Notes under the pieces: model-generated
Database searches by the model: none
The model's input: only the letters and a program-made list of their open reading frames with translations
What the model was told of the DNA's origin: nothing
Translations under genes and position numbers: made by a program
DNA from: Negaprion brevirostris
Lineage: Eukaryota
Reading direction: 5' to 3'
Length of the DNA: 64,000 nt
Assembly (NCBI GenBank): GCA_030324005.1
Contig: JARDVH010000084.1
Span: 92,718,927-92,782,926 of the forward strand
Shown here: in pieces, positions 1-64,000 of the stretch
How positions within the stretch are numbered: position 1 is the stretch's first letter
Layout: the number at the start of each line of letters is the position of its first letter

Positions 1-109
1 AACTCACCTTGCCTAAGCCTGCATCGCCTAAGCCCTGTGAGCCAAAGCCTTTGCAGTACTCACTCAGCACCCACCTCACTCTGCTGCCAGCTCCCGACGC
101 TGCCCTCTA

Positions 110-2950
110 TCTACTGTGGCCTTGTTTTTATACTCCCTCAATCCCTTCCCAACAGATTTGTCAAGCATGGTTTCCTCTTCATAACTCCATGCTGACTCTG
201 TCTGATCCTGGCAGTGCTTTCCAAATGTTCTGTTATAAAGCCCTTGATAATGGATTCGAGAGTTTTCCACAGTACCTTTGTTAAGGTTTCTGGTCTACAA
301 TTCCCTGTTTGGTCTCTACCTCCCTTTTTGATAGCGGAGTGGAATTTGCTGTCCTCCAACCTACAGTTCGAGAGTCTATAGAATCCTGGAAGGTGACGAC
401 CAATACATGTAGTGTTTCCCGAGCCAGTTACTTAAATGCTCTGAGATGGAAACAATTAGACCCTGGGGGGTTTATCCACCTTCAATNNNNNNNNNNCTTC
501 AATCCTATCAACTTGCCCAGCACCATTTTTCTATTCACATTGATCTCCCTCAGTTCTTCCGTCTCATTAAATCTTCCATTCTCCAAAATTTCTAGCAGTT
601 TGTTTGTGTTCTCTTTCCTGAATACAGGACCAAAGCGTGTACTCTGTTGCTTGGCCATTTCTGCGTTCTCCAATGTGTTTCTCCAGTTTCTGTCTGTAGG
701 AGACCTACGTTTGTCTTCACCAACTTCTTTCTCTTCATGTATCTTTGGAAACGCTTAGTGACCGTCTTTTATGTTCCATGCACGCTTACCTCCGGACTAT
801 ATGCAGTCCTTCGTAATCAATCCCTTGGTCATTCTTTGCTGAAACGCCTCCAATTTGCAGACCTATTATTTTTCTTGACTTATCTGTATGCTCCTTCCTT
901 AGATAGGATATTCTCAATAATAACATTTGCAAATCATGGATTGCCCTCTTACGCGTTTTGTTTTTCGTTCCAGACAAGGATAAACACTTGTTGCAATTCC
1001 TCATGCGTTCCTTGAATGTTTGCCATTGTCTGTTCACTACCATCCTTTACACTAACTCTACCCAATATATCACGAACAACTCACGCCTCATATCCTCATA
1101 GCTTCTGTCATTACGATTCAGTAATCTAGTGTCCGAATCAACTACCTCATTTTCCATCTTGATTAAACAAAAAATATTATGATATGGTCACCTGTTCAAA
1201 GGGGTCTCGTACAACCCGATTGGCAACGAGTCCCTTCTCAAAACACAGTACGTAGTCTAAGTTGGCCTGCTCTCAATTGTTTCTCCACATATTGGTCAAG
1301 AAAACTATCCCATATACACACCAACCATTTCACCTCTTTGGCATTGTGAGTAATTTGATTTGTCCAATTTATGTGCAGATTAAAATCACCCATGATTACA
1401 GGTATTCCCTTATCACGTGCATCACGGTTTTCAAGTTTAATGCCATTCTCAACACCACCATTTGTATTTTGGTGTTTATATATTGCACCCGCTAATGTTT
1501 TGCCCCTTGACATTTCTCGAGTATATGAATACAGACTTCATGTTGTCAGAATTAATATTCTTCCTCACTATTGTGTTAACTTCCTCTCTAACCAGCAATG
1601 TCACTTCACAACCTTTTACTTTATGTCTGACCTCCCTAAATATTGAACATCCTGGGACATTCGATTCCCACCTCTGGTCACCCTGTAGCCAGGTTTACAT
1701 ATTCCCAAATATATCATGCCCGTTTATATCTGCCTGCGCGATTAGTTCATTCACTTTATTNNNNNNNNNNCATGCATTTTGGCTCAGAGCATTTAGACTT
1801 GTCTTGTTTCTTTTACTCCCAGTTGTTTTCATGTAACCCGGTTTGAACTTTATTCTTGCTTTCTCTTTCTATCACTTTTCTTATTCCCGTTTCTACCTTC
1901 TTTGTAGTCCCTGTGTCTTCGATCTTTGACTCCTGACATAGGTTTCCATCCCATTATGCTTTAAAGCTCCCCCAAACGTTCCAGCAAACACTCCCCGTAG
2001 GACATCAGTTCCAGTCCAGCCCGGGTGTAATCTGCCCAATCTGTACAGGTCCCACGTCCGCAGAACCAGCCCCAATGCCTCAAGAAACAGAAACCCTCCC
2101 CCGATACCATCTCTCCAACCACATATTTATCCAATATTTTCTGTCATCGCTACTCTGACTAGTACGTGACACAAGTCGTAACCCAGAGATGACAACGTTT
2201 GAGATCCGATTTCTTAACTTTCTTCCCAGCTCCCGGTTTTCTGCTCTTAGAGCCTCACTTTTTAACTATGTCGTTTGTAACAACGTGTGATGTGACCGCT
2301 GCCTGTTTACCCTCCCGCTTCAGAATACCTGCAGCCGCTTCTAGACACTATTGATCCTAGCACAATTGAGGCAACATACCATCTTGAAGTCTCGCTTGCA
2401 GCCACAATAACGCCTGTCTATACCCCTCACAGTTGACTTTTCTGTCACNNNNNNNNNNNNNNCACTCCCCTCTGCAGCAGAACACAATGTGGTGCAACGA
2501 GTTTGGCTGCTGATACTTACCCTAGAGAGGTCGCTCACCTGAACAATATCCAAAGTGGTATATCCTTTTGCAGGGGACTGGCCACAGGATATTCCAGCAC
2601 TACCTGCCTATCCCTCTTGCTCTGTCTGGTTGTCACCCATTCCGTTCCTGCTTGCGGAATCAGAACCTGCAGTGACAACCTCGTATGACGTATTATCCAA
2701 AATACTCTCTGACTTGTGGATGCAGCACTGCGCCTCCAGCCGCCGCTCCAGCTGAGTCTCGAGCTTCTAGGGGTTGTAACTGGATACAGTTCCTGCACAC
2801 ATGCTGACCCAGGGGACTGGAACTGGCCCCAGCCTGCCACATGGAGCAAAAGGAGGAAACAACGGCCTGTAGCTCTCCTATCATGCCTTACCCTGTTATC
2901 ACACTTATTTCAAAACGAACTTTTTCTAAGACGGCCTAAAATGATTTTCT
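110..2950 (-). mobile_element. Decayed CR1-type LINE: ORF1 (Cys motif and SGNH esterase), endonuclease and start of RT
   Basis: Minus-strand peptides: VSSFCSMW...HVCRNCIQLQ (ORF1 N-terminus), WDLYRLGRLHPGWTGTDVL (esterase C-terminus), VIMGDFNLHINW (APE endonuclease), GNCRP...KTLESIIK...SQHG...CLTNLL (RT N-terminus); many stops and frameshifts. Confidence 0.9.
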
Positions 2951-3019
2951 GTCCCGTTCCCAACGTACCACTATCCACCTATCAATCAAATGTGTATTTA
3001 ACTCGATTTTAGATATTTC

Positions 3020-5100
3020 TAATTATCTAACCTACTGGTCAGAAAATTCCAGAAATTCACCACACGCCGGAATAAATTTTTGTTCACCTGAGCTTAAATA
3101 ACTGGCCATTTATCTTATGACGATGCCCATTGTTCGCGACTGTGACACTGGTGAAAACATTTCGCCATCTCGAGTAGAATCATNNNNNNNNNNAATCATA
3201 GAATCGCCATACTGCAGAAGGAGGCCGTTCGGCTCATGGAGCCTACGCCAATGGCGTAGGACATAGGACATATCCCCGTAACCCCCCATAATTACACTGG
3301 TAATGCCCCTGTCACTATGATCAATTAAGCATAGCCAACAGCTCTGAGTCGCGCATCATTGGACTTTGGGAGGAAACTGGAACACCCAAAAGAAACCCAA
3401 GCAGAGACGGAATGAGTGTGCAAATTCTGCATAGACTGTCTCCCAAGCCGCGAATTGAAGCTGGATTCTGGTGTTGTGAGTCAGCTGTGATAAGTCTATT
3501 CCGCTGTGCCGTCCCTGTGAATGCACCTTAGGATCTTACATGTTTGGAAATGTTTATCCCTCGTTCTTCTAAATTTCAACAAACACAGACATGGAATCGT
3601 TAATCTCTCCACACAGTGCAGCTCTCTCATCCTTGGAATCAGGCTGCTGAATCACATTTTGGCTACTTCTCGTATTACTCTGCCTTGTGTAAGTGGACAA
3701 AAATAAGTGCGGTTTTCCAGGTGAAGCCGCACCAAAAACGCTATACAATTGTAACAAGATCTCTCTTTTTCATACAGTGCTGTCGTTCCAAAGATGGTCA
3801 AAATGTATTTTGCCTTTTTAACGACTTGTTGTCTCGTTGCTATCTTTGTGATTCGTATACTAGAACACGCAAGTATTTCCGTATTTCATTCACCCGCATT
3901 TAATTAAAATTTAAATATTAATCCGCTTTTCATTCTCCTCCTACAAAAGTGCACAAACTATCAAATCCCCAAATTGAACTCCCGTTGCTGGGTTTTCACC
4001 CGGTCACAAAATCTATCTATATCCAGTTGCAGAATCAAAACGTCTCCATCACAACCTGGCATTCCACATACATTCATGTCATAAGCAAATTTGGAAATTT
4101 TACTTATGTTACCCTTTCTGGTGATTAAAGTAAATGGCGAGCATTTGTGGGCCAAAAGATGATCCCTGATCGGGTCCAAAACTGATATATTTCCATTCTG
4201 AAAATGATCTATTTATCACAACTTTTTTTTTTCAATCTGGCAGTCAGTTTTTAATTCATTCTAACACACTTCCTTCAAATCTATGGCCTTTTACTTCACT
4301 CGCTAGTTTTTTATTGTGTGACACCTTGTCAAATACCGTTTTGAAATCCAAATACGCAACATCTACAGATTTCCCTTTATCGAATATTTCGGTTACATCC
4401 TCAAGATTTCGAGCAAATTTGTCAAACATGGTATCTTTTTCATATAACTGTGTTCACTCGCGTTTATTTTCTTTAATTTTCGCAAATGATTAGCTATTTT
4501 CTCTTTCATTATTGACGCCAGTATCTTGTTGATACTATAATTAACAAATAACTGACTTATAAGCCCCTTCCTTCAGCCTTTCTCCCTTTTTGCACAAGGA
4601 TGTCAGGTTATCTAACTTCCAATTTTGTGATACAATACCATAATTCCGAGAATTACAGCAAACAAAAAAAAGATCAATGCGTCCACGATTTCCGAAGCCT
4701 CTTCCAATAACAACTCTATCAAGGTGTCAAATGGATCAGTGTCATTGGCCGCCATTAGCTGGTTAAGCTTACCTAACCATTCACCTTCTGTGGTGGAATT
4801 ATATTACGTTCTACCACATTATTTGTTACCAGGCTGATTTCGAGATATTTGCAACGTCTTCAACGGTGAGGACCAATAAAAANNNNNNNNNNNNNNNNNN
4901 NNNNNNNNNNNNNNNNNNNNNNNNNNNNNNNNNNNNNNNNNNNNNNNNNNNNNNNNNNNNNNNCCATTTCCTATTTATATATCCATAGGTTTATCTGCTC
5001 TATTTGAATGTCAAATAAAAGGCTACGCTCAGACATACTTCCCCCCCTTCCTATGAACGTTCAGACTTTTGTTGTTGGGTACTAAAATGTCCCTGTCCTC
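3020..5100 (-). mobile_element. Older CR1 LINE ORF2 3' half, interrupted by a SINE
   Basis: ISKISKFAYDMNVCG (degenerate SKFADD RT core) at 3961-4179 and further RT-like text either side. Confidence 0.8.
3195..3515 (-). mobile_element. HE1/V-SINE-type tRNA-derived SINE nested in CR1
   Basis: ggactttgggaggaaactggaacaccc...gaaaccca central motif and CR1-like tail (atcatagaatc...gaggccgttcggc). Confidence 0.75.
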
Positions 5101-5210
5101 TTGTCTAACACTGTACACCTGCTTTTCAACCTTAACCTCCTCTGTTAACCATTGATTTTGAAACGTTTTCAAATATGATGAAAAAAATGGTGCTTTCTGT
5201 ATATACTTAC

Positions 5211-5237
5211 TGCTTTCGCGTACAACATGCTGAGTGT
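5211..5237 (-). CDS. Candidate 27-nt phase-1 micro-exon (D-TQHVVRES)
   Basis: tctgatttttgttttcaag|ACACTCAGCATGTTGTACGCGAAAGCA|gtaagtat; paralogue-like to 17845-17871. Confidence 0.68.
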
Positions 5238-6169
5238 CTTGAAAACAAAAATCAGAAGACAAAATATAGAAGACAAAAATATTTCATTCGTTGTTTCAAG
5301 ATTTTCAAAGATGGAAAGGTGGACACCTAAAAAAGAAAATTCTGCCGTGTTCTCGGTAATCTGCCCAGTGATTGATTAGGTATTTATTGTGAGGTAATCG
5401 TCTGAATGTTGAAATATTCTCGTGCCTTCTGTGGTTCAAATTGAAATGTATTTTCATTCACATATTTTATCTGGATAAGCACAAGTAAGCTGACAATGAT
5501 AGAAACAATGCTAATATTATCCAAATCTTAAAACAGAGGGCTAGAAGAAGGAGTAAATCGTTACCCGATTTAGAAAGCAGTATTTTCAACGTATTAAACA
5601 TTGTGCGACGACAAAGCATTTCTAGTTCTGAAAGCTAATGGTTTGCATAATTAGAAAATTAACGTTTTTGTTTCACGAGTCGTTGCAATCGAGACGAATC
5701 ATGGAACGTACAATTATTTACATATCTATATAGTTCCATACATAAGTGCGAGCAATTGGCCTATTTGTATTTAATCAGCTGATAATAAATCGCTAAAGCT
5801 CCTATATCTTCCTATCGATTCTCCGTTGTGTGCAAAATAAACATATAATTTAAATGCATATATATATATATATATATCAGCCTACTGAGCCGATATTTTA
5901 TAAAAAGGGGCGTGTTAGTCAGTCATTTGAGAAAAAAATACAAACAGCACAAACAAAACTGGTACATTAACATCTCATCTTTGAGTAACCTAAACCTTTT
6001 TTTTTTATCGTCCAACTTTTGAAACAGTCACATAGCCTCTCGATGTCCGTTATGAGAATATGTCTAGCATGGTATATGTCACATTTGAACTTCAAAGTTG
6101 GATTTAGCCCGCCTATGTTCAACAAAACCGAGTTAAGNNNNNNNNNNNNNNNNNNNNNNNNNNNNNNNG

Positions 6170-6615
6170 GATTCTCTCATGACGATGAACTGAATTAACT
6201 GGGGCTATGCTCATTGTAATGCTGAAGAATGTGGAGGGATATTTTAGAAACATATAAGATTATGAAGTGATTAGATGAGATAGAACCAATGAAGTTGTTT
6301 GCACTGATACGTGAAACATGAACTAAGAGGCATGGCACAAAATAAGGGGGAGCCGATGTAGGTCTGAGATGCGTAGGAACGTATTCATCAAAAGGGTTGT
6401 GAATCTGTTAAATTCCTTGCCCAGAGAAGCAGATAAGACTAGATCACTGAATGGTTATAAGGAAAGGATAGATACATTTTGAACAGTAAATTAATTAAGT
6501 GTCATGGTGAGTGGGCGGGTAAGTGGAGCTGAGAGCATGGAATGATCAGTTATGATCCTTTGGAATGGCTGACTAGACTCGAGGGGGAAAATGGCTCCTA
6601 ATTATTATGTTCTTA
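6170..6615 (+). mobile_element. CR1/HER1 LINE 3' end
   Basis: agggttgtgaatctg...aattccttgcccag and 3' UTR ending gactcgagggg...attatgttctta. Confidence 0.85.
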
Positions 6616-6875
6616 AAACAATGGAATGTCGCCAACTAATTCTGACAGTTGGCAGTGATATTTAGATGTTGGATATCACAAATGTAATGGACAAATTAAA
6701 AAGCAGAAGTGGCTTGAAAGCTTACATCGTTGGTCATCGTAGAATAAAACTTTCTGGACGAACATTGATCAAGCCACAGCTACGCCTGTGTGTGTATATG
6801 TGCGTGTCTGTGTTTGTGTGTCCTTTTTTAATTACAGGAGATTAACTTGCATGATAATTGTCCTTAGCCTCTTAC

Positions 6876-6899
6876 CCTCCAGCTTTTCCGGAGGTATTT
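6876..6899 (-). CDS. Candidate 24-nt phase-1 micro-exon (x-IPPEKLE)
   Basis: atttatgtttccttag|AAATACCTCCGGAAAAGCTGGAGG|gtaaga. Confidence 0.68.
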
Positions 6900-7519
6900 C
6901 TAAGGAAACATAAATGCAATTGACATTCATTCCAATGCGTACACAGCAGAAATATTTTGTCAACATACTGACTTTGTCAAAATGTCCCAGTGCCTCCATA
7001 TGGACGTCTGAAAAAAAAATGTGTATACTTCCACTGATCGTTCAGGGCAATGGAAACTGAAATTAAATGGAAATGGCTGGCTCTTTCACGTTACTGTCAT
7101 ATTTATTCCTAAACCAATGTTGCTAATACGAATTAAAAAATTGGCATGCATTTAGGATCTTATATGGGAACCGCACAGTTTGCGAACAGCATTGCTCGTC
7201 AACAATTTTAGAATTTATCGAAGTGCGTTAAGTTGTGCAACTGATAGGGCGGAAATGATCATGTTCCGAATTATCCTGGATTGCTAACTGTTGAATCTGG
7301 AAGGTACCTCAAATATGTGGTGTGGAAGGCCTCATGAAAGTTCTCGAAATGACTCTGTGCCCTAATTGTCCACATGCCTTCACTGTCACTTGACAATTGT
7401 ACTGTACTCTGAAACCTGCAGTAAAACGATTTAAAAGGCTAACATAGGACGTTTTGCCAAATTATAGGAATATTTATGCTTAAGGAATTGGAAGAAATAA
7501 AACCACTTCTCGTTTCAGA

Positions 7520-8215
7520 ATACCGATTTTTAGCATCCAGACCCAGCACCGCACATGGTTCGTTGGACCCTCAGCTTCCCCATGCAATGGTCTCTCCCAA
7601 TAATACCGACCGGCGTCGAACTAACGGTAGTCGATTTCCCCCTACGTCTCCCGCAGCTGACTGGTCCAACCCACGCTTCAACTCGATCCGGCACACCCAG
7701 GGTGTCTTCCACTACGTCGGCACTCCGGAAATAGTCTTTGATCCCGAGCCAGGGGAGTGGAGCCGTCTTCATCCCTACCCACAAACATCACTACTGTCCC
7801 CTCCTCCCGAATTTTCGAGAGCGTATCAACACGTTTACAATATCACCTCTAGGAGAGGTCCAACACCCATACCATTATCCTCATTGCACCGACATGACAC
7901 CACCTATCACAAATGTATCAGGCGCACACAACCCCAACTGCAAACAGTTCAGTCGAGGCGTCCATCCCATCGTGCTCCTGGACATATGACCGGAAATGCT
8001 CTTTGGGCAGACAAACCAACGCCATATGGAGCAGCACCTCCAAACAAAGCCAAAGTCTCATCCACCCCATTCCCATCATCCCCCCAACGCCCCCTCCACA
8101 CACCAAGAGCAACCATCCCTCAGAGTCAAACGGCCAATTCCCTCCGCTTTCCTGGATGCTTGCCTTACACCTGGCCTGCCAATCTCACTGGACGCCATTA
8201 ACACAAGAAGATTCC
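7520..8215 (-). mobile_element. Probable decayed L1/Tx1-type LINE ORF2 fragment
   Basis: C-rich plus strand; minus peptides TAPLPWLG...DVVEDTL and VCLPKEHFR recall the post-RT region of shark L1/Tx1 elements (from memory, not aligned). Confidence 0.45.
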
Positions 8216-8859
8216 AGGTACTTATTGCAGCAATTGCATGCAGATAGCCTTCCCGTGTGAGTTTTGGTTGAGTAGGGCTGTGGCATGTTGTATTTCATTT
8301 TTGGGGCGCCAAGAATCTCCCGCCAGTGGGGTTTTGAAGAAAGTTTTCAAGACATTTAAGTGCGCTCTATTTTCATTTAATTGCAACAGACAACTACTTC
8401 GCCTCACTGAGTGGGATCTGCTACCTGCCCTTTTTCTTAATAAAAGAAGGAATGAATCATGCAGTTTGTCCTTCGGTTATGCATGTTGTTGGCATGGAAC
8501 ATTCAAAATGCCATTGGAAAGAAAATGGAAGGTTTTAATCGTTGCGTTAGTAATGTACACCATATTTTGACGAGGATAAACTTCTTCTGGGCAGCTATGC
8601 CACCTATTTAATGGCTGCCAATAGTGTGGGATATTAGGTTCATTTCCTGTTGAATATTTTCTCTCTCTATTTAGACGGTTACTATACATAATCCCAATGC
8701 ATTTTCTGATCGCTTTTGTTCATTTCACGTCGCGCTGGTATTCTCCGACAGGCGTCCATTTAACGAACCAAAGAATGATAACTGGTTCCAGAGTCATAGA
8801 CAGGCGTGTAATCGCTGCCTCTCCTGAAGCTGCAGAGGGCGTGCCTAAGACAACAACAA

Positions 8860-9040
8860 TCCACTGCCATAGAAACCAGTTGAGGCCAATATCACTACCT
8901 CTTGAGGCGAAGAAAACCATTTTTTTTGTGTGTGAAGTCTGGAGTGAGCTATTGCGTTGCATGATCAGCCATGATGATAATGAATGGTGGTACATATTCA
9001 AAAGGTCGAATAACCTGCTTCTACCACCATGTTCTTAATT
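8860..9040 (+). mobile_element. CR1 3' end fragment
   Basis: gatcagccatgatgataatgaatggtgg...ggtcgaataacctgcttct...atgttctta terminus. Confidence 0.75.
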
Positions 9041-9487
9041 TCCATTTTCCCACCTCAGAGCAATGTACATGTTCCATTCTTTATTATGTGGAATCTTTAT
9101 GACAATATAGCCCAGTGATATATCAAATCAAATGCCACATTCTGCAAGATCCATTCATGTGTTCTCGGCTTTCAAGGCTTTGGTCATATTGCTTCAATGC
9201 ATTCAGGGTTCAAATTCAGCCATTTTATTCACCTTAGTGTTTGAAATTACCAACAAAGTATGGTTTCCTTCAATCCACTTATCATGCCGGACACATTGTA
9301 ACGCGACATATTCATCTGGATGTCTTCAAATGTCCATTGTGTAAAACATTGACAGCAGTTATGGTGATAGGAGTTGTCCCAAAATGCTGATGCTTAACGC
9401 GACAAATGTCGAAAGGGGACTCCTTGTATAGTCGTGCATGTTTCGGGGCCAAAGGGAAAATAATGAAACAAACAAAAAACTTCTTAC

Positions 9488-9511
9488 GTCTCTTTCTTAA
9501 TTCGGACAGTT
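9488..9511 (-). CDS. Candidate 24-nt phase-1 micro-exon (E-LSELRKR)
   Basis: ttgctccttctctttacag|AACTGTCCGAATTAAGAAAGAGAC|gtaaga; phase 0 closed by TAA; heptad-like peptide. Confidence 0.72.
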
Positions 9512-12239
9512 CTGTAAAGAGAAGGAGCAATTGCAGGTAATTAATTGCAATAGCAACATTAAACAAAATTAAGACTGTGATTGTTTGGTACGACAAAGTT
9601 TAGAACAGCTTTTCCATAAATTAGCGTCAATTTTCTTAATGCCTGAATTAAAAAGAGAGGACACGTTTTCCAGTGAATAAACTTTGGGAATCCGTTGTGT
9701 CATTTTGCCACTTCAACATGGTGTTAATCATTTAGAACGTAGTTGCAGTTCACTCAGTAATTGGTAATCGGCACTGTAACCGTTTACCCATAATTAGGCA
9801 AGTACGGCTAAGGATAATTAATATTTCCCATGTCAGCATTGTAATGGAGTTGCAAGTTATCAACCTATTAAAATATTTCCGCAATCATGACACATTGTTG
9901 TCATTGAAGGACATAGCCAATTGCCCATGGTTCAAGATGCGACAGAGGCATGAAAACCATTCTTTCAAAGCAAAAGAAACATGCAATTACTAAATATTCT
10001 CTCAGGGTATTTCGGGCATCTAAAAGCCGGGAGGTTGGTTGGACAAGAGTTGTTACTGCTGCAACCAAATTTCTCGTTCGGTATTTTATTGTCATGGTAC
10101 ATAACTAATGACTAATGCTTTATGTCTACAANNNNNNNNNNNNNNNNNNNNNNNNNNNNNNNNNNNNNNNNNNNNNNNNNNNNNNNNNNNNNNNNNNNNN
10201 NNNNNNNNNNNNNNNNNNNNNNNNNNNNNNNNNNNNNNNNNNNNNNNNNNNNNNNNNNNNNNNNNNNNNNNNNNNNNNNNNNNNNNNNNNNNNNNNNNNN
10301 NNNNNNNNNNNNNNNNNNNNNNNNNNNNNNNNNNNNNNNNNNNNNNNNNNNNNNNNNNNNNNNNNNNNNNNNNNNNNNNNNNNNNNNNNNNNNNNNNNNN
10401 NNNNNNNNNNNNNNNNNNNNNNNNNNNNNNNNNNNNNNNNNNNNNNNNNNNNNNNNNNNNNNNNNNNNNNNNNNNNNNNNNNNNNNNNNNNNNNNNNNNN
10501 NNNNNNNNNNNNNNNNNNNNNNNNNNNNNNNNNNNNNNNNNNNNNNNNNNNNNNNNNNNNNNNNNNNNNNNNNNNNNNNNNNNNNNNNNNNNNNNNNNNN
10601 NNNNNNNNNNNNNNNNNNNNNNNNNNNNNNNNNNNNNNNNNNNNNNNNNNNNNNNNNNNNNNNNNNNNNNNNNNNNNNNNNNNNNNNNNNNNNNNNNNNN
10701 NNNNNNNNNNNNNNNNNNNNNNNNNNNNNNNNNNNNNNNNNNNNNNNNNNNNNNNNNNNNNNNNNNNNNNNNNNNNNNNNNNNNNNNNNNNNNNNNNNNN
10801 NNNNNNNNNNNNNNNNNNNNNNNNNNNNNNNNNNNNNNNNNNNNNNNNNNNNNNNNNNNNNNNNNNNNNNNNNNNNNNNNNNNNNNNNNNNNNNNNNNNN
10901 NNNNNNNNNNNNNNNNNNNNNNNNNNNNNNNNNNNNNNNNNNNNNNNNNNNNNNNNNNNNNNNNNNNNNNNNNNNNNNNNNNNNNNNNNNNNNNNNNNNN
11001 NNNNNNNNNNNNNNNNNNNNNNNNNNNNNNNNNNNNNNNNNNNNNNNNNNNNNNNNNNNNNNNNNNNNNNNNNNNNNNNNNNNNNNNNNCGGACATTATA
11101 GCTGATGTGTGGTGACTAAACAAATGTGTGGGAATAGGAAGGAAGGGTCATTAGCAACGGCATTTAATCTAGGCGCTTGTCAGTGTCAGCAGAGTTCTCA
11201 TGTATTTGGGTGGACAGTGTATTTCCTGAAATGGAGGTGGAAATTCAAGTGCAGGAAGCTAATGAAAGGGATGCAAAAGCAAAGTTAACGAAACTTTTGT
11301 GATTCAGATGAAATTTATTTATTATTTCTATGTCCCACAAAGGGAACAATGTGATGATGCACCAGACACCGACCAATCTGGAATATTAAAAAAAATATAT
11401 AACTAGCACCAGAGCCAAGAATATTTCGCATAAAATACAAGGAAGGCATAATATCAGGTTTCACTTTAATTAAAAATCTATTTTCAGCATGTAAGGCAAG
11501 GTAAATGAGTAACCGCTAAATGAGGAAATAATTTCGTCTAGTCGGATGAGGGAGGCAACGCTGGATGAACATTGATATGGCTCGTTCCAATAATTAACTG
11601 GATGACTCATAGACTGCACTGGTGACACGTGGAGCAGGTCAGGTTGTGCATAATGAAAAAAAAAGATGCAGCTCAGGTATCCCTTCCTTGCCACTAATTC
11701 CTGTAAATCTGAAGAAAGAAATCGGATTTAAATATTTATTTCCTCGCAACGCATGACATCGTGATATTAATTCCGAAGAACTTGGCGCATAACTTCAGTA
11801 GGACATGACGATTTGAAAAAAAAACACAATAATTTTTCATACCGATGACATGGAAACTGTAGAAGCGAGCTGTATGGAGTTGGACGTTTACACGTTCTTA
11901 CCCAGAGACAGTGAACTCTATTCTACATGTTTTTTTTTCATAAAGGGCAAGTATATGTATTGTTAATATGTTTAATGCAGCATGGACGCCTTTTCTACCA
12001 TTAACGCTTTCAGTCTTTTTTTTCCCCCTGACAGGTATTACTGATTCGTCCTTCAAACATCATCTATTCTAGACTCGAACGTTTGTCCTTAATGTCATTA
12101 CCATGCCACATGTTTGGTGTTCACGGCATCATTGCATTTAATGTTGTCTTTCCGATAATTTACCCTAAATTTATGTCTTGTTTTAAATTTGTCCTCTCTA
12201 TTCAAATATAAATACATATCTTCCTTCAGTCCTGGGAAA

Positions 12240-12812
12240 TAGACGCTGCCGACTTGCCAGCAATTATTGCCCGTCCCCAGTTGCAAGGGTAGTTCAGAAT
12301 TAACCACATTTTCTGTGGCTCTGGACTCGCATGTTGGCCACACCGGGTAAGGATGGCAGAAGGATCTAGATAGGCTGGGCGAATGGGCCAGGAACTGGCA
12401 AATGGAATTTAATNNNNNNNNNNNNNNNNNNNNNNNNNNNNNNNNNNNNNNNNNNNNNNNNNNNNNNNNNNNNNNNNNNNNNNNNNNNNNNNNNNNNNNN
12501 NNNNNNNNNNNNNCCATGATCTTATTGAATGGCGGGGCAGGCTCGAAGGGCTGGATGGCCTACTCCTGCTCCTATTTCTTAGGTTCTTATTTAATTCCCT
12601 AAAGGACAATAGTGAATCAAGTGTGTTTTTTTTTGTTTTGACAATCGACAGTATGTTCGTGATCATCAGTAGATTCTCAATTCCAGATTTATTTTCTTGA
12701 ATTCAAATTCCAACATCTGCCATGCCGGGATTTGAACCTAAGTCCGCAGAGCATTATCTGAGCTTCTGGATCAATAGTCTAGGGATAATACTAGGAGGGC
12801 ATCGCCCCCTCC
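12240..12812 (-). mobile_element. Second tRNA-head SINE family (SacSINE1/DeuSINE-like, tentative), split by a CR1 insertion
   Basis: accacattttctgtggctctggactc...gggtaaggatggcaga continues after the insert as ttccctaaaggaca...gggatttgaacc (B-box, reverse). Confidence 0.65.
12360..12592 (+). mobile_element. Young CR1 fragment spanning an N gap
   Basis: DLDRLGEWARNWQMEFN before the gap; intact 3' UTR (gaatggcggggcaggctcgaagggc...cctactcctgctcctatttctta) after it. Confidence 0.88.
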
Positions 12813-13291
12813 ACCATAACCTAACAAATTCCCATTTTCGTTCCGAAGAAGTCATTTGTCAGTTGAAAGATTAAACTGCTGCTTTGTCTCCAGATTGTTT
12901 TCCCAAATTTGCTGAGTTTTGGTCGAAATTCTTGTTTTCAATTCAGATCACGCCTTTCTTAGTATGTGCGTTCTCTTTTTAATATGTAATAGCCTCATTA
13001 CAGCTGACAAATTGGAATTAAAATGTGGTCTGTCAGTCTGTTGAGCTGTTCAGTCACATTGTAACAATTTGTAGCTGCTTTTTTTTTTGCGCTCTGAGTT
13101 TGTTGGTTCACAATTAGCCCTATCCTGTTGGCAATAGGCATTTGTTACAAGGGCCGTGAACTCTATGTCTGCTTAATGTCTGCAAGCTTACACTGAGATC
13201 ATTCCACTCAATTAATCAATATCTTAAGGTAACCCCGGCAATACATTGTAATAACAAAATTAAATAGAACACAACTTTAGAGTTTGTTTAC

Positions 13292-13318
13292 CTGCACCTT
13301 TGTCAAGTAACTGTTTCA
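13292..13318 (-). CDS. Candidate 27-nt phase-1 micro-exon (x-KQLLDKGA)
   Basis: gcattcggattacag|TGAAACAGTTACTTGACAAAGGTGCAG|gtaaac; shares the QLLxK motif with 17845-17871. Confidence 0.55.
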
Positions 13319-13656
13319 CTGTAATCCGAATGCATATTTGATCTTGTCAACAAAACGTAATATGCAAGAAATGAAGGTCATAAAGCTGAGTAACTATCTA
13401 CTGAATAATTTTGAATTATAACAATTCGAAGCCCACTCAGAGTAAATCTCAGAAACAGCTTTTGCATAAATTTCCAGTTAAATACGTCTTTTAATAAAGC
13501 ATATTTCAGAACTTAGTTTGAGGTCCATGTTAGATTGTTAGTGAAGACAAGGTATTTCAGTATGTAAAAGAANNNNNNNNNNNNNNNNNNNNNNNNNNNN
13601 NNNNNNNNNNNNNNNNNNNNNNNNNNNNNNNNNNNNNNNNNNNNNNNNNNNNNNNN

Positions 13657-13920
13657 GGCCCATTGAGTTTGTGACATACACAAGCCCACCTCGGCCCTAT
13701 TCCCACAACACCACGCATTCATCTTGCTTACTCTCCCTGACAGTATCCAGCCAAGCTGTGCATGTTTGGACTTTGGGAATAAGCGGAGCAACCGGAGGTG
13801 AGCCCCACAGACACGGATAGAACGTGCAAACTCCACAAAGGCAATGACCGAGGACGGAATTGAACTGAGGTTCCGAGCGCTGTAAGCAAGCCGCGATAAC
13901 CATCGTGCCACAATGCCACG
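13657..13920 (-). mobile_element. HE1-type SINE
   Basis: tttggactttggga...aacgtgcaaactccaca...ggaattgaac motifs. Confidence 0.75.
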
Positions 13921-15899
13921 TCATGAATAACTAACACATGATACTGCATTCCGATTTTCCGAAGGCAACATACATTCGTAGCGTTTTCCCGATAATCATT
14001 CCAATCGTGAATTTTGTGGCTACCACTATACAAAAATAAAACATATTTAATCATGCAATTGCTGAATGAATAACTGAAAAATCTTAGTGCCGTATTTTCT
14101 CCACGTGTTTCACCCAAGATCGGGAATGATCTGAGAGTGTTTTCTGGAGAAATTAAACGTGTACTTGGAATAATGCATACAGCGCATAGGAGTCTAACTA
14201 ACTTCAAATAATCTACTTGCCAAAAAACAAGCTGAGCAAGGTTCCGATATAGGCATTGTATGATGACGTTCTTAGAAATGGCATCGTATAACCATTAGTT
14301 ATTTGTACAAGGACAAAGTTCTTAGATATAATGTATTAGCAAGAGAAGCAAGAAGAATGTAGAGGCTGCTAAAAAACACTATTTTGTGTAAAGCGGAAAT
14401 GGTTATGAGTTGTGATTTGCTGCCATTCGGCTAAGATCGAAACTTTGAAAGGTTTGAAGACCAATTGAATCAACTCTTCAAGGAATTATGCCGTCCGTGT
14501 TGCAACGTCAGAGCAACTAGATGGTTAATATTTTTTATGCAAAGAGAAGCAGCATTGCTTTAATTGGGCGTATGGCTTTCTTCTGTGTTGTAAATTTTTA
14601 AGTCTATATTTCTAAATAATTTAAGTGGAGTTCTGTATGACATTAGATATTCTTCCTATTTGATTCACAATCTTTGTTTGGGATGTTGCAAACAAATTGA
14701 TTTTGGTTTTTTTTTCCTTGTCTGTCACTTCTGCGTTTTCTCTCGGTTAATCTGGCAAAGATAAGATTCTTGGCCCGAAATTTCCTCGGCGAAATGATAG
14801 AGCTGCCTTCTTAACTGCTGCCAGTAGGAAGACAGGATAGCAGAGACAATTTTAAAGACGTTATTCTGGTTTCCTTTGCTTCGTCATAGCTTGTCGTACG
14901 TTAAATCACAGTTCGCCACTGATCCTGACAATCGATCAGTGACTTGTTAAAGGTTCAAACTGGCGTTAGAGAAAGTAGAGAAACAGCTAGTTATCCAAAT
15001 CTAACAAAAACAACGAAATCTGGTGTAATTTACTTGAATCCTCAATATCTACTTTCTGGTGCCTGACATGATGCTAATATGAAATGCAAATGATACTATT
15101 TCTTTCCGTTATATAAAACAAATCGTTGCATCTTATAAATCCACGAACAACTAACACCTTGGACAAAAAAAAACGAAATAACAATTTTCATTTGATTGGT
15201 CGGGTAAAGTGTTGAATAGCCAAGGGAGAATTTGAATCGAGACAACGACTCAAGAGGGCGCATGAACAGCAATAATTTTAACAAAATATTTTAATGAAAA
15301 ATAGGACAGACTTTGACACAATACAAAGATGACTGGGATTTTAATGAAGTAACACTTTTGAAGTCTCAAGCGTCTATTAAAATCCTTAATATGATTTGAC
15401 ATGAACCATACTCCCGAAAGACTGGCAGCTATGATGCTAAGGACCTCCCTCCGAGACAAAGACATATCCTNNNNNNNNNNNNNNNNNNNNNNNNNNNNNN
15501 NNNNNNNNNNNNNNNNNNNNNNNNNNNNNNNNNNNNNNNNNNNNNNNNNNNNNNNNNNNNNNNNNNNNNNAAAGACTGGCAGCTATGATGCTCAGGACCT
15601 CCCTCCGAGACAAAGATATATCCTCTTATTGATACTTTGGCTGAAGATTGTTAACAATGATTAATGTTCCTTTTCTCCTTAGTTGGTGAGTAATCACCTC
15701 ATCGAACATAAGGATATCCGTGAAGGCTGATTGTCCAGTGAATCATTTACATGTTATACACAGCTGGATTTGACAGGGCCGTCGACCAGTGAATCTATTC
15801 ATTTTATATGAGTCTGTTTATCATTGTCTTCTGCATGCTATTTATGCTGCTTCACAGAGACATAGTTCTATGGTGTAGCTTCAAAAACTTAGCATCATA

Positions 15900-17070
15900 T
15901 CTTTGGATGTCTGGTGTTGTTCTCCGCATGCTGACCTGGACTCAAAGTGGGCACGACCCTGTTATTTTCGATATATATTAATAATTTAGATGAGGAAATT
16001 AAATGTGCCTTTGACAAATTTGCAGATTGCACCATGGTCGCGACGGTAAACATTGAGGAGGAGGAAGCTTATCTGTTTAATTGTGATTTAGGTAAGTTGA
16101 GTGAGTGGGAAAATGCATGACAGATGCAGTACAATGGGGTTAAATGTGATGTTATCAGGTTTTGTAGCGAAACATGAAATCAAAATATTATCTGAATAAC
16201 TTATATTAAGAGACGAGAACTTGCAATAAGATCCCGGTAATCTTTTATATCATTCATTGAAATTAAGGATGCTATTTCAGCATCGGTAAAAAGGGCTCAT
16301 TAGCATGTTGGCTTTATTAATATGATGCTTGGAGCACAGAAATATGGATTCCTTTCGTAGTTATACAGTGCCATTGTGAGACCAAACTATGCGCACTTGT
16401 GGTCCGCTCATCTAAGGAATAATTCCTGGCTAGGGACAAAGTTCACCGATGGTTTATCGGTCTAATTCCTGGGATGGCGAGACTGACGAATGATAAAAGA
16501 ATCACTTAAGATTAAATGCAGTGGAGTTTTGATTAATGGTGGGGGTGGGGGGTGGGGGTGGGGCAGGGGTGTGCCTAGCGTCTTGTAGATATCCATAAAC
16601 TCGATTGTAACTTTAGAGGGGCGTCTTTGCCAATGCATGAATGGAATGGGAACAGAGGGATATCAGTCGGACAGCAGAGTGGGAGCAGGCTTGGTTGGTC
16701 GAAGGGCAAGTTTCTGTACTGTATCTATTTGTTGTTGTTTTTCTTTGTTCTTTGCAATTCTAACACGCTTTAGAAAGCATTGATGCAGGGAGAATATAGA
16801 ACATTTAACACTGTAAGTAGAAAAAAAACGCCTTAACCCATAGGGTGGTGAGCCTGTAAAATTATCTAACAGAGAAAAGTGTCAGGCCGAAATATTGTGT
16901 GTTTGCAAGAGGAATTTATCTGCACATCTAAATGTGAAAGGGGTCTAGGAACATCAGAGACAAGCGGGAAAAATGTTATGTTATCTGAGCAGTCACAATA
17001 CCAATGAATTGTGGAGCAATCGTGAGGGATGATTGGCCAAATCTTGAACTTATTTTCAATGTTTCGATGA
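15900..17070 (+). mobile_element. Decayed CR1 ORF2 RT to 3' end
   Basis: atatatattaataatttagat...aaatttgcagattgcacc (YINDLD...KFADxT), with a CR1 tail near 17040-17065. Confidence 0.8.
16538..16570 (+). repeat. G-run tract, G-quadruplex-capable
   Basis: ggtgggggtggggggtgggggtggggcaggggt: five runs of 4 or more G. Confidence 0.8.
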
Positions 17071-17255
17071 TCGGTAAATTGTTCAAATCATTAACGTATG
17101 CTGGTGCTGAAAAGACAATCAATCACTAGTAGCAACTGATGTGAAATACAACCGGNNNNNNNNNNNNNNNNNNNNNNNNNNNNNNNNNNNNNNNNNNNNN
17201 NNNNNNNNNNNNNNNNNNNNNNNNNNNNNNNNNNNNNNNNNNNNNNNNNNNNNNN

Positions 17256-17323
<68 letters not shown>

Positions 17324-17844
17324 AGAAATCAGTCGATCTGAACACAGTTGGTGTGCAAACACATGTTTTTGAAGAGTGCACACAGAGTGCAAAGTACAGT
17401 AAGGCAATAAACTCAAGTGGAACAAAGGTGTGTGTGTTAAGCTGTAATTGGACAAAACGAGTTAGATAAGGAAGTAAATTAAGGTAATGGAATTGAGAGG
17501 CAACAGGAGCATCCGGCAAGTGAAAGGTTGAGAAAGTCAATTGCGAAAGCCAGACAATTAATCAGACCGAAGTATATCTTTTGTGCCAAGATTGGAATCT
17601 ATAATTGTCTTCCAATAGACTATAAGAATTAGAATATGTTGACCAGGCATGGGCAATGTTCTATCCAGATGGGGCAGCGATTGTGAATCATGTATGTGAA
17701 ACATGGTGTGGAGGAGGGTACATATCAACGATGTTAATTACACCGCTGCATCGTTAGAAGGATAGATACAGAGCGAGAGGGATGTGTGTATTGCCCTCAA
17801 GCTGAGTCAGAATGCATTTGCTACTCTGAATTTTCCATACTTAC

Positions 17845-17871
17845 TGCTCTTTTTCAGAAGCTGCTGGCAGT
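17845..17871 (-). CDS. Candidate 27-nt phase-1 micro-exon (D-CQQLLKKS)
   Basis: caaactttttttag|ACTGCCAGCAGCTTCTGAAAAAGAGCA|gtaagtat; phase 0 closed by TGA; same AGCA|gtaagtat end as 5211-5237. Confidence 0.7.
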
Positions 17872-19306
17872 CTAAAAAAAGTTTGCAATGAAATGAAGAA
17901 CACGGTATCTACAGTCGTCTTAACACCATTGTGTTTGTTTTTAATATACGATTAAAAACAATTCAGTACAACCCACTAATTTCATCAGAGCGAAATTACT
18001 GAAATAAATAGATGCCAATTGAATAATTGTTTCGTCTCATATCATGAGAATAGCAACGAATGGCTTCTTATCGCATCTTGCGGAAGTAATTAAAATGTAT
18101 CTATACATTTTCTGAAACAATCCACTTCGGCGTTTCTTTTATTACTACAAAACAGCAGATGTGAAGGTGACTACTAGTCGACAGGTGATTATGTAGCAGG
18201 CCCTGCCTATGGAAAATCACATTGTATCTTTGTTTACGTGCATGAAACGCCTTTAATGAATATTTCAAATTTGCACCCACCACAAAACAGCATGATGCGA
18301 TTTTAGATTTCTGGACCTGAACACCAAATAAGTCATGAAAACTGACTTGACCTTAACAATTTGCCTAATTGAGGAGTATGAGGATGAGATGCTTGACTGC
18401 AGCTGTAATTTTACTGAGAAATTAGGGATCTCTAATCAAAACAAGTTTTGTTCAAAACACGGCTTCTGTGTCATTTTATGTAAATGAATTATCTTAAGTT
18501 TAATATTTGAGGAATAATTAAACATGAAAGAAAATAACTTTATTTTCTGCCTGAGCACTGTTTAAAGGCCAAATAAGCAGCATTGCCTCTTAGATGTAAA
18601 TACCACATCAAATATAATAAGGAAACATGAACATTATTGATTTANNNNNNNNNNNNNNNNNNNNNNNNNNNNNNNNNNNNNNNNNNNNNNNNNNNNNNNN
18701 NNNNNNNNNNCCCTGCCCCCGGTGGAGCATTCAACTTTCTGTCGTTAAACAACTCCAGCTTATGACTAAAAACAAAACGTTGCTTATCTTTCTGCAACAT
18801 AATTAAATCTTCTCCTGAACTGGAATAACGTAGTCTTGTATACCGAAACATAAAGTCCAGCTTCCATTTTTTTTTAAATCAGCAAATCTCCTGGATCATT
18901 TATTTAAAAAAAAACAGTGTACCAGTCCACTTCTTACTGAAAAGAAACTAAATGGTTACAAGAAATAAACACCCTCCTTTCCCAGCATCAGACCCTCGTG
19001 TCCTTTCAGACATGCTGCCTGTGTGTAAAAAAAAACGCTGAACGTGAGAATATCCCCCTAATCATAAAATATGTCAACTGCAATGTATCTTCAGGAGCCT
19101 TACTGTAACCTCATTGTAATGAAATTGATGTCCGTGGGTGGATCAGATAATTATTGAAAAATCAAAAGTATTGAGATATGGATCAAATTCAATTGCAATC
19201 CAGTGTATTTAAGTAAACACTAATTTCTCATTGCAATCGCCACATAAATGTTATGGTATAAAATGCTCCAAAATTACTTGCTAAATATATTAGTATTCTA
19301 ACTTAC

Positions 19307-19339
19307 CTGCGTATCTTGTTGCTAGGGTGGCACAATCCG
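19307..19339 (-). CDS. Candidate 33-nt phase-1 micro-exon (A-DCATLATRYA)
   Basis: gttatttcctttaaaacag|CGGATTGTGCCACCCTAGCAACAAGATACGCAG|gtaagt; consensus donor; phase 0 is closed by TAG. Confidence 0.68.
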
Positions 19340-21579
19340 CTGTTTTAAAGGAAATAACACACAATGAATATATCAATATACATGAGGACAGCTGAATTGT
19401 TTGTTAATTAGATTTTGGATCAGATGGAATATGGAAAACATCTGGGGCGAAATTCGTTTGCGCGATGCTCAAATCCATATTATTTGTCTTGCATTCATGG
19501 TTTCATGTACACTTTGTTTAAACATTTCGGTAAAAAAGCTCAGCCTCTCAGCAGTAGAGAATGTGATTGTAAGTGTATGTTATAAGGAAGATAAAGAGAA
19601 TGTAAACATCTATGTGGTCCCGTCAATAGAAAAGGATGGGTTGAACTTAACTGAGAGATTATCAGCCGTAACAACAAATCTATGGTGCCGAATATGGAAA
19701 TTAAAGAGCTCCTTGTGTATATTTTAACTGGAGAAGATAACGAATAGATTTATTGATAAATTAATCCCTAAATAGACCGTGCAGAGAACATTGAGGTGAA
19801 TTGTGTTGACAAATGGTTTGGATGTAGAATATGTATTAAAGAGATTGGTCCGTCAGGGTGTACAGCAACTAAGGCATTTCTTTCATATTCCTATAAAGTT
19901 AGAAAAACATTTTCAAAGAGTTCATGGAACAGTGGATATGTTGGGATTTGTTTTCTGAGCACACGGATTGTAAGAGTATGAAGGTTGTGTTAAACTGTAA
20001 CAGACATTTATTCGGCCACATCTTGCTGCTGCTTCTGATTCTGTGTGTCTTAAGTTTGGTCGGATGTGGTAGCGTTAGGAAATTTATGGTGACGCTATTT
20101 GCCGAGGCGATTCTCAACAAAAATAAAATCATGGATAAACAATTGCATCAATAAGGATGGGTTAAAAATGTTCCCCCTCTTTTCATTTCAGAATATAATA
20201 GGGATGTTTGTAGAGGTATTCAAGCTACTGAAGGGTGCAGCCTGTTCAAATCATGAGAACATCTTCCCTTTAATAATTCACCAGGAACTTAGGAGGTCAA
20301 TTCAAAATGATCTGGAGAATCAACAGAACTGAGGAATGGAAAAGAACATTCACCCAGAGAATGGAAATCGCGTGCAAAGAATTCCGGGTGTGGGAGATCG
20401 GAACAGGAGCTTCTGAGGAAAGTAAAATGAAATTGTGTTGTCATCAGAAAATAATATGCACAAAGGTAAGGATGACAATTTGGAATTACATAATACGCGC
20501 TTAGCAAGCAATTGCAGACACTGCAGGACACCTTATTACCTTCTGCATTATAAAGAATTTGGGATATTGTGAAAAAAAAGTAAATATGAAAAAAAAACAA
20601 ATAAGTAAAAACTTCCACGTACAGAAAACAGTGACATTCCAGACACTTTGTGGGTTTCAGACTGATAAAGAGGAAACATTGACTCGGCTACCTCTAGTTA
20701 AAATGTATACCTCACCACAGTTATCGGACGATAAAGTGGCTCATCAGAATGCAAATTCATCAAGAGCTGTGAACGACCTCCTGCTCTGCTCACACATAGG
20801 CTCATTGTTGATAGCAGAAAAATGGACAACTGTGCTCGTCACTCTAATATTCAAAATAAACGAATGCAGAATCAGTAAATACAGCAATAAAACAAAAATT
20901 ACAAGCCAAATACTAGAGACCACTCGCGGGAAATGTGTTAGAATCGATTACTCGATCTGTTATAGCAGGGCACCCAGAAAATATCATGTGTTTGGAAGAG
21001 TTAGGTTGGCTTCCTGGAAGGTGTAGCCTTGTTAAAATAAAATGGCCTCTTTGAAGTAGTCCAATATGCTGTGCATAAATGGAATCCTGTACATAAATTA
21101 TACGTAGTGTTCCAGAACGAATTTGTATGGCACAATGACAATTGTCAGGGTTTGATGAATGGACAGCTGCAACGATCTGTACCAGGTTGTGAAAATGTCT
21201 TTACCATTTACGACAATCACTTCGGCGAGTGAAGACATTCTATCCACATTTGGAGACAGCACAAAATAATTATGACGTATGTTGTAAAAAAGACACGAAT
21301 AGGTAATAGATGGATAAAGATAGCTCGTGTGATTGGGTGGGAATCCGCCCGATACAGTATAATGTGGAAAAGTGCGAAAATATTTACTTTGGCAGGAGCT
21401 CCACAGGAAAACAGTATTAATAGAAATGAAAATTACTACAGACGCAGCTGGATCATGTACACTCATGCTTGAGTCACAAAAATGTTGGCATGATGATGCA
21501 GCTTGTAACAACAGAAACAGTGAAATGTTACATTTCCTTATGAGAGAAATGAACATCAAAGTAGTCAAGTGGTAATGGT

Positions 21580-23120
21580 GGTAATTTACCAAATTCACTA
21601 TTGGTAATTTACCAAAACTCGCTGGACTCTGCGGTGGAAAACAGCAATGTGACGTTGCTGTTTAAAAGTGGTGGTAGAAAAAAGGGAGGTAACTATAGGC
21701 CCTTTTAGCTTAACTCCTGTAGTAGGCAAAATGCTTGAATCGATCATCAAGGAATAAATAGCGAGATGTCTAAATATAAACTGTAACATTCGTAAGACAC
21801 AGCATAGGTTTTTGAAGGGAAAGTCATGTTTGACTAATTTGGTGGAACTGTTTAAGAACATTGCAGGTGCAGTAGAGAATGGGNNNNNNNNNNNNNNNNN
21901 NNNNNNNNNNNNNNNNNNNNNNNNNNNNNNNNNNNNNNNNNNNNNNNNNNNNNNNNNNNNNNNNNNNNNNNNNNNNNNNNNNNNNNNNNNNNNNNNNNNN
22001 NNNNNNNNNNNNNNNNNNNNNNNNNNNNNNNNNNNNNNNNNNNNNNNNNNNNNNNNNNNNNNNNNNNNNNNNNNNNNNNNNNNNNNNNNNNNNNNNNNNN
22101 NNNNNNNNNNNNNNNNNNNNNNNNNNNNNNNNNNNNNNNNNNNNNNNNNNNNNNNNNNNNNNNNNNNNNNNNNNNNNNNNNNNNNNNNNNNNNNNNNNNN
22201 NNNNNNNNNNNNNNNNNNNNNNNNNNNNNNNNNNNNNNNNNNNNNNNNNNNNNNNNNNNNNNNNNNNNNNNNNNNNNNNNNNNNNNNNNNNNNNNNNNNN
22301 NNNNNNNNNNNNNNNNNNNNNNNNNNNNNNNNNNNNNNNNNNNAACACAGACTATTATTTAAATGGTTAAAAAAATGCGACATGCTGCTGTGCAGAGGGT
22401 TCTGGGTGTTTTTGTACAAGAATCACAAGGAATTCGTTTGTCAATGCAGTAGATAATTAAGAAGGCAAATGGAGTTCCGTCCTGCATTGCTAGATGGATG
22501 GTGTTTAAAAACAACAAGGTTAAGTTGCAGCTGTATCAGATGCTGTTAAGGCCAACCCCGGAGTACTGTGTACAGTTTTGATCTACTAACTTGAGAAAGG
22601 GCATATCTGTCCTAGAGGAGGTGCAGCGGAGGTTCGCGAGTTTGATACCGGAGTTGAAAGATTTGGCTTATGAGGAGAGACTGAGTAAACCAGGGCTACA
22701 TTGATCAGAATTCAGAAGAATGAGGGAATGTCTGTTAGAAACATATAAGCTTATGAAGGGAATATATAGGATAGAAGCAAGAAAGTTGTTTCCACTGATG
22801 GATAAAACTAGAACTTGGCGGCATGGCCTCAACATAGCGGGGAGCGGATTTAGGATTGAGTTGATGAGGAACTTCTCCACACAAAGAGTTGTGAATCCGT
22901 GGAATTCCCTGCCCAGTGAAACAGTTGCGGCTACCTCATTAAATGTTTTTAAGGCAAGGAGAGAGACATTTTTGAACAGTGAAGGAATTAAGGGTAATTG
23001 TGAGTGGATGAATAAATGGAACTGAGTCTACGGAACGATCAGTCATGACCTTAATTGAATGACGAAACTGGCTCGAGGGGCCAGATGGTCTACTCTTGTC
23101 CCTCGTTCTTATGTTCGTAT
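21580..23120 (+). mobile_element. 5'-truncated CR1 LINE with internal gap
   Basis: NYRP-like motif, KGKSCLTNLVELF, ETYKLMKG...RNFSTQRVVNPWNSLP, tail cttatgttc. Confidence 0.92.
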
Positions 23121-23129
23121 ATTATTTTT

Positions 23130-24500
23130 CGTTCTTAACAGGACATTGGTGAAATTGCACCTTGAGTTTTGTGTGCAATTTTGCTCTTCGTGTTTCATAA
23201 ATTCTAACAATTCATTGGATGAATGCCGAGGAGGTTGAATAGACTGATTCGCGGAATGAGTGTGTTGTCTCCGAAGAATATGTGTGATTATTCTTGTTCC
23301 TTGGAGTTCACAAGAGTGAAACGTGTATTGGGTCTATCCGACCATTAACGCTATCGACAAAGCAGGCATTTTTTTTTTGTATTTGAACGAGAATTGTGTG
23401 GTAGTGTTTCAAAAATAGAGAACAAAGATCAGTATAATGTTTTCTCGTGGAGGGATGTTGGAATTCACTTTCCTAGACGGTACGAGTAGGACCACTGAAC
23501 GTTTTATTTTTGCAGAAGGATGTAGATCGATTTTTGTGTCTAAAGCAAATCAGTTGTGGATGATGAACTTGGAATTGAATACAAACAGATAAGCCATGAT
23601 TTGCTTAAGCAATGTAACTTGTTATTTTGCGCATAATTTGTATATTTGTATGTAGCTACATTCATTAAACTTCGGTAGGGGGGAAGATTGCAAATAGTTA
23701 ACTCATGGTACAATTATTATCCTATTTGTCAAATATGAATTATTAAGGAAAGACAGTTTGAAGTTCCTGATAAAGCAATAGTTTCGTAATAAACTGGATA
23801 TTGTGCGTGTGTGTGTATTTGCGCGCGCGCGCGCGTGCATGTGTGTGTGTGAGTTTGTGAGTACATTAGTGTTATTAGCTTCCAAAAGGCATTTGTTAAA
23901 GTGGCATGCAAAGACACGTGAACCATATAAATTTGTCATATGGAGTTAAAGAGATAGTTATGAGAAATGTCCAAGTTATAGAAATCCAAAGCACTATTTA
24001 TTGGATTTTTCCCAGCTGGAATAAGATGTCCAGTGGATTATCAAAGGGAACGGTGTCAGAATCCTTAGATTACCTTTCGTTTTAATGGCCACCGCCACTG
24101 ACATTTGTTTCTATTAATTTCGAGATATCATGGAATTTGCAATGATTGTGAGGAGGATAGAGCTGAAATTCAAAATATACACAAACGTTGCTGAACCGGC
24201 AGATAATTGTCACGTTAAGTTTAATAGAGTTCAATGTCAGGTCATTCGCTTTGGTTGGACGGTGACGCGAAGTGAGTGTCGCAAAATGTTGCCATTTTGA
24301 TCGACGTACAGGAGCAGAAGTGGCCAGTTGAAAATGTTGATTTGACATTGACGGTGCAAATCAGTTGCCACAATTGTTTATGAACAATGCAGCCTCGACA
24401 GCTTTACCAATATTGATACAGAGTATAAGACGCTTCAGGTTATGATATATTTTTCTAAACCTGTTGTTTCTTTTCAATTGGAATGAAGTGCCCTGTTATG
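23130..24500 (+). mobile_element. Old CR1 fragments
   Basis: Degenerate LVxxHLExCVQF-like text at 23140-23185, 3' end near 23650, further RT-like remnants to about 24500. Confidence 0.55.
23803..23851. repeat. (TG)n-(CG)n-(TG)n alternating purine-pyrimidine tract
   Basis: gtgcgtgtgtgtgtatttgcgcgcgcgcgcgtgcatgtgtgtgtgtg. Confidence 0.95.
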
Positions 24501-24504
24501 TCGA

Positions 24505-24610
24505 ATCCACAATGTGGAGATGCAGGCGTTGGACAGCGGTAAACACAATAGGAAGTCTCACGACACCAGATTAAAGTCCAAAAGGTTTATTTGGTAGCAA
24601 ACGCCACCAA
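24505..24610. mobile_element. Short terminal fragment of a shark Penelope-like repeat (tentative)
   Basis: gtggagatgcaggcgttggac...aagtctcacgacaccagattaaagtccaa resembles a common shark repeat end (recalled, not aligned). Confidence 0.4.
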
Positions 24611-27600
24611 CACCAACTGATGTGTCGACTCCACACCAGGAAGACTGCCAAGCTTTGTGTCTGAATGCAGGGAAATATTCACGAAAACAAGCCCAAAAGT
24701 GAGAAATTTCAGTATGTTCACGTATTGACGCAGCCAACGTTTGGGTGTGAGGATGTGATGGAGGATTTGGGGAGGATAATACGCTTTCAGATGATAAATT
24801 CAATCTATATTTATAGTTGGATTCAAGATCTACTGGATTCTCTTTAGAGTTGCAAAGGGAAATGCCACTCGGCTGCCAGCAAGAAGAAGAAACACGTTAA
24901 ATAAACTGAAAAAAATAACATTGAAACATGAATACGTTTTGGGGACCATGAATGCAATTCCTGACATGCGCATTTGATGATGTGAGCAGATATTGGGATT
25001 ATTATTTGAAAACGGAAAATGCGAAGGGTAACGAACATAATGCCGGACAATGGCCCTAGGTAGCAGCATTCCTCGCAGAGCTGATTTTAATATTCACTTT
25101 AAGCACTTCCTTATATGTTGACGCAGTGCTGGTAGTTTATTACAGANNNNNNNNNNNNNNNNNNNNNNNNNNNNNNNNNNNNNNNNNNNNNNNNNNNNNN
25201 NNNNNNNNNNNNNNNNNNNNNNNNNNNNNNNNNNNNNNNNNNNNNNTAACTTTACAAATATTGGTAAGCCACTTAGCCGGAGGCCTTACAAAACGACGAA
25301 AAAAAACAAGTTTTATTTTCCAAAATTGGGCAATTTTTTATTCACACGAAATTGCGCGTACTATAGAGTGCACCGTGACGTTCCGCACTGCGTTAGAGCA
25401 GACTCGCTTGTCGTAAGGAAGATTCAACTCATGAAGTATCACAAAAACAGATCAATACTGAAGCCATTCGAAATAACAAACCCCACGTTCTCATTAAGTT
25501 CGTGTTCGGGAAGATTTACTTTGGGCTTGCTCTAATTGCGCTGCCAAACCATTTGGAATCGGCACTACTTATGGCGCCATTATTTATTAAAGGAATGCAG
25601 TTGGATAAAATTATCAAATCAAAAACGCGAATTTAAGCAAGTTATGTGAACGGCATGAGAAACATTGACATTTTCGTGACGTAGACGATTTCTAACCAGT
25701 TAATTAGATTTTTAAATAGAATACATAAGGCACTGATAAGAGTACCATTAAGAGTTAACCGATTCTTGAAGCATCATAATAAGCTAACGAGAGAATAGTT
25801 CCACATGTGTGGATGCAGTAGGAAGATTAAACGAGTAATTATGATTGTAAAACACGCATGCTGATACTTTAATGTATTTTATGTATTGTAAGAATCAGTG
25901 TCTATTTCAGCGGAAAGCCGGTTGCAGCAGGTCAAGATGGTCAACACGAAAACTTCAAAACTAAAGGTCTGAAAACGCTGTAGTTAGCAAAATAAGTTTC
26001 AGAAAGTTTATGTTGGGGGAATACATATTGCAACATTTCTGAGCAAGTGCATTCGTTGTCTAGACTTATGGTGGAAAAGGTTCTGGGACGTTAGATTACA
26101 TGTCTATTCTGTTTGGCATTTATCCAAAAGGAATGCCCACCATGACTCCTGTCATAAGCGTCTAGGCTAGTTAGGCAACAGGATTATTTTTTCTTTAGCC
26201 AAGATGGGAGTTAGCGTCCATATTTAGTGCCGAATGAGCTGTCATTATGCTGGATGGTAGAATGCAATTAGCTGAGGAGAATACCGGGAATTATTATTGA
26301 CGTATGCATGCTAAATGTAGTTGACTTTCAGCTAATATAAATGATTGATAAGAAATGTCCTACTTGGGTTGTTTTTCATTCTATGCATTAGAATGATCAG
26401 AAAGTTTCCATTGCTCCATCTCCCAGCTACTTTACTCGAAAATTATCTCTTTGCAACTGCTTGTTTTTCTTTGAAGTGCTGTTTAGTCTGTATACAGAGC
26501 TATCTGCCTTGTGAGTTTTGCATTGTCTAAAGTTACGTTAATACTGATAATTTCGATTGACTCCACAACATGCTGACTCTCTTTCGATGATTGGAAAAGT
26601 AAGGCATACCTTAAGACAGCCCCTTTTTCTTTAATTGTGTAGGCACATGGAATCTTGACTTACTTCAAATGTTCATAGCTTAACTGACAATAATGTTTAA
26701 CCTTTTCATTTTCCGTTTTATTTAATATGATTTCCTAAATGAAATGTCATGAACCATCAGCTTAATCCGTAATTCAATTTTCCATTAATAAATATGTTTA
26801 AAGTTGATGAATGGTAACATAAATTGTTAAATGAAGAACCCAGGTGATGTCGATACTTTTCTGCCAGTGCAGAGTGATGTTACTACCCGATATTTTTATC
26901 TGTTCGTTTTTTTTAATAGCTCAAAAAATAATAATGTAGCTGGTTTCAGAAACATAGGAAGTGTGTGTCTGAGAAGGTTTTTTTTTGCTATCTGAACTGG
27001 TCCACCAATGAATATAATGGATGGCTCGTGGATCAAAGCCTCAACTCTGCTTTATCATCACACCCGTTGATTGTTGTATTGCATGGACTTTCTTTTTTAC
27101 TTCGTTATTCATTTTTTTTTATTTGTTTGTTTGTTCAACTGTTTTTTTTTACTTATTTATTACATTCAGTGTTTTTTCCTTCATTGACAGCATCCTCTGA
27201 AACTAAAAAAATGTTCATGACTGCATGCCACGCCGCAACGAAAATAAGCTCCACCTTAGCATGTATTCTGTTTAAGCTTGTCAGAGTTAAATGCGTTTCC
27301 ATGAGATTCCCTATCGCCCTTCTAAATGACAGCTAAGACAGGGTTTATATTAAAAAAAAATCACGGACTACAATTGTGCAATTGCAGAAAATAATCTCAT
27401 TACGCTTAACCCTATTCATTCTTTGGAACACGTATTTGCTTCAATAAAGGTTCCCATTGTAGTTTCACGATGAGCCTAGACAACTGCAGGTCAGCATCCT
27501 TCTCCATATTAAGGTTGTTTTGCATTCAATGAAACATCCATGTTTATGGTGAGCGCATTTTTTTTTTTGCAATTTCGACAGTTATTGACTGGGCAGTTAA

Positions 27601-27689
27601 ACATCATATTTCAAATAGGGAGGAGAGAAAGCATGCAAATAAATAAAAACAAACATTTGTTTTTATGTAGAGAGAGATGCATATCTTAC

Positions 27690-27707
27690 CTTTCCGTGGT
27701 CTGAGAT
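27690..27707 (-). CDS. Candidate 18-nt phase-1 micro-exon (D-LRPRK)
   Basis: attatttctcatag|ATCTCAGACCACGGAAAG|gtaaga. Confidence 0.55.
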
Positions 27708-28169
27708 CTATGAGAAATAATATTTTTAATTTTCTCGTAAAAATACTTACTGACTCCAGTATTGTGTTCCTTTTGCATTAGGCATAATTTCGTAATTGAA
27801 ATCAGGTAGGAGATAGGAGATTTCAATATTCATTCTAGTGGGATATGTAATGATAATAAATGTATGCCGCTTCAGCGAAACAAGGATTATGCGACCACTA
27901 TTGTTCTGCACTGAAGCTGCATTATTTTCTCCTGCATGCTTCCCCGCTAAAATGCTTTAAAACCTGAAACCATTGATGCCCCCGAAAGTACGGACGTAAG
28001 TTGTTTGGCAAACGGCCTTAAATCGGAGCTGGTAGGAGTAGTTTGGGACTTAAAAAAAAACGTTGTCCAGCAAGACAAACTGCCTGATGTCAAGCCCCAT
28101 TTTTTATAGCACTGGCCCCTACTGTGAAGACGAGGATAAATAGGTCAGATAAATTGGTGGGATTAGTTT

Positions 28170-28635
28170 AGAGCTCGCAGTTCTATTCGGTGTGGAGGAT
28201 CGTTCAGTTCGGGAAGAAGTCGCCGTGCTCTCATGTAGAGTCCGGTCGGAGAAGTTTGGTTCAGACGGCGGTCGGTTGGAGACTTAATTCTCAGAGAGTG
28301 GGGTCGTGAGGCTGGAGTGGTGAAAATTGCAGTGGTATGGTCAAGGTCGACGGGTCAAGGTGGAAGTGCAAGTGGCAGATCAGCAGGAGCTCGATGCTGA
28401 GAAAGCGGTGGTTGGATGGGCGGGGTCGGACCGTTAGGTTGACATTGTGGTTTCTGGCACGGTGAATTTGGAGACATAGACGTTTGGGCTCGAAGGGAAT
28501 GTCATTTACAGATGATTTTTCATGGGGGCTAAGGGAAGTGTAGTGCGTTTTGGAGGTTGGAAGTTATCTATTTTCGTGACTCGGCGACCATTGCCAGGGG
28601 AGTGGAAGGCAGTTAATGAATGTGAGGATTCCTAA
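28170..28635 (-). mobile_element. Probable old L2-like LINE fragment
   Basis: Abrupt G-rich plus strand; minus strand C-rich with LDP/PISNL-like remnants. Confidence 0.35.
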
Positions 28636-28644
28636 GAGGACAGG

Positions 28645-28825
28645 ATAGAAACATTGGAACATAGAAAATAGGAGCAAGAGGTGGGCATTGTCCCTTCGAG
28701 CTGGTTCCGCCATTCATTAGTGTCATGTCTGATCATCTAATTCACGAGCCTAATCCTGCTTTTTCCCCATAACCTCAGATCCCATTTGCCCCGAGTTTTG
28801 TTTCCAGCCGCCTCCTGAAGTCATT
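28645..28825 (-). mobile_element. CR1 3' end
   Basis: gaacatagaaaataggagcaagag...ttcgagc...ccgccattca reverse tail. Confidence 0.8.
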
Positions 28826-28829
28826 CAAT

Positions 28830-28938
28830 GTCTTGGGCCGGTGTCTGTGGGAGTTTGCACATTCTCCCCGTGCTTGCGTGGGTTTTCTCTGGGTGCTCCG
28901 CTTTCCTCCCAGACCCCAAAGATGAGCTGTTAGGCTGA
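28830..28938 (+). mobile_element. HE1-type SINE, partial (runs into gap)
   Basis: gagtttgcacattctccccgtg...gggtgctccgctttcctcccag. Confidence 0.8.
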
Positions 28939-29669
28939 NNNNNNNNNNNNNNNNNNNNNNNNNNNNNNNNNNNNNNNNNNNNNNNNNNNNNNNNNNNNNN
29001 NNNNNNNNNNNNNNNNNNNNNNNNNNNNNNNNNNNNNNNNNNNNNNNNNNNNNNNNNNNNNNNNNNNNNNNNNNNNNNNNNNNNNNNNNNNNNNNNNNNN
29101 NNNNNNNNNNNNNNNNNNNNNNNNNNNNNNNNNNNNNNNNNNNNNNNNNNNNNNNNNNNNNNNNNNNNNNNNNNNNNNNNNNNNNNNNNNNNNNNNNNNN
29201 NNNNNNNNNNNNNNNNNNNNNNNNNNNNNNNNNNNNNNNNNNNNNNNNNNNNNNNNNNNNNNNNNNNNNNNNNNNNNNNNNNNNNNNNNNNNNNNNNNNN
29301 NNNNNNNNNNNNNNNNNNNNNNNNNNNNNNNNNNNNNNNNNNNNNNNNNNNNNNNNNNNNNNNNNNNNNNNNNNNNNNNNNNNNNNNNNNNNNNNNNNNN
29401 NNNNNNNNNNNNNNNNNNNNNNNNNNNNNNNNNNNNNNNNNNNNNNNNNNNNNNNNNNNNNNNNNNNNNNNNNNNNNNNNNNNNNNNNNNNNNNNNNNNN
29501 NNNNNNNNNNNNNNNNGGAAACGACTTCCCCGCTCACTTTTGTGGGATGGTCAACAATCCTGGGAGGCCAGGAATTCACGGGCCCTAATTGTAGAGCGAA
29601 TTCAAGAAAACAGAAAGCCACAAATCCAAATGAAGAACGCCATACATCAACTGGTCAAGTAACACTTCA

Positions 29670-30140
29670 CAAAAAATGTATGTTACAGTACAGACCCTTC
29701 GCCCCAAGAGCCTGCAGCGACAGGACTGCACGAAATCTACACTGATTTTGTTTCCACCCCCTGTTCCATAACATACAAGTTAGCATCATCCCATTTGCTT
29801 TCCATAGATATTTAGAAGTTCTGCGGTTTCACAAATCTACCACCCTGCGAGACAAAACATTCCAAACGCTCACCGCATTTTAGATGGAAATTTCGTTCCT
29901 CAATTCCACGCTGAATCTTCCGCCGATCGCATCAAAACTATGCTTTCTTCTTTTTGGCCCTTAAAAGTACGTGAATAGCTACACCCTATTCACCCTGTGA
30001 ATCATTTACATAATCTTACACGCCTCAATAGATACTTCCTCAACCTTCCCAGCACTCAAGAAATGAACCTGAGTTCATATGTCCTCTTTTTCATAGCAAA
30101 TCAGTTCTACACGGGGAGACATATTGATGAATCTTGTTAG
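29670..30140 (-). mobile_element. CR1 3' end fragment
   Basis: Reverse of the ORF2 C-terminus (cattcca...ctcacc; ataatctta...cctcaatagat...cctcaacctt). Confidence 0.6.
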
Positions 30141-31337
30141 CGCGAGTGGGCGAAACGACCACTACGGACTCAGGGTGAAGTTCAATAACGGCACAGCNNN
30201 NNNNNNNNNNNNNNNNNNNNNNNNNNNNNNNNNNNNNNNNNNNNNNNNNNNNNNNNNNNNNNNNNNNNNNNNNNNNNNNNNNNNNNNNNNNNNNNNNNNN
30301 NNNNNNNNNNNNNNNNNNNNNNNNNNNNNNNNNNNNNNNNNNNNNNNNNNNNNNNNNNNNNNNNNNNNNNNNNNNNNNNNNNNNNNNNNNNNNNNNNNNN
30401 NNNNNNNNNNNNNNNNNNNNNNNNNNNNNNNNNNNNNNNNNNNNNNNNNNNNNNNNNNNNNNNNNNNNNNNNNNNNNNNNNNNNNNNNNNNNNNNNNNNN
30501 NNNNNNNNNNNNNNNNNNNNNNNNNNNNNNNNNNNNNNNNNNNNNNNNNNNNNNNNNNNNNNNNNNNNNNNNNNNNNNNNNNNNNNNNNNNNNNNNNNNN
30601 NNNNNNNNNNNNNNNNNNNNNNNNNNNNNNNNNNNNNNNNNNNNNNNNNNNNNNNNNNNNNNNNNNNNNNNNNNNNNNNNNNNNTGATGGGGTGGGGATG
30701 TGTTCTTCAATTTAGTTCCTGTAGGTGCCATCCTGTCCAATTTCCCTTATGTGCTAGCCCTAATTTGCATTCTAAAAGCATGCTCTTGCCTACTAATCAG
30801 TGTCTGTTACTTTGAGATTTTTAGTGGAGGGCTCTGAGGGTAGGTTTAGTTTGCTTCCATTTTGTGCGCCCAATTTCACAAAATTTGTTGTCCGATAAAC
30901 ATCTCATCTTCAAGGACATCTTCCTATAGTGAAGCAAAGGGAACTGCACTCAGTACTCCAGCTGTGGACGAAAGAACATGTCGCCCCCTACTCGTGGGAC
31001 GTACGCCAAGACTGATAAGTGCAAGTGTCCCATATGCCTTCTAAACTATCCCGTTCACAGACTTCACAACTTCAGGAATCTGGGAACAAGCTCCTTCTAT
31101 TCCATTGAGTTTGCTGGTTTCCTGCCTTTCATTGAATATTCCAATGAGATGTTGCTCGTTCCCTTCGCACGTTAAACAGTGTTACCATCCTGTCTTCAAA
31201 AGGACGATTCTTTGGGAAGATGAATTGCTGCCAGGTCTTCTGAATGTTTCAGGGACTCACAGTTCCAAATTTCGCGCACAGCCTTTCCAATTTGCTTTAT
31301 AGCACACCATCATCATAAACAGATATTACAGTGCTAC

Positions 31338-31361
31338 CTGGCTTCTGGCTTGAAATGCTGC
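31338..31361 (-). CDS. Candidate 24-nt phase-1 micro-exon (G-SISSQKP); read-through gives ...PGSTVISVYDDGVL*
   Basis: cttttatgttcattttcag|GCAGCATTTCAAGCCAGAAGCCAG|gtagca; strong acceptor, moderate donor. Confidence 0.5.
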
Positions 31362-31462
31362 CTGAAAATGAACATAAAAGAGTAGACGATTTTCTCCATT
31401 CTTGCAGTTTTCCATGATACTAGTCAACAACAAATACAAAAGAAAATGTGTTACTAATCTCG

Positions 31463-31504
31463 TTTTGTTGTTGTTGTTAATGATGCTGCTGCTGTTGTTG
31501 TTGT
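31463..31504. repeat. (TTG)/(CTG) trinucleotide microsatellite
   Basis: Directly visible. Confidence 0.9.
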
Positions 31505-32084
31505 CAATTTCCGTTGAAAATTATGGAAATGAAGTTCCTAGGAACAAAATTGCGGATCTGAGATTTACGTTAAAACAGACCATTGTTTTTGACAGTCATA
31601 AGAATGGATTAGCAATACCACTCTTCAATTCACGCATTATTCATCATTGTCAACATCACTATATACACTGTTATGTTAAAATAAGGTGATAGCTATGTTA
31701 AATGTATTATATTAATCTATGTCATACATTTAGAAAACACAGTAGTCTATATTCCTCAAGTGCATGTTTTTATTTATTGGTTAACAGATGTCCACATTTT
31801 ACCTGCTAGTACCTTGTAAGGTTCATCATGTTCAGTTCCATTCTGACTTACATGTGAGCCATTGCACATCCTTCCATGGAGATCGTTCCTGACAGAATGT
31901 TTTTTTTTAATTCTTCTGCTGCGCATTTTAAATGTATAACAATCGCAAATCTGAGCTCTCTACTGCTGTCACTATCATACAGATTTCATGTCGATCTTCC
32001 GTGTTGCACGAGCCATGAGATGCATCATTTGCTACCTATCATGGCTAATAAAGCTAACCTATAATACATGTAAACTAAACGGCA

Positions 32085-32275
32085 TGTTAGCATGGACAAT
32101 CCACCAGACCTGCGTATCTTTGGACTGTGAATGAATGCTTAGCACCCGGAGGAAACCATCGGCGAAAAATGTGGGAGAAAGTAGGAGTTTCACACAAGTC
32201 AATCAACGCCCAAATCGATTGTGGGTAATAATCTTCTGAGGCAGCAGTGCTAACCACTGAGCAACCATGCTGCCA
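32085..32275 (-). mobile_element. HE1-type SINE
   Basis: ttagcatggacaatccacc...tctttggactgtg...gcacccggaggaaacc...gaggcagcagtgctaaccact. Confidence 0.8.
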
Positions 32276-33659
32276 ATTAATTTTCAGTGCTTTATTCATA
32301 TGAATCGACTTCCGCCATACATATTGTGTAGGTAGTTAAACAAAACAAGCACTCCTGAGAAAAAAAAACGAAGATTCAGTGACGTAGAAACCACGGTTGC
32401 CTCTAGTATTAGATAATCTGTGAATCAAGCTACCACTTATTAATTTTTGAGTTCAGTTTTCTCTTTCATTAAGTGCAAACAATGGTCTATAGCGTGGGAC
32501 ATAACGAGCATAACGGTCATGGACTCATTTTCCCGTAATCCTCCATGACGTTCTCTTAGCCAAGGGTGTTTTTCTTCCACCTAATTTAGAAATCGTGGCA
32601 CCAATTGTGGCTCATGATCATGTCTTCATGAACGAGCCATAACTGTGCAGTCAATATAAGTGGGACTGTAATTTTGCGGAAGAAGTCGTCATCGTTTTAC
32701 TTGCGGGAAGTGTCTTATTTGGCGAGTTATGTATAGCGCTGGAATTGACAAAAATGCACACCACAACTCTCACACTAACTTCAGTGAGACATTTGCAAAA
32801 CATCCAAATAATGGAGCGAATTTCAGATTTCAGGGTATTAATGTTATGTCACCGTATACCTAATCCCAATTAAAAATGTTGCAGCCATTGGTAGTAGCAA
32901 ACCAAATTATGTCAGAGACACGTGTAATTTTCAGCGGCATAAAATTCGTATGTACTATACGTAGTGAATCTTAAATTACTTTACTATGCAGTTATTTTTC
33001 ATTTGCATTCAGATAATGATGTGCGATATTTGCCATAGAGAAAAACAAATACTGATATTTTCAAAAACATTTTCTATACATTTCGCTTCAGTTCTATATT
33101 CATTGTTTAAATTGAAACAAAAATGAGGAAACTCGTTTCTTAACTTACTTTATTTGTAGGTTGCCGTAAATATGGTTGTTTTCAAATCGGTGAAGTTCAA
33201 TACCAGGCATGGGCAAGTTTAAGCACGTCACCTTGGAACTATCGGAAGATCAACTGAGTGTGTAGGTTTGAAGAAAAGAACAAATAAGTATGGAACGTCA
33301 TCTAGTCAATAGCAGAATCTTGCGTGATCCCATAGAACGTTTTATGTGTAAATTAAGTTGTATAATATTAATACCATATTTTGGCAGCTGGCCATGATGT
33401 TGGACAATTACAAAATTAATAAGTGTTCGAATTGCTGATATTGCACTATCACTCCTTCTAATTCTAAATGATCAATCCTATTTTTTCCAGGCTTTGTGCA
33501 TTCCAATACATTTAGCGTGATTCGGCTGTAGATTTGCTTTTAATATCCAGTTAACCATGACTTAATTAATACCTTGATGTGCCTTATATTATTGCAATTT
33601 GTCTTTCGGTTATGTGCTATATCTGACTTCCTCTTCCTAATGTTGCTTTCCTGTTCCCA

Positions 33660-36600
33660 CCTACAGTCTAGTTTACGTAAACACTTTCTGAAGTAACAAC
33701 AAACTTCAAGACTGAAGGTGATGCCGGAATGTGGCAACTTCTTGAGATCTGTGAGCAGCATATCCTCTAATGTTAACCATTACCCTCTTTCTAAAGTCTG
33801 TAAACTCGACTGTAACCCTTACAAACTCTCTAAGAACGTTCTTATTCGAATTTGCAGACTTTCCAATCTTCAGGACTTTAACGACGCCTGTCCTGGAGCC
33901 CATCCGGACCAGCCACGATGTGCAACCTGTGGCAGGCGTGCATACCTTGCCTCCGGGAGTTCCCTACCACGGTCCCCACTGATCAGAAGACCACCTCTTC
34001 GGCTGGACTCTTGCCTCACCGCCCCCCACGATCGGGACTCCTATGCCGGTGCGTTCACTGCTCCGGCATTCAACAACAACGAATTGACCTCCGCGACCGG
34101 AACCCTCTCTCCAACAGCCTTGAGCGAACTAGAATCCACCGCCTGGATACTTCCTCCAGACCCCTCAACCCCAATACAATCGCTGCACCCTTCAAACAAT
34201 CAACTCCCATTGCTTGAAAATCACTAATACGGTCCTTTTAAATGTGCATAGAAATCATTCAAATTCAGAAGCAAGACCCCGGCATGGTGGGAACCCTGAA
34301 GACCATAAGACGTGGACTCGACCATCGGCTCACGTGTGGCAGTGACCGCAGACACCCCATGGACCATACGCCATAACAGGACTTTCAGCCATCCACGCCA
34401 TAGCATGCTAATGCCGCGCTCTTAGAAACCAAACTGCAGTCAGGCAGTGACCGGGAACGTCGAATGTGAAGACCCAGAAACCGGATCAGGAACTGTGACC
34501 ATGGCAAAACTATCTGCACCTACACACCAACTAAACTGGTGGACCTTAATGGACGCACCTATACACTTTAAATCAAACGCTACTCTCTCCTTCTCACAAA
34601 AGCAGGCACTCAGTCAAGTAGGAAAGTATGGAGATCTGCAGGTGAAAGTGAAAGAAATGGCCCCAAGCCCCTCCTCTCCAGATAATTCCTCCCAAATGTT
34701 TGATCTCTGGGAAACAAGGTAGACAGGCTTTGTCTGTCTCGCTTTTCAAAGGGAACTAAGAGCTTGTGTCAAGTAGACATGGCTCACTGATGCTTCACTG
34801 GACAGCGCCTTACCCACAGAGGACTTTTCCATCCACAAAGTGGGCAGTACTGCAGCCTTACGCAAGGCGAGGTGTAGTGGGGTCTGCCTACCAATCAACA
34901 CCAATGTGTGCCTAAAAGTAGCAAGGGAAGAGTACTGGTCCCTGCTCCTGGAATACTTGATGTTGAAATGGCACCAATTCTGCTTTCCATGACAGTTCCC
35001 CTCACTTATCCTGACAGCAAGTTATAGGCCGCCGATGTGAAGGTGAAGACATCGCTGGTCGAAATCTATCTAATACAAACAGCCCTGAGACAACATATTC
35101 CGAGGACATGTACATCGTGGCCGGCGACGTCAGCTAGGCCAAGCTTAAGAGTTACCTACCAAGATAATACTAACATTTTTTTCTGTTCCACCAAAGGCCC
35201 AAATATCCCAGATCACAGCTGCACAAACAGCAAGAGTGCCCACTGCTCCATCATCCGACCATAAGTTGTAAATCAGACTGAAAGGCTGTGTTCCTGTTCT
35301 GGGCATCGAGGCAAATATTGAAAAGGGAGAATCTGACAAAGAAAGTCGTGCAGTGTTGATCTGAAGAATTGGCTGATTTCCTACAGGACTTTTTGAATCA
35401 GTAAACTTGTCACTATGAACTCAGTGATCAACCGGATTGTATCTGTCACTACAGTAATGAACTTAATTAGTAACTGCATAGAAGACTGTGTGCGAAAGAA
35501 GCCAGCCCATGTGTTCTCCCATCAGAAACAATGGACGAAAAAGGATATCCGGTGCTTGGTGAAATCCAGGAATGAGTCGTTCAACTTAGGCGGCCCTTCC
35601 TTATGCAAGACATCCAGAGATGATCGGCAGTGAACTATCGAAGATCCATGAGACATCAACAGTATAAGGTATAATCCTAGGCTAATCGTGTGGACTCTCA
35701 CCGACTATGGCAAAGTCTGCAAGGCAAAACACGATGCAAGGTAGCGGCATGAAGAATTGTGGATAGCAATTTATCTCACCCCAGTCAACAGGATCGTACC
35801 GCCCATCCCAGAAGACTGGGCAAAACAATGTATGATGTTAACATTGCAGACGACAGTGAACGTTTTCGAAATTCAGTCAACAAGCCATTGCACTGGATGG
35901 AGTACCAAGATAAGAACGCAGACTCCCATGGACCAGCCGACGGGAGTGTTCAGAGGAATGTTTAACCATCCTTTTCTCCGATCACAGGTCACAGACTAAT
36001 TCAAGAGTACGGTCATCCGCCGTGTACTAAAGAAATTCCAGGCAGCGTACCTTAATTATTATTGCACTGTGGCTCTGACGCTCATCATTATGAAGTATTA
36101 CGAACGTTTCATTCTGTTTCGGGTCAATTCTGGCCTTCTAGATTCCCTGGACCCAACAGAGTTCGACTCTCGTTACGTTAGGTCCAAGGGTGTGAATTCT
36201 CCATTCCAATCATGGATCAACTTCGTAACAAAGATTCATTTTTTTTCCCAAAATTCCAAACACCCCACATATTGACTACACCTCAGCTTCCAATGACATT
36301 ATATCTACAAAGCACATCACCAAACTCCGTGGCCTTGGGATCCGCCCTTCCCTCTAAAACTGGATTCAAGACTTCCTAAACCACAAAACACCATCAGTAA
36401 GTTTAGGTTAAAAAAGAAACACCTCCTCCATAAACGTCCTCAGCACTGGTGCCTGGCAAGTCTATATCCTCATCCCTTTACTATATTCCTTCTCTCATAA
36501 CTGTCTGGTCAAATTCCCCTCCAACTTGATTTTCAAGTTTGCTGATTGCACCACCGTAGGGAGTCAAATCTCAAACAATGATATATTGCACTACAGGAAG

Positions 36601-37365
36601 GAGATAGAAAATCTGGTGATTTGATGCGATGACAATAATCTGTCCTTTAATATCAGTGAAATAAAGGAAATAGCCACCGACGTTTGAATGCGTAGTGTGG
36701 GATATGTCCCTCTATACATCTACGAGGGTGAAGTGGAAATGGGAAAGAACTTCAAGTTTCTAATTGCCCATTTCATCAACATTCTGTCTGGTCCCTCCAC
36801 ACTTACGCTATAACAAAGAACGCCCACTATCCACTTTAATTTCTCAGGAGGCTAAGGAAATTTGGCATGTCTGCCACGGCTCTCATCAACTGCTGCATAT
36901 GCACCAGAGAAAGTATACTTTCTGGTGGTATCGCAACTTGGTACGGTTCTTGCTCTTCCCAAGTCTAGGAACAACGTCAACGAGTCCGCTCCATCACGCA
37001 AACTGGCGCCCCACCCATCGACATTGTCGACATTTTGCGCTGCAACAGAAAAGTAGCCAGCATAATAAAGGAGAGAACGAACCCCAGAAAATCTCTCCTT
37101 TAAACTGTTTACTCGGGAAAAATGTGCAAGTGCCTGAACTCACATAGAAACATATGAACAGCTTCAAGAACAACTTCTTCCCGGCTGGCATCAGCCTTTC
37201 GATGAGATTTACTTATATTAAATTGATCTTTTTTCTATATTTTAGCTATTAAAACTTAATTCTGCACATTCACGTTTCCTTATGAATCATTGCTTTGCTT
37301 TGTCANNNNNNCAATATACCATCCGAGAAATAATGCTTTCCTCTAACACCTGGCAATAATAAATA
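33660..37365 (+). mobile_element. Near full-length decayed Rex1/Babar LINE
   Basis: Endonuclease start (LQVK...NVxSLGNKVD...FQREL...TWL, GKARxxGVC) near 34635-34900, VALTLIIMKYYER at 36069, FKFADCTTVG RT core near 36535, and an aacaacttcttccc C-terminal motif; riddled with stops. Confidence 0.82.
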
Positions 37366-38214
37366 TGATCATTCAAGTCAACTTCAGCGAACTGATATTC
37401 GCCTTTTTTCTGCCTCGAAGTAACAATAGAAGTCGCTATAGCCTGCATACCACATATCATGAGATACAACCTCACAAATTTTCAAGGTCCTCTTCACGAA
37501 CTCTTCTCAGAATCGTTTATGTTCCTGTTGATTTTTGTTTTCAGTTGTTTAAACTTGTGAAATGACATTTCAGCGTTGCTTGAGTATTTTATTCTCTTCA
37601 CTGTTGTACGCTCAAGGTTTTGTATGGTTTAATGTTTTCAAAAGATGTATACTGCACCAATAAACAATATTCCCTATCCCAAGCTCAGTGGTGCACCGTT
37701 CGGGAGGTGGCTGGCCATCAGTCGCAAAGAAAAATTATTTTGTCAGAATTCAGCAGAATTTCTATGCACACTGTGTTGAGTATTCTTGCCCGTCTAGGAC
37801 GCCAACAACGAATATCTTGCTTTGTCGGACATCAGAACCAGTTCAGAGCAATATTAGTGCAAAAAAGGATTCAAATCAACAGAACACGCTCATGCACTAT
37901 CTCCGAGTGACCAGGTCATGTCGGTGATTTTCCCCAACTTCGTCAGTAGTGCCTCCACACTTCTCCTTTTCGGAGAAAGATCCGCCTCTTTCTTTAAAGA
38001 TGAACTGATCTTACATCCACCACACTATCTTGGAAATTTTTGCTGGCGTTCAGAAACCGTTGAAGAAGCAATAAGAACATCTAATGACAAACAAATGTTC
38101 AGTCCCACTATCTACCTACTAACCATTACATTTTCGTTCCTGTCACTGAGATGATAACTGATTTCCACATTTTTTTAATGTAGTGATATAACACAATTTT
38201 AGTTCCCTTTCAAA

Positions 38215-38490
38215 ACACGGGGTGGCACTGTCGCACTGTTGCTTCAGAGCGCCAGGGTCCTGGTCTCGACACTAGGCTTGGGCCAGTGGCTGGGCAGATT
38301 CCACACGTTTTACCCGTACCTGCGTGTGTTTCCTCCGAGTTCTCCCGCTTCCTTCTGCAAATTCGAAATGTGTGATGATTTGGTACATTGGCCATGTTAC
38401 CTTTTCCCTCAGTGTAGCCGAACAGGCGAGAGGATTTCCACAGAAGCTTCATTGCATGGTTAATGTAAGCCTACTCTTCACACTAATAGA
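38215..38490 (+). mobile_element. HE1-type SINE
   Basis: tRNA-like head gcactgttgcttcagagcgccaggg...; tail aatgtaagcctact...cactaata. Confidence 0.75.
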
Positions 38491-38605
38491 TAAAACATAA
38501 AGCAATGAAAGTTACTAAATATTTCTGATTCGTTTCTGGCCTATAGAATACCGTGTTCTATGTTTAATTTCACCTCGCTCTCGCAGAAAAAAAAATCTTC
38601 AACTA

Positions 38606-38657
38606 GTGTGTGTGCATGTGTGTGTTTGTGTGTGTGTGTGTATGTGTGTGTGTGTGA
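38606..38657. repeat. Imperfect (TG)n microsatellite
   Basis: Directly visible. Confidence 0.95.
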
Positions 38658-38717
38658 AGGGGGGGGCGGGGCGGTGGCGGGATACACCCTTTCCATCAAT
38701 GCATTATTTAGAAATTC

Positions 38718-39030
38718 TTACATTCTTACAGTACAAAATGAGGCCATTTGGCCCATCGGATCTGCACTGATCACAACCCACCCAGACTCATAACCCAACT
38801 GATTTCCCCTAGGTAGTCGCCCTGTCACTAAGGGACAATTTAGCATGGCTAATCCACCAAATCCGCACATCTTTGGACTATGGGAGGAAACTAGTGCACC
38901 CGGAGAAGACAACACAGACACCGAGTGAACGTAGCAACTCCAAACAAATAGTGACCCAAGCCTGGAATCGTTCCTGGGTCCGTGACGCTGTGAGACGGCT
39001 TTGATAACAACTGTGCCACCGTACCGCCCC
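38718..39030 (-). mobile_element. HE1-type SINE
   Basis: aagggacaatttagcatggctaatccacc (V-domain) and gaggccatttggcccatcg tail. Confidence 0.85.
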
Positions 39031-39826
39031 AATGTTATTAACATCACCAAGACTTTATTTAAGATCCTAAATTTCCTGAACGCGTAGAACCAAAGGATTC
39101 TGAAGTGTTGTATTTCGATGACTCATTCATTTTACAGGGAAAATATGAAATTTGCACTTGATATTATGAGCCGGCTTTTAACTAGTCAATTTTGGCACGC
39201 TCTCCTCAATACTCTGAAACCCTATATTAACTTTCGCTTCTCTCTTTGCCGTTACATTTCTCTCACTGCTGAATGTCCGTCTGATATTAACTTCTGGTGG
39301 ACCTGTTGTTTAACCCAACAATTATGTTATGTTCCGATTCTATTTTGATGAAAATAGTCAGGACCGCTCAGTTCAGATTTTTCAAAGAACTGGTCCACAA
39401 TTTCGCAGAAATCTGGTACCATCGCTCCCAAAGCAAGGTCCATGCCAGAGATTAATTGTCGAACATATTCATTTTTTTTTGCTCGTGGTGCTTGGAGGAA
39501 TGTCGAGATTCCAGTTTATAACGCCTTTCTGTATAATTCTCCAGCATTCCTGTTAAATTCATATTTCAGAAGAACAACCCACCTTCTGTTTCTGTATTTA
39601 TTCCCAGTGCACGTCTCCTCTGTCGATTGATCATTATTCGCAATGTATGTCTCCTCTGCCGATTGACCAGGCTCACCATCAGGGTGCACTGAAATACTCA
39701 ATAATACCATTTACCTGCCGCTGCGGTTAGAACGTATTGTTCTCGATTTACATTTTGCGGCCACGGAGGCCACCCTAATGCCAAAACTATCAAATTTCTC
39801 ATCACGGCTCCTCTTCCAGTCTCACA

Positions 39827-39897
39827 TTATAGCTGCAGCAGCACTTCTGCCATGACGTTTTCCTCGCTCAGATGAAGGCGCTGCATCCCCTTCCGGT
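39827..39897 (-). CDS. Candidate (alternative) terminal coding exon, D-RKGMQRLHLSEENVMAEVLLQL*
   Basis: Strong acceptor (ttttctctcttcttcggaacattgcag|ACCGG); phase-1 frame runs 22 codons to TAA; AATAAA on the minus strand at 39597-39602 is followed by a GT-rich tract. Confidence 0.4.
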
Positions 39898-40024
39898 CTG
39901 CAATGTTCCGAAGAAGAGAGAAAAAAAACAATTCATATGATTCTGGATGCTTTAAATAGGACTGAGAGAGATGCCGTCATGGGAAGCTTCACTGCTATGG
40001 TTTGGGCGGGAAACAACAACTACC

Positions 40025-40305
40025 AAGGCGGCAAGGTAGCACAGCACTGAGCACTTCTGCCACACAAAGCCAGGGACCCGGTTTCAAATGCGGCCGAAGT
40101 CATTGCCTGTGGTGAATTTATACATTCTCCCCATGTGAAAAATGTGCGGGTTATGTTGACTGGCTATGCTTAATTGACTCTAGTGTCGGGGGTGAGCAGG
40201 GTACATAATGTGGTGTTAATGGAATAGTGTCTGAGTGGGATTGTGGTCGGTGCAGACTCGTTGGGCCGAATGGCCTCTTTCTGCACTGTCGCAATTCCAT
40301 GATTC
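40025..40305 (+). mobile_element. HE1-type SINE
   Basis: ccagggacccggtttcaa head; ggtgcagactcgttgggccgaatggcctctttctgcactgt tail. Confidence 0.82.
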
Positions 40306-41544
40306 ACCAGGGATTGACAATGTCTTTTAAAAATAATAAAGACGAACATCGTGCATAACGTTACAAATCGAGGCAGAAAGAATCCTTCTCTCCGAACTGG
40401 TCAAGCTCGAACTTAATCAAAGGTTCATTTTTGGTACTGGAATTTTGAAGTACAACAAAGCAAGTAAAAAGTCCATGTGCTGCTACACATCCACGCTGAT
40501 GTGATGGAATAGCGATTTAACTAAATAACGAATATCGCTTGGAACTGAAGAGTACTTCTAATTGCGGATGCTTCGTATCTTCCCGCCCCCCAACGGTTGA
40601 TGATGTTGGTTTGAAGGGCAGAATTCAGCAGAGGGGCGTCGTTGTTTCGCTCCGCAGTTTGCACATGTAACACATTGGAACCATAGGCTTGTTCCGTTCC
40701 ACGGAATTAAATTCGAAGTAAGCAACCGGTACTCCGAATGGCATTGGATTGCCATCTCGACTAGTGAAGCATATCTAAACATCACAGTTACACCTGTCAA
40801 CTGTTTACACAGTGATTTGCAGGACAACAGAAAAAAAAACGGTGCTACGAACAGTAAACGTGGCGCATCCGGCAAAGTGAAGTCAAATTAGTTGAATTGA
40901 AGCTCACTTTATTAGAAAACATTATTAGACGGAAACTGTACAGCAGGCACCAATATTCCGTTTAAGGTTGATTCGAGAATGGTGAGAAACAAATCGAATG
41001 CTCAGCTACTTCCAGCAAGATGTATAGTTTCCTTGTGGTTTAAGAAATGTACCCCTATTGCATTACAATCCCCACTGCTTAATTTCCGTGTCTTGATTTT
41101 GCCAGCGATGACATAGACGGAATTTGTAGATAAAATTCAATAAATTTAACCTGCACTATTTGAGGATTTGAGATGCAGTGTCACAAACGCTGGGGAAGCA
41201 AATGACAGTATGGTAATTTCAAACATTCGCAGGGGCGATGGTACTGTAGTCTGCAACGAGTGCAAGCGAACTTCATGCAGATATGTGAGCCCCAGTGTGT
41301 AAACGAACAACTACAATAACTTTTTTTTTAATTATGAAGGTCATATTTTCCCACGACTAGTTAGATGACTTGACGTAAATGTCTTGCCATAAATTCCCAC
41401 GCAGGTATTTCTTATTTCACACAGTACACGATAAAGAAAATTCTGCAGCCGTGTCCTCGCACTCGGATTCTATAACGTTATTTCCAGAGTTTCGGGAATT
41501 TGACATTGTAGTTTTTCAATACACTTATATTCTACATTTCTTAC

Positions 41545-41580
41545 CTATCAGTGGAATGGAAGATCTCAAAGTTTCCAGTT
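41545..41580 (-). CDS. Candidate 36-nt phase-1 micro-exon (x-LETLRSSIPLI)
   Basis: actctctcctacag|AACTGGAAACTTTGAGATCTTCCATTCCACTGATAG|gtaaga; strong acceptor and donor. Confidence 0.72.
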
Positions 41581-43619
41581 CTGTAGGAGAGAGTCCTTTT
41601 TTTTTAGCAAACTCCATTTCCGCTGGGATTGAATCACAATGTAAGTTATACGTAAGACTGAACATTCATTTTAAAACAAAAAAAAATGCAGTGTCCACCA
41701 TCTCAAAAAATGAGTTTTTTTTAAATGGAAATCTTGTCCTGTTCCCAAATATCTATCTAGCCAAAAGGGATGTTTTGGGGAGACAACAGTTTCTAGGTGC
41801 ATACACTGATATATTCAATTACTGGTGATCACCGGCTCCCAATATCGTCACTATTTTTCTATCCAATTAAAATAAATGATGTTAAAATAAGCTACTTCTC
41901 TTGATCAATTATGCATAGGTGCTACTGATTGTTTCAGTGTTCTTTTCTCAGATGTAGAAAAAAAAACAGCCTGCGTTATACACTTTTCTGCTGTCCCCAT
42001 CTGTTTCAAATGACAATCAAACAGTTTCTAGAAAGGACAAATCCCCGACTTGAACGAACAAATTCCGAGACAGCGTATTTGCCATTCTCTAAATATAGAG
42101 AATGCCAATTGGCGTTCAGTCATCGCACTGTATTCCGAATACCATGGACGTTTTCTCAGAGAAAATGTATAATGTAGTCTGTTGCAATTATTTTCCTTGC
42201 AAATATTGAACAAACATTTTTAAGCTCCACTAACACATTAATATTAATATTTTAATTACGCACGCTTTTTCTTCGCAGTCAATAAATATGACAGCTACGG
42301 AGAGGATAATGAAAGCAATTCGAACGAAGGAACACATTTCCGTATTCATTTTGGGGAAACAACAACAAATTGATGCAATTGCGTGGTTTGTTGTTTCCGA
42401 GAGCACTTGACAGCTTGACAAACTATCAAGACCTTGAAGGCACCAGTCACGTGGATCATGTCGTCGCTAAACGACATGAGTGAAAACAAATGTGAAGGGC
42501 GCAGTTGGAATTTAGGAACATCAAATGCACATTACAGTCGCTATAGGTGGATTACAATCTTGATCATCGTTATTGATGAAAATGAATTAATTTCCACACG
42601 AATGCGTTCAAATAGACTTCCAACAGAGAGAGTTTGCAGTTCAATAACTCACCTCAAAGCTACAGGCCAGGGATGTGATGTACTATGTTCAATTTGGTCC
42701 CAAAGCATTTGCAAAAAAAAATCCACACGACACAAAACAGAAAAGCTGGACCATTTAACCCACTAACTATTCGCTCTGACCTACATTGGGACACAGTGAC
42801 AAAAGCCGGTCCTGCCAAAAAAAAAGCTGTAAAAATCCTCATGATGATGATTTGGAAATATTTTAAAGGCCTGTGATTTACATTTTTGCAAAAGGACAGA
42901 ACATGCATAGTTTTAGCAGCACTTGCGATCCATGGTGCAATTGGTGACTTAGCAATATTTACTTTATCCTTCATTGCCGTTAAACAATTTTGGAACTGTT
43001 TTCTGCTGGCCCTCAATGACAACTCATTCCCATCTACTGAAGTTTAGTTCAGGTTTGGTAAAATTTGTTGGACTTTGCGGTCATGCCCCCCCCCCCACCG
43101 CCCCCCCACCCCCCAACCCCTCCAACCCACAAAACAAATGTTAATTCCAATAAAGAANNNNNNNNNNNNNNNNNNNNNNNNNNNNNNNNNNNNNNNNNNN
43201 NNNNNNNNNNNNNNNNNNNNNNNNNNNNNNNNNNGTCTGTTAAATATCCGTCATGCCGAAGAATCTATTGCAATGAATGCAACTGAATGCAACTTTGTCA
43301 CTGAAAGACTGCCTGAAATGAAGTCAACCATTTTGTGCTGTAGCATGTGAGTGATAACTATTCCAGTATTCAACGCGGCATCTTAAAATTTTAATGAGAA
43401 AACTGCCCATATTGGAAGGGTGATCTGATTCACAGGGATAGACTTTAATATTATCAAGGTAGCCATTAAACGGCCGAATTTCACAAATGGCACACTCCGT
43501 AATTTTTGGTGTCAATAAGGTTATGTCTCACATCGACATTTACTTACTGCATTTTCCCCAATTGATTACACCATGATTTCCAAAGTCCCTCCCCGATCTC
43601 TCCTTAGTGTTGGTTTTAC

Positions 43620-45160
43620 AGTCTTTGAAGTTTGCAACAGGCCCTTTGGCCCAACTTATCCATGACAACCTTTATTAAAAGTGCGAAGCTCGTTTCAACT
43701 GCCCACGTTTTGCGCATTTCCCTCATACCCATTGTACCTATGTAATTTTCTAAACGTTTTTTAAGATTAAAATTGTAACCATCCAACTATTACATCTAAC
43801 AGATTGTTCCAGACACGCTACGTGTCAAATAATTCCCTCTCTGGACTCTTTTGTTTCTCTCCCTTCTTACCGTAGCCCTATGACATTAATTCCTTGATTC
43901 CCTTACATTTGGGAAATAATATTGACTATCTGACTGATCAATTACACTCATTATTTTGTAGACCTCAATAACTTCACCCCTCTACCTTCTACGCTCCAGA
44001 GAAAAATGGTCCCAGTCTATTCAGTGTCTCCTCATAACTGAAACAATTAAGTCTTGATCGCATCCTAGTAATTCTTTTCTGTGTTCTTTCTTGTTTACTT
44101 ATATGTTTTGCATAATAGGGTGACAAGAGCTATACAAAATATTCCTGGTGTGGCCTTACCAATGTCTTGTACAACTTCAACAAAACGTCTCAATTCCTGT
44201 GTTCAATGTTCTGACCAAAGAAATCAAGAATTTGAAGTCGTTTCTCACCATTCTGTCCAATAGGTTATGAACATGTACCCTTAGATCTCTTTGCTCCATA
44301 ACTCTCCCCAACCCCCTACTACTTAGTGATTAATCTTGCCCTGGTTCAGTCTACCAACATGTATCACCTTGCATTCATCGACATTAAACTCCACCTACCA
44401 TTTGTCAGCCATCTGGTCACAAGATCCCATTGTCATCCGAGGTAACCTTCTTCACTCTCCACAATGACACCAGTCATGGTGTCATCTGCAAGCTTACTAA
44501 CTATTCCTACGAAATTTTCATTCAAACCATTCATATAAACGACAAACAACAGTGGACACAACACCGATCCCTGAGGCAAAACGATGGTCACAGATCTCCA
44601 GTTTCAAAAACAATCCACTAAAACCTCCTTTGTTATATGTCATCAAGTTAGTTTTGAACTTGTTTGGCTATCTCACTCTGGATCCCGGGAGATTTTACCT
44701 GATGCAACAAGCTACCACGCAGTACTTGTCAATGGCCTTGCTCGATCCAAGCAAACAACATCAACTGCACGGCCCTCATCTACCTGCTCGGTTACCCCTT
44801 AAAAAAATTCGATCAATTTTATGAGACATGATTTTACACTCACAAAGACAAGCTGACGGCCCCCAATTAGTCGTCGGCCTTCTAAATGCCTGTAGTCCCC
44901 TCTCAGAATACTTTCCAACAACTTACCCATTATGGACGTGAGGTTCGCTCGCCTGTAATTACCTGATTTTATTTTTCTCGCTGCAGCCCTTTTTAAACAA
45001 AGGCAAAACGTTTGCCACCGTTCAATCTTCAGGGCCCTCAACTGCGGCTGCCGATGATTCAAATACATGTGTTCATGGGACCCGCAGTTTCCTCCGTAGC
45101 CTCGCACAATGTCTTAAGATTCACTTCATCATGTCTTGGGGGTTTATCTAACTTGATGGT
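43620..45160 (-). mobile_element. Decayed CR1 ORF2 3' part
   Basis: GNYRRANLTSIMGKLLESILR...KSCLIKLIEFF; SKLADD-like RT core near 44480-44500. Confidence 0.88.
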
Positions 45161-46059
45161 CGATCCTTTTTTTTCTTTCTTTTTTTAACAGGTTTTCCTT
45201 AACGACTTTGTGTGTGATTTTTCGAAAAGAATTCTAAGCGCCGAATTCGCGTTAAAACTGGAATACATTCTACTCTTTTTCTTCAGCGGGATCTCTCCAN
45301 NNNNNNNNNNNNNNNNNNNNNNNNNNNNNNNNNNNNNNNNNNNNNNNNNNNTAGGGACGACTTCTGCTGAAGAGGACAGCTGCATCGCTCTGACCATGTG
45401 ACAGTCTGTCAGCGCCAAGTTAGGCGCTTGGACGGTAGCCCACACTGTGGTGTCTCGACTGCTGGCCATCTAATTCACCGTGAACGCGCTTTGCTGCAAG
45501 TGCAAACACCACAGGACCCAATTGGTGGTCTTCAGGACGTTTCCAGGCCTGCCAGGACTCCCTTCCCCCACAGATTGAATCTCGTCCTTCCCAGTCCCGA
45601 TATCCAAGTTGCGCCACCCAACAAACATCTCCCGATCTGCTCCGCCCCGCCCTCAACCCCTGAACTCCCATTGACAGACACGACTCCTACCCCGCAGTCC
45701 CAACCCTCCCTTGCAAGCCAGGGACAAATAATGGTATGGTAATAATCAATGTCATGATTTCTTCAGCTCTGCGCTAGTGTATGGTGTGGAACTGACAGTG
45801 TCGGAGGTTTGGTGCTTGGAAACACGCAGAGGCCATGGCTAGAAACCTCCATTTAAGTGTCCCGATCCGCTGCATTGCTTGAGGTGTGAGAATCAGCCCG
45901 TTTAAAAAAAAATCATTTCGATCCAGGCGCTGATCATTGGAGGCATTGAAAGATATGTGCTTGGTTCTCTCCCTTTTCAGAACCTGTTTGGTTTTAGTAT
46001 GTCAAATAATAAAAACGCATTTGAAATCAAGATGTCGCCTTGTGCCTGAAGGCAAGCGC

Positions 46060-46336
46060 TCTAATAGGAGGCAGAGAGTTGATATCAATGGGTGCTATTC
46101 TGTTTGGCGGTTGGTGACTAGTGGAGTGCCGCAGGGATCGGTGCTGGGGCCACAGCTATTTNNNNNNNNNNNNNNNNNNNNNNNNNNNNNNNNNNNNNNN
46201 NNNNNNNNNNNNNNNNNNNNNNNNNNNNNNNNNNNNNNNNNNNNNNNNNNNNNNNNNNNNNAATGGCGGGGCAGGCTCGAAGGGCTAGATGGCATACTCC
46301 TGCTCCTATTTCTTATGTTCTTATGTTATGTTCTTA
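46060..46336 (+). mobile_element. Young CR1 fragment spanning an N gap
   Basis: RRQRVDING...VTSGVPQGSVLGPQLF, then gap, then intact 3' UTR and (ttatgttc)n tail. Confidence 0.92.
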
Positions 46337-48099
46337 AAAATCCCTGAGATAAAACCTCATCACACTTTTCTTTGCGAAGACACTGTTCCTTTATTATGTG
46401 CGGTGTAGACATTTTATCTGCAGTTTTTTTGTTTTTCAGCGGACGTGGAGTGTTTAATTGTATTGTCCTGCGGTCCTGCCATTATTTTCTAAACGGCATC
46501 ATTTATTGTGTTTTTTTTTTTAGGTCTAATGCATTGCACTAGTGTTTTGCGATCTTTCTTGAATTGTCAGGTGGAGCAGGGGTGACAGGTTAGATTGGTC
46601 ATTGGTACATTCGTTTTTAACAGGGGCAATCGAGGGGTTTAGTATTCAGTGTTTGGGATCACGCTTTGTGGCCAGCCGCCTTGAAGCAGTGTTGTCTGTC
46701 TCCTTCTGGAGTGAACATTCTGCTGACGTAAGATGCAGCTATAAGCTAGAGGTGCCCACTATTACTGGGTGCATCAAGGTGTGCTGCAAGTTTCAGGATT
46801 AAGAATACCTCCGCGTTTTCACTTCAATGTCTAAAGTGGTAAACTTAAAGATCCAGCATCATATGAGCATACTTGATTTATTTGCCAAATCTGGAACGGT
46901 GTGTATGTTTGTGGGGTCTGTTGAATTAGAACAGCATGCTTAGCTATCAAGATTCATACAAAGTTATGGGTGTGTCTTGTAATTGGTCATCGCTATTGCT
47001 GATTGTTCCTAATTATAGTTTAGCTGTACCCTTACGTGAACTTTGATAAAACATTTCGAGGGGCTCACTTGTGTCACATTTCGAATGATACATCTTATCA
47101 AATTCAACGTGCAAAAGTTATCGTCAAGACTGACTTTCAAAAACCTTTTTCTGCATTTGTCCCAGATCAGAAAATCTAACATACACTCGGTGCGAGAATA
47201 TCGCAGCCCACTAATTGCTAGCATCCATCTTCGTTCAAAATGTTCGCAATACATGCGCAATTGGTCCATGAATACTGACACTCAATATTTTTGTTTGGTT
47301 TCAATCCTTCAGAAATTGTGCCATTGATTGTCATTTGAACCTCCTAAGCATGCTTTTGCGTAATCCTGCTCCCTTTCGCAACAGGATATTCTTCTGCCGG
47401 AGCACTGAGCATTGTAATTTGCAGCCAAAAAAATAAAGGACTCCTTCACTCGTCTCTTCAAAGTCAAGATAGTTAGGAAAGTTTATGTTTTTGACCATCA
47501 GCCGTAATATCATCTCATCTACTTGAGAGAAGTCTGCCTCACATTTCTCTTTTAAATTTCCCGAGGCAGGTACATATGTAAAGGTGGAAAATGTTTTTTA
47601 TCGTTCATATTTCTTTTTTTAAAAAATCACAGACCAGCGCTGCATTACAATTAAATTACTCAATATCACAGTTTTGAAAGATCATTGTAGTAATATTGTC
47701 CGTGCTAAATGTATAGTTAATCTGATAAATCCTTTCNNNNNNNNNNTGCATCATTTACTTTAATTGAATTGTAACGAAAGAAAAACAAGAACATGTTTGT
47801 ATTGATTTCCTGCCAATTTTATGCATTCATGCATTGAACATCTCGACAATCACCTACAAACAAACGCGTATAAGTACCGTTTATTGCAGCAGTCAATTAG
47901 AACGTTTTTGCATCAGACTGCTATGATTGAAAGTAAATGAAAAACTGTATTAATCCAGGTTGTCCTGCCGAATTTCAAGCTCTATTTAAAGAAAATTGAA
48001 CCATTTACCTAATAATATATCCTTATCAAATTGTCAGGATTTTACTGATTAAGCCAGCCCCCCTCCTCCGCACATCAGCACTTGGAGGGGGAGATATTA

Positions 48100-48750
48100 T
48101 CCCAGCTGTCGGGGTCGGAGCCAGGGAGTGGAATTAATTGGATTGCTCTTTCAAAGAGTTGGCATAGGCACAATGGGTTGAATGGCCTCCTTCTTCTGCA
48201 CTGTGGGTGTTCCCCAAGGATCTATCCAAGGCCCCCCTCCCATTTCTCGCCTACGTGCTGCCTCTCAAGTGACACCATCATAAACATTGGGAAGACTGAA
48301 GCCATTATATTTGCTCCTTGTCACTGAGTCCATCCATTTCCCCAGCAAATCCGAGGCTGAACGAAACTGTTCAGAGTCTTGGTGTCTGGTTTGACCCCAA
48401 GATGAGCTTCCAATTGCATCCCCAACTAGAGAGAATCGGAACCATTGCTCTCTGCCATCACTGAATCTCCCATTATCAACATCCTGGGAAAAACTGAACT
48501 GGACTAGCCATACTCTGGCTACAATTGCAGATCAAGACACCGGGAATCCTGTATGGAGTAACTCACTGTTCACCATCTACAAGTCAGGAGTGTGATGGAA
48601 TACTCCTCACGTGTCTGGATGACTGCAGCTCCAGCAACACTCAAGAAGCTCAACCAGGACAAAGCAACCTGCTTGATTGGCACTGCACCCCATCCACAAA
48701 CATTCGCTACTTCCACCACCAACAAATAGTGGCAGCCGTGTGTACCGGTT
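48100..48750 (+). mobile_element. Patchwork of CR1 3' end and L2-type fragments
   Basis: CR1 tail to about 48203, then VPQGSI and NIGKTEAIIF (L2 RT), then a caggagtgtgatggaatact...actcaagaagctc segment. Confidence 0.7.
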
Positions 48751-49261
48751 TGATGATGTGATTTGGAAGATCACGTTCTTTAAATATTTAATTTGTGACA
48801 TTTTTGTAACTGGGTTCATTTTTTATGTATTTTTGAAGAAAATGAAGCCGTTTGCCTAATACTATATCCAATAGATGCATTGGAAAGGGGGCGGAAGAGA
48901 TTGACCAGGTTTGGAGGATATGGACAATGAAGAAAGGTCGAACAAACTTGGATTGTTTTCATTGGTGCGTCGGGGCATGTGGGNNNNNNNNNNNNNNNNN
49001 NNNNNNNNNNNNNNNNNNNNNNNNNNNNNNNNNNNNNNNNNNNNNNNNNNNNNNNNNNNNNNNNNNNNNNNNNNNNNNNNNNNCTTCCGTTCGGGAATAG
49101 GCCCTACCTCTGAAATGAAATGAGATTCACCTTGTTGGTCTCTGAACTATACAGATTGCGGGAAATTCTAATGTGAACGCCCTCTAAAAAGAACTAGAAT
49201 TGCTTCAGTTTTCCCGCAACTTCAACACTTAGAAATTTTGAGTAGAATTCCGCTCACTCAC

Positions 49262-49288
49262 TATCAGCTTGACACTTTCCGTCCAATT
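49262..49288 (-). CDS. Candidate 27-nt phase-1 micro-exon (E-LDGKCQAD)
   Basis: gttctttatttag|AATTGGACGGAAAGTGTCAAGCTGATA|gtgagt; 198-nt intron from the preceding exon. Confidence 0.68.
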
Positions 49289-49486
49289 CTAAATAAAGAA
49301 CAAACAGTCTAATGCAAAATGACCATTTGCACCATATTTTAAATGCAGTTATTAATGACATAAGAGTGAAAATGATCCATTGTGTGTCATACTGACGTAT
49401 CAATAAGTACAGAATAATTAGTACACAATGTTGGCAAATTAATTCAAAATATTTAGTTGAACTTTAAATTTTGATGTTTTTTTCAC

Positions 49487-49513
49487 CTTCTTCCTTTTGA
49501 CGTAACTTTTCTT
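49487..49513 (-). CDS. Candidate 27-nt phase-1 micro-exon (E-EKLRQKEE)
   Basis: gatcttcttcccag|AAGAAAAGTTACGTCAAAAGGAAGAAG|gtgaaa; purine-rich, coiled-coil-type peptide. Confidence 0.72.
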
Positions 49514-49889
49514 CTGGGAAGAAGATCGAATGTTATTGAATACATGTTCGAAATATAGTTTCTAATGCTTAGCATGTTGCTAACATCCGAAAGGATTTAT
49601 ATATATCACGTTTTGAAACTTCCCTTAATAACACATTTTTTAAATAAATTTTATTTATTCTTTTTTAAAGTGGCTATTATGACCACATCTTCTAAAAAAA
49701 AAGACATGCCACTACTTCAATGAAGGATCGAACTATCCAATGTTTTGAAATGAACCGATGGTGTTTTGTACGCAAGAGGAATGTTAATACTACAGAACAA
49801 TGATGTGTAGGGATCATGGAATTTGTTTGAAAAGGAGTGTTTACTGGAAGAATATGAAGTTTCAATTACTGACAATTAATTTGAAGGAG

Positions 49890-50340
49890 GTGGAAGTCAT
49901 TGTCCCTACCAACATTTATTGGCCCTCACTATTTGCCGTTGAATGTGTTGAGATAAACTGCAATCTTCAAAACCTCAACATCCCCTATGATACGGCTGCA
50001 CCAATTGTGTTGCTTAGCAGGTAGCTTCGGATTATGACACAGCGACACTGAAGGAACTGCAATATATATGCAAGTCCAAATGCTGAATGGACTGGGACGA
50101 ACTTCAAGTGTCCTTCTCCATGATATGCATCATTGGTTAAGTAAGCAATGTCACAATAAGCTTTGTGAGTTCCTGCAGTAAACCTTAGAGACGGTAAACA
50201 CTGCTTTAATCTGCGGCAATGGTGGATAAATGTTTATAGATGGTATGCTGCTGAAGCAGGCTGTCTTTTTCTGCACTGTGTCGACATTTGAGTGTTGTGG
50301 CAGTTGTGCAATTCCAGGGATATCCTGCATGCGCATTGTA
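49890..50340 (-). mobile_element. Old LINE/SINE 3' fragment related to 48420-48750
   Basis: Reverse-complement similarity (ggtaaacactgct...ggcaatggtgga...tgtttatagatgg). Confidence 0.5.
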
Positions 50341-50845
50341 ATTTCAGGTGAAAACTCAACTTGTTGTTTTGTTAATTAATGGGCTTTGAAAAGATCCACA
50401 CAGCACTTCAGATAATCTAAAGCACATCGTACTATTAAGCACAATTGGCCATCTTGCATCCAATAAAGTCGCAACGCCCCGGAAGAATTGAACCTGAATA
50501 GAATTGTAATGAACACAATTATTATGACAAAAGTACGTGGAATGTAAACATGCATTGAATTACTTTTTGAATCGAAAATTCAAAAAAAAATACAAAATAA
50601 CATGGATCGGCAGAGTATTCTTTCAGAATTAGTAATGTAAATCTGTGACATCATTTGTCAAAATTTACGGGAAATACTGGTCAGCTTTGGAAGCTACATT
50701 ACTTGTTTGCAGAGTCCAAAATACAACGAGCACAAGTGGAAAACAGAAAATTTAATCAATTAAAACATCATATTTCAATGTAGGCTGGAATAGTTTGCTT
50801 TTATTATTTCCTTACAAAATGGTCGGGAAAATATGTTTTCCTCAC

Positions 50846-50881
50846 CAGCGTTGGTTAGCGCAGTTTTCAACGACTTAATTT
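50846..50881 (-). CDS. Candidate 36-nt phase-1 micro-exon (x-IKSLKTALTNA)
   Basis: ctatcttcccactag|AAATTAAGTCGTTGAAAACTGCGCTAACCAACGCTG|gtgagg; amphipathic helix pattern; same size and pattern as 41545-41580. Confidence 0.7.
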
Positions 50882-51756
50882 CTAGTGGGAAGATAGAACA
50901 CTTGTGAATATTGTTCCACTGATTTACTTCCTTAGCGCAGTTCGCTGCTTGTTTTCTTTCGCAGCTCATTCGGCATTTCGATTGAAATTAGTAGCATCTA
51001 ACAAACGAGAAAGATGTAATCAGCAAGACACGCGTTTCTATTTGCAATTATGCATCAACGTTTCTTCATTTGACTGACTATACCTTGTGTCAAACAAACC
51101 GAAACATTGTTGCCTTAATTCGAACATGAAACCAAATATCATCTTTGAACCTGGTTTATTGGACTAATTGCAGGACGGAGAAGGAGTCTTATGACGACTC
51201 ATAATCACCCAGGGTGGTTTGACCAATAATCACATAAGGCCCCAACATTTTGCGCAACCACAATCAAGATGTTGCTGGCATTGCGAAAGAAGTTTTCCAT
51301 AGGTCATTACTATGCAATCAGAAAAAAAAACAACAGTTGGATTATTTCGACAATCTATGGTCGGGTAGCAGATGAAGAACCTGACAAAAATGCCGGGAGT
51401 GAAGTCAAAGATTTCATTTGACATGACCATTATTTTATTTCACGGAGCATTTTTGGTCGTGAAAAAAAAAATGCATATTAGTTTCCAAGTAGGAGGAGAG
51501 CTGAACCAAATATTCGATCATATAGAGCACGTTTCCCAGCTTCTCAGTGTGTTTTTTTTTTCAACGTTACGTTCAATTCGGTTAAGTACAGAAAGTCTTT
51601 TTTTCTATCTGAACTGCAAGGATTATTGGGGCTAAGGTGACATTTTCTCTCTGCTTGAGACCAAATCCCTCATCCATACATTACTTTACTGGGGCATTTA
51701 ATGACAACACCCTTCTACACCACAACTCATTGTTCTTCCAAATATACTATCCTTAC

Positions 51757-51867
51757 TTCTGCAAATTGATTCTATGCACTCCCATCCTCCAGGTGGTATC
51801 ACGACAACGGACAATATCAACGGTGACGTTGATCCACTTGATGAGTCGTCCGGCAGTTCCTGAAGTT
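51757..51867 (-). CDS. Candidate 111-nt phase-1 exon (ELQELPDDSSSGSTSPLILSVVVIPPGGWECIESICR)
   Basis: tatttcctcatgcatccaccag|AACTTCAGGAA...TGCAGAA|gtaagg; 3n length, open in the same phase as its neighbours; lies in ORF 51698..51898(-). Confidence 0.4.
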
Positions 51868-54235
51868 CTGGTGGATGCATGAGGAAATACAATCTCATTT
51901 ATTTTCTCTCTCTACTGCATGCAGCATGTTATAACCAAATGAAACGCCGTTTTATTTTTCTTTATTGTGAACACATTTTATCAGAATAAGCAACAGCATT
52001 TTTCAAGTATTCCACAGATTGGAGAAAAAAAAAACATTGTTATTAACTCTGCGATTGGAAAAGTTCAATAATTTAGTTGAATAGTTTAGCCTCAAACGTA
52101 ACATGCATGTGAATCTTGAAACGATGCAAAACACATAAGCACAAAGCAAACCGTAAAATAAACGAACACTCTCAGAGATGGATTTTTTTTTTTTATCAAG
52201 CAGTGTTTTTCCTTTAGGCTATGAATATCATAGTATCTAGAGTATACATAGAAAATATAATGTGGAATATGGAACAATTGAAAAAAAGTAACATTCGCCA
52301 CTATATTCACATTTCGAAATTGGACGTCAGAACAGTGGTTCATTCTGCCGTGCAATGGGCGGGACGACGCCGCGAATGTGAGGTCATTGTTTTTTTTTCA
52401 AAGTCTACTATATGTCACTTGAATTTTATCCTTATGTCTGCATACGATGAAGAAATCAAAAATAACCTAACGTCACTGGAGAGGAGGAAAAGTAATAGAC
52501 CAGAGATTCAAATCTGTTCAATGTTATTCGAGCCCACATGAACTCAGGTACTCAGGGAGCTGTACTTTGATAGAGTCTATGCATTATCCAACGTTGAAAC
52601 AATTAGGTTAATATGATAGAAAAGACGAATGAAAATGTATCACGCGCAACAGCGGCACAAATGCCCTGCTATCCGAATGACTGTATCAATATCTGAACAT
52701 GTGCGTCAGGATTCATAGGACTTCCGGACCAGGAGGACAACTTGATAACTCAAAAGAAAAAAAAAATGATGAGAAGCTCCCTGTTTTCGGTGAATGCCGT
52801 TGACAATGCAAAACAGTTCGCAATTTGCATAGGCCTGTAGAAAATACCAGGGAAATTTCGAGGGATTACACTTAGCCCCAAAATTGGTTAAAGAGGCAAC
52901 TGGCTCACAGCCAAAACATCCACTGAACCATTAACTGTAACTGAGCATTACTGCACACGCTCCACGAGCGGGGTCCATGAATAAACTCTCCATAATAACA
53001 GCTTATGCACTCAACAATTTGACGATATTTTCTACCTTCCAATTATCCAACGAATCCAAGCGACTACCGGTAGCCATGACTGAGCTACCACGCCTTCCGC
53101 ACCTAGGAATAATTCAAGTGCCCAGAATCTTTCTGGCTAGACTACCAAAACCTACAACACTTGTTTTTACTCGCGCCAACACTGACACATCTTAACATAA
53201 ATCGGTAGCAACTTTCACACTAGTACATATTTCCTTTAAAATTCCCCCTGACTCGTTTGCCCTCCAACATTGCACAGAATCAAAATCCAGCTCCACGGCT
53301 ACCGTACACCCAAAAACATCGCCACTCCTGATCAAACACGCAACGAATGTTCAACCATTCTATCCGCTCAATTCCCTTCAGTCGTCGATCAAACCAACGC
53401 CCTCACGATATTTATTCCACCCACCATCCTAACCCATTATCAGTCACAGTCTCCCGAAATATGTCGGCTTCCATGATCTCTCGCCTCCCGATTGAAGCGA
53501 ACCATGTAATTAATTGACATTCACCACCAGACAAATCATCACCAAAATTCCAGTAACATTCGATCACAAGTCTATACCAGATCGGATCACAAACTTGCAC
53601 ACATCACGCCTAACACTGGATCACTCAATTACCCTCGCGCTCGGACAAAAACAGCTCCCCGCAACTAACAACAAACCTTAATTTACTAGTTCAATAGCGC
53701 AGTACGTTACTAACTCAATAACACCCGCCTGATTATGCCTAAGTGTCCAAGTGTCCATTACTTCAGCCCCAGCTATGTTTATTTCAATTCTCCTTAAAAC
53801 CATGTCACCTAGTTGAATAGACCACCCACGTGACCACGTCAAGCGCATGCCCAGTCATTGCCGAGCAGTAATCTAAACCTCACCCAGCTAACCCCGTGTC
53901 AAGTCCATACCTCTTTCATATACCAACTTCGGGTGACAAAACGTGCTCAAAGCCAGTTGCTCGATCAACAGCCACCTCGTCCATAAGCCAAATGAGAGAT
54001 CTCCTAGCAGGAGAAACCTACCCCTACACATCAGCAAACATACTCAACCTTGTGATTCTGAGCAACCAACCAAATCCACCTTTTAAAGCCTCATGCCCAC
54101 TAACGAGTCATTTATATTCCTTGACGCTGATAGACCACTTACAACTAGCAAAACAGATCTGCCATAAACTCATTCAGCACGTACCCATCTCATAAAATTA
54201 GCCATCTATCTGGTTCTATATGTTATCCATTCCAA

Positions 54236-54243
54236 CGCACACC

Positions 54244-54322
<79 letters not shown>

Positions 54323-54490
54323 NNNNNNNNNNNNNNNNNNNNNNNNNNNNNNNNNNNNNNNNNNNNNNNNNNNNNNNNNNNNNNNNNNNNNNNNNNNNNN
54401 NNNNNNNNNNNNNNNNNNNNNNACACACTCCTCTCTCTCTCTCTCACACACTCTCACACACACACACACACACACACACAGAGACACACA
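54236..54490. repeat. (CA)n / (CT)n compound microsatellite with internal gap
   Basis: Directly visible. Confidence 0.98.
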
Positions 54491-55290
54491 GGTTCAGCCT
54501 GTCGCCCGTGAAAACTTATGTCTACCACAATAATCAGCGCATCATTTGACATTCAGGTTTATCAGTCTACAGCAGGAAGGGCGCTTTCCCTTCCACTGAC
54601 TAGAAGGCACGACTGAGCAATTCCCTGTTGAGACTGCCTTTTGCATTTCTTAGGCTGTCGGGAGCACAAAATCATGGCAGAAAAGGGCTGCAGTTTCAGT
54701 TTTGGCCAACGAAGTCACAAAGTATCTTTGTGTACAGCCTTGCCACAATCTCAGACGGTATAAGGGTGTATGGCATTAAACATAAAATAATCTTTAGCAG
54801 GGTTCCTGATATTCTGACAATTTATTTGCGATTGCTTTTCTGTAGCTCAGTGGACATGGATTCGACAACGTAAGACTTTCACTTCAGCCAGAAGTACATT
54901 TAGGATAACACTGTCACTGTGTGTGGTCATTGCCGAAAGATTGCGGCTTTGTTATTTGCATGAGTGAAGATCGACGTGAGAGGCTGGTGAACTCCCTTGT
55001 GAAAATAGTAAATTTGCATCAATGCCGTCATAGTGCAACTAAATGCGTTTTTTCTTTTGCAGGGTATTGAGCAACTGGAGCTATCGTAATTTCCATAGCT
55101 TCTAGGAAACTACACAAATATATTTTCCCGCTTTTATGTGAACTGCAAATAAGTATTGAAACTTAACATATAGTTTTAGTCTTTTTATTCCGGTTGTGAT
55201 ATAATTAGAACTCATCCGATCCTTTCGATGTCCTATTCGTAAAATATTAAAAACTCCTGTTACGCAGACAACGACAAAAACCGTCCTCAC

Positions 55291-55317
55291 CCTTCATGTT
55301 TGCTTGAAGCTTGGCCT
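55291..55317 (-). CDS. Candidate 27-nt phase-1 micro-exon (E-AKLQANMK)
   Basis: aatattttaag|AGGCCAAGCTTCAAGCAAACATGAAGG|gtgagg; peptide resembles the 49487-49513 exon (E-x-K-L). Confidence 0.6.
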
Positions 55318-56199
55318 CTTAAAATATTTTTAAAAATCAAAATTAACTTGGATGCAAATTAACATGAATGTCGTTCGTGTTTGTTTGAAGTAGAAAGAGT
55401 CAGGTATAGCTGAGTATAGCAGAAAGGAATCAGTGTCCTTGAAGAGAAAAATGTTCGGGCTTCAATGGTACATAGATCTAATTTCCCCAGAAAAAAAAAA
55501 ATGTCTGGCAAGCTTACAGTTTGGCGAAAAGTCAATTTTTCATGTTGCAAAAAAGAATAACATAAATGTTTAAATAATGCAATGCTGTCAATGATATTCA
55601 ATTTGTTGATTTTCAAATTGTACAATTAAACATTATCAGATTGCAATTGCTCTAGAAATTAATGCAACAATACAATTTTGGTGTGTGCAAAAATGTTTAG
55701 AAGAACATTACAAATTTCAGATGGTTCTCTAATAGCGTCGATTTAGCACATATTGCTATAATGTAAGCAGCAAATTATTTAAATAACGTTATATACTGCA
55801 AACCAGACAGAAATAACAAGAGGTGCTCACTTGCTGAAAAGAAAGATGCATTCCAGGTGCTGTTTCTCAAACCATCGTCAGGACACACGGATTCCAGGTT
55901 TCAAAATATAACAGCAGAGCTTGTTGGTAGGTGGGCTCTAATTGTCCTAGGCTTTACCATGGAGTCAGGAATGAGGATGGATATCGTTAACTAAAAGCAA
56001 ATATGCAAGGCTTGAACGTATTCCATTTGCATGATATCAATATTTGAACCTTCTGCTGTATATAAAGCTTCCCATGAACACTTATATGCGATCCATCCTT
56101 GGATGAAATTCATGGTTGAAATGAGCAGCCCTTGGTCGGCTGTCGCTAAAACTATCCACAGATAGGTTTAATTCTACTCTATTCAACAAAAAAAAGTAC

Positions 56200-56220
56200 C
56201 TTCTCTGGTCATCGGCGTGC
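56200..56220 (-). CDS. Candidate 21-nt phase-1 micro-exon (x-TPMTRE)
   Basis: gttcaccaatag|GCACGCCGATGACCAGAGAAG|gtactt; weak pyrimidine tract and moderate donor. Confidence 0.3.
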
Positions 56221-57584
56221 CTATTGGTGAACTCAATCACAATATTGCCGATAGATCCGGAGACAGTTCCCGATCTTGTAAGATTAACACTAAAACTATG
56301 ACATGTCCTAGTTGCTCTGCCCGATATTGGCCATCGCCGTCACATCACTGTGTCCTCAATTAAAGAATGAACATAAGATCTTCACCACAGTCATGGAAAT
56401 TGTGAAACAAATCTTAAATTAGTCTGACAAGCGAGGCATTTCGTTGCTGCAAGGAACAGTTGAAGCGAAACACTTCCTTGTTGCTAGCTATACAAGGTTT
56501 ATTTCCGCTATTAGAATGCTGCTGACAAGGTAAGCGGACGGGAGAAATGATCTGTTTTCAGAAATGGTTCCTATTTGTTTTAAGAGCTCATCCGTTGCTA
56601 TGATGGTAATGCAATTGGAATATTTGAGGAGACTGCAGGTTTTTTTTCTGTATTTTGTGCAGACATACACATTTAATTAATAAAATCCACTGTTTAATTT
56701 GAACATATGTGTATAAACTGATTCATTGTTTTCAATGTTGAAACCTCCAAACGTAACATATTCAGGACATTACAAGCTACCACATTACATGGGCAAGGTG
56801 TGCAACGATCCGAGACCAGATCCCTGGCTCGTTGGTAAGATTAGGCGTTTGACAAATACGATTTGCTTAAGAGAGACAAAGCAAAACAAAACTCCAAAGA
56901 GTTGCACAGGGAACAAAGTTATAGGGTTCCATGTCCATGAACATAGGAAAAAATAACTTCTTAACGTGAACTCAAGTGAATTATAATCACTCTCTTGTGT
57001 GAAAACGAGCATGGCAAGGTATGTGTGCAAGTATATGAAAGAAAAAAAACAAACGATTCAGACAGAAGAAGGTATAAGGTATGTGTTCCTGGGATTTCGA
57101 AACACAAGGGCGCACAATCGGTGCAGAGAGGACAGAGTTGCGTTTTTAGTTTGTCTTCGTACGATGGTATAGCCCATTTGGAGATACGTAGGCTACAAGG
57201 AGAGAGCGGATTTGGAAGAAGTGGTATGCTGTTTGCCTTCAATTCAAATAATGATAACAGCTCCAGATCTTCTAAATAATCCAGTAAATCAGTAGCTGCC
57301 ACAAATTTAAAGTGACAGTGTTTTGACGCGAGCGCTCAGTCCAGTGTTTTACACATTCACTGCCATTGGTATTACCCCATTCACACAATTTGTCATTCTT
57401 GTAGCCACAGGAGTTCCGGGATTCGGCGTTTCAACATCGGCTGTAGGCACAGCGAGATTGTCCTGTGTCCCATATTTCTGATAAGGTTATGTTCAGCTTA
57501 CGGAAATGCAATCAAAAATTGAGTTAGTGGCTACCAGTCGGAATGCGGCAGACTTGTGTTCAGGAATGCTACATTGCTCCTTAC

Positions 57585-57599
57585 ACAACATATTTTCTT
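57585..57599 (-). CDS. Candidate 15-nt phase-1 micro-exon (x-ENML)
   Basis: ccttttgttttccgaaacag|AAGAAAATATGTTGT|gtaagg. It ends in T, so it would create a stop if joined to AA/AG-starting exons; weaker candidate. Confidence 0.35.
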
Positions 57600-58449
57600 C
57601 TGTTTCGGAAAACAAAAGGAAAGACCCTTCCTCTGGGTCGTGCACCCCGAGGCAAGTTCATGGAATTCGAGGTGGCTCAACTTCTGGGGAACGAAGAGTG
57701 AGAGTGAATTAACAATACATCTAGGGGGTCGATTGTGAGCGTTGAACAGTAGCGCATCTGCAGAACCCAGCGTGAATCCAGGATGTTGCGTTTCCTCCCT
57801 GGTGCCAATAACAATGAGCACATGTGCAGGACGATCTGAGGGGGTCAGATTAAAAAAAAAATCAAAGTCGAATTTCACATTAATTACGTCGACATACGCA
57901 ATAAGGACGTGTGATGTTTTGCTGTAGAATTTAGGGAGCTAGATTGCAGGATGAAACGTAGGACTTCAAATGTTGTAATCTCTGGGTCGCTAATGTTGCN
58001 NNNNNNNNNNNNNNNNNNNNNNNNNNNNNNNNNNNNNNNNNNNNNNNNNNNTGGACCGGATAATAGTGCGGTTCAAGAGATGATGCATGATTGAATTACA
58101 TGGATCAATGATACCTTCCTGGGGATGTTGAAACCTGTAATCTCGAATGTGTTGCATCGAGACTAATGTGGAAACAACAGACTTGCCGGGAAATTTGTGA
58201 GTGATTTTGGGCGTATGCGTGAATTTGCCTGCATGTATCTGGAACAGGGATGTGTCACAGTGTGGATATGACGTCAAGGCAATGCACAGCAAAATATATC
58301 GGAAAAAAAAACAACTCCGTCTGGAAGGCAGTGTGAAGAGTGACACACTNNNNNNNNNNNNNNNNNNNNNNNNNNNNNNNNNNNNNNNNNNNNNNNNNNN
58401 NNNNNNNNNNNNNNNNNNNNNNNNNNNNNNNNNNNNNNNNNNNNNNNNN

Positions 58450-58670
58450 AAAATCACTCGAAGGGTAGTGACAATCCGGAATTCATTTCCTCACAGAGTA
58501 ATGGAGGCGAAGCGCCTCACCATATTTAAGAATCGTTTAGATAAGCGCATGAAACGCCTTGGTATACAAGTTTACGGAACATGTATTGGAGAATGGAACC
58601 ATTAAAGATAGGTTTTTGATCATTCGAACGGACATGATGGCCCAAGGGCCTCTTTCTGTGCTGTGAAACG
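58450..58670 (+). mobile_element. CR1 3' end
   Basis: TRRVVTIRNSFP...IFKNRLDKRM and tail gggcctctttctgtgctgt. Confidence 0.8.
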
Positions 58671-60224
58671 TTATGCACGTATGTAAGTAAGATATGGCTT
58701 TAAAATAGCAGGTGGCCTGTGGTCGACCACATCACCCTGCACAATTAACGAAGGTATGTCTCAAGAGAGAGTGCACAGATTTCTAGTAGAGCTGCCCAGG
58801 CGTCTGTCACAATCCATATTCAAAGTGTTACACTTTAAAAAAATGTCTTTCAAAGCAATTATTCCATTGTTCATTTCTCAAGGTCCTTTCTTGCAATTGT
58901 CTGTGAAAATAAACATTCCCCAACTCATTGGCTTCGATATCAGTTCTCCTGAATTACGAAGCACACAGTGAAGATCCAATTCCCCACGCCCACCCGCCTC
59001 CCCACTCAAAGAAAAGATCCTCGGGTCTTCGGCCGCACCTAGCTGAGTACCATCATTTCAAAGCAATAACTTTGGTTCAATGCCCACTGCACAGAGTCAT
59101 CAATTTCTCAGTGATTCTTGGATTATCAGAGCAGCACTTAGCATTTTTAAAATAACCAGAAGTGCACGGAATCAACAGTTGTGCAACGGGTCAATTTTCA
59201 ATCACGCCTCCCAAGCCTCTATTTCCCCAAGCTCTCAAAGAAGAAAGAAGGAGTACAGTTACAATTTCGTGTGACGCAGATGAGAAACTATTTCACCAAT
59301 TGGATTGCTTCTCACCAGCGGTCAGCAGTTAAGAAACATCAACTTTAGCCTGCCTTTACACAGTGATTTTCTTCGTTGCAGCACGTTTCTCTGCTGCTCA
59401 AATGTAAGTTCAAATGTGTAATTTGCCGGCCGTTTATCCACGCTATGAGCCCAATTTTGGGACTAATCACTAGGTTTTCACCTGCATGAAACAACTACCT
59501 ACGCTGACGTTCCGTGCTCAATCGACAGATTTTGTGCTTCACCGCATTTCCTGAGAAAAGTGAACTGCTTCGAATGTAGGGTAAAAAATGCCGACGTGCG
59601 CAAGTGCAGTTGGTTCCCAATCTAAGCTCGAGCAAATCCACCGAGCCCTTACAGTGCTGGAATCCAACACTCTCCTCTCTCCAACTGTTTCCTTTGTTTT
59701 GCATTACANNNNNNNNNNTTTCAGTGCAGTTGAGATTTCATATATGTAAACCGAAAAATCAGTCATTGGCGGATCGTATTAAATCGCAGACCCCTTGTCT
59801 GTTTGCGATGACCATTTAAAGCCATCCCACAGGTGCAAAATTCGGATTTTTTCGATGATTAGATGAGATTCTATGATGGAACAAATGATTTAGTATTGCC
59901 ACATTCACAATGTGGCTCACTTAGGTTTACTAGGACTTGTATAGATTCAGACAGAACTGCGCAGAAAAGCGATACAAAATATGACGGGAACGGCAAGGAC
60001 TTGAACTAAAGGGAAACATGGTAATAGCCCCCTTTGCATTTCCGTTGGCCATCGCTCGACGTGTCAGAATCGACTGTCTATCCGCCATCACACTTTCTTA
60101 TCTGACCCGTTTGTTTTGTTTTGTTCAATTTGGCATATTGTATGTCGTGAGAATTCCCAGAGGGGAAACTCGAACAACATGTGTTTTATCTTTCTGTATT
60201 CTCACGCTTTGAACTCCAGTATGG

Positions 60225-60600
60225 AGGGGAGCCAGTGGAGAAATGGTATTGTCACTCTATGCTCTGTGGACCCATGTATGAACTTCAACATGGCAAGTAG
60301 TGAAACTTTAATTCAATATCAATTTGGCTTTTAAAAAAATCTAAACATGACCGAGTTTGCTCAATTGTTTTAAAACCAATCTTGAACACCAACTTTCTTC
60401 AGTGAAGTCAATCGATCATCCTTACCTCATCGAGCACCTCCATCAAGCGCAGAAGATCCACTTTACGAGCATGAACAACTCGATGGAATTGTTCGTTCTT
60501 GTAGCAATACGCGAACTTGGGATTATTCAGCAACTGCGACCCACTTGCCTAATAATATTTAACAGCGGACATCTCCCTTTTCTGCCCGCATGTGCGGACC
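60225..60600 (+). mobile_element. Old tRNA-head SINE (same family as 12240-12812)
   Basis: gtggagaaatggtattgtcact...aacatggcaagtagtgaaac...catccttacc. Confidence 0.5.
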
Positions 60601-62233
60601 AGTTCAATGAGGTCAGTGATTTCCGTACTCCGCAAAAAAAAACGATGATAACGTGATTTTTGATTTCATCAACTAATCTTTTGGACGTATATTTGACTCA
60701 ATCAAACAGCGTACTGCTTCCATTGTTAGCAGTGGGCGAAACTCGATTTGTTTTTTTTTAATCAGCCAACCTTTTCAAAACTAAAACAAAATAATATGCA
60801 TCATGTTCAAGCCTTTATCGTTAAAAAATGCACAGAAACTTGCAGAACCGATTTTTTTCCGCACACAATATCGTAGATAATCGGTGTTGTCTTGCCAAAT
60901 AATCAGTTTTTTTTTTATTGTTCCTCGTATATTATTGTTATAGGTTGAAATACTGGATTTCTGCGTTGGACCTGATGAATGAATAGAAAGTGATTTGGAA
61001 TGATATTTCATTTTTCAGCAATCTTCACCTTGTGGACGATAAATTTTCTGAAAATCATTTTCTACCTAAAATTTTACTATTCCTTTGCAGTTCTGAAAAT
61101 AAAGAAACGGATGAATATATTCGATTTCCTATGTAATTTAACTTCGATTGTTAAGCGGGAAATGTGAAGTACAGGGAAATAGTCGCCAGTAGATTATTTA
61201 AAGTAACATTTTTAGACTTAACATTTATTACTCATGCATCAATAAATCTATTTGTATTCATGTGGTGCCCATTGTGCAAATCAGAGGTGAAATGTGGAAG
61301 CCTTCACCTCACTGAGCACGGGCATTCATTTAAGTTTGTTTATACATGTACACACGAGAGAAAACATCTATTTATTTTTCAAACGGGGAGAATCAATTTG
61401 ATGACAATTGGGTGTTGGGAATCATAAATGTCGCAACTGACCTGTCCATTACACAGAACTGATTCAATGCTGTATACTTACGCAACATAAGGTTATGTGT
61501 ATACATTTCAGTGAACGTCCGTACATATATCAATAACGCTTGAGTTCCACCTTCATGGATCTTTCCACAACATTTGCTGATTGTCAAAAATCGGAATTAA
61601 AATTAATTTACTTAACGGGATCCAAAAGCAAAAATATTTACGGTCCTCCTTTTTATGAGACGGTTGATTTTGGAATTTAAAATCAATAGTGAGAATTAAT
61701 TTCCCTGTCAATTTTCGGGGTTATATCAACTTTAGCCTGCCTCCTGAATCAGAATTTAATTTCTTCTTATTTTGTATCTTTTTAAGTGTTAGGTTTGTTG
61801 GCATATCCAAACGCAATTCTTCTTGTAGCGATTTTTCTTCTGTTCTCTCATAAATAATTAATTCACTCATGGGCCCTATTTCATGTTGGTGAAGATAGGT
61901 TACTTATATTCAACTATCTATAACGAAGGAATCTAAAGAAATAATACCTCATTGAATGTATACTAATATTTATTTTAAAAACATTGGCAAATTCAAATCA
62001 AGACTTTGGTCTGGGACGACGACTACTTATTTATCTTGGAACTGTTTCAACCTTTAAATCGTGTCGGGGGAAGGACTAGAGATCGATGTTGAGTATATGG
62101 AACTGTTAATATCCTTCTCATGAAAAATCACGATAATCCCCTTTGCAGCAAAAAGGAAAGTGAATAATATTTTATCGAAATCGGTAATAGTTCGTGAGCA
62201 TAACTGCAACTTACTCTTTTGAGGGAAGATTAC

Positions 62234-62257
62234 CTTTAAAATGTATAACGTTTTCCA
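62234..62257 (-). CDS. Candidate 24-nt phase-1 micro-exon (x-ENVIHFK)
   Basis: Minus strand reads ctattttgttttaccacag|TGGAAAACGTTATACATTTTAAAG|gtaatc: pyrimidine tract, CAG acceptor, AAG|GTAAT donor, 3n length, open in phase 1. Confidence 0.6.
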
Positions 62258-62944
62258 CTGTGGTAAAACAAAATAGAAAGTCGTCTAAATAAGTAATTAA
62301 GAAATGCTAATTTTATATTTCGTCTATCTCACTGAGAGTGGCAAAATGTGGCATTGGCTCATGACAGTAGCTGTCATTATTTTTCAATCCTCTAGTTTAT
62401 TTTGTTGTGAACTGGGGGGCAACAAGTAATTCCAACTTGACCTTGGTTGAGATTCACTGTGTAATATGCCCTCTCGTCATGAAATGCATCTTGACAAGCT
62501 GCTGCAATAATTTTGGGGTACCACTTAACCGTCACCTTATATGTTACTTCATTCCTTTGCCAGACATTCCGACGGGTTTAACTCAAATGCAATGAAAATG
62601 TCACGAACAGAATCTGATTTGTTTTTTTTGGTGGTGGAATTATAGCAGGTATAGGTTGAGCAACGCGTATCTGTTTAAGGATTCCTGATGGTCAGTGGGC
62701 GACTAACATTTTTGTCTCTGTTCACAGAATCTTAGCTTAATATTTTGCTCCAACTCTCATTGTTTTGAATTCTCACTATTAACGGATTTCCCTTCATAAT
62801 GTACATTGACAAAACATGAACTGAAGATTGTTTAATGAACCTCAACGCACAGATTGAAATGTGGTAGAAGCATGTACAATTACATTTGATTTTCAGGAAA
62901 ATTTGGATGCTGTACGATTGTATTTAGTGTGCTTCTTTCGGGTA

Positions 62945-63112
62945 AATAAGCACAGTGGAACAGTGGTTTTCACTGCTACCTCGCAGCGCCAGGGACCTGG
63001 TTCGATTCCTGGCTTGAATTATGTCTGTGCAGAGTCTGGGCGTTCTCCCCATGTCTGCATAGATTTTTCACACGTACTACAGTTTCCTCCCATAGTCCGC
63101 AATGGTGTTAGT
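62945..63112 (+). mobile_element. HE1-type SINE, 5' part
   Basis: cactgctacctcgcagcgccagggacctggttcgattcc (A/B boxes). Confidence 0.8.
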
Positions 63113-63374
63113 NNNNNNNNNNNNNNNNNNNNNNNNNNNNNNNCAGTACACCCAAACAGTCGCTGGGGTTTTCGAAGTAACTTCCTTGATTTGTTGAGTG
63201 ATTCTGCTTTTGACACAAATAAATAATCATTAAAAAAAGTAAGTGAAGGGTGGCGGATAACTCTTCATCGGACAATGCGATTGGAGGGTCTTACTCTCTT
63301 GTTACTGCATTAACGTATTTCAATTTCATAACTGATATACTTAACTGACGAAATAATGCTTAGAATTTAAGTTA

Positions 63375-63690
63375 CGTGGGTGGCATTGTGGCAGATTTCT
63401 CAGCTCGGCTGCCTTACAGTGCCAGAGAGTTGGGTGCAATTTCAAACATTCGTGTATAGCTGGTACACGTACTCGCCATTTTCGAAGTTTCCTGAATTGT
63501 TTTGGTTTCCTTCCGGAGTCCATATATGTGCAGGTTAACTTGTTTGGCCCTGCTAAAATGTATTTAGTGTCAAGCAGATTAATATCGTAAATATCTGGGT
63601 TATAGTGATAAGGCGTGCGTTGGAGTGTTCTCCGATCAGTCTAAAGTTACCAAATGGACTCCTTCTGCACTGTACGAATTATGTGATTCC
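63375..63690 (+). mobile_element. Old HE1-type SINE
   Basis: gtgcaggttaac...ggccctgctaaa V-domain remnant; ccttctgcactgta tail. Confidence 0.7.
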
Positions 63691-64000
63691 ATGATACAAC
63701 AGTATAACAATTTGGAGCTGGTAAACAACGAAATATAACGTTGCAAACACTTTTGATTGCAGAAAAAAAAACATGGCTATATCTGATACTTCACTGAATT
63801 TAGCCTTGAGGTCCCCATCCTCTGGAAACAAAGAGAACCAAATATTATGCATCAGGTAATTGAATTGCATGGACGAAAATAGTCAGCTCCCCTCATTGAC
63901 TTTGAAAGAAACAACATTGTATGTGTGTTACTGTTATTCTTTTTACGGTCTCTCGAAATGAATAATTGCACCTTAAAAATGCGAGATCCCATTGCTAGGT

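Follow-up and report, generated by a model that had tools for sequence, protein, structure and literature searches.

Butyrophilins (BTN/BTNL) carry coiled-coil exons that lead into a terminal B30.2 exon and, according to the account in PMC4046983, possess only a few heptads. The MHC-linked BG and zipper proteins of chicken are described there and in PMC8813856 with a long coiled-coil tail built from 13-36 tiny exons, each 21 or 24 nt in length, and isoforms of BG are reported to arise by splicing or read-through (PMC4046983, PMC8813856). Short exons between long introns also characterize the schistosome micro-exon genes, as outlined in 10.1101/2023.06.21.545858. The products of the latter are small secreted flatworm proteins, for which no homology to the shark tract discussed here is expected. 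TRIM-B30.2 proteins such as TRIM21 and TRIM39 have a soluble coiled coil and a B30.2 domain in common with the tract, and TSBP1/C6orf10 may resemble it in micro-exon architecture. A long rod followed by B30.2, the layout found here, occurs in unnamed chordate proteins with PRY/SPRY domains (P0138, 2,294 aa; Atlas clusters of 1,277-1,802 aa). However, P0138 has a signal-peptide-like start, as judged by eye, falls outside the clade of the present family, and chains to the tract no better than controls do.

The window, i.e., the whole 64,000-nt stretch of DNA that was analysed, lies entirely (1..64000) inside a minus-strand tract of micro-exons that covers approximately 91.196-93.406 Mb of contig JARDVH010000084.1 (C84). 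We read it as the middle slice of this 2.2-Mb run, which likely constitutes one giant gene with a few hundred exons, typically of 27 or 36 bases, encoding a multi-thousand-residue coiled-coil rod that ends in a single B30.2 domain; we assign this reading a probability of roughly one half (0.52). The 57-kb scale of the original prediction was a ~40-fold underestimate. Taken as a whole, the tract resembles butyrophilins in that heptad micro-exons precede a B30.2 exon, and differs from them in that no IgV and IgC exons were found in 1.66 Mb. Chicken BG combines a single IgV domain and a transmembrane segment with 21-nt tail exons and has no B30.2, whereas the shark tract has a B30.2 exon and no Ig exon was found. 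Its exons are mainly 27 or 36 nt long, about ten times as many as those of BG, and spread over megabases. TRIM coiled coils are short and built from larger exons, and the RING and B-box of TRIM proteins were not found in the same 1.66 Mb.

All 17 symmetric segments that had been predicted in the window, with AG/GT borders and open in phase 1, were relocated on the minus strand from 62,257 to 5,211 with the expected lengths and order, each flanked by AG on its 5' and GT on its 3' side. Joined by script they give 528 nt; phase 1 is free of stops, phase 0 has 14 and phase 2 has six. Taken singly, nine of them are closed in phase 0, in agreement with the earlier remark that several are. A blastn search with the segments and 80 nt of flanks gave no second match in the 1.66 Mb searched; thus, none of the 17 lies in a local repeat. 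Their splice sites are uneven: by approximate weight matrices only seven reach 2 for both acceptor and donor, while the other ten have a weak splice site, and only seven window candidates attain a combined score of 8. Of the 16 short exons, nine are similar to the rods of relatives or to further tract exons (p<=0.05, judged against 55-105 length-matched pseudo-exons from the plus strand), and six match relatives at this level; the 15-, 21-, 18- and 111-nt segments lack support of this kind. Overall, support is good for about 12 of the 17 exons and weak for four.

Read along the minus strand, the series opens with a 24-nt phase-1 micro-exon at 62234..62257, which has strong splice sites (acceptor 5.8, donor 2.9), compares with relatives at p=0.07 and takes part in the chain with a ray protein. 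It is followed by two weak candidates without family similarity, 15 nt at 57585..57599 (acceptor 2.3, donor 0.3) and 21 nt at 56200..56220 (acceptor -2.1, donor 1.5), and by a 27-nt candidate at 55291..55317 that joins a poor acceptor (-5.5) to a good donor (5.2) and shows similarity to the tract's 27-nt exons (p=0.05). The Ser/Pro-rich 111-nt candidate at 51757..51867 (acceptor 3.1, donor 3.4) is atypical and uncertain, being far above the usual exon length of the tract; it may alternatively have a 30-nt form, whose donor is weak. Rod modules occupy 50846..50881 (36 nt; p=0.05 for relatives, 0.02 for the tract), 49487..49513 (27 nt; p=0.02), where a tandem acceptor allows a 24-nt form, and 49262..49288 (27 nt; p=0.02), which is matched by ray and catshark modules. 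A 36-nt module at 41545..41580 (p=0.02 versus the tract) and a 24-nt linker-type exon at 31338..31361 (acceptor 7.4; p=0.03 versus the tract) come next, and then an 18-nt candidate at 27690..27707 with a strong donor (acceptor -0.7, donor 6.6) and without family similarity. The 33-nt exon at 19307..19339 has a very strong donor (8.8) and a combined score of 9.1, above the cut of 8. A Cys-bearing family module of 27 nt at 17845..17871 (p=0.04 for relatives, 0.02 for the tract) is succeeded at 13292..13318 by a 27-nt module of the type that comes next in relatives (p=0.04 and 0.02). The remaining exons are a 24-nt rod module at 9488..9511 (acceptor 8.1; p=0.01), a 24-nt exon with strong splice sites at 6876..6899 (acceptor 4.2, donor 4.7, combined 10.1) and a 27-nt exon at 5211..5237 (acceptor 3.8, donor 2.3), whose place would correspond to the Cys-type module of relatives, judging from the order. 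The next exon after it lies 3.6 kb before base 1 of the window. An additional 27-nt exon may be present at 61066..61092 on the minus strand (acceptor 6.9, donor -0.5, combined 7.1; p=0.12). Further candidates at 45,493, 42,811, 35,716, 24,660, 4,787 and 34 were rejected as lacking family similarity, and two of them touch repeats. The long open frames of the window were likewise dismissed; most of them consist of N runs or of sequence that resembles repeats.

An unbiased scan of splice-site pairs offers a view of the same pattern at two scales. Within the window, candidates with lengths divisible by three (3n) versus other lengths numbered 15/5 on the minus and 4/11 on the plus strand at an acceptor/donor cut of 2 (Fisher 0.006), and 19/9 versus 10/13 at a looser cut (Fisher 0.07), while a stricter cut left too few candidates. 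Eight of the 15 minus-strand 3n candidates fall outside the 17 segments, and three of these eight are closed in phase 1. Across 1.39 Mb of the tract the corresponding counts are 240/137 on the minus and 98/172 on the plus strand (Fisher 4e-12). The splice-only scan of this region found 132 candidates of 27 or 36 nt on the minus strand versus eight on the plus strand, and among the 199 minus-strand 3n candidates of at least 24 nt, phase 1 is open in 174, phase 0 in 92 and phase 2 in 122. The caution that exons picked by eye carry a selection bias was therefore partly justified for the window, where seven of 17 pass the cut of 2/2 and the enrichment is significant at one of three cuts, whereas the tract scan is decisive.

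At a combined score of 8, the tract yields 207 candidates on the minus strand versus 19 on the plus strand. The 207 exons begin with A in 155 cases and end with G in 187; 153 are 27 or 36 nt long and only five are 21 nt, and a stop is made at one of 206 successive junctions. Their hydrophobic residues recur with a helical periodicity that peaks at 3.5-3.6, and in the 36-nt exons a hydrophobic residue occupies positions 1, 4 and 8 in 94, 92 and 79% of cases. In the continuous 1.39 Mb, the widest gaps between score-8 exons measure 48 and 35 kb. Extrapolation gives an exon total of ~330-410 for a giant gene.

We read 1.63 of the 2.21 Mb of the tract, and N makes up about 10% of this portion. The tract is bracketed by two B30.2 exons 2.26 Mb apart, adjoins MHC class I genes and belongs to a B30.2 cluster at 85-101 Mb of C84. 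Its terminal B30.2 exon lies at C84:91,195,602-91,196,119 (L141:6676-7193) on the minus strand, 1.52 Mb downstream of the window. Hence, the suggested link to B30.2 stands as regards an exon downstream on the same strand, but not as regards a position just before base 1; neither a B30.2 nor an Ig exon was found within 500 kb either side of the window. The other B30.2 exon, at C84:93,460,998-93,461,515 (L118), marks the 5' limit of the tract and ends a separate upstream paralogue, a compact gene of 66 kb. This exon, the first B30.2 met upstream, was accordingly rejected as the domain of the present gene. No B30.2 match was seen between 91.196 and 93.461 Mb (150 of 156 candidates scored), and no close B30.2 copy on unplaced contigs (131 of 131 scored). 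CpG islands were uninformative as promoter markers, since the whole tract is CpG-rich.

Judged by sequence, the 3' end of the tract is the orthologue of the catshark protein XP_038671249 (rod + B30.2), whose 945 residues can be placed collinearly on the final 240 kb. Micro-exons run on unbroken past the first Met of this model. The model of a second catshark is 87% identical and lacks both ends; database models are therefore fragments. The tract belongs to the same family as cartilaginous-fish RefSeq models called 'zinc-binding protein A33-like', 'TRIM39-like' or 'golgin A6-like', with which it shares rod modules in the same order: Scyliorhinus canicula XP_038671249 and XP_038672306-310, S. 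torazame XP_072329362, Hemiscyllium XP_060706632, Narcine bancroftii XP_069775384-428 and Callorhinchus XP_042191566-568. The automatic names are misleading, as neither RING nor B-box is present in the two catshark proteins scanned. These models, of 101-945 aa, each cover only part of the tract, and none was found to be an orthologue of the window's exons. The catshark members sit on a 163.5-Mb sequence, equal in size to the catshark MHC chromosome 13 as given in PMC9992475.

Chaining of proteins onto exons extends this relationship into the tract. An intron-free 586-aa Logan protein from a relative, whose residues are the same on two contigs of different length, chains onto 37 tract exons between +414 and +209 kb, where 24 of 36 junctions abut; the chain scores 803, and none of the 15 shuffled or reversed controls exceeds 300. 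Chains with scores under ~320 were set aside because shuffled rods reach 300. Through the window, the chains with catshark and ray rods reach 460 and 477, and their controls do not exceed 284 and 228, respectively; the matched modules are paralogous. The B30.2 exon groups with relatives' models in a separate cartilaginous-fish clade (100/100), apart from Ig-bearing rows. Tract statistics, the catshark orthologue and the single B30.2 clade thus agree with the original prediction of a gene of cartilaginous fishes that is built from symmetric phase-1 micro-exons, encodes a coiled coil and has an architecture that ORF finders do miss.

A true butyrophilin- or BG-type membrane protein, with signal, Ig and transmembrane exons hidden in assembly gaps or unread parts, would be in keeping with the MHC location, the 10% N and a B30.2 domain whose nearest solved structures in the PDB are BTN3A1 (E 2e-14) and TRIM21; micro-exon heptad tails are moreover described as a BG and butyrophilin trait (PMC4046983, PMC8813856). 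However, 150 query proteins, including V-set and C2 domains and 44 with a RING pattern, revealed no Ig, RING or B-box exon in 1.66 Mb, the 56-kb gap at the 5' end included; this search was run without a shark Ig positive control, and assembly gaps and 0.58 Mb lay outside its scope. The tract therefore does not fit the definition of a butyrophilin, BG or TRIM gene. Genome-wide, none of the 150 of 927 V-set candidates scored falls within the tract. No Ig exon was found around the bounded upstream paralogue, relatives' models are without Ig, RING and B-box (RING and B-box in the two catshark proteins), and the B30.2 clade stands apart from Ig-bearing rows. A hydrophobic-run scan for signal peptides or transmembrane segments over 664 kb, with the 5' end inspected by eye only, gave nothing convincing. 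The proposed membrane protein is unsupported, and we consider it improbable. An equally poor prospect is that the window block is a decaying copy in the locus that is no longer spliced: its exons look more divergent than average, and few of them score well at both splice sites, but all 17 are open in phase 1, nine being closed in phase 0, and their module order agrees with relatives above controls. Chance AG..GT pairs chosen by eye would account for the unstable strand enrichment in the window and for the four segments without support. For the tract this explanation is refuted by the bias in strand, length and phase and by protein homology, and the pattern is absent in 78 kb outside the locus.

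The serious competitor, less favoured and still quite conceivable, is a row of tandem duplicate genes of 200-400 kb each, in which the window's gene would be rod-only and the last gene alone would keep B30.2, reminiscent of the B30.2-less chicken BG tails. Several blocks of 200-250 kb, each like the whole catshark rod, recur in the tract as tandem genes would give, and the 586-aa Logan protein and a ray model that ends without B30.2 would fit finite rod-only products. The compactness of the upstream paralogue points the same way. In addition, five sampled loci (L153, L154, L155, L157 and L160) contain no clear rod exon, and exon-poor samples at 91.58-91.69 Mb make a break near 91.55-91.72 Mb possible. 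On the other hand, neither a gap nor a start or stop exon was seen between the blocks in 1.39 Mb, exons continue through the start of the catshark model, and the ends of database models look, from their composition, like intron read-through. No start exon of the giant gene was identified. On balance, the evidence leans slightly towards one giant gene rather than several rod-only genes in a row.

One giant gene would have grown by copying exon blocks together with their introns. Most exons start with A and end with G, so that junction codons would usually be Glu or Asp and almost any skip would stay open. Exons of 36 and 27 nt would add up to 21 residues with the heptad register kept. The predicted product is a soluble, RING-less, oligomerising rod with B30.2 domains at its tip, which may act as adaptor or tether; its rod could play a role like that of butyrophilin and chicken BG tails, minus the membrane anchor. 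A bolder version, which we regard as tentative, holds that a single 2.2-Mb MHC-linked gene with at least about 400 micro-exons encodes a 4,000-residue rod with a B30.2 tip and a length set by free exon skipping, lies in a CpG-retaining domain, is the largest of a family that is as yet undescribed and dates back at least to the divergence of sharks and chimaeras, and may retain the soluble form from which butyrophilin and BG tails arose. Such a gene would match dystrophin in span and exceed titin in exon number.

Either way, a ~2-Mb part of the shark MHC region that looks empty when searched by gene finders is densely filled with micro-exons that are likely coding, of which database models name only fragments, and wrongly. 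One gene would rank with the largest known and offer a natural test case for the splicing of hundreds of micro-exons. Whether one gene or many, a B30.2 family in which neither RING nor Ig was found bears on the origins of TRIM, butyrophilin and BG in the MHC.

Many in-frame isoforms would be possible by design for the window's candidate exons. No RNA run was listed among sequencing runs that share words with the window; the single run listed holds 90% of these words, which are mostly intronic, and is probably genomic. In relatives, predicted isoforms differ by single blocks, with length differences of 6, 8, 9, 11, 12 or 23 residues; a splice-tuned heptad ruler is not supported, because such differences preserve the reading frame and shift the heptads out of register. 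A stray transporter exon was noted inside the tract, but the idea of a complete SLC5A gene nested there was rejected, as no SSF-domain exon was found.

All 17 minus-strand micro-exons of the original prediction (15-111 nt, window 5,211-62,257) are found in the window with the proposed sizes and AG/GT ends, and phase 1 alone is open across their joined 528 nt, with 0 stops vs 14 and 6 in the other phases. Acceptor and donor both score at least 2 in just 7 of the 17 segments, as judged with approximate vertebrate weight matrices rather than MaxEntScan. In an unbiased scan of the window alone, the anticipated minus-strand excess of 3n lengths is significant at one of three cuts (15/5 on the minus strand vs 4/11 on the plus strand, Fisher 0.006); 8 of the 15 minus-strand 3n candidates at that cut are absent from the predicted list. 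Likeness to family modules (p ≤ 0.05) supports nine of the 16 short exons, three more display strong splice sites or high combined scores (splice score plus a residue-composition term trained on relatives), and one fits by order, leaving the 15-, 21-, 18- and 111-nt pieces unsupported. Several 27-nt exons, at window 49,487-49,513 and at window-relative 76,729 and 94,956, carry tandem acceptors 3 bases apart, allowing putative one-residue variants. Decayed repeat pieces on the minus strand of window 1-4,800 presumably derive from a CR1-like LINE.

The same kind of candidate carries on in both directions past the window, which spans C84:92,718,927-92,782,926 of a 2.69-Gb genome. Splice-only scoring of a continuous 1.39 Mb (-700 kb to +690 kb window-relative) yields 240 candidates of 3n length vs 137 of other lengths on the minus strand, and 98 vs 172 on the plus strand. 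Those of 27 nt number 79 minus vs 0 plus and those of 36 nt 53 vs 8, with phase 1 open in 174 of 199 minus-strand 3n candidates of at least 24 nt. At a combined score of 8 there are 207 minus vs 19 plus candidates, the minus set amounting to 2,043 residues, and at a score of 4 there are 342 vs 107. Open 27- or 36-nt candidates are absent from both strands in 78 kb outside the locus. Net exon density, with 1.63 of 2.21 Mb read and ~10% N, extrapolates to ~330-410 exons and 3,300-4,000 residues over the 2.21 Mb of the whole tract (contig C84, ~91.196-93.406 Mb). Its 5' part (window-relative +500,000 to +660,000, minus; L074-L080, L101-L110) features 36-nt exons, often Cys-bearing, and ~15 similar Asp-, Met- and Arg-rich 27-nt candidates interrupt the rod at -405,000 to -522,000 (minus; L091-L100, L121-L123).

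The hydrophobic periodicity of the candidates is 3.5-3.6, i.e., helical, with an a-d-a pattern in the 36-nt exons. Exons are biased to A at the start and G at the end, and stops arise at 1 of 206 successive junctions and in 405 of 42,849 ordered exon pairs. The product would be a long soluble coiled coil, probably grown by block duplication of exons, that may oligomerise and present B30.2 at its end. It might act as an adaptor or tether, by analogy with the B30.2 of TRIM proteins, which PMC8813856 describes as ligand-binding, and with a BG-derived zipper protein, linked to actin-myosin control in PMC4046983.

Relatives occur in catsharks, basking, whale and epaulette sharks, electric ray and elephant shark. 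In a midpoint-rooted tree of 41 B30.2 domains, built without the lemon shark assembly's own TRIM/BTN domains and two copies from contig C121, 13 rows (six from Negaprion, seven from relatives) group in a single clade with 100/100 support. The 26 rows with RING or Ig and two further long-rod proteins fall outside it, these other rows being unnamed proteins chosen by pattern. A second chromosome (C121 6.2-11.0 Mb; L161-L176) carries six additional B30.2 exons that rank close to the family in the search; of five loci sampled there, two clearly have micro-exon rods with the exon bias (13 vs 3; 14 vs 6) and three hold few candidates. A 586-aa intron-free protein from Logan contigs chains onto 37 exons between +414 and +209 kb with 24 abutting junctions, scoring 803 vs at most 300 in controls. 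It provides the strongest evidence for splicing of exons of this kind, but it comes from another species and matches a part of the tract other than the window. The block containing the window matches the rods of catshark and ray as a paralogue, with chain scores of 460 and 477. RefSeq isoform models are usually based on RNA-seq, and those of the relatives differ by single blocks of 6-23 residues, a variation that keeps the frame and not the heptad.

Upstream, a separate paralogue of ~66 kb ends in a B30.2 exon at +742 kb (Pfam SPRY, E 1e-11); its catshark orthologue is XP_038672306-310, at 66% identity. A gap of 56 kb follows, and the tract starts near +686 kb. The next B30.2 exon on the tract strand, at C84:91.196 Mb, is 62% identical to catshark XP_038671249, a 945-aa protein with SPRY as the sole domain found, which aligns in order with the tract's last 240 kb. 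Between these two exons no B30.2 match was found, nor any close copy on unplaced contigs. We slightly favor a single giant gene (probability about 0.52), because the tract holds one B30.2 exon and no long gap between exons, because exons continue through the start of the catshark model, and because database models are visibly fragmentary, as in S. torazame. Many genes in a row would account for the 200-250 kb blocks that recur along the tract, for the lack of clear rod exons in 5 of 14 spaced 10-kb samples, and for the ray and Logan proteins with a rod and no B30.2; we regard this arrangement as possible and the less probable of the two.

A tblastn search with 150 B30.2-bearing proteins (RING pattern in 44, IgV pattern in 12, domains confirmed for 25) revealed no Ig or RING exon in 1.66 Mb, the only matches being the two B30.2 exons and repeats, and likewise none around the upstream paralogue. 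The evidence for their absence from the tract is good but not final, since the queries are mostly distant and sequence gaps remain. No description of this shark family was found in a search of the open literature; BG and butyrophilin genes already show the same ingredients, and RefSeq already contains fragments of the family.

MHC class I exons occur at C84:81-88 Mb and B30.2 exons throughout 85-101 Mb. The catshark family models sit on a sequence of 163,470,629 bases, and PMC9992475 assigns the MHC class II beta genes of the catshark to its chromosome 13 (~163 Mb). A 2.3-Mb CpG-rich domain (C84 ~91.21-93.52 Mb, including the window) matches the family genes in extent, with observed/expected CpG mostly 0.5-0.85 inside it. 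When the continuous tract is divided into 10-kb bins, all 136 with at least half their bases sequenced have a ratio of 0.48-0.84. The ratio is 0.36 in the lower-tract sampled bin L155, and at the terminal B30.2 exon it drops to 0.2-0.4, as it does immediately above the upstream paralogue; it is also high at 4 of 5 sampled C121 loci. Germline hypomethylation is a likely cause. Because the 56-kb gap falls within the domain too, the domain cannot decide the number of genes. In a tract intron adjoining the point where the catshark model starts lies a lone 206-nt exon resembling SLC5A5, the sodium/iodide symporter (L150:9237-9442, minus, C84 ~91.438 Mb; PDB, E 6e-9), with no SSF-domain exon found nearby; contig C22183 carries a 79% copy of it.
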